Positions 1-64,000 of a DNA stretch of 64,000 nucleotides are shown here, piece by piece (position 1 is the first letter of the stretch; every line of letters starts with the position of its first letter). A model generated the notes under the pieces. The model made no database searches. It was not told the DNA's origin and saw only the letters and a list, made by a program, of their open reading frames with translations. The stretch is from a virus: positions 32,001-96,000 of the IMG/VR virus record IMGVR_UViG_3300043773_002546; one strand, written 5' to 3'. Position numbers and translations under genes: made by a program.

Positions 1-2
1 AG

Positions 3-104
3 GGCGGCTACGGCCAAATCGTTCTGGATTGTGAAAACAACAAGGTCCGGATCGAACACAACGAGCGAATCATGGAGATCCGATACGACGAACAGGAGTG
101 GTAA
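3..104 (+). CDS. C-terminal fragment of hypothetical protein (DUF6878-like), truncated by window start
   Basis: Frame from 3 reads GGYGQIVLDCENNKVRIEHNERIMEIRYDEQEW*; TAATG stop/start overlap with next gene. Confidence 0.55.
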   Translation, partial: GGYGQIVLDCENNKVRIEHNERIMEIRYDEQEW

Positions 105-529
105 TGGCACACCCATACCATCACGCGGTCAGCTCGGCGCGGCGCTTCGGCGGCGTGCCCGAGGACTACATCAAGTATCACGACTGGTTTGACGGTTCAA
201 AAGCCCACGTCGCCGACTTTCGCCATCGAGCCCTTCGCCATCACACGGAGGGTATTTTCATGCTGGAGCAAATTTTTGGCGCCACCATGACCAATTCGGA
301 CGGACGCGTTGTACCCGTTCGATATATCGGCGAACAGCACGTCCAAGAAGATCTTGGCCGTATTCCAACCGTAGCAGAATGGCTCGAGCGCATCGAGCCC
401 GCGCGCTGGATGTTAGGCCGCGGCAAAGATCTGGCACGAGAACTTGAAAAGGAGCAACCCGATGGGATTGTGCGTATTTCCGACAGCCGACCTGCTGCGC
501 CTGACGCTGCATGCGATCTTGGCACCTAA
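104..529 (+). CDS. DUF6915-like phage protein
   Basis: MAHPYHHAVSSARRFGG..EDY...HDWFD.SK...D.RHRALRHH..GIF..EQHV.EDLG.IPT; SD CAGGAG upstream. Confidence 0.75.
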   Translation: MAHPYHHAVSSARRFGGVPEDYIKYHDWFDGSKAHVADFRHRALRHHTEGIFMLEQIFGATMTNSDGRVVPVRYIGEQHVQEDLGRIPTVAEWLERIEPARWMLGRGKDLARELEKEQPDGIVRISDSRPAAPDAACDLGT

Positions 530-926
530 TCACCGCATGGGCTACGAATCCGACGCGCCGCCAGCGCCCGGCTTGTTGCTCGTGCACGACCAGGGCGTCT
601 ATCTGATGTCCAACGGCCTACCAGCCGACACAGCAGCCGCCGAGACCGGCCAGCACGTCGTGTATGCCGACGGTTGTAACCCAAACATTGGCTCGTTTGA
701 CGAATGGTACGACACCAGCCGAGAGCTTGTAGGCGGTGACGATTTCGTCGAGGTTTTGCCGTTTGGCGATCCGCAAGAGTTTGTGACGAACTGCACAAAT
801 TACCACGAGTTTTGCGTTGACCTGACTGACAACCAGCTGGAAGCGTTCTTTCGCGAATCCAAAGCCCGCCCCAGCACAGCCCGCAGAGGTAACGGCAATG
901 CCCGCCGCTCGAGTCCGGCTAACTGA
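462..926 (+). CDS. DUF3085-like protein
   Basis: LLLVHDQGVYLMSNG...VVYADGCNP...GGDDFVE motif; SD AAGGAG at 449-454. Confidence 0.75.
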   Translation: MGLCVFPTADLLRLTLHAILAPNHRMGYESDAPPAPGLLLVHDQGVYLMSNGLPADTAAAETGQHVVYADGCNPNIGSFDEWYDTSRELVGGDDFVEVLPFGDPQEFVTNCTNYHEFCVDLTDNQLEAFFRESKARPSTARRGNGNARRSSPAN

Positions 927-1182
927 AGACGATCTCAAAGATATCAAACCCGGCAGTGAACTTTATCGCCGAGCTGCAGACACGCTGAAAGACAACCAAG
1001 ACGGCGCGGCGTATCTCGAGTACGCCCGAGACCGGCTTCATTGCGACGGCGAGTTGGAATTTGATGACGACGCCACAGTTAGCCTGGGCGCGGATGAAGG
1101 CGCTTACGTCATGGCCTGGGTGTGGGTGTCCGACGATACCATGCGCGCCGAAGGGTACCTAGAGAAAGAAGAAGATGTTTGA
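898..1182 (+). CDS. hypothetical protein
   Basis: In-chain + strand ORF; DDDATVS...GAYVMAWVWV resembles small phage proteins. Confidence 0.7.
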   Translation: MPAARVRLTEDDLKDIKPGSELYRRAADTLKDNQDGAAYLEYARDRLHCDGELEFDDDATVSLGADEGAYVMAWVWVSDDTMRAEGYLEKEEDV

Positions 1183-1570
1183 AAAAAGTAAAATCCGTAA
1201 AGAGTTTGAACGCCTGGCCGAAGACAACGAAATTCCTATGGCGACAATTGTTAATACGCAAATGTCGCTGCGAACAATCGGCGGCGGCAATTCTGTCGGC
1301 GACGTTGAATCAAGAAACACAGCTGAGCAATTCGTTTGGACGAGCGAGTCAGCTTCTTTAGGCTGGTGTCTAGGCGGCCGCGCGTTTGAGATGCTGCAGC
1401 AGCTGCTATCTAGGCCAAAAGAAATCGAAGACTGCAAAGACGGTTTTTTAGACGCGGCAGATGGGTATTTCAGTCAGCTGCGCGACGAACTCGACGAAAT
1501 TGACCCGGGAATTAAAAAGCCGAGTAACGACGGGAGCAGCGATGACGACAAAGACACAGACGAAAACTAA
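1175..1570 (+). CDS. hypothetical protein
   Basis: Overlaps both neighbours in the + strand chain; acidic tail. Confidence 0.65.
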   Translation: MFEKSKIRKEFERLAEDNEIPMATIVNTQMSLRTIGGGNSVGDVESRNTAEQFVWTSESASLGWCLGGRAFEMLQQLLSRPKEIEDCKDGFLDAADGYFSQLRDELDEIDPGIKKPSNDGSSDDDKDTDEN

Positions 1571-1796
1571 CCCCAAGCGCGTTGTGGTGTTTGTCGAGGG
1601 CGGCCTGGCCGAGGCCAGCATGGACGAAGGCGTGTCCTGGGAGCTTATCGACTGGGACAACATCAAAGATGGTCATGACCACTGGACAACCGAAGAAATT
1701 GACACGTTTGCCGCCTGGAGCAAAGGCTTGATTAGCCCCAAAACTATCGCGCGTTTACGCGAATACGCCAAGGAGCACGACGATGCCGAAGATTAA
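1542..1796 (+). CDS. hypothetical protein
   Basis: VVVFVEGGL...LIDWDN pattern; in-chain. Confidence 0.65.
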   Translation: MTTKTQTKTNPKRVVVFVEGGLAEASMDEGVSWELIDWDNIKDGHDHWTTEEIDTFAAWSKGLISPKTIARLREYAKEHDDAED

Positions 1797-2007
1797 TCAA
1801 CCAATCAAAATTATCAAAAACGACTTGATCACGATCCTGGAATTTATCCGGGTCGCTGTAACGGAATTTCCAAAAGCGACTGACCATATTTTAACTCATA
1901 TGGATTTATCCGACGAGGCGTTCAAGGAAACGTACGTCATGGTGGCCAGCGCGGTCGACTTCGACTTTGACGACGACGGAGACAACGACGATGGCAGCGA
2001 CAGTTGA
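1783..2007 (+). CDS. hypothetical protein
   Basis: In-chain ORF, SD AAGGAG upstream. Confidence 0.6.
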   Translation: MPKINQPIKIIKNDLITILEFIRVAVTEFPKATDHILTHMDLSDEAFKETYVMVASAVDFDFDDDGDNDDGSDS

Positions 2008-2155
2008 AACGCTCCGCGACTGGCTCAACACTTTTCCGCCAACTTGGACTGTTTATGTCGACGAGGGCGGCTTAACGCTTGTAGCGCGGGCAAACAAAAA
2101 AAGCGTCAAGTACGAATATGAACTTGGCGGAGAACCGGAGAACGACGATGAGTGA
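1991..2155 (+). CDS. hypothetical protein
   Basis: In-chain small ORF. Confidence 0.55.
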   Translation: MAATVETLRDWLNTFPPTWTVYVDEGGLTLVARANKKSVKYEYELGGEPENDDE

Positions 2156-2486
2156 AATCGTAGAAGTCAGCGGCGACACAATTTACGTAATTGACCGCCG
2201 CGTTGACCTGTCCGCAGAAGAGCGCCCGTTTCTGTATGACACAATCGACTGGCTCGCCCTGGCCAAGCAAAAAAGAGAACTGGTGGGCGTTATCAGCTTA
2301 GAAAACGGCCACGCTTTTGATGACGCGCCAGCTCACCCGCTGGACGGGCTGCTCGGCCTAATTGACCATGTCCAGGACGACGCCGAAGCCATGGGTTATC
2401 CGGTCGTCTATGGCTACGACTTGGAAATGTACAAAGAAGACCACCCCAACACGGAAATCCCAGATGGCGAAGAAAAAGCCACGTAG
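2148..2486 (+). CDS. hypothetical protein
   Basis: In-chain ORF, SD GGAG upstream. Confidence 0.6.
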   Translation: MSEIVEVSGDTIYVIDRRVDLSAEERPFLYDTIDWLALAKQKRELVGVISLENGHAFDDAPAHPLDGLLGLIDHVQDDAEAMGYPVVYGYDLEMYKEDHPNTEIPDGEEKAT

Positions 2487-2841
2487 CGTAGACATCGACC
2501 GGTTTGAGACGACCGAGCCAAACAAGTTCATTGAAATCAGCGTCGGCTACAGCGAGGGCGGGTCAATGTGGGGCGTACAAAACGCCCGCGCCTATTATCT
2601 GCACTGCACGCCGATCAAAATCGAGCAGCACAACGGGTACGCAACCAGATCGTACATGCTGTTTCACGGGCGCAAAGCCAAGCTTGAAGACGCCGCGCGT
2701 TTCAGTCAGAAAAAGCTTGACACGTTGGCTGAGACAGCGCGAAAAGCCTGTGCCGCACGGGATGAAGAAATTATGCGGCTTGTTAACGCCGTGCTGACAG
2801 AAGAAAACCTGACGCTGGCTGACGCTATGGTGACCGCATGA
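2464..2841 (+). CDS. hypothetical protein
   Basis: In-chain ORF; ATGA overlap with next gene. Confidence 0.65.
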   Translation: MAKKKPRSVDIDRFETTEPNKFIEISVGYSEGGSMWGVQNARAYYLHCTPIKIEQHNGYATRSYMLFHGRKAKLEDAARFSQKKLDTLAETARKACAARDEEIMRLVNAVLTEENLTLADAMVTA

Positions 2842-3128
2842 GCGATGATGACATTCTTTGGATTTGGGACGTGTGGGGCAGCAAAGAAGAGCTGTACGAC
2901 GAGTTTCTTAAAGGCCCGGACAAATGGAGCGACACTTTTCGGTATTGGGTGCTGCGCCACGTTGCCGACGGGCTGCTGGACAACTGGCTGGAAACGCACG
3001 ATGACACCGACCTGATTCGCGAGGCGGCCGAATTCATGGAGTGCGAAGCCATGAACGAAGTCGGCGACCCGGACGTTGACCAAATGGTTGAACTGTGTCA
3101 AAGAACGCAACATGACCAAAAAAACTGA
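2838..3128 (+). CDS. hypothetical protein
   Basis: In-chain ORF. Confidence 0.6.
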   Translation: MSDDDILWIWDVWGSKEELYDEFLKGPDKWSDTFRYWVLRHVADGLLDNWLETHDDTDLIREAAEFMECEAMNEVGDPDVDQMVELCQRTQHDQKN

Positions 3129-3462
3129 CAAATACGCGCCGTTCTGCAAAACAAAACGGTTTGACATTTTTCATCATCGCGTAGTGCGCAACCCCGACCT
3201 GGGCGTGCCGCGCGACATGTATACGGCTTGGCACCACAGCGACGATATGCCGCGCCCAATGTGCGTCGTCACTGTCTATCCGGACTACAAAAACTGGGTT
3301 GAGTGGATCGAAGTTGCTGACGACTATCGTCGCGAAGGCATCGCTACCGAAGTATGCGCGGCGCTGAGTGAAAAACTTGGCGGTTTAAACATGGGCGGCG
3401 CCACCAGTGTTGGCGAAGCGTTTGTCGCAGCATGGGAGAAACACACAAATGCTACGAATTGA
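3112..3462 (+). CDS. GNAT-like acetyltransferase
   Basis: VEWIEVADDYRREGIAT matches GNAT motif A (V..x.R.xG.A). Confidence 0.55.
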   Translation: MTKKTDKYAPFCKTKRFDIFHHRVVRNPDLGVPRDMYTAWHHSDDMPRPMCVVTVYPDYKNWVEWIEVADDYRREGIATEVCAALSEKLGGLNMGGATSVGEAFVAAWEKHTNATN

Positions 3463-3619
3463 ATTTGAGTACGGGTACGACGGCGAATTGATTCACAACA
3501 TCGTTGACGACAAAACTGATGAGCTGGTAGCGATGGTTTTTGCCGGGCAGGAAACCGCCGAACAGATGATCGAAAGCCTAGACAACGCGCGCGCACTTGC
3601 CGTACTGGAAAAAATGTGA
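3449..3619 (+). CDS. hypothetical protein
   Basis: In-chain small ORF. Confidence 0.5.
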   Translation: MLRIEFEYGYDGELIHNIVDDKTDELVAMVFAGQETAEQMIESLDNARALAVLEKM

Positions 3620-3834
3620 GCGCAAACGACAAGTACTACGCAGACCTGCGCTGGGCGCCAGAAGACATTCAAACGCTGCGCCCAGATTGGTCGCTTGAGC
3701 GTTGTGAAGAATGGCTCATAGCCAACCAAAAGTACATTAGAGACCGGCTATGTGAACTTGGTTGGGACGTTATTGAAATGATGATACACACCGACGACAT
3801 GGGAATAACACATGAGCCACGTGAGCCAGACTGA
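3616..3834 (+). CDS. hypothetical protein
   Basis: RPDWSLERCEEWL...IRDRLCELGWDVIE, in-chain. Confidence 0.65.
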   Translation: MSANDKYYADLRWAPEDIQTLRPDWSLERCEEWLIANQKYIRDRLCELGWDVIEMMIHTDDMGITHEPREPD

Positions 3835-3973
3835 GCATGTTTGGGAATTCACGTTTATGGTGGTGCAGGCAGCAGAGACATACGAAGCCGCACTAGAAGC
3901 GGCGCATGACTATCTAGCCGAATACGCCGACAAAAGAGAACTGGAGCCGGTGCAATCCCGGATTATTGAATGA
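3821..3973 (+). CDS. hypothetical protein (50 aa, not in supplied ORF track)
   Basis: GTG start at 3821, VSQTEHVWEFTFMVVQAAETYEAALEAAHDYL...IIE*; fills the gap and overlaps next start (ATGA). Confidence 0.5.
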   Translation: MSQTEHVWEFTFMVVQAAETYEAALEAAHDYLAEYADKRELEPVQSRIIE

Positions 3974-4431
3974 CCGCCAAACTTGCCTACCTAATGCGGC
4001 ACGACAACGAATTCGATCCCGAGCACATGCGCGAGATCATCTATGACCTGTTTGCGGGCTCATTCGAGAGCGACTGCGGCAGCACCGACGAGATCATCGA
4101 CACGCTGTGCATGGCGATCTTCAAATACCGCTGCGCCACGGAAGACGACCTCGACGTTGACCGGGTGTTTATCTCCGACAAGAAACTGGCCGAGTGCTAC
4201 TTCTGCGACAACGTTGAAAAAATCCTTGTTGCGCACGGTTTTGACAAGGAAAACGCCGCAGAGTACGCCTCTTGGCCTGAGACCCTTCCGGTTGATGCAA
4301 CCTGGGAAAAAGAAGCCCTGCGCGAGCTGGCGCTAATTCAGGCTGGTCACGACCTAGTAGTCCGCGACCAACTCAAGCAGCTCTGGGCCGAAGAGAAAGC
4401 CAAAAAGGAGGCCGCCGAAAAGGTGGTTTGA
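3970..4431 (+). CDS. hypothetical protein
   Basis: In-chain ORF. Confidence 0.65.
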   Translation: MTAKLAYLMRHDNEFDPEHMREIIYDLFAGSFESDCGSTDEIIDTLCMAIFKYRCATEDDLDVDRVFISDKKLAECYFCDNVEKILVAHGFDKENAAEYASWPETLPVDATWEKEALRELALIQAGHDLVVRDQLKQLWAEEKAKKEAAEKVV

Positions 4432-4441
4432 TATCAATGGA
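4424..4441. repeat. dispersed palindrome copy 1
   Basis: TGGTTTGATATCAATGGA, at stop/start junction. Confidence 0.75.
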
Positions 4442-4763
4442 ACCGCGAGTGTTCACAAAGGGCGTTTTGAAAAGCGTCAACACCATGGCGCACGTCCAAG
4501 GTTATAACCGCATCGTGGACGAAAAGTTTCTCGACCGGCTGCCCGATGAGAAGTTCTACGTGCCGAATTTTGTGCTGCTGCACGAGCACAAAGCGGGCAA
4601 GCTCTGCGATCCGCACGTTCGGTGCGTGTTTGATCACGAAGGTGACTATTTTATCATCGACGTGGAGATGGGCTGCTGGGAAAAGCTGCCTACAGCCAGC
4701 GAAATGGCCCGCATGATTCGTCACGTAGAGACCCGCAGGGCTGAAGGAGACGTCTACGTATGA
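4428..4763 (+). CDS. hypothetical protein
   Basis: In-chain ORF; start (TTG 4428 or ATG 4437) lies within a palindrome copy. Confidence 0.6.
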   Translation: MISMEPRVFTKGVLKSVNTMAHVQGYNRIVDEKFLDRLPDEKFYVPNFVLLHEHKAGKLCDPHVRCVFDHEGDYFIIDVEMGCWEKLPTASEMARMIRHVETRRAEGDVYV

Positions 4764-5206
4764 GCATCGACCTGATCCGCGAAAAGCAGCGGCAGATTCT
4801 TGCGGCCAAAGAAGCGGCCAAGAAAGCGGCTGAAGAACGCTCTAAAGCGGCAAAAAAGGCCTTTGACGAAACTGGCATTCCGGCCATGTGGGCGGCCATC
4901 AAAGACATCAAAGTCCCGCATTGGCGCGGCAACGGCAGCCGAGAAAACAACCCGCTCGTCGAGATTCCGCTGTCCGAACACGTTAAGTCAATTAACGACG
5001 TGAGCATCTGGTTGCTCGACCACGACGGCGGCATCAAGATCAGCTGGTACGCCGAGAGTACGGACAAAGGCGCCCTGTGGTTGCGCGTCGGCGGCCGAGA
5101 AGGCCGCACCGGCGATAGTTACACTGCCGAGAGTCTTCGAGACCATTTTGTGGACTACATGGCCAAGCTGTTGCCGCCCCTGGAGAATACAAATGCCAAA
5201 GTTTAA
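4760..5206 (+). CDS. hypothetical protein with Lys/Ala-rich N-terminal coiled coil
   Basis: AAKEAAKKAAEERSKAAKKA; SD GAAGGAG upstream. Confidence 0.65.
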   Translation: MSIDLIREKQRQILAAKEAAKKAAEERSKAAKKAFDETGIPAMWAAIKDIKVPHWRGNGSRENNPLVEIPLSEHVKSINDVSIWLLDHDGGIKISWYAESTDKGALWLRVGGREGRTGDSYTAESLRDHFVDYMAKLLPPLENTNAKV

Positions 5207-5384
5207 TCACGCCTATACGTTGTCGTTTGAGATCACGAGCAATCACGAAGAAGGCGAGGATCTCACCGGCCTTGATTTGCGCAAAGCGCTGCTTAAGCGA
5301 CTGGACAATCTAAGCGACGATGACATGCTTGAAGCGTGCGAACCATTCGACACGTTTGAAATCGAAGACGACGAGGAGGATTAA
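5193..5384 (+). CDS. hypothetical protein
   Basis: In-chain ORF, SD GGAG; TAATG overlap with hldD. Confidence 0.6.
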   Translation: MPKFNHAYTLSFEITSNHEEGEDLTGLDLRKALLKRLDNLSDDDMLEACEPFDTFEIEDDEED

Positions 5385-6319
5385 TGATTTTGCTCACTGG
5401 GGCCGCGGGCTTTATTGGCTCAAACGTGCTCCAAGCCCTGAACGACCAGGGCCGAGACGATATCATCTGTGTAGATGACCTGACCAACGGCGCCAAGTGC
5501 CGCAACCTAGTCGGAAAAAAATTCTGGCGGTACGTTGACCGTCGCGCCGTGTTTGGCTTAGACCGCGCGCTGTTTAGTGAAATCATCCATTTAGGCGCCA
5601 ATGTCGACACAACTTGCACTGACGGTCGCGCAATGGTTCGCGACAACTACGACGTCTCGTTTGAGCTCTACAAGCATTTTGTACTCGACAATCCCGAGTG
5701 CACATTTGTTTACGCCTCAACCGCCGGAGTCTACGGCTTAAACGACAAAACGGCCGCGGCGGGTTTCCGCGAAACGCCCGAATGCGAGGATCCGCACTCG
5801 CCGTATGCGTTCAGCAAGTGGCTGTTTGACAGCTACATGCGCATTGAATTAGGCGCGCTGCATACCATGTCGATCACGGGCCTGAGATTCTTTAACGTCT
5901 ACGGCCCCGGCGAGCAGCACAAAAAACGCATGCGCTCGGCTATCGGCAACATGATCAATGATATCAATGAGGGCAGACGGCCCGTGCTTTTTGACGGTAG
6001 CGAATGGATCATGCGAGATTTCGTCTGGGTCGGCGACGCGGTCAATACCGTGCTCTGGGCCTTAGACAGCCGCCCGCGTGGGATCTTCAACGTCGGTAGT
6101 GGGGTAGCCAGATCCTTCCTAGACGCCTACAACGCTGTAGCCGACGCCGCCGCGTACGACGGTCACCCTCAGTACGTAGACTTCCCTAAAGACTTGCGTC
6201 ACTATCAGTGTTTTACGCAAGCTGATCTGACTAATCTGCGCGCCGCTGGTTTTACCCATAAGTTTGCGACGCTTGAAGAAGGCGTAAAACAGTACGTTGC
6301 GCAGTATCACAGGAGTTAA
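5384..6319 (+). CDS. hldD: ADP-L-glycero-D-manno-heptose 6-epimerase (extended SDR)
   Basis: ILLTGAAGFIGSN, DIICVDDLTNG, YASTAGVYG, SPYAFSK (YxxxK), GLRFFNVYGPGE, RDFVWVGD, FNVGSG, YQCFTQADLTNLRAAG; C-terminal pattern is HldD/RfaD-specific. Confidence 0.9.
   Translation: MILLTGAAGFIGSNVLQALNDQGRDDIICVDDLTNGAKCRNLVGKKFWRYVDRRAVFGLDRALFSEIIHLGANVDTTCTDGRAMVRDNYDVSFELYKHFVLDNPECTFVYASTAGVYGLNDKTAAAGFRETPECEDPHSPYAFSKWLFDSYMRIELGALHTMSITGLRFFNVYGPGEQHKKRMRSAIGNMINDINEGRRPVLFDGSEWIMRDFVWVGDAVNTVLWALDSRPRGIFNVGSGVARSFLDAYNAVADAAAYDGHPQYVDFPKDLRHYQCFTQADLTNLRAAGFTHKFATLEEGVKQYVAQYHRS
5954..5971. repeat. dispersed palindrome copy 2
   Basis: ATCAATGATATCAATGAG, inside hldD. Confidence 0.85.
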
Positions 6320-6369
6320 ACATGTGCGCGCGCAGGACGCCGCGCTTGTTGCGTTCGCCGCAAGCTGTT

Positions 6370-6687
6370 ATGACCTTCAAAAAAATGCCTTTGGAGGAAT
6401 GGCTCGCCCTGCCAGAGTGCCCAATGCACGAAGCAGATAGCGAACGCGCCAAGACCGAACAGAAAGTTAAAAACAATCGGCATTTACGGCGGTTGCACCC
6501 ACTGCACCTGGGGGTGTTTGTCGCCGAGACCCGCGATGGCCGCCAGTTTCGCATCAACGGTTATTCGCGGGCTTATGTCTGGGAGCACTCGCTTTCAGAC
6601 AAGACTCCCAAAACTGTCGACGTTAACATTTTGCACGTGCGTAACGTGGAAGAAGTTAACGCGCGATATCAAACGTTTTACTCGTGA
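6370..6687 (+). CDS. short ParB/Srx-like N-terminal domain protein (possibly truncated)
   Basis: HLGVFVAETRDGRQFRINGYSRAYVW resembles the ParB-N xxDGxxR motif. Confidence 0.4.
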   Translation: MTFKKMPLEEWLALPECPMHEADSERAKTEQKVKNNRHLRRLHPLHLGVFVAETRDGRQFRINGYSRAYVWEHSLSDKTPKTVDVNILHVRNVEEVNARYQTFYS

Positions 6688-6726
6688 GCGTCGTGTTGGC
6701 GCTCGTTTCCCTAGAAGGACTCTACC

Positions 6727-8049
6727 ATGACGACTCGAAACCAGACCGATAATAACAACGCCGCTACCCCTTGTGCGCGCAGAAGTCGTAATTTTCAAGG
6801 TCTGGTTGGAATTGATAAAAGAACGCGCACTCGCGTGTTCATGAACCATCTTACGCCTGCAATGGTTGAGGGCGTGCCTGCCGAGTTTGCAGAAACGCCC
6901 GCAACGCGGTTGCAGCTGTATGCCGCAATCACTGCGCGCCACGAAGAAGAGATGACCGATCCGCTGTGCGTAACAACAGCGTCGGTTGGGTTTAAGATGC
7001 CCTGGAACGTGCTGACGCGCAACGCTGCGTATCAGCGCGACGAGTTTCTCAAGAAAAACAAGGTTGCGCGGATAGTCAACAATTGGCGTCCAGCCAAGTT
7101 TCAGTCGTTGCGCGTGGCGATGATCCCAGTTTACGACGACAATGGCACAATGATCGACGTGCGTTTCGAAGTTGCCGACGGGTGGCATCGTCGCAGCGCG
7201 CTTGTCCAGCTGCAAATGACCGCAGGAAACACGTTGTTTACGATCTCCTGCGAAATCACGCCGTGTCGCAATCAGGCAGAAGCCGCGTCGATCTTTTCGG
7301 CGTCCAACAATCCTGACGAGCGCGCGCCGACGTCTTCTAAAGAGCAGTGGAAGGCTGCTTTTGTCGAAGGGCAAACAGACGTCGTTGGCGTCGTCGAGCT
7401 GTGCGACGAATACGGCCTCAACGCGCGCTGCACGAGTCGAACACGGCGTTGGCCGTACGTTGACTTCGGCTTCGCAATCCGAAACGCCATCAGCGACCCG
7501 CGTATCGGCCTGGAAGGCATGCACCGCGGGTTGCAGATCTACGGCAACGCGCAGCTTTTTGGGTTGCGCGCTCCCAAGCTCGAGCACGTGCCACATGCGC
7601 TGTCAGCGCAGATGTTCATCGGCGTATGCCGGTTTATCGCGCTGTTCGAAATGCCCGGGTACGCGCATGACGTTGTGATTCAGCGAATGTTCGCAGATCC
7701 GTCGTTCTTGCACCGTATGCGTTACCACCTCGAGACAATGTCGCTGGAAGACATCGCTGACGCGATTGGTTTTTCAGTGTCGCGTCATAACGAGCAGCAC
7801 ATTCGGCAGTGGAAAATTACTGCCTCACTTGTGCGAATCTACGAGGAGTACGTGACCAAGCCCCGATCGAGCAAGCAGAGCCTCTGGCCTGAGTGCCCCG
7901 TCGAGCTGCGTACGTTGTTCCACTCGATCCGGCATGAAGAAGACGAGCAGCGCCGTGCGCAGCGTGTCGCGCAGATGCACCGGACCCTGGTTCGGATGAA
8001 TCTGCCGCCGCGCTTCGAGGTTTGCGTTGTGCGGCCTATCACCCGCTAA
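6727..8049 (+). CDS. ParB/Srx- or DGQHR-like domain protein
   Basis: YQRDEF...IVNNWRP..FQSLRVAM...RFEVADGWHRRSAL...EAASIFSASN; SD GAAGGA. Confidence 0.6.
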   Translation: MTTRNQTDNNNAATPCARRSRNFQGLVGIDKRTRTRVFMNHLTPAMVEGVPAEFAETPATRLQLYAAITARHEEEMTDPLCVTTASVGFKMPWNVLTRNAAYQRDEFLKKNKVARIVNNWRPAKFQSLRVAMIPVYDDNGTMIDVRFEVADGWHRRSALVQLQMTAGNTLFTISCEITPCRNQAEAASIFSASNNPDERAPTSSKEQWKAAFVEGQTDVVGVVELCDEYGLNARCTSRTRRWPYVDFGFAIRNAISDPRIGLEGMHRGLQIYGNAQLFGLRAPKLEHVPHALSAQMFIGVCRFIALFEMPGYAHDVVIQRMFADPSFLHRMRYHLETMSLEDIADAIGFSVSRHNEQHIRQWKITASLVRIYEEYVTKPRSSKQSLWPECPVELRTLFHSIRHEEDEQRRAQRVAQMHRTLVRMNLPPRFEVCVVRPITR

Positions 8050-8267
8050 AGCTTCCCGGACTAGCCGGTCGGCCTCCGCGACCGTCTGAGAGGCTGTGCG
8101 GGGCCCTGAGAAGGGCCCGCCAGCTCTGTCCGGAATCAAAATTTCTTTAACCTGGTCTTCCTTCGGAAGACATTAGGTCAGCCTAAATCGGACAAACTGA
8201 CCTTAAGTGCTTGTCCGGCTTTGACTTCCAGCTTGCGTTTTTAAACCTGACAAGGCGGCATTTGGAG

Positions 8268-8356
8268 GCATTTGTCGTAAGTCGTTTATTTGCAACACCT
8301 TACGACGCGCAGGTATTCCGCATTTGTCGTAAGTTGTTTGCTAGCAACACTTTACG
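8268..8356. repeat. two imperfect direct-repeat units, each an inverted repeat (CGTAAG...CTTACG)
   Basis: 8268 GCATTTGTCGTAAGTCGTTTATTTGCAACACCTTACGAC; 8320 GCATTTGTCGTAAGTTGTTTGCTAGCAACACTTTACG. Confidence 0.85.
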
Positions 8357-8368
8357 CGTTTTTTTTTT
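8326..8368 (+). terminator. possible intrinsic terminator
   Basis: Imperfect hairpin CGTAAGTTGTT..AACACTTTACG followed by 10 T. Confidence 0.45.
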
Positions 8369-8443
8369 GTTGCTGGCTGTCACAGAAAGGACCCCGCGCT
8401 GCTTGGATACGGCGCTACCACGCACCGACAACCCGTATCGAAT

Positions 8444-8461
8444 CTCATTGATATCAAACCG
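8444..8461. repeat. dispersed palindrome copy 3
   Basis: CTCATTGATATCAAACCG, intergenic. Confidence 0.85.
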
Positions 8462-8468
8462 CCCGCGA

Positions 8469-9242
8469 ATGGTGCGGCGGAATCGCGATGGCATTGTGCC
8501 CGGCTGTGTCTTGTACCGCGGCCAGAGCCCATTTCTAGAAGGCGCTGCGGGCAGGTACGTCGTGGTCATGACCATGTTCGCTGATAACACCAAGACCGGC
8601 GACATGCCGCAGATCTGGATTCTCTGCGAGCACGCGCATCCGCTCGAGGCTAAAGCGCTGGGCCATCACGTCGCTGTGTGCGGCGGCTGCCCGATTACGC
8701 AGCTTTGCTACGTGAACCTGGCCAAACGCCCACGCAGCGTCCACGAGCAGTACCAGGCTGGAATGTATACCGCCGACCCTCATGCCTACGACAACATCGT
8801 GCGCGTCAATGGCGTCAGATTTGGCGCCTACGGCGACCCGGTGTTAATTCCATTGCCGCTCGTGGACCACTTGGCCACCTTGGACGTGAACCACAAACGC
8901 TGGACGGGCTATACCCACCAGTGGCAGCTGGCGCAGTACCAGGACTACCGCAAGTATTTCATGGCCAGCGTGCACACCCTCGAGGAAATGCACCAAGCTT
9001 GGAGTATGGGCTGGCGGACGTTTCGGGTGGGCAAGATGAGCGAGCAAGCTACCGCGGGCGAGATTCACTGCCCGGCGCAGACAGCACAAGACTTGCAGTG
9101 CATTGACTGCTTTGCCTGCAATGGCAACGATCGCGACCAGAGCCTGCCCATGGCGCGGAGCGTATTCGCGCAACCACATGGCCTGCAAGCTGAGTCACGT
9201 TGGAACAAGTTTATGGGAGGCTACGACAATGCCCAGGATTGA
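8469..9242 (+). CDS. Gp88-like / radical-SAM-like Cys-rich phage protein
   Basis: NTKTGDMPQIWIL, CGGCPITQLCY, VRFGAYGDP, WTGYTHQW, MASVH, HCPAQ...CIDCFACNG; start trimmed to ATG 8469. Confidence 0.55.
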   Translation: MVRRNRDGIVPGCVLYRGQSPFLEGAAGRYVVVMTMFADNTKTGDMPQIWILCEHAHPLEAKALGHHVAVCGGCPITQLCYVNLAKRPRSVHEQYQAGMYTADPHAYDNIVRVNGVRFGAYGDPVLIPLPLVDHLATLDVNHKRWTGYTHQWQLAQYQDYRKYFMASVHTLEEMHQAWSMGWRTFRVGKMSEQATAGEIHCPAQTAQDLQCIDCFACNGNDRDQSLPMARSVFAQPHGLQAESRWNKFMGGYDNAQD

Positions 9243-9384
9243 CGACGAGTACGAAGACACGAGCGACGACGGCTATGACGCCGCTAAAGATCTCTGGCTC
9301 ACGGATGGAGTGCCCTACAACGACAAGACCCGCGAGATAGCGCAGGAAGAACTGCGCATGCAGCGCGAAGCGGAGGGCCGATGA
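9229..9384 (+). CDS. hypothetical protein
   Basis: SD GGGAGG; in-chain. Confidence 0.55.
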   Translation: MPRIDDEYEDTSDDGYDAAKDLWLTDGVPYNDKTREIAQEELRMQREAEGR

Positions 9385-9653
9385 TTATCAAGTGCGTGGT
9401 GGCCTGCATGCGCACCGAGGGCGCTGATTTCTATTTCTGCAAAATTCAGTGCGCTCAATACGAGTACGACAACGGCACGCATTACGACATGGCTGAAATG
9501 GCCGCAGACACAGACGGCTACGACAGCCCCATGGTGACGTTCGACGAGAACGACGGGCCTGATTGGCTGTTCGAGCATTTCGTCTGGGACTCGGCCACGG
9601 TGATTTCTAGCGAAGACGGCGAAGCCGAAGACGACAAAGACAACGACGCTTGA
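9381..9653 (+). CDS. hypothetical protein
   Basis: ATGA overlap; acidic. Confidence 0.6.
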   Translation: MIIKCVVACMRTEGADFYFCKIQCAQYEYDNGTHYDMAEMAADTDGYDSPMVTFDENDGPDWLFEHFVWDSATVISSEDGEAEDDKDNDA

Positions 9654-9677
9654 CGCGCACTTTTAGCCCAGTAGGAT
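9650..9677 (+). promoter_or_regulatory. sigma70-like promoter
   Basis: TTGACG-16 bp-TAGGAT upstream of ATG 9689. Confidence 0.5.
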
Positions 9678-9688
9678 AACGCCCCGCT

Positions 9689-9964
9689 ATGAGCAAGGAC
9701 GCAGCTTTCCGCGAACGAATCTCGGATCTCATTGATATCAATCCGGACGCCCTATTGGCGGACGGCCTCGAGGATGCCTACATCGGGCACACGGTCAATC
9801 ACCACTACAATCACGTGGCGGTGTACGACTACGAGAAGTGCATCAATATTCTGGTCGAGCGCGACGGCATGGACTACGACGGCGCCGACGAGTTTTTGCA
9901 GTTCAACACCTTGGGCGCCTACGTCGGCCCCGACGGTCCGTTGTTTATTTGGAGCGCGTCATGA
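9689..9964 (+). CDS. conserved phage hypothetical protein
   Basis: ADGLEDAYIG...AVYDYEKC...A.EFLQFNTLGAYVG..P. Confidence 0.75.
   Translation: MSKDAAFRERISDLIDINPDALLADGLEDAYIGHTVNHHYNHVAVYDYEKCINILVERDGMDYDGADEFLQFNTLGAYVGPDGPLFIWSAS
9728..9745. repeat. dispersed palindrome copy 4
   Basis: CTCATTGATATCAATCCG. Confidence 0.85.
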
Positions 9965-10503
9965 CGACGATTCGCAATAACCCGCACTATGCCAAGCGCA
10001 ACGACCCGTGCCCCTGCGGAAGCGGCCAAAAGTACAAGAAGTGCTGCAGCGAGCAGCTGCCTGCGCCTAAGCCGCAGCGCCAGGTCTACATCGATTCCGG
10101 CGAAGACGCGATTCGCTGGGTTATCACCGACGCAACGGGCCGGGCGTTTTTCTCTGACAAAGACAACCGCGTGCTGGTTTTCACGGACCGAGCGGTAGCT
10201 GTAGCGCTGGCGTCGCTGGCAGATTTTGAATCGCAGCTGCCCAACGAGATTAACATCGCTGGCGTCGGCCCCAGCAAGTTCGAGCATTTGAAAGAGATCA
10301 TGCCTTATGTGGAGATCTCTGATATCGACACCGCCGCCGCGCTGGTTCGCGAACGGATCGCGGTGAAGACAGCGGAACTCCAAACCAACGAAGGAACTAC
10401 TGATGGCAACCAAGACCAAGAAGCCGGTGCGCAAAGCCAAGAAGGCGACGGCAACACCGGTCAAGAAGAAGCCGCTGACCAAGGCCCAGAAGCTCAAACG
10501 TGA
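9961..10503 (+). CDS. SEC-C motif-containing protein
   Basis: KRNDPCPCGSGQKYKKCC. Confidence 0.8.
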   Translation: MTTIRNNPHYAKRNDPCPCGSGQKYKKCCSEQLPAPKPQRQVYIDSGEDAIRWVITDATGRAFFSDKDNRVLVFTDRAVAVALASLADFESQLPNEINIAGVGPSKFEHLKEIMPYVEISDIDTAAALVRERIAVKTAELQTNEGTTDGNQDQEAGAQSQEGDGNTGQEEAADQGPEAQT

Positions 10504-11080
10504 GATCGCCAAGCGGAACAAGCTGTTCGCCGCAGCCGACCATGCCGAGAAGCGCGTCCTGATCGCCAAGGACGTCATCGCCCAGATTAAGCTGGGCCGC
10601 TTCAAAGCAGCGACGCAGACCTGGGTGACGCCCAACGTGCTCCGCAAGCCGGGCGCTGATCACAGCGGCGGCGTCGATCTTACCCGAGAGTTTGGCTACG
10701 ACGCGCCTGTACGCGAGCTGTTTCTGGACAAGAAGATCGCGTCCTGCGACTGCTGCGCGTTGGGCGCCATGTTTATGAGCTGCACGCTCTACAACAATAA
10801 CCAGACCGCGGAAGACTTTGAGGAGGAAGTTAATTGGGATTTTGACGGGCGCGTTGAAGGCTATCACGGCGGGTTTGCCAACGGGCTTGACAAGTTCTTT
10901 TCGCATTCGCAGCTCGCGTTGATCGAAGCTGCATATGAGGGCGGCGACGGCGCATTTAGCGCGCCAAAGTCTAAACAGACAGCCGTCTATGACTGGATAG
11001 GCAGCCTGCCAAACGCCGAGAAACGACTGGTGGCGATTATGGAAAACATCATTGAAAACAACGGGAAGTTTGTGCCATGA
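10403..11080 (+). CDS. hypothetical protein with Lys-rich N-terminus
   Basis: MATKTKKPVRKAKKATATPVKKK; CDCCALG; SD AAGGA. Confidence 0.7.
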   Translation: MATKTKKPVRKAKKATATPVKKKPLTKAQKLKREIAKRNKLFAAADHAEKRVLIAKDVIAQIKLGRFKAATQTWVTPNVLRKPGADHSGGVDLTREFGYDAPVRELFLDKKIASCDCCALGAMFMSCTLYNNNQTAEDFEEEVNWDFDGRVEGYHGGFANGLDKFFSHSQLALIEAAYEGGDGAFSAPKSKQTAVYDWIGSLPNAEKRLVAIMENIIENNGKFVP

Positions 11081-11340
11081 GCAACAGTAACAACGGTATT
11101 TCGCCGTTTGGGTGGCTGATCATTTTTGCCGTAGCGTGTGCTGTGCTTGGGCAGTTTTTTGGCAGCAACAACGGCGGGACATCAAGCGCGCCTACGGCTA
11201 CCAGCAGCTCCAGTTCTGCCGAGCGCCGTTACGTTGAACAGCGGTTCAAGCAAGAAGGCTATAGCTCAAGCGACGCGGCTACGGCTGCTGAGGCCGTATT
11301 GAAATTTCAGCGCGCTCAAGATGCGCGCCGCAATCGGTAA
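11077..11340 (+). CDS. small membrane protein
   Basis: N-terminal hydrophobic helix FGWLIIFAVACAVLGQFFG. Confidence 0.65.
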   Translation: MSNSNNGISPFGWLIIFAVACAVLGQFFGSNNGGTSSAPTATSSSSSAERRYVEQRFKQEGYSSSDAATAAEAVLKFQRAQDARRNR

Positions 11341-11353
11341 AGGCGCGAACGCA

Positions 11354-11602
11354 ATGGGGTGCATCACATCGCGCGGCTACGATTGGCCGCCAAAACCCTA
11401 CAAGCGAATCGTCGTGCGCGACATGCTTGTAGACCAAATCGAAAACGGCGAAGTGAAAAAAGTTCGCGTGTCAGTGGAAGATTACGTCTGGGTGCGCCCG
11501 GGTTGTGAAATTCCCAACGGCGGCGGAGGATCGGGCGCGTCATATGACGACGACGCCAGCCCCGGCCAAGAGACCGCAATACGAAACATGGAGGACAGCT
11601 GA
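11354..11602 (+). CDS. hypothetical protein
   Basis: In-chain ORF. Confidence 0.5.
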   Translation: MGCITSRGYDWPPKPYKRIVVRDMLVDQIENGEVKKVRVSVEDYVWVRPGCEIPNGGGGSGASYDDDASPGQETAIRNMEDS

Positions 11603-12006
11603 TGGACTGGATTAACGTCAAGACGCAGCTTCCGGAAGAGGGCCAAGAGCTCTACTATTTCAGCCCAATCTTGGGCATATGGCGCGGCAAGTACACCTAT
11701 AAGCCGTTCACGCATGCCGTGTGGTACGACGAGAACAATCAGCCGCACGAAGAGGAGACGTCGGAGGCTTTGCGCAACGCCGTCAGCCCGCACGTGTTTT
11801 ACTGCGGCGCTGGCAACTGCGACACCGACGAGGTGACGCACTGGCGGCCGTATGACGAGGCGCGCGCAGCTGAAGGTTTGATTCCGCTGCCGCCGATGTA
11901 CAACCCGCCAGAGATGGGCGTGTTGCGCGAGTTTCATGACGACGGCGAAGCAGAGTTTATCCGGCAGAACCAGGTGGTCATCCGAGAAATGCAGGTCAAG
12001 TCATGA
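11602..12006 (+). CDS. DUF551-like protein, paralog 1
   Basis: MDWINVKTQLP...VTHWRP; near-duplicate of 12306. Confidence 0.65.
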   Translation: MDWINVKTQLPEEGQELYYFSPILGIWRGKYTYKPFTHAVWYDENNQPHEEETSEALRNAVSPHVFYCGAGNCDTDEVTHWRPYDEARAAEGLIPLPPMYNPPEMGVLREFHDDGEAEFIRQNQVVIREMQVKS

Positions 12007-12272
12007 CCGGCGTAACGATTACCGCTGAGCTATATGCCATCGCCGCTAGGCAGCGGGAAGGCGCACCGGACGGCGCAACTTTGGCGCTTGCCGACGACTG
12101 CGAACGGCTGGCCGAAGAGGTCGCCAAACTGGCACTGTGGGCGATTGATTTGGAAGAAACGTTGCGCATGATTGCTACGCCCAGGCGCCCCGACGGCACT
12201 TATAACCTGTGCCGCGAGGCTTGCGAGCAGCTAGCCCGAGAAACGCTAACAAAAAGACGGAACGATGAGTGA
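12003..12272 (+). CDS. hypothetical protein
   Basis: TPRRPDGTYNLCREACEQLARETL, in-chain. Confidence 0.65.
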   Translation: MTGVTITAELYAIAARQREGAPDGATLALADDCERLAEEVAKLALWAIDLEETLRMIATPRRPDGTYNLCREACEQLARETLTKRRNDE

Positions 12273-12305
12273 CATCGTTGAGCAGCTTAACGCGAAGGAA
12301 CCAGC

Positions 12306-13019
12306 ATGGACTGGATCAATGTCAAGACGCAGCTTCCGGTGGACGGCCAGGAGCTGTATTACTTCAGCCCGATTCTGGGTCTGTGGAAGGGCAAGTACAA
12401 GTACAGCCCGACGACGCACTCGGTGGATGCCGAGGGCAATCAGCACCCGATATCGGAGAAGCTCGCTGCGCTGATCAGTCCGCACGTATTCATCGGCGGA
12501 GGCGGGTGCTGCGACACGGACGAAGTAACGCACTGGCAGCCGTACGACGAGCAGCGCGCAGCGCAGGGGTGGGTGCCGCTGCCCCCGATGTACGCGCCGC
12601 CGGAGATGGAAGATCTGCGTGACTTTCACGACGACGGCGAGGCGGAGTTCGTACGGCAGAATCAGGTGACGCTCAAAGAGATGCAAGCGGCTACGCGCGC
12701 GGCGCAGGCAGATGACTACGTGATGTCGGAAGCTGAAGCGGCGGCGCTTTCGCCTGACGCGCCAAAGAATCGGCCGACGGTAGAACCTAAGAAACTGTGC
12801 GTTGCGCCGTCGCCGGATACATCTTGGTTAGATGCGCAGCAACTTATGGTTGATCCGCCGTCTGGTTGGCTTTACGGGTTTCCCAAAGTGTGGGACAAGC
12901 TCCAGCATCCCGATATGACGCAATGGCTCATCGACAACGGTTATCCGGAAGCAGAAGCCAAGAGCGGTCTGCCCGTGCGTTTTATGCCGGTATTGGAGAA
13001 CGAAAGTGGTCGCGTTTAA
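12306..13019 (+). CDS. DUF551-like protein, paralog 2, with C-terminal extension
   Basis: MDWINVKTQLP...VTHWQP plus C-terminal VDPPSGWLYGFPK domain. Confidence 0.65.
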   Translation: MDWINVKTQLPVDGQELYYFSPILGLWKGKYKYSPTTHSVDAEGNQHPISEKLAALISPHVFIGGGGCCDTDEVTHWQPYDEQRAAQGWVPLPPMYAPPEMEDLRDFHDDGEAEFVRQNQVTLKEMQAATRAAQADDYVMSEAEAAALSPDAPKNRPTVEPKKLCVAPSPDTSWLDAQQLMVDPPSGWLYGFPKVWDKLQHPDMTQWLIDNGYPEAEAKSGLPVRFMPVLENESGRV

Positions 13020-13266
13020 CCACGACCAAAAACCCGAAGAACCCGTTTTGGAGTGGTGCCGCGAACTGGTGCGCGCCATGAAAGACGGCGGTGTATGGGG
13101 CATCCCGCGGTCTGGGACTGTGTTCCAGATGGATCAGAAGAACAAGCGGCTTATCTGCCGCAGTCTGGGCCCCGATAACGACGACGGCGATTTCCTGGCG
13201 ACGCAGCGCGTGTTTGCGCACATTGGCTGGGACGTCGTCATGGCAGACGAAGTGGAGGAAACATGA
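13006..13266 (+). CDS. hypothetical protein
   Basis: In-chain ORF. Confidence 0.6.
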   Translation: MVAFNHDQKPEEPVLEWCRELVRAMKDGGVWGIPRSGTVFQMDQKNKRLICRSLGPDNDDGDFLATQRVFAHIGWDVVMADEVEET

Positions 13267-13733
13267 CTGACGACAAAAAAGATGAAGAGATTGCGCGGCT
13301 CAAAGAAGCCATCCGCCGCCTTGCAGACCAGGATGCCACGTTGTCGGTGGTTGGCGGGAACGTCATTGTTGAGATGGACGCGCTCACCGACGAGGAGCGG
13401 GAGGCGATCTCCAGGGTGTACGATTTGCTGTGCGACCGCTCCCGCGAACTGCAAAGCGCCACGCGGCTTGACGAGGCTCGCCCGCTGATTCAGTGGGCGA
13501 AGACACTGCAAGGTCTGTGGGAGCGGGTTTCCGGTACTACGGCGATTTCCGGTGCCGGAAAATCGGCCCCAGCAGCGAACACACCGCTCACGCTCACCGA
13601 CGAGGAGCGGGAGGCGGTGGAGACTTGCATTGCCGATGACGAGGCGATGACGCATCACTCGCGGGCCGCCACGCTGCGCGGCCTGCTGGAGCGTTTTCCC
13701 CCACTCATATCCGAAAAACACCGAAAACCGTAG
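13263..13733 (+). CDS. hypothetical protein with two LTDEEREA modules
   Basis: Exact 26-nt repeat at 13381-13406 and 13591-13616; SD GGAGG. Confidence 0.65.
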   Translation: MTDDKKDEEIARLKEAIRRLADQDATLSVVGGNVIVEMDALTDEEREAISRVYDLLCDRSRELQSATRLDEARPLIQWAKTLQGLWERVSGTTAISGAGKSAPAANTPLTLTDEEREAVETCIADDEAMTHHSRAATLRGLLERFPPLISEKHRKP

Positions 13734-13758
13734 AGATTTCAATACGATTGGGGCGTAA

Positions 13759-14121
13759 ATGAGTGACAACGATAAGCGTCTTAAGGCGCTGGAAGCGCTG
13801 AGCGCGCTGGATCAGAAACTCGGTTTTGACGGGCTGCACTGGCCCAAGGACGTGGAAATCGACGGCCTGAAGCTTGTCTGCACTTGCGGCGCATGCCCGG
13901 AGCAATACTCCGTGTTCGGCGCGGACGGCAAACCGGTTGGATATCTTCGTTTGCGGCACGGGCATTTTCGCGCCGACGTGCCGCACTGTGGCGGCGCGAC
14001 GATCTATACAGCTCAACCCAAGGGCGACGGCATCTTTGCCAACGACGAGCGGCAGTATTACCTGACCAAGGCCGTTGCAGCGATTAAGAAATGGATGGCC
14101 AAACATGACACTGCCGTATGA
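13759..14121 (+). CDS. conserved phage hypothetical protein
   Basis: LVCTCGACPEQY...VGYLRLRHG.F. Confidence 0.7.
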   Translation: MSDNDKRLKALEALSALDQKLGFDGLHWPKDVEIDGLKLVCTCGACPEQYSVFGADGKPVGYLRLRHGHFRADVPHCGGATIYTAQPKGDGIFANDERQYYLTKAVAAIKKWMAKHDTAV

Positions 14122-14326
14122 GCGATACCGGGCGGTGAATAACGCCCGGGAGTTTATGTACGCCTTGCTGGACCCGAAGCAGACGCCCAAGGTTCCCAAG
14201 GCCGTGCGCCAGTGGGCGCATCGTGCGCTGCGCCATTACCCGCTTCCGTATGAAATGAAGATGGCGGCTGAAAAGGCGCCCGACCTATTTGAGGCACCAA
14301 ACGATGCAGTGGGTGGAGAGATATAA
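14105..14326 (+). CDS. BPSL0761-like phage protein
   Basis: MTLPYERYRAV...LLDPKQTPKVPKAVRQWAHRALRHYP. Confidence 0.7.
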   Translation: MTLPYERYRAVNNAREFMYALLDPKQTPKVPKAVRQWAHRALRHYPLPYEMKMAAEKAPDLFEAPNDAVGGEI

Positions 14327-15296
14327 ACGAAACCGCTGGACCATCTCTCGCGTCAGCGGGCGGTGGGCGCATCGGTTTGCGATTTTCTACGTGATCATGG
14401 TGGCGGCGACAAAGAAGCGCGCTTGTTTTGCCACGGATCACGCTACGGTTGTGCGAAAGATTTATCAGGTGCGGTACTTGTGGTTTAAACGGGCCAAGGA
14501 GCTCATGGCTACCGGCCTGTGGCAGCCAGGCCACGGCATCACGCGGTCGTCGGCGGACTACACCGCTCGGCGCTGCCTGTTTTGCCGCCCGAGCTGCGTG
14601 TTTTACGCCCACGGCAACTCGAACAAGCTCCGGCCGTGTAAACAGTCCCGCATCTGCCCGTTCTGTTACGCCCGCACCGTGGCCTACATCTACTGGAACG
14701 TGCGGCAGTACCTGAACACTCGGCGCAAGCAGGCCGACAACGAGATCGTGACCTGCGTGGTCCAGAAAGAGTACCTGGCCGCAAAGGGCTTTACGCCCGA
14801 GACTGGCATGGTCGCTGGCATGCACAGCCCCAACGTCCGGCGGTTGCGGGCGGTTATTGAGAAACACGTGCAACGTTATGAGCGACAGGCCAAGACTATT
14901 CAGCGCCGCACCGATGGAGCCATGTGGTCGGTGATCGTCGAGCCCAAACGTCGCGGCTGGCGCATCGAGACTCGGCAGTACTTCGTGGCCCGCGCTGGCA
15001 CCAAGTTGCCGGTTGTGCGGCTCGTAGACGCCAAGACGGTCTACACCAAATCCGCAAAAATCCAAACTTTTGTGCGGTCCGGCAAGATCTTGGGTCGTTT
15101 CGTCCGCTATCCGGCGGGCATGTTGACGGCCTACGCGGATCTGGCCGGAATTGCCATGCAGGCTACCTACGGGCTGCGCTTGCGCCGCGGCACGGGTCGA
15201 TTTCGCACCTGCGGTAGCGGGCTGGCCGCGGCCTTCAAGCAAGCGAGCAAGAAAAATGAGCGAACGAAAACCCAAGAAAACGCCCAAGCGTCTTAA
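14304..15296 (+). CDS. rolling-circle Rep/IS91-like Zn-finger protein lacking the HUH motif
   Basis: CLFC...PCKQSRICPFCYAR Zn finger, then IVTCVV, GAMWSVIVE...WRIETRQYF, YGLRLRRGTGRFR in Rep-like order. Confidence 0.45.
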   Translation: MQWVERYKRNRWTISRVSGRWAHRFAIFYVIMVAATKKRACFATDHATVVRKIYQVRYLWFKRAKELMATGLWQPGHGITRSSADYTARRCLFCRPSCVFYAHGNSNKLRPCKQSRICPFCYARTVAYIYWNVRQYLNTRRKQADNEIVTCVVQKEYLAAKGFTPETGMVAGMHSPNVRRLRAVIEKHVQRYERQAKTIQRRTDGAMWSVIVEPKRRGWRIETRQYFVARAGTKLPVVRLVDAKTVYTKSAKIQTFVRSGKILGRFVRYPAGMLTAYADLAGIAMQATYGLRLRRGTGRFRTCGSGLAAAFKQASKKNERTKTQENAQAS

Positions 15297-16386
15297 GACG
15301 TCTTGCGCGATCAGGCAGCGGCTGCAGTTTGTTTTGCAGACGGTGTACAACGGCAAAATTACGTACTTCGCCAAGGCCGCTGGGATGGGCACCCAGCTGA
15401 CACACTTTTCCGAGGTTGTGCGCGGCGCCAAAACGCCCACGCCTAGGTTTATCGCCACGGTTGTCAATCAAGCGGGCATTAACGCCGAGTTTCTGCTCTG
15501 CGGCACCGGGCCGGTCATGGGCACCTCGCGGCTCGAGTACGCAGCCGAGAACCCGGCGCCAAACCTGGAACAGCTCTGGCCCCGCTTTGACACGACCACG
15601 ATGCAGTTCACGGCGAATGACGCCCGGTCGTGCCCGGAAACACAGCCAGGCGAACCGACCGAGCTTGCGTTGGCGCGCAAGATCCACGCGACTCGCGGAG
15701 CAGGCAAGCCAGTGATCGTGTATCTGACCGAGGCGTATGCGATGGCGGGCGCCTGTTCGCCGCTCGCGGAGATGCTGCGTAAACGGTACGTTACCGCCGT
15801 GGCTATGACGGGCGGCGCCGCCTACCGCGACGTTGAACTGGCCCGCTTTGCCGGTTGCGCGCTTAATCCGGCGTTCCCGCACGCGCTCATTGATATCAAT
15901 GAGGCGACTATCCTGGCCGCCAGCAGCGGCATCGGCTACGGCGAAGCCCTGGGACGTTGGTGCTACCCGCGACCCGAGACCCGCTGTACGAGCGTGATTG
16001 CCACTGCTTACGAGATTGGCTGCCCGGTGACCGTGCACACCACAATCGGCGAGAGCCCTAACCACTGGTTTCCCGTTTCACGCGCAGCGCAACTGGGCGC
16101 GGCAATCGGCGCGGCGACCTACACGGACATGCTTGTGCTGACTGAATATTTTAAGCGCTGTAGCGGGTCGCCTGGCGGCGTGTTTATTTCCAGCGACATT
16201 GCTGGGCTGGAGCTGTACCGGTACGCCGTGGCGGCTACGCAGCAAGACGCGCTTGCGCCGCGCGTCGAGGACGTGCAAACCCACTTATTGATTGGCGGGG
16301 AGTTCCGGCTCACCTTTCCCGCGTTATTGACTTCCTGTGACGCCGTATACGACGGAAGTGCAGACGATGGCAGACGCCACAAATGA
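15256..16386 (+). CDS. XRE-like HTH fused to deoxyhypusine-synthase-like (GSU2086-type) domain
   Basis: N-term FAKAAG...FSEVVRG..TP...INAEFLLCGTGP; C-term GKPVIV, VTAVAMTGG, INEA...GIGYGEALG, SVIATAYEIGCPVTVHTTIG. Confidence 0.6.
   Translation: MSERKPKKTPKRLKTSCAIRQRLQFVLQTVYNGKITYFAKAAGMGTQLTHFSEVVRGAKTPTPRFIATVVNQAGINAEFLLCGTGPVMGTSRLEYAAENPAPNLEQLWPRFDTTTMQFTANDARSCPETQPGEPTELALARKIHATRGAGKPVIVYLTEAYAMAGACSPLAEMLRKRYVTAVAMTGGAAYRDVELARFAGCALNPAFPHALIDINEATILAASSGIGYGEALGRWCYPRPETRCTSVIATAYEIGCPVTVHTTIGESPNHWFPVSRAAQLGAAIGAATYTDMLVLTEYFKRCSGSPGGVFISSDIAGLELYRYAVAATQQDALAPRVEDVQTHLLIGGEFRLTFPALLTSCDAVYDGSADDGRRHK
15886..15903. repeat. dispersed palindrome copy 5 (perfect)
   Basis: CTCATTGATATCAATGAG. 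Confidence 0.9.
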
Positions 16387-17431
16387 ACCTGTGCTAGAAG
16401 CGTCGGATCACATCACGAACTATTTTAAGACGGCCGCGCCCCTATTGGCCGACAACCAGCGCGTGAAGATCACTGCCGCTGTTATGGAGCTGCTCCGATT
16501 TACCTCCGGCGCCGCGGTCGTAGCCCAGTGCGATCCCGCCCTGGCCCGCATAGGCTTGATCGAACTGCTCGGCGAGCTCTGCGGCATCGAGTGGGAGAAG
16601 ATTCCTTTCTCGATCACCAAGACAGCGCTGGGCAGTCCCGATCCGACAAGCGACGTGTTTGAGGCTTTGAAGACTTTCGCCAACGTGATCCAGGCCGACG
16701 CGGCGCTGGGCACTGAGGAGGTTTTTCGGTCTCTTTTTACGGTAGCGGAGCAGCCCGCAGCTCCGCCTTTGCAACCCAAGCGGGCACCCAAGGTTGCAGC
16801 ATCGGCCGACGTGGCCAAAATTTTCACGCGGTCGCCTAAGTTTAAGCCAGATTGCGGCGTGGAGCTGCTCAACTGGCAAAGCGAGTATCCCAACGGCGGC
16901 ATGGGCCCGCAGTTGTGGGGTCTACGGTTTGCCGAAAACGAAGATCAAGTTCAGGTGCTGTTGGAAACCGGCGAGCTGGTTAATCTGCCCGCGCAAATTT
17001 TTACCTTGGCTCGCACGACGGAACCGGCGGATTTTTCTGCTGTTCCGCTGGAATTGCTGGCTGCGGCGCGTTCTTTCTGGCCAGGCAAAGAGGCGGAGCT
17101 GGACACGCAATTTGGGCAGTTTACGCGGCCGTTGTATTACTGCCCATACGGAGCGCAAGCTATCGCGGCGTTGCGAGACGTTGCGAATAACCCAGCGTCT
17201 TATCCGCCACCAAACGCAGCGGCGGTGACTTTAAGCGTTGACGGCACTCCATATTTCGTTACGCTGGAAACCCGCGCATCAAAAACTGGCGTTTACGTAA
17301 CGGCCAAACTTATTGACGCAGCCGAAAATATTGTTATGCGATTGGACAAACCCCGGCAGTTTTCTGACTTGGGCGTGTATTTGTTCCCGCTTCCCGACAT
17401 GGTGATCGCCTTGGCGGTAAAGGAGCGCTGA
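16367..17431 (+). CDS. hypothetical protein
   Basis: Long in-chain ORF, overlaps both neighbours. Confidence 0.7.
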   Translation: MADATNEPVLEASDHITNYFKTAAPLLADNQRVKITAAVMELLRFTSGAAVVAQCDPALARIGLIELLGELCGIEWEKIPFSITKTALGSPDPTSDVFEALKTFANVIQADAALGTEEVFRSLFTVAEQPAAPPLQPKRAPKVAASADVAKIFTRSPKFKPDCGVELLNWQSEYPNGGMGPQLWGLRFAENEDQVQVLLETGELVNLPAQIFTLARTTEPADFSAVPLELLAAARSFWPGKEAELDTQFGQFTRPLYYCPYGAQAIAALRDVANNPASYPPPNAAAVTLSVDGTPYFVTLETRASKTGVYVTAKLIDAAENIVMRLDKPRQFSDLGVYLFPLPDMVIALAVKER

Positions 17432-18951
17432 TGTTTCGCAAGCCGCGGATTCTCTTGGTTGGCGACCTTCTTCTTGACGAGTGGGTGCACGTCAAAGCGC
17501 GCGCAGCAAATCCAGAAGGCGCGGCGGCAATTGTTAGCGGCACAGCCGACGACCGCGGCATGTCTTTGGGCGGCGTCGGAATCGCGGCTGCGCTTTTTAA
17601 ACGGCTTGGCGCCAGCGTCAAACTCATGTCGCGCCTGTCGAAGAACACGCACGGCTCGGTCGCGCACGCCCTGATGCACCGCGAACGAATCACGTGCAAG
17701 CACACAACGTTTGCCGACAACTGGACGATGCCACTTAAACGGCGTTACGTCAATGACGCAGGCGTGGTGATTTTTCGTTACGACGAGGAGCAACCGCTGG
17801 ATCAGATGCTGGAAACCGCGGGCACGCATTTTGACACAGCTCGCTATGACGAGCTTGTAAAACGTGCTGATTGCGTGCTGGTGCTTGATTACGACAAAGG
17901 TTACTTGAGCGGTTTTGGTCGTTACATGGTTGAGCGCGCCAGAGAAGCGAACACACCTATTCTGGTAGGCGCCAAACCAATCCGCCTGCGTGAGTATGCA
18001 GGCGCGGACCTGGTGAAGGTCAACGCGCACGAAGCTGCCGAGTTTCTTGACGCCGATTATGGAGACGTCACAGAGAATCTGCCCAAGGCCGCCGAATCTT
18101 TGTGCCACGCTGTATCTTCGCGTGCGGCGGTTATTACGGCCGGGTCATATGGCTCGGCTTGCGCGGTGATGACAAACAAGAACATCACCGCGTCTTTTTC
18201 GTTACCTGCGTTTCCTTGTTTTCCTGCAATTAAAAACTGTGTGGGAGCTGGCGACGCGTTTTTTGCGGGATTGACGATTGACTACGTCACGGCTCGCACA
18301 CGTTTGCGCGGTGCCGGGACGTTGCGCAACATGCGCGCGGCAATCACCGCGGCGGGCGCCGTTGCGGCCGTTTTTTTGGAGAGCGGCCCCGACGGCGTAT
18401 CGCCGCCGGTGCCTGTGCTGGCGCGCTACGATTTGCTGTGCGCTGAATCGCCAGACGCCAAGATCATGTCTCTCGACACCCTAGCCTGGCTTGCCCAGGC
18501 CTGGCGCAAGAACGAGGATGCCGTGGTTTTTACTAACGGCTGCTTTGATCTGCTACACGAGGGGCATTTGCATCTTTTGGACGAGGCCCACCGGCAAGGC
18601 ACACGCCTTATTGTCGCGGTTAACAGCGACGACAGTGTACGAACGTTGAAAGGAGAGGGACGACCAGTCCAACCATTTACGACGCGGGCCAAGCTGTTGG
18701 CGTCGTTGAGTTGCGTGGATGCGGTTGTCTCGTTGGATGAGGAGGATTTTGTTGGAAACACTGCGCTGCGCTCAATGCTTACGACCCTCCAGCCGGACGT
18801 TTTGGTCAAGGGCGACGAATACGCGGAAAGCGAAATCGTCGGCTGGGAAGAGATGGTCAAACGAGAGCCACCGGGGCGCGTGTGGCGCTGTCCCATGCTT
18901 TCCGGCCGCAGCACCACAAACGTTATACAGAAAGTCAAACACAACACATGA
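17431..18951 (+). CDS. hldE: bifunctional heptose-7-phosphate kinase / heptose-1-phosphate nucleotidyltransferase
   Basis: PfkB domain LVGDLLLD, LDYDKG, VKVNAHEA, VGAGDAF; then VFTNGCFDLLHEGH, VAVNSDDSV..LKG..RP, LVKGDEY, GRSTT. Confidence 0.9.
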   Translation: MFRKPRILLVGDLLLDEWVHVKARAANPEGAAAIVSGTADDRGMSLGGVGIAAALFKRLGASVKLMSRLSKNTHGSVAHALMHRERITCKHTTFADNWTMPLKRRYVNDAGVVIFRYDEEQPLDQMLETAGTHFDTARYDELVKRADCVLVLDYDKGYLSGFGRYMVERAREANTPILVGAKPIRLREYAGADLVKVNAHEAAEFLDADYGDVTENLPKAAESLCHAVSSRAAVITAGSYGSACAVMTNKNITASFSLPAFPCFPAIKNCVGAGDAFFAGLTIDYVTARTRLRGAGTLRNMRAAITAAGAVAAVFLESGPDGVSPPVPVLARYDLLCAESPDAKIMSLDTLAWLAQAWRKNEDAVVFTNGCFDLLHEGHLHLLDEAHRQGTRLIVAVNSDDSVRTLKGEGRPVQPFTTRAKLLASLSCVDAVVSLDEEDFVGNTALRSMLTTLQPDVLVKGDEYAESEIVGWEEMVKREPPGRVWRCPMLSGRSTTNVIQKVKHNT

Positions 18952-19205
18952 GTAATTTCGATTTCGGCAATTTTATTGACGACGATAACAAGTTCGAGGA
19001 GATGCCGTTGACCGACGCAGAAGAGAATTGCCTGTCGCCTTATGGAATTCTCAGCGCGATGCTGGGTCGGTTAAAAGCTCGGCGAGTTTACAATCGTCTG
19101 GTAAAAATTGCGCAACGAATTAGTGACGCCAAAGGCGGACGCCCTGCCATCCTCTTGGACGAAGATGGCGGCGAATTTGTGACCATTCATGAAGAGCATG
19201 TATGA
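18948..19205 (+). CDS. hypothetical protein
   Basis: ATGA overlaps on both sides. Confidence 0.6.
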   Translation: MSNFDFGNFIDDDNKFEEMPLTDAEENCLSPYGILSAMLGRLKARRVYNRLVKIAQRISDAKGGRPAILLDEDGGEFVTIHEEHV

Positions 19206-19942
19206 GCAACACCACCGAAACTCGAGTGGATATGCGGCAGCTGGCGCAGCGGATAAACCTGGGGAACCAGAACATGTCGCTGCAGTGGTTTGAGTTGTTG
19301 GCGGTGACCGACAATGGCGCCGCAGCTGGCCCGCAGACGGAGACGACGCTTTGCGAAAAGTACTGCCAGAAGTACAGGCCGCACATGACGACGTCGACGA
19401 CCAAAGGTTGGATGACCAACTGGCTAGACATCTTTCGCCGTAACGGCGTGGCCCAGAAGGTGGCAGCGGCGGAGTTTCAGAGCGAGACGCGCTGGGAGTT
19501 GACGCCGCTGGGGCGGCAGCTGTGGGCGCACTGCACGACGCCTTCTCCGGAAGAGAACGATACGGCCAATGCGGCGTTTCGGTCTCGGATGTGCAAGCTG
19601 GCGATCGACGGCGCGGCGCCCGTGATCAGGTCTTGTCTGGAACGACTGGACGAGGATATCGCCAACTTTAAGCGCGAAGCAGCCGCGTCTGGCACGCCGC
19701 TGAGCATGGCGCTGTACGTGCGGATTCCGCACCCCGAGCTGTCCACGCCCCGAGAGAACGACCGCCATACGGCTTACGTTTTGTCGATCGACCTCGACGG
19801 CAGCCTCCCGCCACAACCCCCGGGCGACACGGCGCGGCCAGTGACTAGGCAAGAGCGCAGCGGCCGTCGGCGGCGACGGCGCGCTTCGCAGGCCTCGAGC
19901 AATAATTTTTCGGTTTCAGTCATTTCTCACCGGCGGCGCTAG
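19202..19942 (+). CDS. hypothetical protein, possible winged-helix N-terminus
   Basis: WLDIFRRNGVAQKV...RWELTPLGRQLW resembles a wHTH wing. Confidence 0.55.
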   Translation: MSNTTETRVDMRQLAQRINLGNQNMSLQWFELLAVTDNGAAAGPQTETTLCEKYCQKYRPHMTTSTTKGWMTNWLDIFRRNGVAQKVAAAEFQSETRWELTPLGRQLWAHCTTPSPEENDTANAAFRSRMCKLAIDGAAPVIRSCLERLDEDIANFKREAAASGTPLSMALYVRIPHPELSTPRENDRHTAYVLSIDLDGSLPPQPPGDTARPVTRQERSGRRRRRRASQASSNNFSVSVISHRRR

Positions 19943-19951
19943 GAGACAAGG

Positions 19952-20542
19952 ATGTACCTGTTTATTGACACGGAAACCGGCGGGCTGACGCCCGATTTTA
20001 GCCTGCTGACCGTTTCTGCAATCGTCGCCGACAAGGACTTTAACTTTCTTTGCGGCGGCAACGCGGACGACACGCTTTACATGGAGATTCGCCACGATAC
20101 CTATGTGGTGACTCCGGAGGCGTTGGCGATCAATAAACTGGACCTCATCCACCACAGCGCCAGAGGACTGAAGCCGGACCAGGCGCGGGGTAGGTTTATG
20201 GAATTTTTGACAAGTGCCTACCAACGCTGCGGCCAGAACAAACTTGTTCCAGCCGGGCACAACGTGACGTACGACTTAGATTTCCTGTGGCACCACCTGG
20301 TGCCGAAGGAGGACTGGCGGAAATTCTGTACCTACCCCGCCCTGGATACCGCAATCATCGCGCGGTTTTTGAACGCCGTGCACATCCTCGACGGGCAATA
20401 TAAACTAACGGAAGTGTGCGCCGCGTTTGGCGTGCATTTCGAAAACGCGCATCACGCCGAAGCCGATAACAAGGCAACCCTGGCGCTGGCCCGACAATAC
20501 GCGGCGATGATGCGAGCCCTGACCGAGGCGCCAACGAGCTGA
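19952..20542 (+). CDS. DEDDh 3'-5' exonuclease (DnaQ-like)
   Basis: FIDTETGGL, AGHNVTYDLDFL, ALDT, HHAEAD; SD AGGAG. Confidence 0.85.
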   Translation: MYLFIDTETGGLTPDFSLLTVSAIVADKDFNFLCGGNADDTLYMEIRHDTYVVTPEALAINKLDLIHHSARGLKPDQARGRFMEFLTSAYQRCGQNKLVPAGHNVTYDLDFLWHHLVPKEDWRKFCTYPALDTAIIARFLNAVHILDGQYKLTEVCAAFGVHFENAHHAEADNKATLALARQYAAMMRALTEAPTS

Positions 20543-20564
20543 TTCGCAATACGAAAGGATGCGT

Positions 20565-21053
20565 ATGCGTAACGTATTTTCTCTGCTGTTGGACTGGCGG
20601 CAGGAAATCGGCTACCGGCTGGAGAGTCGGCACCGCTCCAATGATTGGGCCCCGCTCCGCGACGAGCACATGCGGGAGCATTCCGCGTGCATCGCTTGCG
20701 GCCGACGCGGCGAAGAGGTGCATCACGGCGTCCCCGTAAAATACTCTCCCGCGCGCGAGCTTGATCCGACAAACCTGTACACCTACTGCTGTAACGACCA
20801 CCGCGGCCTGGCGCATCTGGGGGACACGGCAACCCACAACCCGGAGCACGCGCTGCTGGCCAAGATCAAACGCGCCTGCGTGGCGCGTTACCGCGACGAG
20901 CTGCCGTCGCAGTTGAATTTGCAAGAAGGCGTGATTTACCGAACTGTGCTGGACGCCATGCACGAGGAATTTGAGACGCGCATGTCGGATCACGTTGCCA
21001 AAGCGTTGAAAACAGTGCAGCGGTTCGTGGACAAACAGCGCCCCCAGAAATGA
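20565..21053 (+). CDS. HNH endonuclease
   Basis: CIACG..EEVHHGVP...DPTNLYTYCCNDHRGLAH. Confidence 0.75.
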   Translation: MRNVFSLLLDWRQEIGYRLESRHRSNDWAPLRDEHMREHSACIACGRRGEEVHHGVPVKYSPARELDPTNLYTYCCNDHRGLAHLGDTATHNPEHALLAKIKRACVARYRDELPSQLNLQEGVIYRTVLDAMHEEFETRMSDHVAKALKTVQRFVDKQRPQK

Positions 21054-21850
21054 GCCTCGCTCTTTTTACTATTTCTCAAGATGAAACTGACGCTTTGCAG
21101 TTGTGGCTAGCGCACCATCGCGCCCACGCGCCGACGGCCGAGCTGTACGTCTTGGATCACGAGTCCGCAGGTGACGCGGCGCTAGTTCTGCAGGACGAGC
21201 AGGCTAATGGCGTGACCGTAGTGCCCGTGCGCCACGACGTCAGTTTTGACTACGACTGGTTGACACGCACCGTCGAGGATTTTGCCGGGTTTCTCTTGCG
21301 AAGCTACGCGGCAGTCGGTTTTGCCGAGGTCGACGAATTGCTTTTGCCCACCGCGGCGAGCACTTTGGAGGCGCTGCTGTTGACTACGACGGAGCCGTTT
21401 GTTCGCGCCGAAGGCCGCTGCCTGGTGCACCATCATCCCGAGGAGCCGCCGTTGCGTTTGGATCAACCGCTGCTGGCGCAGCGCCGTCATTGGTATCGCT
21501 CGGAGCGTTACAGCAAGATCTGCCTGTTTCGCGAACGGGTGTATTGGAAAAACGGTTTTCATGCGGCCTATAACGTGCCCGCCACGCAACACGCCACTCC
21601 GGCGCTGATTAACCTGCACTTGCACCAGGCTGACTACGCCCAAGCCTTGCGGCGGCATCAGCGCAACGCTGGTCGACGCTGGGACCCGCGTTTTCGCCAG
21701 TCGGACCTTGGTGTGCACCAGCGGTTGGACAACCCCGACGAGCTTGCGCGCTACCTGCTAGCCAACCTTGACCGACCCCGCGAGTACGCCGAGCTGGAAG
21801 AGATTCCCGCTGCTTACCAGGAAAGTTACCGTGTATGTCTGCCCCGTTGA
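21050..21850 (+). CDS. GT-A glycosyltransferase (GT2-like)
   Basis: LQLWLAHHR...LYVLDHES...EVDELL...YSKICL...WKNGFH. Confidence 0.65.
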   Translation: MSLALFTISQDETDALQLWLAHHRAHAPTAELYVLDHESAGDAALVLQDEQANGVTVVPVRHDVSFDYDWLTRTVEDFAGFLLRSYAAVGFAEVDELLLPTAASTLEALLLTTTEPFVRAEGRCLVHHHPEEPPLRLDQPLLAQRRHWYRSERYSKICLFRERVYWKNGFHAAYNVPATQHATPALINLHLHQADYAQALRRHQRNAGRRWDPRFRQSDLGVHQRLDNPDELARYLLANLDRPREYAELEEIPAAYQESYRVCLPR

Positions 21851-22629
21851 CTCTCTACGTGCTGCACAGCACACGAGCGCCAGAAATTGTTGCCGACGGC
21901 GTGACCGCGGCGCGCTGGGCCAGCCAATACCCGTGCCATGTCACGGTAGTCGTTGACGACGCGGCCGCCTATGCCGATTGTGGCGCGGACTTGATTGTCC
22001 CTAGCGCGGTGCCCGCAACGGGCCTGCTGGCCGACTGGCGGTTTTACGAAGGGCTTCAGGCCGCGATTGATCAGGGACTCGAGTTTGAGCAATCGATCTG
22101 TTTCCGAGACGACGCTTTGTTTTTGCAGAAAGGCCTGGATCGTTGGGCAGCGGAGACCTTCTACCGCGATGATGTGGCCTTGGCGGCAACCGCTGATCGG
22201 CATTACTACGCTGATAGTTTTTTGCGTGTGGCCGACCTGTTTTCGCGATGGCGCGTGCCGCATGAAATTTGGGATCGCGCACCGGCGGGGTTTACCGCGG
22301 TGAGTCAAGTGTTTTGCCTGCGGGCAACTTTAGCTAAGGAATTGTTTCATCGCCGCTTGCTGGTCCCGGAAGGTTTTAAAGAGTGGACGTTGCCGTTCTC
22401 TTGCTACGCTTCCTGGACCTGCCAGCTGCTAATGATGGCTTCGCGTTTGGTTGGCTCGCCTGACCGTCCGCAGGTGCCGTTTTATGTGAACGACGGCTGG
22501 GGCGGCATGTATAACGCTCCGCCATATCTGTTGCATGAAAATTTTCTGGTCTACTGGTCTGCGCGGCACGTTGCCGGATACAGCGAGGCGGACCTTCGCG
22601 ATTGGTGCAAAAAACGGAGGGACGCGTAA
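21835..22629 (+). CDS. hypothetical protein, possible GT-A-like
   Basis: VVVDD, CFRDDALF, adjacent to a GT gene; weak. Confidence 0.5.
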   Translation: MSAPLTLYVLHSTRAPEIVADGVTAARWASQYPCHVTVVVDDAAAYADCGADLIVPSAVPATGLLADWRFYEGLQAAIDQGLEFEQSICFRDDALFLQKGLDRWAAETFYRDDVALAATADRHYYADSFLRVADLFSRWRVPHEIWDRAPAGFTAVSQVFCLRATLAKELFHRRLLVPEGFKEWTLPFSCYASWTCQLLMMASRLVGSPDRPQVPFYVNDGWGGMYNAPPYLLHENFLVYWSARHVAGYSEADLRDWCKKRRDA

Positions 22630-23234
22630 TGAACGACCCGCGCATGTTGCAACTTTCGCCGCTGGAACGAAAGTTTTTTAAGCTTTACGTTGACGCGGTT
22701 AAGCGTGACTACCACGTGATGCAATCTGCCGTAGCGATGATGAACCCCAACGAACTGGGCGTTATTTGCCCAACGCACGCAACCCGCGTTGCCGACGGAA
22801 TTCAGGAATTCTATCTTGAATTTGACGAAGCGCTGACGCGCCTGAATTCTAAGCATCGTTTTACACGTCGCGCGATAACGCCGTCGCCCAGCGACAACGA
22901 GTTAATTGGCCTGACTACCGCAAGCTTTTTTAAATTAGTTGCCGTGGTCAAAACCGATTCGTCGCATTACGGCGATACTAAAGACGGCGGTTGGTTTAGC
23001 GGCGAGACAGAAAACTGGGAAAAGAATCTGGCTTCGCTCAAAAAATCTTTAACGCCGTCTGATAAACCGCCTCCGGTATCGCCTTTAGTTGCGGCAATGC
23101 TGCAATTATTTAACGCGCTGGTTAACAAAACCATGCCGTTTCAAATGTATTACCAACCGCCGCAAGCACAGGCAGAGGAAGAAGACTGGGAAGATCCCGA
23201 CGAAGATAACGCCGCGCCCGAAGATTTTGACTAA
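22629..23234 (+). CDS. hypothetical protein
   Basis: TAATG overlap; acidic tail. Confidence 0.65.
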   Translation: MNDPRMLQLSPLERKFFKLYVDAVKRDYHVMQSAVAMMNPNELGVICPTHATRVADGIQEFYLEFDEALTRLNSKHRFTRRAITPSPSDNELIGLTTASFFKLVAVVKTDSSHYGDTKDGGWFSGETENWEKNLASLKKSLTPSDKPPPVSPLVAAMLQLFNALVNKTMPFQMYYQPPQAQAEEEDWEDPDEDNAAPEDFD

Positions 23235-23245
23235 GGGAGAAACCT

Positions 23246-24424
23246 GTGGAACCGTTGTTTGTATTTACCGCTGATTTGCATCTAGAGGACGGGGCTTGGT
23301 CGACCCGGCCCGGTATTTACGGCGACGCGTATTACAGCTTCGCCCAAATTATTGACTACTGCATCGAGCAGCAGCTGCCGTTGATCATGGGCGGCGACGT
23401 GCTCGAGAAAAAGAGCAACTCCGCGCGGCCAATCGCCAAGCTCTGCGAGGGCCTGTCCCGTATGCAGGCGGCGGGCGTGCCGGTGTACTACATCCAGGGC
23501 AACCACGAGTATGACCGAAATGCTCCCTGGCTTTCGGTTCACCCTTGGTCACAGCACATCCATCAACAGACCGTGGAGATCCAGGGCCACTCGATTTACG
23601 GGCTCGACTGGCTGCCCAAAGGCGAGATCCAGGAGGCTTTCAAGGCGATTCCCAGGGGCACGCACATTCTCGTCACACATCAGGTTTGGGAAGATCTCAT
23701 GAAGGGCGTGGGGCGGACCGAGTGCGCTATCGCCGACGTGCACAACACGCGCACGATTCTGGCGGGCGACTTTCACGTCACAACCACAATCGAGGGCGTC
23801 AACGCGGACGGCTTGCGCACAGAGATGCTTTCGCCTGGGTCGATTTGTATGCAGGACCTGGGCGAGAGTCCGGCAAAATGGTTTTTTGTGATCTGCCGCC
23901 ATCCCGAGGGCGGTTTTCATTTCGAACGCAAAACGCTCCAGACTCGATCGTTCGCCAAATTTGTGGTGAACGACCAGGAGTATCTCGACCAGCTTTGCGC
24001 TGGCGGTCTGGTCCAAGAGATCGAGTGCCTTGCCAAGCAAATTTCTACGGAAGCCAAAACCGCGGGCGTCGACAAGCCAATCGTACGAATCAAGTTTGAC
24101 AAGAACCTGCCCGACGCGTTTTTGCGGTTAACCACCGCGGCAGGCGACGCCTGCCACTTGTTCTGTGAGGCGCTGGCGGAACGCGGCCAAGCCGAGCGGC
24201 AGCAGACAACACGCAGCAGCGCTAAAAACGATCTTTTGGCGGCGCTAGCCGACTTGCTGGGCGATGAAACCCCGGCGTACAAATTAGCGGCCGCGTTGGT
24301 AACGGCCGAAGACCCGGCAAAAAAACTCGAAGGCGTTTTTGCAGAATTTCAAGAAGGGACAAGTCATGCAGTTGTTACGTTTGGAAGTCCGGAACTGGGT
24401 ACACCATCGACACCGGGTGTGTGA
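23246..24424 (+). CDS. sbcD: SbcD/Mre11-like metallophosphoesterase nuclease
   Basis: ADLHL, GGDVLE, IQGNHE, VTHQ, AGDFH; adjacent to SbcC. Confidence 0.9.
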   Translation: MEPLFVFTADLHLEDGAWSTRPGIYGDAYYSFAQIIDYCIEQQLPLIMGGDVLEKKSNSARPIAKLCEGLSRMQAAGVPVYYIQGNHEYDRNAPWLSVHPWSQHIHQQTVEIQGHSIYGLDWLPKGEIQEAFKAIPRGTHILVTHQVWEDLMKGVGRTECAIADVHNTRTILAGDFHVTTTIEGVNADGLRTEMLSPGSICMQDLGESPAKWFFVICRHPEGGFHFERKTLQTRSFAKFVVNDQEYLDQLCAGGLVQEIECLAKQISTEAKTAGVDKPIVRIKFDKNLPDAFLRLTTAAGDACHLFCEALAERGQAERQQTTRSSAKNDLLAALADLLGDETPAYKLAAALVTAEDPAKKLEGVFAEFQEGTSHAVVTFGSPELGTPSTPGV

Positions 24425-26519
24425 ATTCACGCGCGGGTTGGTTGCCATTCTGGGCGAGAACGGCTCCGGCAAGAGCAGTCTCTTCGGCGCGCTGAAGTGG
24501 CTCCTGACCGGCGAGAACCCTAACTACGGCAGCAAGACTGACAACATCAGTCAGTACGCCAAAGAAGGCGAGCCGTCTTTCGCCAGCCTGGAGTTCGAAC
24601 ACTCCGGGCACATTGCCGTAGTGACCCGCCATCTTCTTCCTGAGAAGGAGCAAGCCACGCTTACCATTGACGGCGTGGAAGCAGGCCGGGGCGAGAAAGG
24701 CGTCACTGCCGGAATCGAAAAGCTCTTAGGCGTGGACGCCAAGTTTATCTCGCGTTTTATTATTGTCGGTCAAACGGAGATTTTCTCGTTTATCGACGAC
24801 AATCAGACCGACACAGATAAATTCTTCCAGCGGTTGTTTAACACCGCCAAGGCCGACAAGTGCCAGGACGTGATCGGCAAGAACATTTCCAAGATCCAGA
24901 TCCCCGAGGTGCTCAAGACTCCGGCGCAGCTGGACACGGAAATCCAGACTGCCAAGGACGCGCTGTCCGAAACGGACCGGCAGATTCACGGCTTGCCCGA
25001 CATGGCCGCCTTCCTGGCTGAGCAGAAAGAGCAGCAGAAGACGATTCAGGCCTGGCGGAACCGCGAAAAGGCCGCCGCTGAGCTGGCCAAGCTTGACGCC
25101 CAGCTCCAGACGGCCAACGCCCAATTAGAAACCGCAAAGGAAGACTCCGACCGCTACGAGTCAGACTTGGAGGCGCTCGAGGAGGCATCCCAGGGCCAAG
25201 AGGAGGCGATCACCGCCGCCCGCACGGCGCTGGGCCACTGGCAGAGCTACAAGAGCGTTGCCAAGTCGCGGGAGCAGCTTCAGACCACGCGTCAGGCGAT
25301 AGCCGCCTCGCGAGCCAAAGACCCCGAGCCGGAGAAGCCGGGAGCGCTTTCGGCGGAGGAACTAGCCAAGGACGCCCACAGCCGCCGTGAACGCATTAAA
25401 GAGATCAACGCGTTTATCCGTATGTTCGACGAGCATGGCGAGGCGGAGTGCCCGACCTGCCACACGCCGTCGAGCCAGCTGGCCGATCAGGTCGAGAAGC
25501 GCAAGGCGGAGCTGCTTGTCCGGCAGCAGGAAGAAACAGAACTGACCCTTGCGTACAGCGCGCAGTGGAAACTAGAAGAAGCCTGGAAACGTTGGGAGAG
25601 TCGCGAACGCGATCGGGCGCTTTCTGAACAGAAACTCGCCGCCGCCGAACAAAGCCTGCAAGACGTCCAGCCGCCGGTCTTGAGCGAAGCCGACCTGTCG
25701 CAGACGGTCACCGATTATGACTCGTTCCAGAAGGCCAAGCAGGACATCCTGCCGCTGGCGCAGGCGGCCAAGGTCCGCAATGCCCAGCTGGAGGGCGCGC
25801 TCGTGAGCCTGGCCGAACGGCGGAAGCAACTGCTCAATGATATCAATGAGGCAGAGGTTACCGAGGCCGACGCCACGCTGGCGCAGCAGCGGCTCAACCA
25901 TGTCCAAGAGCAATTTGCCCAGCGTACGAAGCTCGACACAGCTCGCGCTACGCTTGTGCATGCCCGCGACGCCCTTCAGGCCCAACGGGACGCCGCCGAG
26001 GCCGAAGTGACCTTGGCGGGTAGACTCAGGGAATGGACGCACGTCGCTGAAACAGCCCGCGAGGCCCTCAAGAATGCTCCGCGGCTGGTTGCTCAACGCA
26101 ACCTGCAACGGCTAGAAACAAGTATTAACGAACTGTTGCAGATTTTTCAGGTGAACTTCCAGGTGCGGGTTGCCGAGCGCGACACGCCTACGTTTATTGC
26201 GGAGTTCTACGATGGTCGCCGACAAGTTGCCCAGCGACTCTCCATCGGACAAAAAACTGTCTTGGCACTTGCGTTTCGAGTCGCCGTCAACGCCATGTTC
26301 GCCGAAGAAATCGGACTCTTGGCGCTGGATGAGCCAACTGCATCGCTGGATCAGCCGCGTATTCGGGCGCTAGCCCCGGTCCTGGAAAAGCTTCGAGAGC
26401 TTTCCACGGCTAAAGGGCTGCAATGTCTGCTTGTGACGCACGCGACGACCTTGTCGCACCTCTTTGAATCCGCTATTGAACTTGAACCCCCAGAGTTGCG
26501 TCATGCAAGCAGTAACTGA
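24366..26519 (+). CDS. sbcC: SbcC/Rad50 SMC-like ATPase
   Basis: Walker A GENGSGKS, Q-loop VGQ, coiled coil with CPTC hook, LSIGQ, LALDEP, VTH. Confidence 0.92.
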   Translation: MQLLRLEVRNWVHHRHRVCEFTRGLVAILGENGSGKSSLFGALKWLLTGENPNYGSKTDNISQYAKEGEPSFASLEFEHSGHIAVVTRHLLPEKEQATLTIDGVEAGRGEKGVTAGIEKLLGVDAKFISRFIIVGQTEIFSFIDDNQTDTDKFFQRLFNTAKADKCQDVIGKNISKIQIPEVLKTPAQLDTEIQTAKDALSETDRQIHGLPDMAAFLAEQKEQQKTIQAWRNREKAAAELAKLDAQLQTANAQLETAKEDSDRYESDLEALEEASQGQEEAITAARTALGHWQSYKSVAKSREQLQTTRQAIAASRAKDPEPEKPGALSAEELAKDAHSRRERIKEINAFIRMFDEHGEAECPTCHTPSSQLADQVEKRKAELLVRQQEETELTLAYSAQWKLEEAWKRWESRERDRALSEQKLAAAEQSLQDVQPPVLSEADLSQTVTDYDSFQKAKQDILPLAQAAKVRNAQLEGALVSLAERRKQLLNDINEAEVTEADATLAQQRLNHVQEQFAQRTKLDTARATLVHARDALQAQRDAAEAEVTLAGRLREWTHVAETAREALKNAPRLVAQRNLQRLETSINELLQIFQVNFQVRVAERDTPTFIAEFYDGRRQVAQRLSIGQKTVLALAFRVAVNAMFAEEIGLLALDEPTASLDQPRIRALAPVLEKLRELSTAKGLQCLLVTHATTLSHLFESAIELEPPELRHASSN
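25833..25850. repeat. dispersed palindrome copy 6
   Basis: CTCAATGATATCAATGAG, inside sbcC. Confidence 0.9.
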
Positions 26520-27435
26520 TGAAGTCGCCCTAAAACTCCATACCGACGCCAATGGCCATGTGTGGTACGTCCTTGGTATTGGGGGCGTGCACAACACGGG
26601 CATGATCGCCGACACGTTTTTGATGCAGCCTGTGATTCACGGCTTTGGCATTAGAGCGCGCCTTTTGGGCACGCCTAGAAACGCCGAGCTGATTACGCAG
26701 CTCTACCTGCGACGGCGTAAAAACGAAGTAGTGTCTGTTGAGGTGGCCGGACCAAATATCTGCGAGTCGCCTGCTGAGCTCAACGACCCCGCGCTGGTGC
26801 TTTTGCGCATGCGCAGCGCGCAGCTGTCTAGTGCCTGTGGCGGCTGGCACACGGTCACCGACAAGGATTATTTGACCTATGCTTTGCTGGCGCGGATGCA
26901 GCGCACGCATTTTCAGTTTGATACAGCCACTCAGGCGTACCTGCGGGCGCACCCAGTGTTCCACGCGATGACGCTCATTCCGACTTTGTCGAGTGAGCGA
27001 TTGGCGCAACTGCTCATTGATATCATTGACCCCCGCTGGTACGTAGATCGCCGGGCGCCGGAACGGGCCAGCAAGTTGGAGCTGTACTTGGGTTTAACAC
27101 CTCGTGCCCAGGCCAGTGTCTCTAATTCCGATCGTCTGATCACTCGTCCTCGGGAGTTGCGTTGCGCTACTGTGCTCGGAACCTGGAAGACTGCGGGCTA
27201 CCACGATGTTGACACGCAGGACCCCCGAAACTGGCTGTATCGCGTTTATGCGGCAGCCGGAGGCGGCCCACGTGGCGACCTGCGTGCGGGCCAGGCGCTT
27301 GTTCGCTATCTTCGGTACAACTGGCTGGACGCCCTGGAACGCCGCCCCGGTGTGCGTGACGGGTTGTTCGCGCCGGAGCTGTATTTCCGCACACCGGCTG
27401 AGATCGAAGTTTACCGCGAACACATGAAGAGCTGA
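26503..27435 (+). CDS. IS110-transposase-like / Nop-domain protein with degenerate RuvC-like N-terminus
   Basis: AMTLIPTLSSERLAQLLIDIIDPRWY...SKLELYLGLTP resembles the IS110 C-terminal HhH/GLxP segment; C-term GDLRAGQALVRYLRYNW; no recognisable DEDD acids or SG wedge; no terminal repeats. Confidence 0.5.
   Translation: MQAVTDEVALKLHTDANGHVWYVLGIGGVHNTGMIADTFLMQPVIHGFGIRARLLGTPRNAELITQLYLRRRKNEVVSVEVAGPNICESPAELNDPALVLLRMRSAQLSSACGGWHTVTDKDYLTYALLARMQRTHFQFDTATQAYLRAHPVFHAMTLIPTLSSERLAQLLIDIIDPRWYVDRRAPERASKLELYLGLTPRAQASVSNSDRLITRPRELRCATVLGTWKTAGYHDVDTQDPRNWLYRVYAAAGGGPRGDLRAGQALVRYLRYNWLDALERRPGVRDGLFAPELYFRTPAEIEVYREHMKS
27013..27030. repeat. dispersed palindrome copy 7
   Basis: CTCATTGATATCATTGAC, inside IS110-like gene. 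Confidence 0.85.
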
Positions 27436-27436
27436 A

Positions 27437-27688
27437 ATGGAAAATTTCTCCTGGACGACTGCTGCGCTGATCTTTGTGACCTACGTCATCATCGACGTGC
27501 TCTATGCGCTATACGTGCAGTCTGTCGCTGGGCAACGCCCAATGTCCGCAGCTGTGTTTGGCTCGGCAATCTACAGTTTGGGCGCCTACGGCGTGGTCAC
27601 ATACTCACACAATATGTGGTATCTGATTCCTTTGGCCAGCGGCGCTTTTCTGGGAACTTATTTGGTCGTCAAGTACAAGAAGGATTAA
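27437..27688 (+). CDS. small multi-pass membrane protein
   Basis: Three hydrophobic segments, basic C-terminus. Confidence 0.7.
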   Translation: MENFSWTTAALIFVTYVIIDVLYALYVQSVAGQRPMSAAVFGSAIYSLGAYGVVTYSHNMWYLIPLASGAFLGTYLVVKYKKD

Positions 27689-27690
27689 CT

Positions 27691-28188
27691 GTGCTGGAGG
27701 TCACTATCACGCTGCGGTTTAACCGGCCATGCCTGGGCGCCGCCAAGCGCAAAAGGCACGGGAGCTCTGTATTTTGCTTTGACCGAGATCCAAGCGGACG
27801 GGTTATGTTCTTGCCCGCGGCCTGGCTTTCAGTTCTACGTTACGCGGCAAAGCTCGCTAACCGGCATCATACCGCGGTCAAGGACATAGACTGGTGCCCG
27901 GTCATCGTCGGAACTCCGCGCGAAGACTGGCGCCGTACGGTAGTCACCAATCACGGCCCAAACGCCAAGAGCCACTACGTCCTGCACGAGGCATTTCGAC
28001 CTGGCGACGACGTCGTGATTTCAGCTGTGTTGCCCGACGAGATTAATTTGCCGGAGTTCACGCATTTGCTGACGCTCGTGGGCAAATACAAGGGGTTTTC
28101 CCCGTTTAACAATCCGCAGGAAAAGTATGGGACATTTGAAGTCGTATCAATCGAACCCGTCGCCGGACCCGGGATCGACGGCAACTAG
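27691..28188 (+). CDS. RAMP/Cas7-like single-RRM protein
   Basis: VTITLRFNRPCLG...FDRDPSGRVMF...VLRYAA; HEAFRPGDDVVISAVLPD...LLTLVGKYKGFSPF...YGTFEVV follows RAMP order with a C-terminal G-loop; GTG start 27691. Confidence 0.5.
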   Translation: MLEVTITLRFNRPCLGAAKRKRHGSSVFCFDRDPSGRVMFLPAAWLSVLRYAAKLANRHHTAVKDIDWCPVIVGTPREDWRRTVVTNHGPNAKSHYVLHEAFRPGDDVVISAVLPDEINLPEFTHLLTLVGKYKGFSPFNNPQEKYGTFEVVSIEPVAGPGIDGN

Positions 28189-28189
28189 A

Positions 28190-29737
28190 ATGAGCGCCCC
28201 ACAGCAGCCCGTGGTGATTACCCGGGTCAACAACGTATTGACGCTCTCTGGCCCGGATAACGCGCCGCTGGATCCGCAATTGATCCGTCGGTTGACGCAT
28301 GATTTGCGCTATGAGCACATGGAAGCCGTCAACGGCCCTGCCCGCCGCGACCCGATTACCGGGCAAAAGTTGTTCTTCCAAACCAAGGAGTACAAACTCT
28401 ACCGGGTTGAGAACGGCAAGGTCGTCGTGCTTTCGGGTTATCTTGCCCGAATGGTAAACCGCCTGCGCAAGCTAGGCTGCCCGGCAACGCTGGTGAACGC
28501 CAGCCCGCCGCGGAAACGTCCTGATTGCTACACGCCGCAGTGGGATAAGCTGGCAGGCAAAATTGAATTCCGCCCGCGGCAAGAAGAATGCCTGCGGACG
28601 ATTGCCCGTGTACCCTGCGGGATTATTAAAGCCGTTACGGGTTTCGGAAAAACGACATTAATTGGCGCCGCGGCGCAACTGTTTCCCGATGCTCGCATCG
28701 ACGTGATCACCAAGAGCGTCGACGTCGCCGAGCGTATCGCGCGCAGCCTGCGGCGGTTTGTGCCCAAAGTAGGCCGCATCGGCGATGGCTGGAAAGACAG
28801 GCAAAGGGTGACGGTGATTACCGCAGGCAGTCTGCAGCACGCCGACGGCGACGCTGATTTTATGTTCGCTGACGAAGTTCACCAGCTGGCCACGGTAAAT
28901 TTTTCCACAGCCCTGGCTAGCCGTTATCGCAATTCGCGAAACTTTGGTCTTTCAGCAACGCCTTACGCGCGCATGGATAACGCGCACCAGGTGCTTGAGC
29001 CGCTTTTTGGCCCAATGGTCTTTGAGCTGACGTACCAACAAGCGGTCACGTTAGGCCTGGTTGTTCCCGTGCGCGTTCGCTGGTTGCCCATGCGATTGCG
29101 TACGAATCCGGCTGAACGTTACAGCCAGCGTGTGGCCCGCAAACGCTACGGTGTTTGGACAAACTACGAGCGAAACCAAATCATTGCCTCCGCTGTGAAC
29201 GAGTATCCGGCCGACACGCAGGTGTTAATCCTTGTAGAAACAATTGAGCATGCGGTTCACCTGGGCGCCCAGCTTCCCGACTTTACCCTGATGTACGGGT
29301 CAATGACGCCTACGGACGCTGTCTATTACAAGAAGCACAAGCTTTTGCCGGAGAATTACTCGCCACTGACCTACGAGCAGAAGCACGACATGCGTGCAGC
29401 GTTTGAAGCCGGGACGCTGAAAAAAGTGATCGCGACTGACGTGTGGGCAACTGGAGTTGACTTCGAGCAGCTTTCTGTTCTAGTACGCGCCGACGATCGC
29501 GACAGCGACATTGTCGACGTGCAGGGGCCGGGACGCGTCAGCCGCGTTTACACCGCGCCCGACGGTACCCGCAAAGACTACGGCGAGGTCGTCGACTGCA
29601 TGGACACCTTTGACCCAACCTTCTACCGGAAGAGTCTAGGACGACGTAATAGCTACAAAGAATTGGGATGGGAGCAAAATTGGCATGACGCCCAAAGAAG
29701 TTGGCGTGGCAGTGGCGGCCAGGGAACTGGCGCCTGA
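28190..29737 (+). CDS. SF2 (UvsW-like) helicase
   Basis: FRPRQ, AVTGFGKT, DEVH, LSATP, ATDVWATGVD, QGPGRVSR. Confidence 0.9.
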   Translation: MSAPQQPVVITRVNNVLTLSGPDNAPLDPQLIRRLTHDLRYEHMEAVNGPARRDPITGQKLFFQTKEYKLYRVENGKVVVLSGYLARMVNRLRKLGCPATLVNASPPRKRPDCYTPQWDKLAGKIEFRPRQEECLRTIARVPCGIIKAVTGFGKTTLIGAAAQLFPDARIDVITKSVDVAERIARSLRRFVPKVGRIGDGWKDRQRVTVITAGSLQHADGDADFMFADEVHQLATVNFSTALASRYRNSRNFGLSATPYARMDNAHQVLEPLFGPMVFELTYQQAVTLGLVVPVRVRWLPMRLRTNPAERYSQRVARKRYGVWTNYERNQIIASAVNEYPADTQVLILVETIEHAVHLGAQLPDFTLMYGSMTPTDAVYYKKHKLLPENYSPLTYEQKHDMRAAFEAGTLKKVIATDVWATGVDFEQLSVLVRADDRDSDIVDVQGPGRVSRVYTAPDGTRKDYGEVVDCMDTFDPTFYRKSLGRRNSYKELGWEQNWHDAQRSWRGSGGQGTGA

Positions 29738-30416
29738 TTGGCATACGCGGCTGAGCCCAAAACAGCTGGCCGCGTACATTCGGTATCAATTCATTCGGTT
29801 ACACGAGAACGAGCATGACTGGGACGCCCCTGCGCACAACCGCAGGCGGACCCACTGGGACGGCGGCAAGGACAGCTACGGCGTAAACCACACGCCGGTC
29901 TGGACACGGATTGCCAACCTGATCCGCGACAACCACGCCGATCCCGGGCTATGGGTCCAGGCGCATTTTTCGCCGATCGCCGTGCTGAAGGCGGGCGTCC
30001 AGCATTCGGGCATGCCCGAGATTCGACCAACGCGGCTGTGCGCTGGGCAGTCGCTAGGAATTTACAACGAGTACTGCGAACAGTTGCCTGCAATTTTGTC
30101 GCAGAACTTTGAGATCGCCGGGGGAACACTGGCCAAGCAGATCAAGGCCACAGACACCTTTCGCATGGAGCCGGAAGACCAGATCTTCTACTGCATCTGC
30201 GACGAAAGCACCGTGTCGGCCTCGCCCTTTTTCCGTCACGCCTTCGCTGCCCAGCTGGACTGCTGGCGCGGCGTAGAGCGTTATCTTTGGCTGGCAGCGC
30301 TGGATTACGAAGCGCAGCAACGCCTTTACGATGCCGCGGTTGAACCATGGTGCGTTACGGAACTCTTACAGGAATCAGTGAAAGATATTAGGCGTCATTG
30401 GGAGCATTACGCATGA
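29685..30416 (+). CDS. hypothetical replication-cluster protein
   Basis: Between helicase and DnaB, overlapping both. Confidence 0.65.
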   Translation: MTPKEVGVAVAARELAPDWHTRLSPKQLAAYIRYQFIRLHENEHDWDAPAHNRRRTHWDGGKDSYGVNHTPVWTRIANLIRDNHADPGLWVQAHFSPIAVLKAGVQHSGMPEIRPTRLCAGQSLGIYNEYCEQLPAILSQNFEIAGGTLAKQIKATDTFRMEPEDQIFYCICDESTVSASPFFRHAFAAQLDCWRGVERYLWLAALDYEAQQRLYDAAVEPWCVTELLQESVKDIRRHWEHYA

Positions 30417-32083
30417 GCTTGAGCGAAGGACCGCGCGATCGTATTCATCATGATGTGCCGCTGCAGCCCGACGAAGTCGTCGCGCTGTTTCGCGGGTTTA
30501 TCCGTCACCCCAGTCTCATGGACGAGGGGTTGCGGCTCGGCTTGACTGCCGAACACTTTAACGGCCCAGGCGAATATCGCTTGGCCGTTCTTTTTACCGT
30601 GCTGCACAACGCTTTTGAGCAGTATGGCACGTATACCAAAGAAATGATTCTCACCAGCTTGCGGTCTAACCAAACCAGCGGCCAGGTGGCAATTGGCCCA
30701 GCGGACATCGAGTTCCTCCTGGGCGACGAAACCAATCAAGGCTTTATCAGCGAGACTTTTGACGAGCCCCGCGTTGATGCCGAAGCCGCCAAGGCCGAAC
30801 GTCGGTTCTGCGAGAACCTTCTGCGGCGATTCATGCGGGTGCGGCTCATCAAACAATCGCTGCAACATCAGCTTGGCGCGGCAGCGGCGGCCTCGGCCCC
30901 GACAAATATCGCTGAGCTGCTGGGCCGCTTTCACCGCGTCAGTCAGCGGGTCGAGCACCTAGGCGCTGATGTCCGTAACTCGGCGATGATGCCCGCTTTC
31001 GGCGAACAGATCGAGCTGCCGCCGCCAGCGATTCCCGTAGGCTTGCCTTGGCTCGATCAGTACACAGGTGGTATCCGTACTGGCGACGTGATCGGCGTGC
31101 TGGGCCCATACGGCGGCGGTAAATCGACGCTGTTGACCGTGGCGGCCGTGCGGATTGCGCATCACTTCGCTCTCAACGGCGAGAACAAGCTTTCCGTGTT
31201 CATCGGCTATGAGGACGGCGGCGCCAAATGGAACCACATGTTCTGGAGCGCTGCTGCCCGCATTGAACGCAAGGTGTTTACTGACTACGGCACTGACATT
31301 TGGGCGCAATTCTCGACGCGCGAGACGCTTAAAGACTACGACCGGCTGCTGCCGGAGAACCGCAACGGCGAGATCATGTTTGGCGAGCGCGAACGCTGGG
31401 AGGCGGCTATCCCTTGGCTCAACCGGCACTTTGTGTTCTTGGATTTCTCCTGTAACTCCGACACCGGCGGGCAGGGAGCAGGCGGCGTGCCAGAAATCGT
31501 CAACGCCCTGGAGCGGCTGGCTGAGGAACGCGGTATGGAGATTGGTTTCGTGGCCATCGACTACGCGGGCATTCTTGTCGAGCGCATGATGGGTTCTCGC
31601 AGCACGGATCTGAAAGACATCATTCGTCCAATCAAGAAAGTGCCAGACGACTTGCGCACGCTCTTGGCAGTGCCTACGGGCGCCACGGTAATGCTCGCGC
31701 ATCAGCTGGCTCCCGGCGACATCAAAGGCCGTCCGGTCTATAAGTACGTCGGCCACGATGACGCGTCGGGCTCCAAAAGTTTTGCCGAGAATGTGCATTC
31801 GTGCATGGGCATCAACCACCGCGACCACTCGACCAACGTTTCCACGATTTACTGGTCAAAGATCCGCGCTTTGCGGCCAGTCTCGCCTTATGGCCTGATC
31901 AAGATGGACGATCACGTTGTGGACGTGCATCTGGTCAACGACGATTACGTTGCCTGCCCAACGACCCGCGCCATCATCCGCAAGGGCGACGTGCGCGTGG
32001 TTAATCCATATGCCGAGAACGGCGCGCGCGACAACGAGCAGCGCCGCGGCTGGAGCACCGATACCATGCCCGGAGATTTTTGA
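30413..32083 (+). CDS. dnaB: replicative DnaB-like helicase
   Basis: Walker A GPYGGGKST, FIGYED, Walker B VAIDY, LAHQL. Confidence 0.8.
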   Translation: MSLSEGPRDRIHHDVPLQPDEVVALFRGFIRHPSLMDEGLRLGLTAEHFNGPGEYRLAVLFTVLHNAFEQYGTYTKEMILTSLRSNQTSGQVAIGPADIEFLLGDETNQGFISETFDEPRVDAEAAKAERRFCENLLRRFMRVRLIKQSLQHQLGAAAAASAPTNIAELLGRFHRVSQRVEHLGADVRNSAMMPAFGEQIELPPPAIPVGLPWLDQYTGGIRTGDVIGVLGPYGGGKSTLLTVAAVRIAHHFALNGENKLSVFIGYEDGGAKWNHMFWSAAARIERKVFTDYGTDIWAQFSTRETLKDYDRLLPENRNGEIMFGERERWEAAIPWLNRHFVFLDFSCNSDTGGQGAGGVPEIVNALERLAEERGMEIGFVAIDYAGILVERMMGSRSTDLKDIIRPIKKVPDDLRTLLAVPTGATVMLAHQLAPGDIKGRPVYKYVGHDDASGSKSFAENVHSCMGINHRDHSTNVSTIYWSKIRALRPVSPYGLIKMDDHVVDVHLVNDDYVACPTTRAIIRKGDVRVVNPYAENGARDNEQRRGWSTDTMPGDF

Positions 32084-32091
32084 AAGAAACT

Positions 32092-33153
32092 ATGACTATG
32101 ACAGCTCCTGGTTCCGTAGCGGTCGATCCGCTTAACCCCATGCTGTACAACCTCCTGGAGCACAAGTTCGGGGAGGTAAAGATCGCCAATGAAGGCGTCT
32201 CAGCCGATGTCCAGGAGCTGCCTGATCCGTTCCACCCGGGACGCACAATCACGCACTCCAACAGCTGGGGCGAGTATTACCGGATTAACTGTCCGTTTTG
32301 CAACGACGTCGGACACAAGCTCTGGATTAACCATCTTTACGGGGCCGAGTATCACAACGGTCGGCGCACGAACCTGCACCGCGCCATTTGCTACAAAAAC
32401 GACTGTCTTTCCGCGCCTGGCCGCCGCGAACAGCTCGAGATGCTCGTCTTTGGCCCCGGGCGCCCGCTGGTTAAGAAAATGCCTATTAAGATGGCCACCC
32501 AGGAGTTTACGCCCCTGGCGGCCTCTCCGCCGGGTGAAATTATCCCAGTGGACACGCTCTACGAAGGACACGCGGCTCTGGAGTATCTTCGGCAGAGGAA
32601 CTTCGACCCGGGCGAACTGACCAGGGACTTCGGCATCGGGTTTTGCACCCGCACAACTCAAGAGCGCGTTCGCATCGCCGCCGGGCGGCTCTACATCCCT
32701 ATCAGCTTTCACGGCAAACTTGTGGGCTGGCAGGCTCGCGCTGTTGGTGACGGCAACAAGAACCTCAAGTACTTCAACTGCCCGGGCACCAGCAAAAGTC
32801 GCATGCTCTACAACTACGACCGCGCCAGCCAACAGCCGTTTGTAATTGTCGTTGAGGGTGTGCCCAGCGTGTGGCGTCTCGGCGCGGCTGCTGTGTGTCT
32901 CTTCGGCAAAACGATGAGCCTTTGGCAGCGGACCACGATCAGCACGACTTGGTCTGGCAAGCCGGTGTTCATGATGCTCGACAACGACGCCCGCGGTGAG
33001 ATGGAACAGGCCATTCAACTTTTGAAACAGGCGCAAGTTAACGTCATTCCTGTGTATTTGCCCGATAAGCGCGATCCGGCGGATTACCCGCGGGAAGAAA
33101 TAATCTCATTGATATCAATGACCGGCGCCGCCGCCGGGCACGCACCGTTTTAG
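32092..33153 (+). CDS. DNA primase (Zn finger + TOPRIM)
   Basis: NCPFCND, IPISFHGKLVGWQAR, KYFN, VVEG, MLDND, DPAD. Confidence 0.88.
   Translation: MTMTAPGSVAVDPLNPMLYNLLEHKFGEVKIANEGVSADVQELPDPFHPGRTITHSNSWGEYYRINCPFCNDVGHKLWINHLYGAEYHNGRRTNLHRAICYKNDCLSAPGRREQLEMLVFGPGRPLVKKMPIKMATQEFTPLAASPPGEIIPVDTLYEGHAALEYLRQRNFDPGELTRDFGIGFCTRTTQERVRIAAGRLYIPISFHGKLVGWQARAVGDGNKNLKYFNCPGTSKSRMLYNYDRASQQPFVIVVEGVPSVWRLGAAAVCLFGKTMSLWQRTTISTTWSGKPVFMMLDNDARGEMEQAIQLLKQAQVNVIPVYLPDKRDPADYPREEIISLISMTGAAAGHAPF
33105..33122. repeat. dispersed palindrome copy 8
   Basis: CTCATTGATATCAATGAC, primase 3' end. Confidence 0.9.
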
Positions 33154-33162
33154 GAGCAACCC

Positions 33163-33522
33163 ATGGGTAACCTGACCACCATGACGATCTACAACGACGG
33201 GATCGATCAGATCCCCAAGCACGCGCAGGAATTTGCGGACGCCCTGTATGCGGCGGCGCAGTCCACCGACCCGCAGACAATCCGCGTGGGCAATCACTGG
33301 AATCTAGTGAAAGTTCATCCTTTTCGGCATGCGGACACCAGCACGATCTACGTGCACATGGGCAACACGGTTTGCGAAATGAGCGGCTGGAGCAAAGAGA
33401 CTCGGCGCCTCATGCGTGAAAGCCCCGCGTTCTTCGAGAAGATGCTTAACTTCATGCGCGGCGTGGTGGAAAACCTGAGCGCTGATTTCAAGAAACTCCA
33501 AGAAGAGAAAGTAACCGCATGA
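33163..33522 (+). CDS. hypothetical protein
   Basis: SD AGGAG; ATGA overlap with polymerase. Confidence 0.65.
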   Translation: MGNLTTMTIYNDGIDQIPKHAQEFADALYAAAQSTDPQTIRVGNHWNLVKVHPFRHADTSTIYVHMGNTVCEMSGWSKETRRLMRESPAFFEKMLNFMRGVVENLSADFKKLQEEKVTA

Positions 33523-36500
33523 GCGGCGGAATCACTATTCATCATCTTTTGTCTGAAGCTCTGTCGGACCCGGTCAAGGCCGAGTTCGCCGACGCGGCGT
33601 ATCCGTTCATGCCGCTGGATTCCTACGGTATGCCGCCCGCGGGCCCGGACTTCCTTGCCGCGGCGATTGCCATGGGCGACGACATCGACAGCAGTGTCGT
33701 GAAGCGCAAGAAAGAGCCGCCCACAGGAGAAAACCTCAAGTATCTCTACCGCCGGGCACTTTACGATCCGACCTTCAGTCTCCGAATTGCAATTAAAGGC
33801 GGCGAGGCTTTCGTTCGTTTCATGCCGGGCCATCTTTGGCGGCCGACGGGTAAACGCACCCACGGCCCCAAGAAAGCCCGTGTCATGATCGTCGGCAAGA
33901 TTCCCGGCCGTGACGAACTGGCTGAGCAGCGGGCGCTGGTTGGCCGCGGCGTCGAACCGCTGCGGCAGGCGCTATCCGAGCTGGGAGTGGCCGAGGAGGA
34001 ATACAGCTCCTGGTACGTCACTTTCGCCTGTAAGTTCGGTTCGCCCACTCCTGACAGCGCCACGATCCCCGCTGTGTGGCTTAAAGATTGCGCGCCGCTG
34101 CTGGCCCAAGAGCTGCGCCTTGTGCAGCCGGAGTACATCCTCTGCATGGGCAACGAAGCGGCTAAAGCCGTACTGCAGACCAACGGCAACGTTTCCGGCC
34201 TGTCCGGCCGCGTGCTGCCGATCCATTATCAAGACGAGTACGGGAGCAAGCACGAGGTCAAGGTTATGACCTGCTTAAACCCGGCTTACGTCGCCCGCAA
34301 ACCAGAAGCCTACGAAGATTTCAAAGGGCAGCTTTCGCGGTTTCTGGATATGACGCAGAATCGCACGCCCCAGTCCGAGGACATCGATCATGCCGAGATC
34401 TACACGGAAGAAGCGCTCACTGAGCTCGTGGACGCTATGCTGGCCGATCAGACTCCCGGCTCGAACATTGTTGCGGTGGACTGCGAGTGGCACGGAGACC
34501 ATCCGACAGAGCCTGGTGCTTATTTGCGCACGGTGCAGATTTCCAACCAGGATCGCTGGGCGCGGACGATCGTTCTGCGGTATGACCATGGCGCGGAAGC
34601 GTTTCGTCCGAATCTGGACGCCGCCCGAATCCAGCTCAACCGCTTGCTCAAATCTACGCCGAGTCGTCACGTGCGGGTGGGTGGTCACTTTTTCCGCGCC
34701 GACCTTCCGTGGCTCGTTGATTTTGGCGTCGATGTACGGGACGAGTACGCGCCCGCTGCCGACCACAACAATCGAACACAGGGCGGTTGGGACACCAGCC
34801 TGATGTACCACGCCGTGTGCGAGACGGCGAAATTCGGCTTGGATGACTGCGTGCTGCGGTTCACTTCCGCGCCTCCTTATTGGGAAGAGCTGGACAAGTG
34901 GAAGAAGCGATACCGAGCCCGCCACAAGGTCAAAGCAAGCGAGATGGGCGGCTACGGCATCATCCCGGGCAGTGTGCTTCACCCTTACGCCAGCTACGAC
35001 GTCGATGTCACGCGCCGGATTATGCTCAAGTTTTACGGCACCGACGGAACCGACGGTCTGCTGGCCTGCGATCAGTACGGCAACGACTGCTGGCTGCCTT
35101 ATTGGACGGCGCACCAGGCAAGCTTGGCTTTTCTGGAGATGGAACAGACCGGACTGGTTGTTGACCGCGCGCGGTCTGACGAGATCACGACGCTGTTTAT
35201 GAACACGCAGGATCGGCTGATCCAGGAGATTCGTTCGGAACTCAACTGGCCTAAGTTCAACCCCAAGAGCCAGCCGCAGCTTGCGGTGGCTTTGTTTGGC
35301 TTGGCGTTTAAGGACCGTTACGCCACCAAGATCGAGGTCCCCGAGGACGCGCGCCCTTTGGATTTAACGCCGATTAAAACAACCGGCAAGCGCCCTACGC
35401 TTTGGCACGAACTGGGCTTCCGCGGCGGTAATCGCGACACCGCCACACCCAGCACCGACAAAGAGAGCCTTGGCATCCTTGGGCATCACAACACGACAGC
35501 GGCCAAAATCCGCGACTACAAGTTTGTCGCCCAAGTGCTGCAGTCTGTGCTGCGCAAACCCAACGTGAACGAAGACGGAGAGTTTGAAACTGACGAAGAA
35601 GGACATTACGAATATGACAAGGGCCTTATTGGCGCGGCTCATTCCGACGGGAAGGTACGCACGCATCTTTTCCAGACGAAAGAAACAGGACGCGCCTCAA
35701 GCTCTCGCCCTCCTTTGCAAAACCTCAGCAGTCGACGAGAAGACGACTACAAACGAATTCTCGGCGCCGCTCATCAGCACCCCGTCAGAAGTATCCTCCG
35801 CGTTCCGGAAGGTTGCGTCGGGATTGAAACCGACCTCACTGGTGCGGAATTGGCGGTCCTCGCGTGGCTAAGCCAAGATAAAAACTTTATCGAACACGTT
35901 CGCCGCAACCTGTTGCCCGAAGAACACCCTGACCACTACGACATACATTCACAACAGGCCGTAAAAGCTTTCTGCTTGCGCGACGTGATGCCGACAAAGA
36001 CCGGTATGAAAGACGCTGGTAAAAAGGGTCTGCGCGTGGCCGCCAAAAATGTGAATTTCGGCATTCCATACGGGCGCGGAGCCGAGGCAATTGCGCGGCA
36101 ATGCAAAGAAGAGGGCGTCGAAGTTTCGGCTGAGGACTGCCAGAAGATGATTGACGCGTACTTCATCTCGTACCCTAAGACATACGATTTCCTGGCTGAG
36201 TGCCGCAAACGTTCTCAGGATCCGGGTTGGCTTGTTGGCCCCTACGGTCGTTACAGGCGATTCTTACCCGCTAGCGAACGCTCGGTCATCGGAGAGCAGG
36301 AGCGACAAGCTCAAAACTTTCCAATTCAAGGCGGCGTAGCCGACGCCGTATCAATCGCGCTGAATAACTTTTACAGGTATCGGCTCGAGCACCCCGATGT
36401 TCAATACGATATCGCGCTGCAGATCCACGACGCGATTATGCTCATCGTCCCCCGCGAGCACGCTGAGCGGGTGTACCACGAGGTGGTTCCCAGGTGCATG

Positions 36501-36656
36501 GTCGAAGACGTGCCTTTCTGGCCGCGCTACCTTAACGGCACGCCAATCCCCGTGGCCGAACCCTACCACTTTGGCGCCGACCGTGAGGTATTCGTCCATT
36601 GGGGCGAGAAGCTGAAACCCGACGCCGCAAAGGCTTTAGGCCTGGATTGGCTGTGA
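33519..36656 (+). CDS. polA: family A DNA polymerase with N-terminal UDG-like domain and 3'-5' exonuclease
   Basis: UDG-like IVGKIPG..E...LVG..G; exo VDCEW, YASYDV; pol ETGRASS..PPLQN, motif A DLTGAELAV, motif B KNVNFGIPYG, NFPIQGGVAD, motif C QIHDAI. Confidence 0.93.
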   Translation: MSGGITIHHLLSEALSDPVKAEFADAAYPFMPLDSYGMPPAGPDFLAAAIAMGDDIDSSVVKRKKEPPTGENLKYLYRRALYDPTFSLRIAIKGGEAFVRFMPGHLWRPTGKRTHGPKKARVMIVGKIPGRDELAEQRALVGRGVEPLRQALSELGVAEEEYSSWYVTFACKFGSPTPDSATIPAVWLKDCAPLLAQELRLVQPEYILCMGNEAAKAVLQTNGNVSGLSGRVLPIHYQDEYGSKHEVKVMTCLNPAYVARKPEAYEDFKGQLSRFLDMTQNRTPQSEDIDHAEIYTEEALTELVDAMLADQTPGSNIVAVDCEWHGDHPTEPGAYLRTVQISNQDRWARTIVLRYDHGAEAFRPNLDAARIQLNRLLKSTPSRHVRVGGHFFRADLPWLVDFGVDVRDEYAPAADHNNRTQGGWDTSLMYHAVCETAKFGLDDCVLRFTSAPPYWEELDKWKKRYRARHKVKASEMGGYGIIPGSVLHPYASYDVDVTRRIMLKFYGTDGTDGLLACDQYGNDCWLPYWTAHQASLAFLEMEQTGLVVDRARSDEITTLFMNTQDRLIQEIRSELNWPKFNPKSQPQLAVALFGLAFKDRYATKIEVPEDARPLDLTPIKTTGKRPTLWHELGFRGGNRDTATPSTDKESLGILGHHNTTAAKIRDYKFVAQVLQSVLRKPNVNEDGEFETDEEGHYEYDKGLIGAAHSDGKVRTHLFQTKETGRASSSRPPLQNLSSRREDDYKRILGAAHQHPVRSILRVPEGCVGIETDLTGAELAVLAWLSQDKNFIEHVRRNLLPEEHPDHYDIHSQQAVKAFCLRDVMPTKTGMKDAGKKGLRVAAKNVNFGIPYGRGAEAIARQCKEEGVEVSAEDCQKMIDAYFISYPKTYDFLAECRKRSQDPGWLVGPYGRYRRFLPASERSVIGEQERQAQNFPIQGGVADAVSIALNNFYRYRLEHPDVQYDIALQIHDAIMLIVPREHAERVYHEVVPRCMVEDVPFWPRYLNGTPIPVAEPYHFGADREVFVHWGEKLKPDAAKALGLDWL

Positions 36657-36670
36657 TTTGGCGGCTGATC

Positions 36671-36698
36671 TGGACACGGCCAAAAGGCTGGTTAGACT
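36671..36698 (+). promoter_or_regulatory. sigma70-like promoter
   Basis: TGGACA-16 bp-TAGACT, then SD GAAGGAG before ATG 36749. Confidence 0.4.
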
Positions 36699-36748
36699 TG
36701 ATTCTATAAGCATTTTTTGAGTTCTTTTTCTTGAAGGAGAAGGCGTCT

Positions 36749-38158
36749 ATGCCTCGTTACGCTGGTTCGAATTTTGCCGCTTTGGACCCTGAATTTCGCA
36801 AGGCAAACACTGGCGGCGGCGACCCCAAGAAGCGCCGCTATGCCTACGGCAAGCAGAACAACGTCCTGGTCGCCCAGGGCGCGGATTTGTTCGCCAACGG
36901 CTTCACTATCCGTCTCATGCCGCTCTATGACGGCACGACCGCCGACGACGCGGGCAACCGCTCGTTTGTTAACTTCCGCGAAGGCGCAAGCGGAGAAATC
37001 ATGGGCGACTGGTGCCGGTTGTTCACTTGCGCCAATTGGGTGGGCAACCCTGGGATCTGCTTCATCATCCACGATGGCAACCCCGACACGAGCCCCTACG
37101 ACAGTCCCTATCACATCTTCCGCAACGTGGCCTGGAACAACTCCAGCCAGTCCAAGAGCGGCATGCCGCACCCGCGGCTGGGGCGCCTGTTTGACGAGCT
37201 GCTCTCGAAGAACTTTGTGCCCAAGAGCCACGTCGGCTCGCTCCGTCGCCCCGAGCAGACGCTCTTCGTGTCGGCCTCGGCGGTGGGACTGGACGCCAAC
37301 GGGCAGCCTACGCTGCTGGCTTTTGGCGACGACCCGAAGAAGAACGCCCGTATTATCGGCCTGAAGACCAGCGCGGCGCAGTCTCTGCACGCGGCGCTGG
37401 CCGTGCGGGACGAGTCCACTGGGGAGTTCCTCGCGGGCGACATGCTCAGCTTCGGCTCGTCTAAGCTGATCACGTTTCTGCCAGAGACCTACACCAACAA
37501 CTCCAAGAACAGCAACGGCATCTCGTTGCAGGGCAGCGTGGGCGTGCAAGTGCCCAAGCAGGCTCAGCAGCAGCGCCCGGTGCTGGTGGGCTATCCGCCT
37601 AGCCGCAGCTCGATGACGCACTTCTGCGTGGTTCATGACCAATATAACGGTCAGGACATCGCGCTTGAGCCGTACGCCGAGAAGATCGTGGCGGACAGCA
37701 AGAGCTGGGACGAGTACATGTACTTCCCCACGTTCGAAGAGCAGGCTGAAATGCTTGCTACGGCGTTCCCTCGCGAGGCGCTGGAGTTCGCCTGGCAGGA
37801 CCACCCGCAGTTCCTGCGGGCTCTGCCGCGCGGTACAGCGACTGTCGACATGGGTGACCGCGCGGTCGAAGACCTGGAAGAAGCCGACGGTCCGGCGGTT
37901 GCGCCGCGGCAGTCGTTCACTCGCCCGGCTCCGGCACGTCCGGCTGCGCCCGCTCCCGCCCCTGCAATCCAGCAGGCGCCGTGGGAAGGCGAGAGCGAGT
38001 TGTCTCAAGAGGAAGCGGCAGGCGTCGATGCCATGTTTGGCTCGCCCGCCCCGGCTCCAGCCCCAGCCGCAGCCACCCCGGCGGCTCGCGCTTCGGCGCC
38101 AGCCAACACGGCCGATATTATCGCCCGTGCCCGTGCGGCGGCGGCGCGAAACCGCTGA
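36749..38158 (+). CDS. probable single-stranded DNA-binding / annealing protein
   Basis: Position between polA and recA; IRLMP; low-complexity Pro/Ala/acidic C-terminus; call mostly from synteny. Confidence 0.45.
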   Translation: MPRYAGSNFAALDPEFRKANTGGGDPKKRRYAYGKQNNVLVAQGADLFANGFTIRLMPLYDGTTADDAGNRSFVNFREGASGEIMGDWCRLFTCANWVGNPGICFIIHDGNPDTSPYDSPYHIFRNVAWNNSSQSKSGMPHPRLGRLFDELLSKNFVPKSHVGSLRRPEQTLFVSASAVGLDANGQPTLLAFGDDPKKNARIIGLKTSAAQSLHAALAVRDESTGEFLAGDMLSFGSSKLITFLPETYTNNSKNSNGISLQGSVGVQVPKQAQQQRPVLVGYPPSRSSMTHFCVVHDQYNGQDIALEPYAEKIVADSKSWDEYMYFPTFEEQAEMLATAFPREALEFAWQDHPQFLRALPRGTATVDMGDRAVEDLEEADGPAVAPRQSFTRPAPARPAAPAPAPAIQQAPWEGESELSQEEAAGVDAMFGSPAPAPAPAAATPAARASAPANTADIIARARAAAARNR

Positions 38159-38170
38159 ATTTAGCTAGCC

Positions 38171-38258
38171 ATAGCGGCGACTGTCACTACGTAGTGGCAG
38201 TGCCGCCGCGGCGGCATTGTTTCTAAAACTTGTCGGCGCCGCTGCGTAGCGAGCCGAC
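38171..38258. other. cluster of palindromes and hairpins in the intergenic region upstream of recA
   Basis: CTGTCACTACGTAGTGGCAG 38181-38200; perfect TGCCGCCGCGGCGGCA 38201-38216; GTCGGC..CGCTgcgtAGCG.GCCGAC 38232-38258. Confidence 0.75.
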
Positions 38259-38272
38259 CTTCTGAGGGAAAT

Positions 38273-39643
38273 ATGGCAAAACGTAAAAAGACGGAAGACG
38301 ACGTTGTCGATGTTCGATCACGGAACGGCGAGCATCCCGTCATTACAGAGGTGCTCAAGGCGACAGCCGAAGATCAAGATCCTTTGATCGGCTTGCCGCT
38401 TCCGTCCCTGGCTGCGCGTTACTTGCTGCAGGCCACTATCTTTCCGCTCTCTCGCTTTACTCAACTGCGCGGCGAGTTCTCCGCTGGCAAGTCTGCGCTG
38501 CTCATGGAGATCATGCGCTGGTTCAACGTGTATGGCGGCGGCGCCATCATGATCGACACGGAGAACAAGAACAGCGAGACGATGCTCGACGGCATCATGG
38601 GGCATAACGAGGAGTACAAAAAGCGTACTTTCTGCGTGAAAGCCCAGTCGGTCGAAGACTGGCAGAAGAAGTACATGGGTTTCTGCCAGAAGATCCACGC
38701 CCAGGCCGATAACGCCGACCGGGCGTTCCCCGTGTGCATCGGCATCGACTCTATCTCGGCGGTCGAGGTCGATCGCCGCGTGGACAAGGTGGCCGAGGAA
38801 GGCCACGCTGCGGCTGGCCACCCCTACCTGGCGCGCAATCTGTCGGACTTCATGCGTACGGCGTTGGTGCCCACGCTGCGGCACTACCCGATCGCGTTTG
38901 TGGCGACCAATCACCTCAAGGAGGAAATTAACTCCATGGGGTTCGGGCCTCCGAAGAAGTACGCCCCCGGCGGCGCCAGCTTGGACTATTACCCGACGCT
39001 GATTCTCGACATGTCCCGCACCTCGCGTAACACAATGCAGGCCGGGCGGGCTGAGGGGCAGTCGGTGCGGATAACCGCAACTAAGAACAATCTTGGCGCG
39101 CCAGGCCGCAAGATCGTTGTGAACCTCATGTGGTACAACGAGATCGTCCCCTGCAAGGACAAGGCCGGGAACGACAGCTTCAAAAACCAGCAGTTCCATT
39201 ATTGGGACTGGCACACAGCCACCGTGCGGCTCCTCATGGAGCTGCAGGACGAGAACAACAAGAAGCTCCCGGCGGGCATGGACCCCAAGCTGCCTAAGCT
39301 TCTCCGCCAAGTCTGCGACCTGGAGTACAAGCACGGCACCAAGAACGCCGAGACGCCGCTGGTCTGGTCTAACGCCCTAGGCGTGACCAAGCAGGAGGCG
39401 CTGCCGGAGGTCGAGATTGCCATGCTGCTCGAGAAGAACACCAAGGTGCTGGGCGTACTGCACGGGCTTCTGGGCGTGAATGAATACCTCGTCTGCGACC
39501 CCGCGGTGAGGTACCGCGAGCAGGTTATGGCCGAGCTGGCTAAGCAGAACGTCTCCGACGAGCCCGAGATGCTGGCTGGCGCCAGTCGGACAGTCGAGGA
39601 CATCATTCCCGCTGATTTTGACCCCCTAGGACAGGTGAGCTGA
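38273..39643 (+). CDS. recA: RecA/UvsX-like recombinase
   Basis: Walker A GEFSAGKS, IDTENK, Walker B GIDSISA, ATNHLK, APGGASLDYY, KNNLGAP. Confidence 0.85.
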   Translation: MAKRKKTEDDVVDVRSRNGEHPVITEVLKATAEDQDPLIGLPLPSLAARYLLQATIFPLSRFTQLRGEFSAGKSALLMEIMRWFNVYGGGAIMIDTENKNSETMLDGIMGHNEEYKKRTFCVKAQSVEDWQKKYMGFCQKIHAQADNADRAFPVCIGIDSISAVEVDRRVDKVAEEGHAAAGHPYLARNLSDFMRTALVPTLRHYPIAFVATNHLKEEINSMGFGPPKKYAPGGASLDYYPTLILDMSRTSRNTMQAGRAEGQSVRITATKNNLGAPGRKIVVNLMWYNEIVPCKDKAGNDSFKNQQFHYWDWHTATVRLLMELQDENNKKLPAGMDPKLPKLLRQVCDLEYKHGTKNAETPLVWSNALGVTKQEALPEVEIAMLLEKNTKVLGVLHGLLGVNEYLVCDPAVRYREQVMAELAKQNVSDEPEMLAGASRTVEDIIPADFDPLGQVS

Positions 39644-40107
39644 TGCAGCTGCTGTGTTGCAATCTGATCGCCCGCAAGGGAAACCTTGAACGGCCGGAAA
39701 AGACGGCGCGCGGCTGTGCAGCGGACTCGAAAGAGTTCTTGCACACGCTGGCTTATCTGGAGAAGCTGTGCCCGCCGCCGATGCCGGTTCGGCTGAGTTT
39801 TTCTTACATGCACGACACTATGCTGGGGCAGTGTCAGCGGAAGAAAAAGTACTTTTTAATCCGGCTCAACAAGTTTATGAATCAGTTTCAGTCCGCTGAC
39901 GTGCTGGTTCACGAGTGGGCGCACGCCTTGGCCTGGAACTACGCGCTGGATCGCCTTGTCGCAAACCCCGATACGACGCCCGAAGAGTTTGAAACGGCCA
40001 GCCATGACGAGGTCTGGGGGTGCGCTTACGCGCGCACTTATCGCGCTCACCTGGCGGCTCTGAGCACTTTTAGCGCCTCAACCGAAAAACACCATGGATC
40101 GCGATAA
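39643..40107 (+). CDS. HExxH zinc metallopeptidase-like protein (SprT/ImmA-like)
   Basis: DVLVHEWAHAL...HDEVWGCAY. Confidence 0.65.
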   Translation: MQLLCCNLIARKGNLERPEKTARGCAADSKEFLHTLAYLEKLCPPPMPVRLSFSYMHDTMLGQCQRKKKYFLIRLNKFMNQFQSADVLVHEWAHALAWNYALDRLVANPDTTPEEFETASHDEVWGCAYARTYRAHLAALSTFSASTEKHHGSR

Positions 40108-40612
40108 CTTTTTTGACAACTTGCGCAGCGAGAACGATGAGCTTATCCGAGCCCAGCGCCAGCTAGGCTTTGAGGAGCGCTGCATCAAGCGCGTGTTCTC
40201 CGAGTGCGGCATCAAAATCAACGGCTGGGGCCGATTTGTGAACGAGTGCCGCGAGGCCACCGGTCACGACCGGTTGACGTTCGAGTGGTTCAACCAACGG
40301 TTTCGTTCGTTCCCGGGCGTGCTCAGCGGCAAGCGAATTCCGCGGCTGCATGAGCTGACGATGCTGGATCTGTTTAAGCCCGCCGAGAAGAATCGGCTGG
40401 GTAAAGCTGTGATGCGCGGCCTGACAAACTTCTGCGCCACGAACTTCGTTTTTATGTTCCCGGTGACCCGCACAATGTTCGTGGCGCACGATCACGAACC
40501 CAGCAGCACCGACGAGCGCGTCGTTTGGTCGTGCTTTGCCGACCCCCCGTTGTTTGTCGAGCCGAGCAAGCATTTCTTCCGGGCGATCGGTGGCGACTGG
40601 TTTGAGGGGTGA
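40094..40612 (+). CDS. hypothetical protein
   Basis: In-chain ORF. Confidence 0.65.
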   Translation: MDRDNFFDNLRSENDELIRAQRQLGFEERCIKRVFSECGIKINGWGRFVNECREATGHDRLTFEWFNQRFRSFPGVLSGKRIPRLHELTMLDLFKPAEKNRLGKAVMRGLTNFCATNFVFMFPVTRTMFVAHDHEPSSTDERVVWSCFADPPLFVEPSKHFFRAIGGDWFEG

Positions 40613-40615
40613 GTC

Positions 40616-41761
40616 ATGCCAGGGATGGCGACAAGGCGCAGTGTGTTTGCACCGGTCACGGCGCTGGCCTTTTCGGCAGACCAGCTCGCCGACCTCAAGA
40701 GCTTCCTTACGCGGCGAAGCGACCAGACCGAGGTCGTGCCGATTTCCGATGCCGATCAGCTCCTAATGGCTGCCGACGGCCGGTTGGTTGAAAGCGGTTA
40801 TCGCTTTAACTACATCGGCTTCATGCAGCTGACCAATGCCATGGTCACCGGCCTGGGCTCGGTCTTTAAGGAGCTCTCCGGGGAAGTGGCCCGCCGCCAG
40901 CGCGACAACCCCACGCCTGACCTGGCCGCCGCGGTGAGCATTTACAACACCGTCGTGCGGGCCCAGATCGACCGCCTCCGGGAACGAAGCCTCCTGGTGG
41001 ATCACCGCGAACGGGTCATCGACGGCTTCCTGGGGCTGGACTACCGCCTCCTGGACAACAGCGCCTTTCTGGACCTGGTAATTCACGAGGTCGCTGTCTG
41101 CCAGCCCAGGGCGCAGTACTACCGGGCGGAGCTCATCGGCCGCGAGCTAATGCTCTACTTTCTCGACCACGGTTCACGGCGCAATGATATCATTGAGAAT
41201 TCTGCTCACGTGTTCACCCGCGGCTGGCAGTTTGTGAACGGCGAGGGGACTAACCGCGCCGTGAACGGCACCAGCTGCGTGTTCACGAAGTTTGGCCTGG
41301 GAGTCGAGCCCAAGGCCAGCAAGCGGGGCTTTCTCCAGCACAGCGGGGCGGACCTGGCCGGTCGAGCCGCGGCGCTGGTTTCCCGCGCCGCCGCTTCAGA
41401 GATTGATATGGATCTGCTGGCGCAGGGCGTGCGCAAGCTCGTGGCGGTCAACCTGGGCTTCACCGAGAACGGGTTCACCGAGCACGTGGCCCGCGTCGCA
41501 GAATCCCTGCTACGGTTCAAGATCCCCGGCGAGGACGCCAAGCTGATCGCCAAAAACGCGGCCATGGTCGGCTCCGACCTCAAGCCGCGGGATTCCGTGG
41601 ACGTTTTTACCGACAAAGTGCTCAAGACCAGAACGGGATACGACCTGGTCTGCGCGTTGTTGCGACACAGCCGGGCCGTGGGGCACCTCGACGCCGTGCG
41701 TTATCAGCAGGCGGCGATGCGTTCTATGTACCCCGCGGCTCGCCGCACCCGAAAATCGTGA
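40616..41761 (+). CDS. DUF932-like protein
   Basis: RVIDGFLGLDYRLLDNSAFLDLV...GWQFVNGE...SCVFT pattern. Confidence 0.5.
   Translation: MPGMATRRSVFAPVTALAFSADQLADLKSFLTRRSDQTEVVPISDADQLLMAADGRLVESGYRFNYIGFMQLTNAMVTGLGSVFKELSGEVARRQRDNPTPDLAAAVSIYNTVVRAQIDRLRERSLLVDHRERVIDGFLGLDYRLLDNSAFLDLVIHEVAVCQPRAQYYRAELIGRELMLYFLDHGSRRNDIIENSAHVFTRGWQFVNGEGTNRAVNGTSCVFTKFGLGVEPKASKRGFLQHSGADLAGRAAALVSRAAASEIDMDLLAQGVRKLVAVNLGFTENGFTEHVARVAESLLRFKIPGEDAKLIAKNAAMVGSDLKPRDSVDVFTDKVLKTRTGYDLVCALLRHSRAVGHLDAVRYQQAAMRSMYPAARRTRKS
41180..41197. repeat. dispersed palindrome copy 9
   Basis: CGCAATGATATCATTGAG. Confidence 0.8.
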
Positions 41762-41810
41762 AGCGTCAAGTATTACTTTATAGTTCGACTCGTTTTATAG
41801 GAGAGTTTTC

Positions 41811-42740
41811 ATGACTCGCAAATCGAATGCCCTGATTGTTAAGGCCGCCTCCGCGGTGTCCCAGCAGGCCGAAGATCTTCCCGAGATGACCGCTGCGCTG
41901 CAGGACGTGGTCACCGAAATCGGCACGCTCTTGGACGACGTGGCAACGGCCAGCGTCACTGCTTACTGGCAGATCGGCAAGCTAATCACTGAGGTCAGCG
42001 GTGACCCGGACAAGTACCTTACTGAGCAGCAGCAAGCGGCGCATATCGACGCAGGCGCGCTGGTGATTTCAATTTTTGCCAAGGCTTACTCGCCTGAGCA
42101 GCTTCGCGGGGCTGTGTCGTTCTTTGACAAGTATCCCAGTGAGCGCCAGCTCAACCGGTTGCTGAATATGCGCTGCCCTGACAATCCCCGCTGGCGTTTG
42201 TCGCCCTCGCACATCCAGGTGCTCTCCCAGGTCGCCGATGACGACCAGCGGACAGCGCTCGAAGAGAAGTGCGCTGAGGAAGCGTACACCGCCAACGTGC
42301 TTGCCAAGGAACTCCAGGAGATCCGCGGCAAGCGGCCGGGCGGCGGTCGCAAGCACAAGGCCCCCAAAGGTCTCAAACAGCAGCTGGACGACCTGCTGCA
42401 GTACATGCGGAAGTTCATTGGCCGCAGCGAGGCGATCTGGCTTAACGAAGATTCTGAGACCCTTTACGACGCGATTGCCAACACAGCCCCGGCGAAGCTT
42501 GACGAGACTGTGCGCGGCAAGATCCGCGAAATCGCCGAAAAATTCACAGAGCTCAGTGATATTGTCGGCACGCACATCCAGATGGTGAACAGCGTTCTAG
42601 AGCACATCGACGAGCCCGAGAGCGCCGAAGAGGCCGAGGAAACCGAAGAGGGCGAAGACGACGTGTCCGACGCCGTTCGTTCTGCGGCAGCCGCAGCCGC
42701 GGCAGCCGGTCAGCGCAAGGCAAAAACCATGACGCGTTAA
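41811..42740 (+). CDS. DUF1016/YhcG N-terminal-like protein
   Basis: AYWQIGKLI...FFDKYP...LSPSHIQVLSQV.DDDQR..LE...YT...L; SD AGGAG. Confidence 0.6.
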   Translation: MTRKSNALIVKAASAVSQQAEDLPEMTAALQDVVTEIGTLLDDVATASVTAYWQIGKLITEVSGDPDKYLTEQQQAAHIDAGALVISIFAKAYSPEQLRGAVSFFDKYPSERQLNRLLNMRCPDNPRWRLSPSHIQVLSQVADDDQRTALEEKCAEEAYTANVLAKELQEIRGKRPGGGRKHKAPKGLKQQLDDLLQYMRKFIGRSEAIWLNEDSETLYDAIANTAPAKLDETVRGKIREIAEKFTELSDIVGTHIQMVNSVLEHIDEPESAEEAEETEEGEDDVSDAVRSAAAAAAAAGQRKAKTMTR

Positions 42741-42750
42741 GGAGGTCCTA

Positions 42751-43299
42751 GTGTTTTACGTTCGCGAGATTCCCGTGGTTATTGAGCCGGGCGTGGGCGC
42801 CTTGGAGGCGGCGATTACCGTTAAGGACGCCAAGAACAAGGAGCGTACGCTTGCTGCTCATTTTCAACGGATACCGCTCGATGAGAAAACGGCGCCTCAA
42901 CTGCCGCTGGTTCCCACTACGCAGCATCCGCACGTTTTCACAATTCACGAAGACCTGCAGAAGTCCTCTGTCCTTCTGGTTTATGACCTGCTGGGGCGGT
43001 TGGCGTTGATCTACACTCGCGACGACAAGCGACGTGGTTGGGAGCGCAACGACGTCGTCGCCGAGCACTCTGGCAAGTCGGTGACGCAGTTCTCTGTGCG
43101 CTTTTCTTTCAGCTCCGTGAAAGACCGCAACCGGTTTATGGAGCTGATTGACCGCATGGCTGGCATGGTTCGCGACGGTACCAGCGTCACCAAACCAGAC
43201 ATGACTGAAGCAATCACTTTGTTGTCACGGGCTCGCGCCGCTCCGGCGGTGTTGCCTGTAGCGGTGGCAAGATCCACACTACGAAACGTGCGCATCTAG
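42751..43299 (+). CDS. hypothetical protein
   Basis: SD AAGGAGG, GTG start. Confidence 0.7.
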   Translation: MFYVREIPVVIEPGVGALEAAITVKDAKNKERTLAAHFQRIPLDEKTAPQLPLVPTTQHPHVFTIHEDLQKSSVLLVYDLLGRLALIYTRDDKRRGWERNDVVAEHSGKSVTQFSVRFSFSSVKDRNRFMELIDRMAGMVRDGTSVTKPDMTEAITLLSRARAAPAVLPVAVARSTLRNVRI

Positions 43300-43324
43300 C
43301 GCGCTGAAAGCCAAGGAGGGCGGA

Positions 43325-44176
43325 ATGGCGGAGGGAGCCGCAGACGTGTGCGTATGCGTCCTGTTGTACGGGACCGACGACGCTTGTTTCCAGTTGGCGC
43401 AACGGGTCTTAAACGCCCCCATGCTTCAGTTGGCGCGACAAAACGTCGAGTTCCGTCTGGGCCTAAACGCCGTCAGTGACCGCACGCGGGCGTTCGTGAA
43501 AGAGACTGTAGCGTCCCATCTCCCGGGGGCGCTTGTCCTGGACTACGGCGAGAACATCTTCAAATACCCGATGATGCGCCGCATGTTCCACGAACGCCCG
43601 CTTCGGGCGCCCTTGACCATGTGGTTCGACGATGACTCCTGTCTGGCGCCGGAGAACAATCCGGCCGCTTGGCTGCCGAGGGCGCAAAAGCTTATGGAAA
43701 ACTACACGATGATTGGCTCGCTTTACCGCCAGCGCCTTGTCGGTAAGCAAGCTCAGTGGATTCAGGACCAGTGGTGGTACAACGGTAAAATCCCGGGGCC
43801 ATATGTCAAGTTTTGCACCGGCGGCTGGTGGACCATCCGAACTGAAACATTGCTGCGTTTTGATTGGCCGCCGCCAGAACTCAAACACCGCGGCGGCGAC
43901 GTTATGCTCGGCGCCCTGTGCGAACAGCACGGCCTGGCGCTGACCCACTTCCGCGACCAGGTCTGGATCAACGCTAACGACCAGGGCGTCGAGAGCAAAT
44001 CCCCGCGCCGCGGCTATAACGAAAAGCCCATCGGCGTCGATTACAAGACCAGCGCAGCGCCACTGTCCCGCGAGGTCCTAGTGGCGCAGGGTAGCTGCTG
44101 CGGCAACGCCTGCGTGAACTGTCCCTACACGCCTCCGCACGAGCGCGGGGCCACAACGATTCGTAATGCCGTATGA
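43325..44176 (+). CDS. GT2-like glycosyltransferase with C-terminal DUF5522-like Cys motif
   Basis: MWFDDDS, FCTGGWW, GGDVMLG; C-term QGSCCGNACVNCPY. Confidence 0.6.
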   Translation: MAEGAADVCVCVLLYGTDDACFQLAQRVLNAPMLQLARQNVEFRLGLNAVSDRTRAFVKETVASHLPGALVLDYGENIFKYPMMRRMFHERPLRAPLTMWFDDDSCLAPENNPAAWLPRAQKLMENYTMIGSLYRQRLVGKQAQWIQDQWWYNGKIPGPYVKFCTGGWWTIRTETLLRFDWPPPELKHRGGDVMLGALCEQHGLALTHFRDQVWINANDQGVESKSPRRGYNEKPIGVDYKTSAAPLSREVLVAQGSCCGNACVNCPYTPPHERGATTIRNAV

Positions 44177-44577
44177 AACTATTTTTTGAACAACTCGATC
44201 TCGAGAAGACCCGGGCCAACTGGCCGGAGGGCGCGCCCTTCCGCCCGGCCCTGGTCAAATACCGCCGCGACGACTCGCGGCACTGGCTAGCCCTCTCGGA
44301 GCCGCTGCTCCCCGGCGGTACTCCGCAGTGGGCCAAAACAGAACACGATGAGTATGTGCGTATTCCGCTGTTTCCCTATGTCGTGCCCAGCCCCGAGGCC
44401 GACCGTTCTATTGCCTTTGCCCTGCAGCTGGGCCTCAGCTGTGCCGGACATCTGCCCGGGCGAGTCGAGGCTTTTCGGGTCGTGACTGGCGTTCCCGTCC
44501 AGCTTTTGTACGATCCCGCGACTGACCAGAACACGGGCTTGCGTTTCTGGTTGGGGTTCGCCGTGAACTTGGAGTAA
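44173..44577 (+). CDS. hypothetical protein
   Basis: ATGA overlap. Confidence 0.6.
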   Translation: MKLFFEQLDLEKTRANWPEGAPFRPALVKYRRDDSRHWLALSEPLLPGGTPQWAKTEHDEYVRIPLFPYVVPSPEADRSIAFALQLGLSCAGHLPGRVEAFRVVTGVPVQLLYDPATDQNTGLRFWLGFAVNLE

Positions 44578-44579
44578 TT

Positions 44580-44975
44580 ATGAGCACCGACCAAGAACCG
44601 AAAGAATCGGCGGCAGAACGGCTCAAGTCGTTTGCCGACAGCATTTCTTATGTCTACGAAAACTATTTAGCGCTCAAACGCTTGGCACAGGCGCTGGACG
44701 GACAGTCGCCCGCGGCGCCTTTTCCCCCAGGTGTAGCGGTCACACGCATTGACATCGAGTACGTCACCGCCGACGCCGGACGTCACACCGCGCGCATTGG
44801 TTATGTCACCCGTGTTGGCGACGTGGCGGCTCTGCTGGCGGCCGAGATTGAAAAGTCGATTGATTCGCTGCGCAATCTTTCTTTCGGCGCGCAGCAAACC
44901 AGCGAGCAAATCGCCGCCGCTTGCGAAGCTGCTCAATACAGCGCTCGAGCGCAACAGGTCGGGGGGCCGCAATGA
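44580..44975 (+). CDS. hypothetical protein
   Basis: SD GGAG. Confidence 0.6.
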   Translation: MSTDQEPKESAAERLKSFADSISYVYENYLALKRLAQALDGQSPAAPFPPGVAVTRIDIEYVTADAGRHTARIGYVTRVGDVAALLAAEIEKSIDSLRNLSFGAQQTSEQIAAACEAAQYSARAQQVGGPQ

Positions 44976-45820
44976 AGACCCGCGGCTTCAGCTACAGGCG
45001 CGTAATCAAGCGGCGCGACGCAGTCTTTGGTAGGGCCATGCGGCCCTACATGGAAGCGCGACTGACTGGCGCGACGATCGGCGACCTGACTGATGACATC
45101 CTCGCGGAAATGCCGCCCACCGTCTCACGCGACGCGCTGTTTGAGTCGCTCAGGCTTTTTGCTGGTACGCAGCTTTCGCGTCGCACGGGTTTCGAGATTG
45201 CCTGGCGTTTGGCGGGTAACCTCGACCGGCTCATTGCTGGCGAGCCCGTGCTGCCCTGGAACCGCCAAATTGCTAACGAGGTCGTTCCCGTCCGCGTCGA
45301 GCACATGCGGCCACACAAGCGGTTTGATAATCCTGGGTATTTGCTGCACTGTCGTGCGCTGGCTGGAAGTTCCTGTCCGCTGGTGTTTCCTAATTTTTTC
45401 AGCCGCCGCAGCTGCTTTGGGATCGCTAATACAATCGGCTTTTCGGCGCCCTGGGGCCTCTATCCCTACCAGCACCCCATGTACTTTGTGAACCTTATGT
45501 TTTTCGCCCACATTGAGGCAGAAAAGAGTCACGAGTATCCGGTGTTCTCAGAAGTCAGCTGCAACACAAGCTTGAAACTGGAAAACAAAGCCAAGATTGA
45601 AGTTCGCACGCGCGCACGCCCCTGCCCGCGGGGCTTTAAGCACGAGTGCAACAAATGCCCAATCGGTTACAACGAGTGCCCCGCTGGAATTTACCCGCGC
45701 ACGTTAGTCTCACGCTACTGCGCCCGTTGCCAGCAGGACGCGTTCTTTGAGCCCGATGACGAAGAGCAACAGGACTGCATTAACTGCCGCCACACCCCGA
45801 CTCCCACCGAGAAAGTCTGA
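44972..45820 (+). CDS. hypothetical protein with Cys-rich C-terminus
   Basis: CPRG..HECNKCP..CP...CARC...CINC. Confidence 0.65.
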   Translation: MKTRGFSYRRVIKRRDAVFGRAMRPYMEARLTGATIGDLTDDILAEMPPTVSRDALFESLRLFAGTQLSRRTGFEIAWRLAGNLDRLIAGEPVLPWNRQIANEVVPVRVEHMRPHKRFDNPGYLLHCRALAGSSCPLVFPNFFSRRSCFGIANTIGFSAPWGLYPYQHPMYFVNLMFFAHIEAEKSHEYPVFSEVSCNTSLKLENKAKIEVRTRARPCPRGFKHECNKCPIGYNECPAGIYPRTLVSRYCARCQQDAFFEPDDEEQQDCINCRHTPTPTEKV

Positions 45821-45821
45821 C

Positions 45822-46487
45822 GTGAAACGTGTTGTTTATTGCACGGCTGTATTCAACCGCCGTGAAAACTTTGAAATTCTGCTGGACAGCTACTTGGCGT
45901 TGCGCAAACTTCCCCGGAACACGCAGGACGTGCTGTGCGTCTACGACTGGGACGGCGAGCTCAATGATATCAATGAGATTGACGGCCTGGCTTATCAAGC
46001 AGGCCACCAGACTGGACCAATTAACCGCGCCGAAGCGCGCAACCGCGCGCTGGCAGTTGCCAAGGCGGCCCCCGACGAGCTTGTGTTTTTCGTCGATTGC
46101 GATATGGTGCTACCCACGGACTTTTCCGACCGAGTGCGTCATTTCGTGAAACCAGGTCACGCTTACTTTCCTGTCTGCTATTCGCTCTACCGTGGCTCCC
46201 CCGCGGTCGTTAAGGGCCACGGTCCGGCGCACACACCTGGCAAATCAGGCGCCAACGGCTGGTGGCGCGAAGCAGGCCGTGGCAACTGCGGTTTCGTACT
46301 TCAAGACTTTTTGGCCATTGGCGGCTGGGACGGCGCCCGCTGGGGCACAAACTACGGCCGCGAAGACGACGACGTCTTCTGGCGGGCCAAGGCTAAGCTC
46401 ACCATCCATCGCGAGTGGACGCAGAACTTTTTTCATCAGTGGCATCCGCGCGTGGCGGAACCACAGAATCCATCTATTACGAGGTAA
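45822..46487 (+). CDS. GT-A glycosyltransferase (GT2/GT7-C-like)
   Basis: NRAEARN, FFVDCDM, IGGWD..WG..YGREDDD, FFHQWH. Confidence 0.8.
   Translation: MKRVVYCTAVFNRRENFEILLDSYLALRKLPRNTQDVLCVYDWDGELNDINEIDGLAYQAGHQTGPINRAEARNRALAVAKAAPDELVFFVDCDMVLPTDFSDRVRHFVKPGHAYFPVCYSLYRGSPAVVKGHGPAHTPGKSGANGWWREAGRGNCGFVLQDFLAIGGWDGARWGTNYGREDDDVFWRAKAKLTIHREWTQNFFHQWHPRVAEPQNPSITR
45960..45977. repeat. dispersed palindrome copy 10
   Basis: CTCAATGATATCAATGAG. Confidence 0.9.
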
Positions 46488-46489
46488 TC

Positions 46490-47176
46490 ATGTCGATTGG
46501 TTATAGACCGCAAGGAGCTGCTGGTCCCTTGTATCACCCCGAGCGCGACTTTGCGTACATCACCCCAACCCTCATGCGGCAGGCGATCGACAACATGTCA
46601 GCTCCGCCTAATCCGGAGATTGAGGAGTGGAAGAAACAAAACAACATCACCGAGGCCGACATAATCACAGCCGCCGAGGCTCTCGCTGACGCCCAGCGTG
46701 ATTTTGTCAGCACGGCCGACCCGGTCACAAGCCTACATCAGGCGTTGCACCGTCGCGATTACTTTGCGCTGCCTGTCCCGGTGCGGCTCTTGCTTCAGGC
46801 GATGATTGGCGAGGTCATGACCGGCGCATGGTTCAAAGCAGTGCGCGAAGTCTCGATTAAGGGCGAAGAATCTCCTGTGCAGAACGAGATGTGCCGCTTC
46901 TCCGCCGCTGTGCGTGAGTTTGTAACATCCAGCGGGGCGCCTAAGCCCAACCCGGTCAACGTGGCCGAGACGGTTATGGCGCAGAACGACGTGTTGCGCG
47001 GTCGTTTTGACGCCTTACGCGAGGAATACACGGCGCTGCAAAAGAAACTCCACGAAATTGAAACTAAGGCTACGAAACTGGAAATAGAGCTGACGCATTT
47101 GCCTTCTTGGTATCGTCGCCTGTCGAACTGGTTGCGGGCCACTTGCACCGGCCGAACCTGCTGCAATCGCTATTAA
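46490..47176 (+). CDS. hypothetical protein with C-terminal coiled coil
   Basis: SD GAGG; heptad-like LREEYTALQKKLHEIE. Confidence 0.65.
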   Translation: MSIGYRPQGAAGPLYHPERDFAYITPTLMRQAIDNMSAPPNPEIEEWKKQNNITEADIITAAEALADAQRDFVSTADPVTSLHQALHRRDYFALPVPVRLLLQAMIGEVMTGAWFKAVREVSIKGEESPVQNEMCRFSAAVREFVTSSGAPKPNPVNVAETVMAQNDVLRGRFDALREEYTALQKKLHEIETKATKLEIELTHLPSWYRRLSNWLRATCTGRTCCNRY

Positions 47177-47186
47177 GGAGGCTCGT

Positions 47187-47831
47187 GTGGCCAAATACAG
47201 GATGTACAAAGACCCGGCGCTGTTTGCCGGAAAGATCGGTAAAGCTGCAGACGGCACGATCCGTTGCCTGGGCATGGACCTGGGCAGCAACTGCGGCGTG
47301 GCAATTTACGATTACACGCCAGGCGGCAAGCTTCTCCAGGACAAGCTCCAGCTGTTCCAGTGGGACTTGTCAACGCAAGGGCTCGAGTCCGGCGCCGCGC
47401 GATTCGTACGTTTGCGGGGTTTTCTCAACGCCGTGAAACCCGATGCGCTGGCTTACGAGGACGTGAAATACTCGCCACCCAAAGAATTTTTCGTCAACAA
47501 GAAGTTTGGTATCCCCGCCGTGCTGTCGCGCGTGGCCACAGCCAGCGAAGTTCTCGGCGGCATGAAGGTTACCGTGGCGACTTGGGCTGAAGAACAGAAC
47601 ATAGTCTCTAACGGCTTTGCTATTGCCACGATCAAGAAGTTTGCCACCGGAGACGGCAGGGCCAGTAAAGAACAAGTCATTGCCGCGGCGAACAAGAACT
47701 TAGGTACGGCCTTTGATCAGGCTAAATACAAATCGGCGGGTCTGGATAACGTGGCTGACGCTGCGTTCGTGCTTTTAATGCTCCTCCAGCAGCTCAAGCA
47801 AGCTGCCCCGCCGCAGACCAAGGAAGGGTAA
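47187..47831 (+). CDS. ruvC: RuvC-like Holliday junction resolvase
   Basis: LGMDLGSNCGVA, AYEDV, IKKFATGDGRASKEQV, DNVADA. Confidence 0.8.
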   Translation: MAKYRMYKDPALFAGKIGKAADGTIRCLGMDLGSNCGVAIYDYTPGGKLLQDKLQLFQWDLSTQGLESGAARFVRLRGFLNAVKPDALAYEDVKYSPPKEFFVNKKFGIPAVLSRVATASEVLGGMKVTVATWAEEQNIVSNGFAIATIKKFATGDGRASKEQVIAAANKNLGTAFDQAKYKSAGLDNVADAAFVLLMLLQQLKQAAPPQTKEG

Positions 47832-47832
47832 C

Positions 47833-48480
47833 ATGCCTTACCGCCCCGACAATTTTGAAGAGGTTGAGCCGCTTCGGGACGCGCCAGACATTGCACGCCT
47901 CTCCTGCTCCGAAGCTCTGCGAAACACCGGCCGCAAGCTGGTGCTGTTTACTCCTGCGCTGATGATCACTCACGGTCGTTTTGATCGCGACCCGGTTATC
48001 GAATACGACTGCCGATTTCCTGTGGACAACGCCGACCTGCGCCCATTTGTTGTCGATCTTCAGAAAGACAGCGAGCGGTTTTTTGAGGGCCTGGGCGTCT
48101 CTGTGCCGCCGGGAAAAAAGAAACCAGTGAATTGGGACAAGCGGATCTACGCCCTGGACGCCTCCAGAGCCGACGAATGTTTTGGTTTCATCGGTGGCAT
48201 CGCTTTTTCTGATCCCAAGCGCGGTTATTTCGGTACGGTGCTGTCCTACGATTTAGACATCCCCGACCCGACGAGCCGCATACACGAACGGCTTGAGGTC
48301 AAAGTTTTCGGCGTCTTGGCAAACAATGTCATGGCTTTTCTGGCGCCGCGACCGCACAACATTCCGGTTGTCCAGGTGGTGCACAATCCAGGGCACGCTT
48401 GGCCTACAAACTTGCCGCGAACAAACTTGCTAGGCGTGCCGCTGGAAGAAGACATTCTTGGCATGCGCGAGGAGGACTGA
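47833..48480 (+). CDS. hypothetical protein
   Basis: In-chain ORF. Confidence 0.65.
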   Translation: MPYRPDNFEEVEPLRDAPDIARLSCSEALRNTGRKLVLFTPALMITHGRFDRDPVIEYDCRFPVDNADLRPFVVDLQKDSERFFEGLGVSVPPGKKKPVNWDKRIYALDASRADECFGFIGGIAFSDPKRGYFGTVLSYDLDIPDPTSRIHERLEVKVFGVLANNVMAFLAPRPHNIPVVQVVHNPGHAWPTNLPRTNLLGVPLEEDILGMREED

Positions 48481-48481
48481 C

Positions 48482-48922
48482 ATGAGCGAAGCATCTTCAG
48501 AGGCGGTCAACCCGCCCGCGCCCCAACACGCCTACTTCGCCGTCGTGCTCCACAGCGACGGCGCATTTGTTACCGAGGAGTTCGATTCGCTCGCAGCACT
48601 GGTTATTCGCCTCCGCGAGCTGGTCGACCGCGACGTCTCTGTGTCGTGCTTCACGGGCGCGCGGCTGGCAATCTCCAAGCCGCCGCTGCGCTACCTGATG
48701 ACGCCCGAGGGGAACCACGCGCTGTTCGAAGTGCCCGAGGCGCCCGAGCCCGATGACACCGGTTACCTGGGCGTGGACCCAATCCACATGGGCGACCCGC
48801 CCCAGCTAAAGATGCCCCAAGGCGCACGGCCCAGCCCCGGCGCGCCTGACGAATTTTTTGACGACCGCAACGACAACGTGCTGGGCGTTTTTGACAACGT
48901 GCTGCCTGACCCGGACAGCTAA
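48482..48922 (+). CDS. hypothetical protein
   Basis: SD GAGGAGG. Confidence 0.65.
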   Translation: MSEASSEAVNPPAPQHAYFAVVLHSDGAFVTEEFDSLAALVIRLRELVDRDVSVSCFTGARLAISKPPLRYLMTPEGNHALFEVPEAPEPDDTGYLGVDPIHMGDPPQLKMPQGARPSPGAPDEFFDDRNDNVLGVFDNVLPDPDS

Positions 48923-48949
48923 ACCGCGCGCGTTTGCCGGGCATATTTA

Positions 48950-49219
48950 ATGTCCACTGTTGTGTTTGCAGCGGACATTAACCATGTACCGGGCGTATAT
49001 GCTCGAGGGAGGGATCATGTTTTGGGCACCATGACGTTCGATGGGCGCTTTGTAAAACGCCACCACCGCGACAAAACTACCGGAATGATCAAGGTCGTCT
49101 TTTATGACGGACCGCCCGAGCTTGTGCCGTATGCCGAATGGCAGGCCAGGAAGAAGCTCGTATTTCACGGCGGCAATATTCGCCGCGCCGAGATTACCCG
49201 CGCGGTTGCGCATTGTTGA
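48950..49219 (+). CDS. hypothetical protein
   Basis: In-chain small basic ORF. Confidence 0.5.
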   Translation: MSTVVFAADINHVPGVYARGRDHVLGTMTFDGRFVKRHHRDKTTGMIKVVFYDGPPELVPYAEWQARKKLVFHGGNIRRAEITRAVAHC

Positions 49220-49253
49220 TTACCACCCATTACCGCTACGAAGGAGCATGCGA

Positions 49254-50402
49254 ATGCAAACCATCACCGAGAACCTTGTCGCCCGCCAAGCTCAGTTGCT
49301 TAAAGATTTTGCTTACGTGGCTGACGCGCTTTGCGGCGTCGTTGCCATGTTGTGGTTGCCGGGGTTGCGCCAGCGCTTCCACGGACCACGCGCGGTCCGC
49401 GGCACGCGGCCGCTGTGCGTCACTTTGGAAGTGACCTCCAGTGGCGGGTTGACCCTCAGCGGCGCCATTTCCCGACCCAAAAACGGAAAGCTGCGCTATG
49501 ACGTGATCTTCAAGTACGACTTCACTCAGCCGATGTGCGACGAGCCCGCAGGAAACGTGCTTTCGGCCAAAAATGAAGTCATCGCCAACCGGGCGCTGGG
49601 GCTGCTCCAGAGCCTCATTCGTTTCGGCCAGCGCGACCAGCGCCGCGTGCGCACGGCTCAACCCGCCTGGCCGATGTACCTGGTGCCCTTCAACCCAGGC
49701 GAGCAGCAATACGACGACGCCAAACTCGAGGCCCTCGCCGCAGGAATCGATCCGGCGCTTCGGGCGCTTTACAAGGAGCAGTTGAAGAAAGACCTCACCG
49801 ATACGGCAACGGTATCCGGCTCCGTGCTGGTAAACGCGGCGATCGTCCCTGACGCGATTATCGCCCGCGCGCTGGAAACCGAGCTGGGTTACGAGGACTA
49901 CAGTCCGGTGTTGGGCGTTGGTCATTGGAATCCGGCTCACGCTTTGCGCGAGCAGCCCAACCCCGCTACGGCGCTCTTCGCCAAGCACGGGATTACTGAT
50001 CTGGAGTCGGTTGACCAAGACACGGTCGACGGGCTTCTGACAGAGTTCCGGGCGGCAGTCGCGCTGGGCGAATGTCTGAGCGATGACGACATCTACGACG
50101 CCTTGGTTCACCCCGATGCGCCGGTCGTCTTTTCTCAGGGCATCGCCCACGCCGAACCGAAGCGGCTTGTGGCGGCAATGCGCCGTGCCGCTGGGCATAG
50201 CCGCGCGGCTCGTGAAGCCAGTGATGCAGACCTGCTGGCGGCTACTGCCAACCAGGGTCGACTGGTGATTAGCGCCTTGTCGGCCACGCAGATCTGCACG
50301 GCTGCGGCGCTTCAAGACCTTCCCTGGTCTTATACAGGCGGTGTCCTGCCGTCGCAGGATTGGGAGCCCAACAGCCGCCGTCGCGTTGCGGTAGAGGCAT
50401 GA
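49254..50402 (+). CDS. hypothetical protein
   Basis: SD AAGGAG 49241-49246; long ORF. Confidence 0.7.
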   Translation: MQTITENLVARQAQLLKDFAYVADALCGVVAMLWLPGLRQRFHGPRAVRGTRPLCVTLEVTSSGGLTLSGAISRPKNGKLRYDVIFKYDFTQPMCDEPAGNVLSAKNEVIANRALGLLQSLIRFGQRDQRRVRTAQPAWPMYLVPFNPGEQQYDDAKLEALAAGIDPALRALYKEQLKKDLTDTATVSGSVLVNAAIVPDAIIARALETELGYEDYSPVLGVGHWNPAHALREQPNPATALFAKHGITDLESVDQDTVDGLLTEFRAAVALGECLSDDDIYDALVHPDAPVVFSQGIAHAEPKRLVAAMRRAAGHSRAAREASDADLLAATANQGRLVISALSATQICTAAALQDLPWSYTGGVLPSQDWEPNSRRRVAVEA

Positions 50403-50692
50403 GGTGCGCGATGCGTTACTTCCTCAAGCATGTCAGTCCAGAATACACGCTGCAGTGGCTTTTGGAGCAGGACCCAGAACCGCGCGCGGTGCCTGTATTT
50501 CCGGAAGAATTTGACGTGGCTTTGGTGATAACGCACCTGCTCGGCGGGACGGTTTTCGCGGAGGTTGCTACCTCCCCAAAACATCTCGTCGAGATCTGCG
50601 GGCAGGGGTTTCCTTTGGGACGGCTGTATTTCCAGATTTCGCGATCTGCGCTATACAGTGTGTGTCCGGAGTTAACCCCGGAAGCCTTTTAA
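50399..50692 (+). CDS. hypothetical protein
   Basis: ATGA overlap; followed by terminator. Confidence 0.6.
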   Translation: MRCAMRYFLKHVSPEYTLQWLLEQDPEPRAVPVFPEEFDVALVITHLLGGTVFAEVATSPKHLVEICGQGFPLGRLYFQISRSALYSVCPELTPEAF

Positions 50693-50740
50693 GAAAAGGG
50701 CACGTCGTCCGGGTAACCGGGCGGCCTCTGCCTTTTCTTT
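50691..50740 (+). terminator. intrinsic terminator-like long hairpin, possibly bidirectional
   Basis: AAGAAAAGG GCA..CGTCCGG-gtaa-CCGGGCG..TG CCTTTTCTT. Confidence 0.7.
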
Positions 50741-50763
50741 AGCTATCAGCAATCGGAGTCGAC

Positions 50764-51723
50764 ATGAGCGGAGTGCAGTACAAGGACCCGACCCAAGAAC
50801 GGATGGCAAACGGCCGGTCGTTGGCGGACCTTATGCGCCGCGGCCCGCACGGTATCCGCGGCGTTGTCGTGCAGCCTGCGACTCCCGGCGGCGTACCTGT
50901 AAATTTTAATCCGCACGATCGCGGCGCAATTGAAATTCACGTCGAACCAGACGGCGGCAACGCTACTTTGCGGCTTAACCAGATTACCGCTAGCAGCGTG
51001 GAAAAAGCGCTCGCGGCAGCTAACGCGCAAATTCAGGGGAACGACATCGAATCTATTCGGGAGCGCACAGCCGTGGCCTTTGAAGAACTTGCCCGTCTTT
51101 CCAAATCTAATGTTCAACGCGTGCCAGTGAAGCAGGCTGCCGCGCGCCCGGCCCAGCAACAGCGCGAAAGCGACGACGAAGAAACCACGTTGGCCGAGCT
51201 CTCGCAGTTGAGCGAGGAACTGCAATCTGGTTTTGACGGACACAGCCAGTTGGTAAAACAGCCTGCCGCTCCGCCGTTGGAAAAAATTGACCGCGGCTAT
51301 AGCCCCATGGCTGCTTTCGGTCTCAAGAAAGCCGCTATGCCAGCGACTACTGCCGCCAGCAACGTGGCCAAAAACACGCAGGTCGGACCGCCGCAAAAAC
51401 TTGTGTACTTTGAGAAAGAGGGCATTGGCACGGTTCCTGCGTTTTTTCACGACGTGTTAGTTAACGTCTCTCGTCCCGAACCCGACAGCCCCGAAGAGTC
51501 GGGGTTTATTGTCCTGGTTTACGACGTGCGTTTTGAGCAATCTGCGGCGCGCTGGTTTCCTCCGGCAAATGACCCGTATCAGCGACCTTGGGCGGTGCAG
51601 GTTAACGACGACAACCGCCTGTACCTTGTTCATACCACGGGATTTCAGTATCTTTATGATGCGCGCGAATACTGCGTTTTGTTGGTGGAAAAGGCCCTGC
51701 GGGCGCCGGAAGGAGACGGCTGA
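50764..51723 (+). CDS. hypothetical protein, possibly virion morphogenesis
   Basis: SD GGAG; two genes upstream of the probable portal. Confidence 0.7.
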   Translation: MSGVQYKDPTQERMANGRSLADLMRRGPHGIRGVVVQPATPGGVPVNFNPHDRGAIEIHVEPDGGNATLRLNQITASSVEKALAAANAQIQGNDIESIRERTAVAFEELARLSKSNVQRVPVKQAAARPAQQQRESDDEETTLAELSQLSEELQSGFDGHSQLVKQPAAPPLEKIDRGYSPMAAFGLKKAAMPATTAASNVAKNTQVGPPQKLVYFEKEGIGTVPAFFHDVLVNVSRPEPDSPEESGFIVLVYDVRFEQSAARWFPPANDPYQRPWAVQVNDDNRLYLVHTTGFQYLYDAREYCVLLVEKALRAPEGDG

Positions 51724-51905
51724 TGGAAAAGCGCGGCGTAATTAAACCCGGCCAAACACCCCCCGAACACGACTCCCCGGCGGTTCCCGTCGTTAATTTT
51801 ACAGATCACTGTGAAAAAACGGCGGAAAGCGAGCTAGACGCCATTCGGCGGCTGGACGGGGATTTCCGTAAAGAGGCCGCGGACCAGGCCAAAAAGGCCC
51901 TCTAA
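51723..51905 (+). CDS. hypothetical protein
   Basis: TGATG overlap. Confidence 0.5.
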   Translation: MEKRGVIKPGQTPPEHDSPAVPVVNFTDHCEKTAESELDAIRRLDGDFRKEAADQAKKAL

Positions 51906-51931
51906 ACCTCTGTGCGCATGGAGGCGCAGCC

Positions 51932-53851
51932 GTGGCACTTACACCCTCTACCTCGATGGGCTTCACCACGCTCGGTAACGGCGCCATCGCCGACGAGCGT
52001 TTTCCGGATCCCTTTTGCGACGTCGCTAGCCTGTCGATGCCCGAAAGCATCCAGGCAGCCAACCGTTGGGTTGAGTACATCGCCAGCGCTAACGGCGTTT
52101 ACCGTCAAGCAATCGACCGGGTCGTCAGCTATTTCGTTACGGATATCGAGGTCCAGGACTTAGGCGAGAAAACGATTGGCCGCGAGGAAAAAGAGAAGTA
52201 CGCCACTTTTCTCGAGGAAACAATCGGCATCAAGAATGTCCTGCACACCGTGGCCCTGGACTACGCCGTCTACGGCAACTCATTCACCACGGTCCTAGTG
52301 CCCTTTCGGCGTTACTTGTCTTGCAAGAAGTGCGGCTTCGAGGCTCCGCTCGATAAAGTCTTCAACCAGAAGGCTTACAACTTTAAATGGAACGACTTTG
52401 ACTTCTACGCCAGCTGCCCGAAGTGCAAATACACTGGCGCCTGGAATCATATTGACCGCCGTAGCGGAGACACGAACTCCGTAAAAATCAAGCGCTGGAG
52501 CCCGCACGAGATTGACCTGCTCTGGGACCCTTACACGGACGAGGTGAGTTACGTCTGGAAGATCCCCGAGGACTACCGTAACCTCATCAAGCAGGGCCAC
52601 CTGCATCACCTAGAACGGGCTAGCTGGGAAGTTATCCAGGCGATCAAGAACGGCCAAAACCTGATGTTCGACAAGGGCGTCGTCTTCCACCTTAAGGAAG
52701 ATGCGCTATCGGGCATGCGCAACCGCGGATGGGGTATTTCTCGGATTTTGGCCAATTTTCGCCAGGCTTGGTATGTGCAAATCCTGCAACGATACAACGA
52801 AGCCATCGCCCTAGATTACGTTATCCCGTTTCGCGTGATTACGCCCGCGCCGCGCGGTGGCGATAGCGCGTCGAATGACCCTGTTCACACGATTAACCTC
52901 GCCAGCTTTTCCTCGCGCGTGCAGGCCATGCTCCGCGCGCGCCGCGTCGACCCGGCGCGATGGAACGTGTTGCCCTTCCCTGTGAACTACCAGGCCCTGG
53001 GCGGTGATGCGTCGCAGCTTGCGCCTAAAGACCTCATGGACCAAGGCATGCAGACGCTCCTGAATTGCATCGGCGTGCCCATGGAGCTTTTTAACGGATC
53101 ACTTACTCTCCAGGCTGCTCCGGCCGCATTGCGGTTGTTTGAAGCCAACTGGAGCCACTTGCCGCACAACCTCAACTGCTTTCTTAAAAACCTAGCCAGC
53201 ACCCTGGCCAAGGTCATGCAGTGGGAGCCGGTGAGCGTCAAGCTAATGCGCGTTACGCACGCCGACGATCTAAACCGCCAGATGGCCAAGCTGCAGCTCA
53301 TGCAGGGTCAAATGATTTCTAAGGGTACTGGCCTCAAGAGCGTTGGCCTGGACTACGAAGAAGAGACTAAGCGGATGCTCGAAGAGGAGCGAATTTACGC
53401 CGAAGAGCAAGAGCGAATGCAGAAGGAGATGGAACAGTCTAAGTCCATGCAGGACATCTCTCAGCAGACGCAAATGATGGGCGGCGTGGGTAACACCGGC
53501 GCCAGCGCTACCGGCGCACCGGCGCAGGGCGGCGCGCCGCAACCGGGAATGCAGCCGGGCATGCCCGGAGCAGGCAGCCCGGTCGACCAGTTTCTTTCTC
53601 AGCGCACTAACACGCCCAACGTCCCGCGCACGCCCGAGGATTTGCAGACGCAGGCGCAGCTCCTGGCTAATCAAATTCTTTCGCTACCCGAAAGCCAGAA
53701 AGACAGCGAACTTATTAAGCTCAAGCGCGGCGACCAGACGATGCACGCGCTGGTTTCTAGCATCATCGACGACATCCGGCAGCAGGCTCGCAACCAGGGC
53801 GGCGCCATGGTCATGCAGCAACAGTTCGGTCAAGGCGCGCCCCCCGGATAA
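51932..53851 (+). CDS. probable portal protein with Zn-ribbon insertion
   Basis: DYAVYGNSF, IKRWSPHEI, VFHLK, WGIS, Gln/Gly/Pro-rich C-terminus; CKKC...CPKC insert; size and pattern fit large-phage portals. Confidence 0.65.
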   Translation: MALTPSTSMGFTTLGNGAIADERFPDPFCDVASLSMPESIQAANRWVEYIASANGVYRQAIDRVVSYFVTDIEVQDLGEKTIGREEKEKYATFLEETIGIKNVLHTVALDYAVYGNSFTTVLVPFRRYLSCKKCGFEAPLDKVFNQKAYNFKWNDFDFYASCPKCKYTGAWNHIDRRSGDTNSVKIKRWSPHEIDLLWDPYTDEVSYVWKIPEDYRNLIKQGHLHHLERASWEVIQAIKNGQNLMFDKGVVFHLKEDALSGMRNRGWGISRILANFRQAWYVQILQRYNEAIALDYVIPFRVITPAPRGGDSASNDPVHTINLASFSSRVQAMLRARRVDPARWNVLPFPVNYQALGGDASQLAPKDLMDQGMQTLLNCIGVPMELFNGSLTLQAAPAALRLFEANWSHLPHNLNCFLKNLASTLAKVMQWEPVSVKLMRVTHADDLNRQMAKLQLMQGQMISKGTGLKSVGLDYEEETKRMLEEERIYAEEQERMQKEMEQSKSMQDISQQTQMMGGVGNTGASATGAPAQGGAPQPGMQPGMPGAGSPVDQFLSQRTNTPNVPRTPEDLQTQAQLLANQILSLPESQKDSELIKLKRGDQTMHALVSSIIDDIRQQARNQGGAMVMQQQFGQGAPPG

Positions 53852-53857
53852 CAGCGT

Positions 53858-54901
53858 ATGCGTGTCGGAATTTACACGCATTACGCCCACTGTGACCAGG
53901 CGTACCTCGCTGTACGGCTGGCCGATTTCGTGCGTTCTCAGGGCGCCGAATTCGACATCTATTCTGACGCGGCGCCCGGCAAACTTGGCCTGGCCTACGA
54001 CCGCGCCGTGGCTCACCGCGGAATTATGAACTTCAGCGACTGGCTGAAGCGGCAGAGCGTCTTAGTCTGGACGCACGTGCCCTACATTGAGCAGTTGGCT
54101 TACGTGAAGCGATTTAAGATTCCCACAGTTATTGCGCCGATGTGGCAAGAGATGGAGCCGCCGTTCAAGAAGTGTCTCCGCGCGGCCGACGCCGTGGTGG
54201 TTTTCAGTCAGGAGCAACGGGAACTGTTTCACGCGGTGTTTAAACTTCGCAACGTGGCGTACATTCCCTTTGACACAGGGCTGCCAGTCACTCGCAAAGA
54301 GACCATTGTGAACGACCGGGCGATTTCGTTGTTTTTGCCGTGGTTTGACCGCAACGCTCGTTGCGCGTCTAGCCAGCTTCTGTCTTTTTTGGGCTATCTC
54401 GTTGAGCGAATGCCGGAAGTCCGCCTGACCGTGGGCATTACTTCCAGCCGTTTCGGCCCCGCAATCGCCAAGTACTTTACAAACTTGAGCAAGCGCACCG
54501 AAAACCGTGTTTGGCTCGCGCGCGGCGTGCCTTTTGCCAGGCGCGCGCCGCTGTACGGCCAGCACGACCTGACGCTTTGGCCCGGCGAGTGCGACAACTA
54601 CGGTCTTTGCGGCCTTTATAGCCTCGCGGCCGGGACGCCCGTGGTCAGCATGGCTACGGCGCCGCAGACGGACTTCCTTATCCAGGACGTCAATGCGGCC
54701 CTATGCAAAACGCGAGTCGATTACGATGATAACGGCGTTCCGCATGCGGTCCCCAACTATGAAGCATTTGCCGCTGTAATTCAGGATCTAGTTGCCGACA
54801 CTCGCTACATTGACCGCTTGCAAAAAAAGTCCAACTACAATCTGCAACCGCGCCGTACCGCCTTTGAGCTGGGCTGGCGCGGGCTACTCGAAATACCATG
54901 A
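53858..54901 (+). CDS. GT-B glycosyltransferase (GT4-like)
   Basis: ADAVVVFS, YGQHDLTLWP...DNYGLCGLYSLAAGTPVV corresponds to the GT4 E-x-FG...EA..G.PVV region. Confidence 0.7.
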   Translation: MRVGIYTHYAHCDQAYLAVRLADFVRSQGAEFDIYSDAAPGKLGLAYDRAVAHRGIMNFSDWLKRQSVLVWTHVPYIEQLAYVKRFKIPTVIAPMWQEMEPPFKKCLRAADAVVVFSQEQRELFHAVFKLRNVAYIPFDTGLPVTRKETIVNDRAISLFLPWFDRNARCASSQLLSFLGYLVERMPEVRLTVGITSSRFGPAIAKYFTNLSKRTENRVWLARGVPFARRAPLYGQHDLTLWPGECDNYGLCGLYSLAAGTPVVSMATAPQTDFLIQDVNAALCKTRVDYDDNGVPHAVPNYEAFAAVIQDLVADTRYIDRLQKKSNYNLQPRRTAFELGWRGLLEIP

Positions 54902-54917
54902 GGCGTAAGGACATGCC

Positions 54918-55658
54918 ATGACACCACTCGAAGAACAACTAGCCCATACTACCGAGTTTGCCAGGCGTCATTACGGCGACCGGCCGTCGATTTACGGGCG
55001 CTCGCTGTTTGCTCACTGCCAGGCGGTATCCAGGTTTGCCGAACACATCGCCCAGAAGCTTTACCAAGACGTTCGCGCCGAGTACACAAGCGCCGAGACC
55101 AACGAAACTCTTGCAGCCATCGTGCAAGGCGCTATGCTGCACGACGTCATCAATGTCAGTTGTGCATTCGAGGACGTAGCCGGGCACACCACAGTGCAGG
55201 TCGCCGCAATGGTGGCCGACTTGAGTCGCGATTACCGGCTTGTGGAAACCAAGCGCGATATGGAATTCCGCGGCAGGCTAAGCCAAAGCCCTGTAAGCAC
55301 GCAAATCGTCGCAGTCGCCGATATTGTTTGCTCGACCAAAGAGATTATTGCCATGCTCAACGCCGAAGGGCTTCCCGCGGTGCCACGCGCGAAAAAACTT
55401 CTGGCGCAGTTGGACGGCGATCTGCTTTCGGTGCACGCCGCAAACCTTTATTATGTCTTGCGCATGTATGTACATGCGGGTAGAAACATGATGCGAGAAG
55501 CAAGTCAGCTTATTAAAGACGTTCGCATCAAAGCCCGCACCGCGCAAAGCAACGCCGTGCTGCGCGCCAAGATCGCGGCCAAGCTCAACGCCAAGCCAGA
55601 GAAGGAAGTACCGGAGAAGAAACATGGCAAAAAGCGAACTACTCGACGCGATTCGTGA
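54918..55658 (+). CDS. HD-domain protein, Mesh1/SpoT-hydrolase-like, degenerate
   Basis: H...HC..V...AMLHDVI...VAAMVADLS...IVAVADI; lacks ED after HD and the K/N of KxAD..N. Confidence 0.6.
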   Translation: MTPLEEQLAHTTEFARRHYGDRPSIYGRSLFAHCQAVSRFAEHIAQKLYQDVRAEYTSAETNETLAAIVQGAMLHDVINVSCAFEDVAGHTTVQVAAMVADLSRDYRLVETKRDMEFRGRLSQSPVSTQIVAVADIVCSTKEIIAMLNAEGLPAVPRAKKLLAQLDGDLLSVHAANLYYVLRMYVHAGRNMMREASQLIKDVRIKARTAQSNAVLRAKIAAKLNAKPEKEVPEKKHGKKRTTRRDS

Positions 55659-55947
55659 CGCATTTGAAATTGCGCAACCCAGCGTAGATGCGCTTGCGAT
55701 TAGCGCGTTTTGTGACTTCGCCGCCGACTGGCTGGCCAGGGCGGGCATCCTGGGCGTCGGGCACACGGCCAACGGCCTGGCCTTGCGGATGCGCGACGGT
55801 AGCGAAAAGCTTTTGGTGAACTTGGAACTCGAGCCCACCGTTGCGGATACTCCGGCGGTCGGCATCGGCGTCAACGGCGTCAGCGCCAGGCAGGGGATCG
55901 GCGGCGGGGAAGCACCCAGCATCCGTATCACCGGCCGTTCTCAATGA
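55624..55947 (+). CDS. hypothetical protein
   Basis: In-chain; its stop codon lies inside a palindrome copy. Confidence 0.55.
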   Translation: MAKSELLDAIRDAFEIAQPSVDALAISAFCDFAADWLARAGILGVGHTANGLALRMRDGSEKLLVNLELEPTVADTPAVGIGVNGVSARQGIGGGEAPSIRITGRSQ

Positions 55948-55957
55948 TATCAATGAG
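55940..55957. repeat. dispersed palindrome copy 11
   Basis: CTCAATGATATCAATGAG, over a stop codon upstream of tmk. Confidence 0.9.
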
Positions 55958-55974
55958 ATAGAGAAAGGATTCTC

Positions 55975-56604
55975 GTGTTCGTTTGTTTCGAAGGCATTGA
56001 CGGCGCTGGGAAGACAACCCAGGCGCTAAACCTAGTCGAACGACTGAAGACCGAAGGAGTTCCTGCTGAGCGGGTCTTTGACCCCGGCACGACGCGCGTT
56101 GGACAGGCAATCCGCGAGATTCTCCTGAACAACGACGAGCCCATGTCGCGGATGGCGCAGATGCTTCTTTTCTCTGCGGCGCGCGCGGAGCTAGCCGAGC
56201 ATATCGCGCGGCAGGTGGCGCAAGGAGTAGTGGTTATCTGCGACCGCTGGCTGCTGTCTACTTTGGTCTATCAGGGACACGGAAACCAGATAGATCCGCA
56301 GCTGATCTTGTCTATTTACCGGGGCACGTCAGACATCGTGCCGGATTTGTGTTTCCTGCTCGACATAACCGCCGAAGAAGCCGCGCGCCGTGTTGGTCCG
56401 CCTCGCGACCGGTATGAGCGCAAAAGTCTTTCCGACCGGCAGGCTATGCGCGACGTGTACCGGCACTACGCCGAGCAAAACGCTGTGACAATAGCGCGGC
56501 AAATTCACATTCTAGACGCCAGCGCGGCGGAGCAAGATACGCACGCCGCGGTGTATAAGTTGTTTTGTCGCGCGCATACCGTTTGTCGTTCGAAACCTGT
56601 CTGA
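55975..56604 (+). CDS. tmk: thymidylate (dTMP) kinase
   Basis: FEGIDGAGKTTQ, LLFSAARAE, CDRW..STLVYQG, PDLCFLLD. Confidence 0.93.
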   Translation: MFVCFEGIDGAGKTTQALNLVERLKTEGVPAERVFDPGTTRVGQAIREILLNNDEPMSRMAQMLLFSAARAELAEHIARQVAQGVVVICDRWLLSTLVYQGHGNQIDPQLILSIYRGTSDIVPDLCFLLDITAEEAARRVGPPRDRYERKSLSDRQAMRDVYRHYAEQNAVTIARQIHILDASAAEQDTHAAVYKLFCRAHTVCRSKPV

Positions 56605-56616
56605 CCGGAGGATTGC

Positions 56617-57186
56617 ATGTCTGCTAGTGCTTTAGCGCTCCCACGTAAATGCAAAGACCTTAATAATCAGATGTTCTTCTCTTTTGCCGAGTCGCATCGA
56701 CCGGTCAAAAAAGCTGCCGGGCGAGAGAAGCCTAAAGTGGCGCGCAATGTTTTGAAAATGCCCGCCCCGGCCCAGGTTGCGCCAGACCCGGCAAAAACGC
56801 AGTTGGAAAGCGTTACAGAAATGTGCCGGATGCTGCACAAACTCGCCGCAAAATATATTCCGCGGACGGCTTTCGACGACTTTGAATACCTTGTTCAAGG
56901 GACAAAAGTTCTTCAAGAGCTGCAGGTTCCGTTGACGGTCGCAGAAAACCTCCAGGCGCCCGTAGCCGAACATAACTCCGCTGTCGTATTGCACGCGCCG
57001 CAATATCGTCTTTTACGCAATCGCGCTTTAGCTGCGCTGGCCACAATTGCAGATCTATCTAGTAAGACTCCGGCCAAAGGCTCGGGGGAGTATCAGAAAG
57101 GCATGCGAGACGGCTTTGATTACGCCAGCGATATCGCGATTTTTTTTCTTGAAGATATGGAAGCTGCTTTTTCGTTTCGGAGATAA
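56617..57186 (+). CDS. hypothetical protein
   Basis: SD GGAGG. Confidence 0.65.
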   Translation: MSASALALPRKCKDLNNQMFFSFAESHRPVKKAAGREKPKVARNVLKMPAPAQVAPDPAKTQLESVTEMCRMLHKLAAKYIPRTAFDDFEYLVQGTKVLQELQVPLTVAENLQAPVAEHNSAVVLHAPQYRLLRNRALAALATIADLSSKTPAKGSGEYQKGMRDGFDYASDIAIFFLEDMEAAFSFRR

Positions 57187-57193
57187 GTCAATC

Positions 57194-57502
57194 GTGTCTG
57201 ACATTAAGATAAGCACCGGCGATATGTTTGAGCTAGTGAACCCAATTCTGGCACAAGAAGGCGATGAAGCGCCCACGTTGCTGCTGGAAGCAGGTGTCTG
57301 GAAAACGAATGACGGCAGCAACAAAAGCGGAATCTCCGTATCGACCTTTGGCGAACTGGCGCCGCTGATCGAACCGCAAGACGCGCGACGGTTGGCCAAA
57401 TGGTTGCTCTCGGCTGCCGACGAGCTCAGCGGCGAGAAAAGACTTAAGAACCGCAAAGGCCCAAAACGCACGCATTACGAAGACGACGACGATAATTATT
57501 AG
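57194..57502 (+). CDS. hypothetical protein
   Basis: GTG start after GGAG; in-chain. Confidence 0.55.
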   Translation: MSDIKISTGDMFELVNPILAQEGDEAPTLLLEAGVWKTNDGSNKSGISVSTFGELAPLIEPQDARRLAKWLLSAADELSGEKRLKNRKGPKRTHYEDDDDNY

Positions 57503-57505
57503 CGC

Positions 57506-57533
57506 TTGACGCCTTTGCCGCGTCGCTCATAAT
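57506..57533 (+). promoter_or_regulatory. sigma70-like promoter
   Basis: TTGACG-16 bp-CATAAT. Confidence 0.55.
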
Positions 57534-57577
57534 CCGGGTTGGCACGAGGCCAGCCTTTTCTTTTCTTGGAGCTACTC

Positions 57578-57799
57578 ATGGATTGGACAAACGCTTTCGT
57601 TGCAATATGTAGCGCGGCGTTGGGAGCCGCAGCGCACGCGATTTATGCTGTTTGGTACCGCCGTAATTATTGGTCTGACTTTCACCTAGCCTTGCAGCAC
57701 GGCAAACGACGTCAAAACAGCATGCGCAAACGGGCGCCCGTCAAACGTAATCGGTTGCGGCACATAGCGCTTCGTTCTCTCCGGGACTTCGATGTCTAA
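57578..57799 (+). CDS. small membrane protein
   Basis: N-terminal hydrophobic helix, basic tail; SD GGAG. Confidence 0.55.
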   Translation: MDWTNAFVAICSAALGAAAHAIYAVWYRRNYWSDFHLALQHGKRRQNSMRKRAPVKRNRLRHIALRSLRDFDV

Positions 57800-58379
57800 G
57801 CTCTATTTTCGTTACGGCACTGTCAACTCCGCCAAAACACTTAATCTTTTGGCCGTTGCGCACAATTACCGACAACAGGGTAAACGAGCGTTGATCGTCA
57901 AACCCGCCGTGGACACCCGCTGGGGACGAGAATGGATCACCAGCCGCGCCGGGCCTAAAATGCCTGCGGACCTTGTCCTCGAAAGAAACAGCGTAATCAC
58001 CGCTGACGATTTGATGGCCGTTTCCTGTGTTCTTGTGGATGAGGCGCAATTTCTTTCGCTGTTTACCGTTGAGCAGCTGGCGTACATCGCACACCGTAAT
58101 CCGGGCATTCCGGTGATCTGCTACGGGCTGCGAACTGATTTCAAGACTCGGTTGTTTCCCGCCTCCGCGCGCCTTATGGAGTTAGCGGACTCAATCGAGG
58201 AGATTAAGACGACCTGTCAGTACTGCGAACGCAAAGCGATCTTCAACCTGAAGTTTGTCAACGGCGTCCCGACTCGCGAAGGTCCGTCTGTGGAGCTGGG
58301 CGCCGAGGAAAAGTACGCCCCGGCCTGCGCGCTGTGTTATGCCGAGCAGCACGCCGCGGTGACAACGCACTATGTCTGA
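57792..58379 (+). CDS. tdk: thymidine kinase
   Basis: YGTVNSAKT, LVDEAQF, CYGLRTDF, ADSIEEIK..CQYC, Y...C..CY. Confidence 0.93.
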   Translation: MSKLYFRYGTVNSAKTLNLLAVAHNYRQQGKRALIVKPAVDTRWGREWITSRAGPKMPADLVLERNSVITADDLMAVSCVLVDEAQFLSLFTVEQLAYIAHRNPGIPVICYGLRTDFKTRLFPASARLMELADSIEEIKTTCQYCERKAIFNLKFVNGVPTREGPSVELGAEEKYAPACALCYAEQHAAVTTHYV

Positions 58380-58662
58380 GCAAGCCATGCCCGTGCTGGT
58401 ATTTGTATTTCTTTTTTCGGTCGCGGTCTTGACATGCGTGTTTGGTTTGTCGCTGTACATAGATCGGGCCGCCAAGCATGCGAGCCGCGCGCGGGTGGCC
58501 GAGATGGAACGCCGCCGGGAAGAAGCTAACGCTTACTGGGCCCCACGGATTCAAGCGGCGCTGGAGCGGGAGGCCGCACAGCAAACGACCGTTATCGCCG
58601 TTGCGCCCGTGCCGGAGGCGGAACATAATGCCGGTCGCCGCCGCATACAGAAACTGGACTGA
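58372..58662 (+). CDS. small membrane protein
   Basis: VLVFVFLFSVAVLTCVFGLSLYI. Confidence 0.6.
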   Translation: MSEQAMPVLVFVFLFSVAVLTCVFGLSLYIDRAAKHASRARVAEMERRREEANAYWAPRIQAALEREAAQQTTVIAVAPVPEAEHNAGRRRIQKLD

Positions 58663-58664
58663 GC

Positions 58665-58850
58665 ATGGACGACGATATCGATAACGTAGCGCATAAGCCC
58701 ACTTACGAGGAGCTTTTGCGGGTCGTGAATTACATTGCCCGCTACAAAAGCTGGGACTTCCAAAAAGTGCGCGAACCATGGAAGTGGTGCAACGAGTTTA
58801 CTCATGTGGCTAGCGCTACCTTGAAAGGGGAGGAGACGTTTTGCGGATGA
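58665..58850 (+). CDS. hypothetical protein
   Basis: In-chain small ORF. Confidence 0.5.
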   Translation: MDDDIDNVAHKPTYEELLRVVNYIARYKSWDFQKVREPWKWCNEFTHVASATLKGEETFCG

Positions 58851-58952
58851 TTGCTGTCGTCACGCCCATCGAGCTGCTCGGGTTGTTTCTTTTTTTGTTG
58901 GTCGGCGCGTCGGTGCTTCACGGCGCCCTGACCGTGTCCCAGGAAAACGACT

Positions 58953-59153
58953 ATGAGCCACAAACAAGAGCAGCTGGCGCTGATTCTGGCCCGCCAGCTT
59001 CTAAACGCTCTTCGCGATCCAAACGCGCAGGCAACAATTCCGCTGCGCGTCCGCGAACAGGCCGCCGTCGTTCTGCGGCACTTTCCAAGCAACGCAAAGC
59101 TCGATCTTCTGTACGCCGCTGTAAAAAAGGCCCCACCCAATGACTTGCAATAA
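58953..59153 (+). CDS. BPSL0761-like protein (distant paralog of 14105)
   Basis: ARQLLNALRDP...TIPLRVREQAAVVLRHFP. Confidence 0.55.
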   Translation: MSHKQEQLALILARQLLNALRDPNAQATIPLRVREQAAVVLRHFPSNAKLDLLYAAVKKAPPNDLQ

Positions 59154-59589
59154 CAAAAACTGTGGTTGCGCAAAGCGGGCACAGCCACGCGAAGAGCTGA
59201 TCGACATGTCGGCCATTACGGCCCTTGGCGATATTGGCGCTGAGGCATTGCGCGGTCTTTTGGCGGTAGCCCGTAGCGGACTAACTGGACTCGCTAAGCT
59301 CGACCTTCCCGCAGGAGAACTGCGCACGCTGGCCCGCACGATTGCCGTTCTTTACGAAGAGCGCAACAGACTGCAAAATCTTTTGGCATCCATGGAGACT
59401 GTTGACGGCATCAACGTTGCAAGCGGCCCGACTGACGTAAAGATCGGCTTCGGCCCGGACAAGAAATACACGCTGATCATTCCCGTCACAGGGGCAATCG
59501 CCAAGCAGGAGCTAGCCACAGGTTTGCGCAACGTGGCCGACGTGCTCGCTCCGGATCCGCGTCAAATGCCGCTGCCTTTGGAATACTGA
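59140..59589 (+). CDS. hypothetical protein
   Basis: In-chain ORF. Confidence 0.6.
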   Translation: MTCNNKNCGCAKRAQPREELIDMSAITALGDIGAEALRGLLAVARSGLTGLAKLDLPAGELRTLARTIAVLYEERNRLQNLLASMETVDGINVASGPTDVKIGFGPDKKYTLIIPVTGAIAKQELATGLRNVADVLAPDPRQMPLPLEY

Positions 59590-60644
59590 TGAGCGATCCA
59601 GCGCATGATCTGGCTCTGCTGCACCACGCGTTCTACGTCGGCGAACTAGAAGTAGGCCGCCGGGCGGCAGAGCGGTTGTTGCGCCAGGACCTGCCTGAAG
59701 ACAGCGCAACGCGGGCCCGCCACAACCGCACCTTCTACACACCGACGCTGGCCGAGCTGGGCCCGGTTGAATTCAGGCGCATTGATATCAAACCGGCTTA
59801 TCACGGTTGGAGCCTGTTCAACCCCACGCTCCTGAACAACAACGGCAAGCTCGTGGGACTGGTCCGCTCGAGCAACTACACCATGAAGGGCATGCAGTAC
59901 ATCATGCCGCCCGCGGACAAGGGCGTCATCCGCACCATCAGCATTTTCGTCGAGTACGCCCCAGACTTCAGCGTGGCCGCGTCTCATGCCTTGGCCGACC
60001 CCGACTACCCGCGGACAACCTTCGCCGTGGATGGCCTGGAGGATTGTCGCTTGTACGCTCGCGGCGACGCTCTTTATGTCTCGGCTACCGTGCGGAACTT
60101 TGCCCCCTATGACGGCAACTGCCGCATCGGCACGGCACGGCTGGACACGGCGGGGAAACGCTACTGCGAACTGGAGGTTCCCGCCGCGCCTGGCTCGCAG
60201 CACGAGAAGAACTGGATGCCGGTGATAGGCCAGGATTGCTGGCTTTATGCCTGCAATCAAAACGACAAAACTTTCTTGGCCCGCCGTAAAGGCGTTAACT
60301 GGGAACTTGTGAGCACGGGCCCGGCACCAATCGTGGCGCGCTCGTTTCGCGGTGGCGCGCAATTAGTGCCATTCGGCGGCGGTTATCTCTGCGCCATTCA
60401 CGAGGTTACGCACGGCGACAACAGACGGACTTATGAGCACCGGTTTGTGTGGTTTGACGATCAACTGCGCGTCAAGAAACTCAGCGCGCCTTTTTACTTT
60501 CGCAACAAACGGCAAATTGAGTTTGCGGCTGGCTTGGCCGTTATTGGCGATCAAGTCGTACTGTCGTTCGGCTATCAGGACAAAGAAGCGTGGCTGGCAA
60601 TTTTAAGCGCCCAGGCCGTTTCGGAACGATTGTCGCCGGTGTAA
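59589..60644 (+). CDS. five-bladed beta-propeller glycosidase/phosphorylase-like protein (GH130-like) with TPR-like N-terminus
   Basis: FNPTL, GLEDCRL, EKNWMP, FRGGAQ, YEHRFV, IEFAAGL. Confidence 0.65.
   Translation: MSDPAHDLALLHHAFYVGELEVGRRAAERLLRQDLPEDSATRARHNRTFYTPTLAELGPVEFRRIDIKPAYHGWSLFNPTLLNNNGKLVGLVRSSNYTMKGMQYIMPPADKGVIRTISIFVEYAPDFSVAASHALADPDYPRTTFAVDGLEDCRLYARGDALYVSATVRNFAPYDGNCRIGTARLDTAGKRYCELEVPAAPGSQHEKNWMPVIGQDCWLYACNQNDKTFLARRKGVNWELVSTGPAPIVARSFRGGAQLVPFGGGYLCAIHEVTHGDNRRTYEHRFVWFDDQLRVKKLSAPFYFRNKRQIEFAAGLAVIGDQVVLSFGYQDKEAWLAILSAQAVSERLSPV
59778..59795. repeat. dispersed palindrome copy 12
   Basis: CGCATTGATATCAAACCG. Confidence 0.75.
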
Positions 60645-60646
60645 GC

Positions 60647-61459
60647 ATGCGCTATTTTGTTTCTAAGACCAGTACGGACGGGTTGGGAAACGTCCTGAAG
60701 GCCTACATCTCGATCCTCAGCATCAACCCGCGCAGCTATATCGTCTGCAATCCGGATTTCATGTACGGCGCCTACGATACGCTGTTGGCGCCAAAACACA
60801 TCTTCGATTTTTCCGATCCTTCTCCAGCGATATGGCATTACGGCTGGCGTTTGTGCGTCCTGCACGAGGAAACCAAGCAGCAACGACATTGTTCAAACGA
60901 ATGCGACAAATGGCCCGGTTTTGATAACCCTTATTTCCTGCGCCATTTCAGCCCGCGCGTGCACATCGACCATACGTACAACGCCCAGCGCATCAGCGCG
61001 CCCGTAAAAGAACGCATTTTGTCGGCGATCGCCCAGTTGCGGTTTTTACCGCCCGTCTTGGAACAGGCAAACGCCTGGCGGCAGGAAATCGGCGACGAAC
61101 CCGCGCTAGCTGTAGCGGTGCGCACGTGGAAAGCAAAGCACGAACACAACGTTGACCGCAATTACTCACAGTCAGCGTATCGAAAAGCCATCGCGGCCAA
61201 CCTTGCAGGTTTATCTACGGTGGTCTTGTCTGCGGACACTGATGACACGCTGGACGAGTACGCGCGCTGGTTAGCGGCGTTTTCCGTGCGCGTTGTTAAG
61301 CTGCACCAGGCACCGCACATGAACGCACTGCAATCCGCAGCATCGAAAATGCTGGCGTTTGCGCATTGTTCCCGCCTAGTTGCCGCGTGGCTAAGCACGT
61401 ATACCGAGTTGATATGGTGGTTTGGCGGTTGCCAGGCGCGCGTGATTCCCGTTCAATAG
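60647..61459 (+). CDS. fucosyltransferase-like GT-B protein (GT11/GT23/NodZ-like)
   Basis: DGLGNVLK, ALAVAVRTW, VVLSAD, STYTELIWW. Confidence 0.5.
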   Translation: MRYFVSKTSTDGLGNVLKAYISILSINPRSYIVCNPDFMYGAYDTLLAPKHIFDFSDPSPAIWHYGWRLCVLHEETKQQRHCSNECDKWPGFDNPYFLRHFSPRVHIDHTYNAQRISAPVKERILSAIAQLRFLPPVLEQANAWRQEIGDEPALAVAVRTWKAKHEHNVDRNYSQSAYRKAIAANLAGLSTVVLSADTDDTLDEYARWLAAFSVRVVKLHQAPHMNALQSAASKMLAFAHCSRLVAAWLSTYTELIWWFGGCQARVIPVQ

Positions 61460-61463
61460 AACC

Positions 61464-63770
61464 ATGTCGCAGTTACAAGCATTTACAAACGTAGCCGGAC
61501 CCATAACGGTAGGGTTCAAGGGCGAGTTGGCGCGGCTGGCCGATCCGAACATCACGGACAAGGATACGGCCCACAGTTACTGCCCGGTATACGAGCAGGA
61601 ACTTGGGCGTTTGCGCCTAACCACAGGGCACGTGCTTGAAATTGGAGTGCAGCGCGGCGGTTCGGCCTGCATGTGGCTGCAGTATTTCGATTATGCAACT
61701 GTGCATGGCGTTGATATTTCGCCCAAACCGCAGTTGATGTTGCTGCACGATCCGCGCTACCAGCATCACCAAAAAGACGCCTACTCTGCAGATTTCGTTG
61801 CGTCTTTGCCGGACCTAATGGTAGCAATTGACGACGGGCCGCACACTGTCGAGTCGCAGCTGTCTTTTATTCGTCTGTACGGGCCAAAAATCGAACCGGC
61901 TGGTTTGCTAATCATCGAGGACATAGCGGCAGACGACGCTTTGCAACGCATCACAGCGCAGTTTGACGATCGCTGGGTCGTGCGCGTTTACGACCGTCGC
62001 GCGCTCACCAATCGGTTTGACGACGTAATACTGGTGGCGCAAAAAACGCAAGGTATGGTTGTGATGGTGGATGATCGCGGTTACGCGGATTTCATACAGG
62101 GCGCGGCCGCGCGGAACAAAGCTTTTGCCGACATGCACGGTCACGCGTTTCGGTTTTACCGTCCTGAAACCATAGTCTCTCCAGCGGGCCAGAAGCGGCA
62201 CCCAAGTTGGACAAAAATTATTGCCGTCGCGCACGCGCTACAGTCGGTTGATTGGGTTTTGTACATTGATTCTGACGCGGCCGTTGTCGCGCCGCGGCAA
62301 CCCGTCCCGATGCGCGAAAAATCTTGGTTCATTGCTGATCGGCCCTGGAACCGACAGTCTCCTAATGCGGGAATCTTTTTACTGCACAAGCGCGACTTAG
62401 CCTGGTTGCCGCAATGGTGGGAGTTTGACCTGCCCGAGCACGATAACAAACATTCCTGGGAGCAGGCGGCGTTGCAACGGTTGTGGGACACGTTACCGTT
62501 GGCGCTTTACAACGCGCCCCACGTGGAGATTGCTGACGAGCAGTGGGTGCGCCATTGCTATAACGAACAATCTAATCGCCGCAAGGATTTCTGCGTTGGC
62601 GCGCCCGTTGTGGCGCTGCCGGAGCCAATACCGTTTTCATGCACGCAACATGATGTTACGATTGGCGGCACTACATCTCCTTTTTACGCTCTCTGGAAAC
62701 AGCCACGCGCTATGAAAATCGCTGTTTACTCGCTGGCCAAGAACGAAGAGAAGCACGCTGCGGCCTGGGCGGAGTCTTGCAAAGAAGCTGACTACCGCGT
62801 GGTCACGGACACCGGTTCGGCCGACAAGACACCGGATATCCTGCGCGCAGCTGGCGTTAGTGTGTACACGGGCAACGTTGTGCCGTGGCGCTGGGACGAG
62901 GCCCATAACCTCTCCATGCACCATATACCCAGCGACGCCGACGTTTGCGTGCGCTTGGACTTGGACGAGCGTTTCAAACCTGGCTGGCGCGCGGCTATCG
63001 AGCAAGCCTGGAAGCCCGGCACGACCAAGCTACGGTACATGTACACCTGGAGCATGACGCCCGACGGTAAACCATTAAAGCGATTTCCCTCTGACCGCGT
63101 GCACAGTCGCTCGGGGTATCGCTGGACCGGAGCGACGCACGAAGGACTTGTGCGCTGGAATGGCGCGGAAGTATTCGCCTGGTCTGACGAGCTAGAAATT
63201 TTGCATCACCGCGATTTCGGCAAGAAACATAGCACAGACATGGAGCTCTTGCAGATCGCCGTGCGTGAAACGCCGCACGACGCTCGCATGTACTGGTATT
63301 TAGCGCGGCAAATGGACTATGAAAATCACACCGACACGGTCGCCACGTTTTTGAAGTACTTAGACATGCCCGGGGGTAGCTCAATCGAGCGAGCCTACGC
63401 TTGCCGCGTTTTGTCCCGTAGGCTGCCCGATAAAGCAGAATACTGGCTGCAGCGCGCCATTCAAGAAGATGCCGCTGGGCCTGATGGTTACTACGCCATG
63501 GCCAAATTGGCGCATCAAAATAAAAATCACTTAACAGCCTTCTACTACGGCAAGCAGGCCGCCGATAGAGCGGGCGCAAGCATGATGCACACCAGCGACA
63601 CAGAAGCGTTCAGCCACCTTCCGGCGGATATCACGAGCGTGAACGCGTTTCTCTTGGGGCTCAACAAAGAAGCCTTGCGCTACACCAAAATTGCGCTTGA
63701 GCGCAGCCCAAACGATGAGCGCCTCAAGCGCAATCTTGAGCAACTCTCGGAACAGCTCAAAGCTCATTGA
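61464..63770 (+). CDS. tri-domain fusion: class I SAM methyltransferase + GT34-like + GT2-TPR
   Basis: VLEIGVQRGGS, IDDGPH, IIEDI; SWTKII, YIDSDA, NAGIFL, WEQAAL; AKNEE, DTGSADKT, RLDLDE, TPR-like helices. Confidence 0.75.
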   Translation: MSQLQAFTNVAGPITVGFKGELARLADPNITDKDTAHSYCPVYEQELGRLRLTTGHVLEIGVQRGGSACMWLQYFDYATVHGVDISPKPQLMLLHDPRYQHHQKDAYSADFVASLPDLMVAIDDGPHTVESQLSFIRLYGPKIEPAGLLIIEDIAADDALQRITAQFDDRWVVRVYDRRALTNRFDDVILVAQKTQGMVVMVDDRGYADFIQGAAARNKAFADMHGHAFRFYRPETIVSPAGQKRHPSWTKIIAVAHALQSVDWVLYIDSDAAVVAPRQPVPMREKSWFIADRPWNRQSPNAGIFLLHKRDLAWLPQWWEFDLPEHDNKHSWEQAALQRLWDTLPLALYNAPHVEIADEQWVRHCYNEQSNRRKDFCVGAPVVALPEPIPFSCTQHDVTIGGTTSPFYALWKQPRAMKIAVYSLAKNEEKHAAAWAESCKEADYRVVTDTGSADKTPDILRAAGVSVYTGNVVPWRWDEAHNLSMHHIPSDADVCVRLDLDERFKPGWRAAIEQAWKPGTTKLRYMYTWSMTPDGKPLKRFPSDRVHSRSGYRWTGATHEGLVRWNGAEVFAWSDELEILHHRDFGKKHSTDMELLQIAVRETPHDARMYWYLARQMDYENHTDTVATFLKYLDMPGGSSIERAYACRVLSRRLPDKAEYWLQRAIQEDAAGPDGYYAMAKLAHQNKNHLTAFYYGKQAADRAGASMMHTSDTEAFSHLPADITSVNAFLLGLNKEALRYTKIALERSPNDERLKRNLEQLSEQLKAH

Positions 63771-63780
63771 TATCAATGAG
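63763..63780. repeat. dispersed palindrome copy 13 (perfect)
   Basis: CTCATTGATATCAATGAG, over a stop codon. Confidence 0.9.
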
Positions 63781-63870
63781 ATTTCGGGTATCTTGCGCGG
63801 GCTAAATCTGGCCCGTTTGGCGGGCATATTTAGTAGCCCCTGTGGCTTGTTATTACGCAAGGAGGAGAGT

Positions 63871-64000
63871 GTGCGCGCGTATAGTTTGAAAAAAGTCAAA
63901 GAAATGGTCGCGAGCTACAACAAGACCAAATCTGCCGATAGCGTCGCCGAAGAATTGAATTTGCCGCTTCGGGATGTGAAGCAGATCCTGGTCTGGTTGC
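63871..64000 (+). CDS. N-terminal fragment, possible HTH protein, runs off window end
   Basis: SD AAGGAGG, GTG start, MRAYSLKKVKEMVASYNKTKSADSVAEELNLPLRDVKQIL. Confidence 0.5.
   Translation, partial: MRAYSLKKVKEMVASYNKTKSADSVAEELNLPLRDVKQILVWL

Follow-up and report, generated by a model that had tools for sequence, protein, structure and literature searches.

A 14-base palindrome, C-A-W-W-GATATC-W-W-T-G, occurs 14 times in the window (the whole 64,000-nt stretch of DNA analysed here) and 40 times in the 197,309-bp virus record of which the window is part (hereafter G000). The dyad is strict, with half-sites chosen independently and symmetrically and no central spacer; the copies are evenly spaced and are conserved in close relatives. 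We lean towards regarding the palindrome as a putative high-affinity docking site of a symmetric (dimeric), phage-encoded DNA-binding protein, for which a lattice of about 40 copies would provide whole-chromosome reach. The first-pass annotation of this DNA had proposed a dimeric-protein site used genome-wide; the constraint on the DNA, the strict dyad (the form that a symmetric dimer would lead one to expect) and the genome-wide use all held up, whereas binding by a protein is something that we infer, as we do the phage origin of that protein and a coverage of the genome beyond promoter control.

The G000 genome has a GC content of 59%, contains 9% non-coding DNA and carries nearly all of its genes on one strand. 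Its genes include those for its own RNA polymerase subunits, a sigma-like factor, tRNAs, a tmRNA, and SbcCD-like and other nucleases. The integrase family PF00589 gave no match in any of five clade genomes, although absence from a Pfam search is not proof, and no lysogeny genes were found by the PF00589 and ParB_N searches of five clade genomes. Given its own transcription and translation genes and the lack of integrase and ParB matches, the phage looks virulent. Searches among cultured phages returned no relative above 25% identity, and a metagenome scan with the polymerase as query returned none closer than 68%.

All 13 copies of the core WTGATATCAW previously listed for the window were present at their coordinates; dinucleotide-preserving shuffles of the window contained 0.06 copies on average and never more than 1. 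Each occurrence of TGATATCA in the window belongs to these 13. A 14th, hybrid copy at 934-951 had been missed (Table 1). Two of the 18-mers, at 15886 and 63763, are perfect palindromes, as claimed. Across the whole of G000, 31 copies fit the strict and 40 the extended (WWGATATCWW) form, against 0.8 expected. The reading phases of the 13 copies are mixed, as had been noted: eight are read as x-D-I-x and two as L-I-S, and three (at 4429, 55945 and 63768), rather than the two listed before, supply a TGA stop codon.

Table 1. Palindrome copies and associated features, in window coordinates.
Feature	Position	Strand	Remarks
Hybrid copy, one A-type and one T-type half-site	934..951		in CDS 898-1182, read K-D-I-K
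Gene-junction copy	4424..4441		provides the TGA stop of CDS 3970-4431 and the ATG start of CDS 4437-4763
Copy in NAD-dependent epimerase gene (5384-6319)	5954..5971		read N-D-I-N; 14/14 kept in L118
Copy in CDS 8403-9242	8444..8461		read L-I-S; 14/14 kept in L118
Copy in CDS 9689-9964	9728..9745		read I-D-I-N; 14/14 in L118; R-E-A-H in sister phage
Perfect 18-bp palindrome in HTH-DHS gene (15256-16386)	15886..15903		14/14 kept in L118
Copy in SbcC/Rad50-like gene (24339-26519)	25833..25850		kept in L118 and L119
Copy in CDS 26503-27435	27013..27030		kept in L119
Copy close to 3' end of CDS 32080-33153	33105..33122		read L-I-S
Copy in CDS 40643-41761	41180..41197		only in-gene site with an exact positional G001 orthologue; A-type there
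Copy without clear coding frame	45960..45977		GC3 0.44-0.66 in all frames vs 0.73 in long genes
Gene-end copy	55940..55957		provides the TGA stop of CDS 55624-55947; next gene 22 nt on
Copy in CDS 59589-60644	59778..59795		read I-D-I-K
Perfect 18-bp palindrome	63763..63780		provides the TGA stop of the gene at 61464/61527-63770; 21 nt upstream of promoter-like element
Promoter-like element GCTAAA-N(16-17)-GGCATAT	63801..63829	+	downstream of copy 63763
Candidate reader (weak), HTH-DHS, 376 aa	15256..16386	+	all examined clade genomes have it

Selection acts on the DNA itself. Synonymous-codon shuffles of G000 yielded about one copy within coding sequences (1.1, maximum 3), compared with 18 observed, and those of its closest complete relative, the sister phage G001, yielded 1.4 compared with 29 observed. 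Together with the dinucleotide shuffles, this rules out chance or a codon artefact. A protein motif is likewise ruled out, as the copies of G000 occupy two frames plus stop codons and those of G001 all three frames. Copies were created by residue-changing point substitutions without indels relative to orthologues (for example, F-D-V to F-D-I and A-Q-L to N-D-I). In the relative L118 (SRR31540289; 74.6% nucleotide identity) no difference is seen in any of the 70 motif columns of the five shared sites, while their flanks are 73–86% identical (P about 1e-9), and the sites are under purifying selection. Both checks suggested at the outset, codon-preserving shuffles and conservation in relatives, therefore came out in favour of the original claim that the constraint lies on DNA and not on protein, with which the frames also agree; RNA is excluded as well.

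It is extremely improbable that the palindrome is an RNA element (a hairpin acting in processing, termination or stability) or a small mobile repeat. The 18-mer could in principle fold to a 7-bp stem and many copies lie just past stop codons, but the sites have no extra folding energy (mean −2.6 kcal/mol, against −3.0 kcal/mol for random 22-mers), which rules out a hairpin; moreover, the sister-phage version would form a 4–5-bp AT stem only, and the conserved feature is sequence and not pairing. The lack of indels rules out a mobile insertion. A mobile palindrome of the REP or MITE type was rejected on the same grounds, 60% of the copies being in frame within genes, without indels against orthologues and with random-like folding energy.

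The gaps between copies are more even than random: their coefficient of variation is 0.65 for G000 (P 0.003), where the significance is only moderate, and 0.59 for G001 (P below 5e-5). The smallest gaps are 700 nt (G000) and 273 nt (G001), and sites are found in every 10-kb bin. Packaging, recombination and operator readings fit this even spacing and lack of clustering less well than the docking-site reading does. Even, unclustered spacing would also follow the logic of an action radius if the palindromes were sites for an enzyme acting on DNA, such as a nuclease that nicks or cuts, a factor for recombination or for the initiation of replication, or a Chi-like protection against exonuclease, spaced so as to bring the whole genome within reach. 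The GATATC core with its changeable outer base recalls specificity shifts of type II enzymes, and SbcCD-like and other nucleases are encoded by the phage. We nevertheless consider such an enzyme improbable: Chi-type signals are short, asymmetric words with a strand or orientation bias and the site is a 14-bp palindrome, a dyad of 12–14 bp is long for a restriction-type enzyme, and the sites do not generally coincide with synteny breaks. Nor does the palindrome behave as an EcoRV-type GATATC restriction target, since it is enriched rather than avoided, its conserved flanks lengthen it to 14 bp, and a six-frame search found no methylase of the Dam type or D12 class (Dam/EcoRV class).

Sixteen of the 40 sites (40%) lie outside coding sequences, compared with the 9% of the genome that is non-coding, often within 21 nt after a stop codon; these sites could have a role at gene ends rather than in coverage. 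G000 contains five GCTAAA...GGCATAT elements, three of which are preceded by a palindrome no more than 60 nt away, the gap being 3–4 nt at two places in G000 and at one in G001, and some sites overlap a TTGACA-type −35 sequence. The excess outside genes and the fixed gap to promoter-like elements would suit a regulon, in which the palindromes are operators of a global repressor or activator and the in-gene copies are roadblocks against read-through, transcription of the genome running almost wholly in one direction, similar to stoperators or the C1 operators of P1. A cI-like HTH protein is encoded, and the fast respelling between sister phages described below resembles divergence of immunity specificity. 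This explanation seems unlikely to us, though less so than an enzyme site, because the phage appears virulent, the site is palindromic, unlike the asymmetric, orientation-biased stoperators and C1 operators, the sites are evenly spread and unclustered, as operators need not be, and no fixed-distance partner element was found around most copies. A gene lying between two sites (genome positions 117930-118586) was considered as a regulator and discarded, as it looks like a virion protein, and the single-sequence fold of the gene that follows the site at 63763 (pLDDT 45) was too poor for use.

In G001 the array is respelled in a concerted manner. The sister phage carries 42–52 copies changed at position ±4 (T to A); 42 copies of the A-type core are present, and half-site choice is independent at 85–87%. 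Where the two phages have sites at orthologous positions, the respelling is symmetric; one such site lies in non-coding DNA, in a block with an overall identity of 83%. At the junction corresponding to the copy at 55940, the stop codon in the sister phage is the TAG of an A-type copy. L119 (SRR27446121) has the same spelling as G000. More distant clade members have few sites (G006: 4 compared with 1.9 expected) and still contain the HTH-DHS gene, which speaks against the docking-site reading. Site spelling and reader presumably evolve together, such that sister phages would carry mutually distinct lattices. Concerted respelling fits a co-evolving phage gene better than a host factor, be it a regulator, a nucleoid protein or a component of defence, that reads the sites and is exploited or titrated by the phage. 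In favour of a host factor, the phage-encoded reader is still only a candidate, and an AT-rich site in a genome of 59% GC matches the preference of host nucleoid proteins. We rate it as very improbable, since a search of 185,579 species genomes of bacteria and archaea yielded the 18-mer only as scattered single hits, with no GC-rich genome containing many copies, and IMG/VR gave single hits only, on which basis a host-genome motif was rejected. A search of the literature for the motif strings matched only cloning primers.

The best available candidate for a reader encoded by the phage is the HTH-DHS fusion (Table 1), which combines an N-terminal helix-turn-helix of the 434-cI/XRE type with a C-terminal Rossmann domain similar to deoxyhypusine synthase and ArgZ-C; its earlier identification was thus confirmed as a domain architecture. 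The G001 orthologue of this gene lies at L032:13821-15026 on the minus strand. Its N-terminal domain has the 434 repressor as its best match among solved structures (E 0.001; family profile). The 434 repressor binds 14-bp dyads. The link of the fusion to the motif is weak, and the recognition helix differs between G000 and L119 despite the same spelling, leaving helix and site without clean covariation; we regard it as a doubtful reader, with a chance that is small but not negligible. Searches of about 60 proteins against Pfam and PHROGs revealed no classical regulator beyond the weak HTH of this gene, PHROGs returned nothing for ten conserved proteins, and six-frame searches for integrase, Dam-class methylase and HTH_3 were negative or below threshold. 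Phylogenetic profiling of genes common to G000 and G001 only identified sugar-nucleotide enzymes and unknowns, with no DNA-binding protein among them. An HTH at genome positions 126362-126946 was dismissed, as it belongs to an HNH homing endonuclease found in G000 only. Other binding proteins named in the first-pass annotation had mixed fortunes: the DUF1016-N protein at 41811 was verified (Pfam DUF1016_N), the supposed IS110-like protein at 26503 matched no family in Pfam or PHROGs, and the gene at 6727, taken to be ParB-like, had no Pfam match and no orthologue in G001, the sister phage with the most sites. A weak DUF6551 signal for the last came from two relatives only, that of another phage and the G004 orthologue. 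Six-frame searches for ParB_N and HTH_ParB (PF02195 and PF17762) in G000, G001, G002, G004 and G006 gave no match except one with E 0.02 in G004, while the same searches detected PF02195 in 11 of 14 and PF17762 in 14 of 14 control genomes. A ParB reader was rejected on these results.

In the mechanism that we propose, a dimeric phage protein would dock at the palindrome and the lattice would give it access to the whole chromosome, each site serving a domain of about 5 kb. The site would be a point of loading or nucleation, from which the protein may slide, spread or bridge, and the few copies directly upstream of promoter-like elements probably also tune transcription. A more specific version, which we think improbable, is a ParB-independent marking of the chromosome by a lytic phage, in which the lattice is read by the fusion of a cI-type HTH with a deoxyhypusine-synthase-like (NAD- or polyamine-binding) domain. 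Binding would then respond to a small molecule, and the re-coding of the spelling between sister phages would let each lineage recognise only its own DNA, allowing discrimination of self from non-self during co-infection or destruction of host DNA.

Among known systems, KorB acts at 12 OB operators on the IncP plasmid RK2 (McLean et al. 2025, PMC11790492). The phage array resembles KorB-OB, and also Noc-NBS and ParB-parS, in that a short palindrome occurs about once per 5 kb over the replicon, in and between genes, with some sites close to promoters and others far from them; its 14-bp dyad in 40 copies agrees with the multi-copy palindromes of 13–16 bp that make up parS, OB and NBS. It differs in its three to four times greater number of sites, in their demonstrably even spacing and in being carried by a large phage, apparently a lytic one, and not by a plasmid or chromosome. 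No ParB-family protein with a ParB_N CTPase domain and an HTH (HTH_ParB) was detected in the five clade genomes, and whereas the KorB dimer loads at its site and acts at a distance, loading and sliding at the phage palindrome are putative. Cluster O mycobacteriophages contain a 17-bp repeat, TGTTCGG-N3-CCGAACA, in >30 invariant dyad copies, for which no function or reader is known (Cresawn et al. 2015, PMC4351075). Those >30 dyad copies are likewise distributed genome-wide among intergenic positions, gene starts and gene interiors, but sequence and lineage are unrelated, the phage palindrome lacks a central spacer, and even spacing, purifying selection and sister-phage respelling are documented for it.

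Repressor-site arrays of temperate phages offer a further comparison. The stoperators of L5-like mycobacteriophages and the dispersed C1 operators of P1 comprise tens of repressor sites across the genome, many of them in genes; they are asymmetric and oriented with transcription, and their spelling co-evolves with the repressor. The present array shares the tens of scattered, often in-gene sites and a spelling that differs between related phages, but its dyad is symmetric without orientation asymmetry and no lysogeny genes accompany it; as a cognate repressor, the cI-type HTH protein is a candidate only, given its imperfect helix-site covariation. With the operators of 434 cI and Cro it shares a 14-bp dyad and the match of the candidate's N-terminal domain, but 434 has six operators clustered at two promoters instead of a lattice, and here the putative reader is fused to a deoxyhypusine-synthase-like domain and its connection with the site is putative.

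Plasmids and bacterial chromosomes offer known examples of dispersed binding-site arrays (KorB, Noc, SlmA and MatP). Descriptions from phages are scarce, the Cluster O repeats being without known function. The evolutionary evidence that the present array has been selected as a whole is unusually clean, as it includes a cost in amino acids, letter-perfect conservation in a close relative, even spacing and concerted respelling in a sister lineage. As the array exists without a detectable ParB-type protein, its reader may belong to a different family.

All 13 copies of the AT-rich palindrome that the first-pass annotation listed in the window were confirmed, against 0.06 expected. What is conserved is a 14-bp dyad, C-A-W-W-GATATC-W-W-T-G, frequently extended to 18 bp, and matches to WWGATATCWW numbered 40 across the whole source genome (G000), where 0.8 were expected, 14 of them within the window. 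Sixteen of the 40 were not wholly within coding sequence, non-coding DNA making up only 9% of the genome; in four copies the TGA serves as stop codon of the preceding gene, and one of these also gives the ATG of the next. Contigs of several Anaerococcus assemblies (L123, L154, L155, L161, L181 and others) also carry this 18-mer, about 100 nt or less from their ends, a position suggestive of the terminus of a repeated mobile element in those assemblies and unrelated to the GC-rich phage.

The earlier proposal that the constraint acts on DNA was supported by reading frames, synonymous shuffles, substitutions and folding energies. In-gene copies occupied all three frames in the sister phage G001 and two in G000, because the third would give a stop. 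Codon-preserving shuffling within genes left 1.1 copies in coding sequences of G000 compared with 18 observed, and 1.4 compared with 29 in G001. Protein alignments against G001 indicated that sites were created by residue-changing substitutions, never by insertion, and RNA folding energy at the sites was no better than at random positions. The coefficient of variation of the gaps was 0.65 for the 40 sites of G000 (random about 0.96, P 0.003) and 0.59 for the 52 of G001 (random about 0.96, P below 5e-5). Close pairs were absent (minimum gaps 700 nt and 273 nt, respectively) and each 10-kb bin contained at least one copy; such even spacing speaks for a role in which individual sites each cover a segment of the DNA.

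Conservation was followed in L118, a Logan contig located via a homologue of the HTH-DHS gene, with 74.6% DNA identity across 16 kb. The five sites of the common region were all at the same positions with 70 of 70 columns identical, their 60-nt flanks being 73–86% identical, and L118 had two extra sites absent from G000. The closest complete relative, G001 (median protein identity 59%), carried 42 copies of the AGATATCT core and 52 extended copies with the consensus A-W-A-GATATC-T-W-T. The preferences of the two genomes differ at position ±4 only (T-type in G000, A-type in G001), and the choice is independent between half-sites in each, TT, TA and AA numbering 31, 8 and 2 in G000 versus 1, 12 and 42 in G001. 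Site positions were mostly not common to both, and the few positional orthologues were respelled symmetrically (Table). One lies in a non-coding block whose identity far exceeds the local G000/G001 norm; this block also holds a small GC hairpin and had no match in Rfam. Copies in more distant clade members were fewer and looser (19, 10 and 4). Comparison at these three evolutionary depths indicates that the array is old, under turnover, expanded in the G000 subclade and co-evolving with its putative reader.

Searches of five clade genomes detected no ParB_N or HTH_ParB domain, no tyrosine integrase and no Dam-class methylase. The gene at 6727 previously suggested to be ParB-like had no family hit, gave a weak DUF6551 signal from just two relatives and was missing from G001. 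The HTH-DHS gene placed at 15256 proved to be such a fusion. Its family profile matched best the DNA-binding domain of the 434 repressor (E 0.001), one distant homologue scored HTH_3, and the C-terminal domain, as modelled, matched both deoxyhypusine synthase and the C-terminal domain of ArgZ (Rossmann). A fusion of a 434-cI-type HTH with a deoxyhypusine-synthase/ArgZ-C-like domain is an unusual architecture, notable by itself. The gene was found throughout the clade, has a conserved palindrome site within itself and is represented in metagenomes by more than 60 homologues, all unannotated. Its recognition helix differs between G000 and G001, as respelling would require, although it differs too in a further relative, L119, whose spelling is T-type; covariation evidence is therefore weak, and the protein is a tentative candidate reader.

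GCTAAA-N(16-17)-GGCATAT, a promoter-like element with a conserved AGTRAGC-like stretch after it, recurs in G000 and in at least nine places in G001. Similar to sigma-28-type promoters, it is a possible target of the sigma-like protein of the phage. Three of the five G000 elements had a palindrome within 60 nt upstream, the gap being 3–4 nt in two of these and in one G001 case, and TTGACA-type hexamers adjoin two other palindrome sites. A fixed-distance partner was not found at most sites, so controlling transcription is probably a secondary use of the palindrome rather than its whole role. Just past the tmRNA, the promoter-like element is followed by some 500 nt of DNA that appears to be non-coding. 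Of the 40 G000 sites, 12 had TTAAC, often TTAACGC, no more than 30 nt away (2.9 expected; TTAACGC, 6 versus 0.5); this word showed no enrichment near G001 palindromes and may be a partner site.

Features of G000 and its relatives (L071, L075, L076 and L077 are sub-sequence handles)
Feature	Location	Remark
HTH-DHS gene	window 15256-16386	
DNA polymerase A	window 33519-36656	1045 aa
Sigma-like protein	genome 182099-182914	
tRNAs (Lys, Glu, Met, Asn; order not implied)	L075:8001-8073, L075:11568-11640, L076:4904-4977, L076:16281-16354	
tmRNA	L075:11987-12338 (genome 101987-102338)	Rfam 113 bits
Promoter-like elements	window 63801-63829; genome 5544, 80918, 102992, 164001	
TTAAC near palindrome, examples	genome 17397, 125675, 163975	
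Respelled orthologue, non-coding block	L076:15600-15720 (genome 125600-125720)	83% identical overall to G001 counterpart
Respelled orthologue, stop codon	after window 55624-55947	TGA in G000, TAG in G001
Respelled orthologue, in-gene	within window 40643-41761	
Sugar-nucleotide genes	window 5384-6319, 17431-18951, 21050-22629; L076:12675-13079; L077:1302-1931	
HTH + HNH protein	L076:16362-16946 (genome 126362-126946)	194 aa
Collagen-like gene, G006	L071 about 6040-7230 (186042-187221)	10-mer x21

G000 is a single virus record of 197,309 bp (59% GC), of which the window spans bases 32001-96000; it has 244 genes called de novo (232 plus-strand) and a coding share of 91%. It encodes an SbcC-like ATPase, helicases, four tRNAs and a DNA polymerase A with an N-terminal uracil-DNA-glycosylase-superfamily domain and a 3'-5' exonuclease domain. 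No close relative was found among cultured phages; the IMG/VR clade comprises contigs of roughly 200 kb with polymerases 63–74% identical, several having direct terminal repeats. A sugar-nucleotide gene set (epimerase, HldE-like kinase-cytidylyltransferase, glycosyltransferases and cupin) is common to G000 and G001 and missing from more distant members, the epimerase and kinase-cytidylyltransferase being found also in L118 and L119; these genes could serve glycosylation of virion proteins or DNA. An HTH and HNH endonuclease protein, probably a homing endonuclease, was present in G000 only. The distant relative G006 has a collagen-like G-x-y repeat gene, whose 21-fold 10-mer has no relation to the palindrome.

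Stoperators and P1 C1 operators are dispersed and co-evolving, like the lattice, but they are asymmetric sites of temperate phages. Among phages, the closest precedent is the 17-bp repeat of Cluster O, whose function is not known (PMC4351075). KorB-OB on RK2 (PMC11790492) and Noc-NBS follow a similar logic, yet their defining ParB protein was not found in the five clade genomes searched. Taken as a whole, the analysis strongly supports a real, genome-wide lattice acting at the level of DNA for protein-type recognition, for which the reader and purpose put forward here are proposals.
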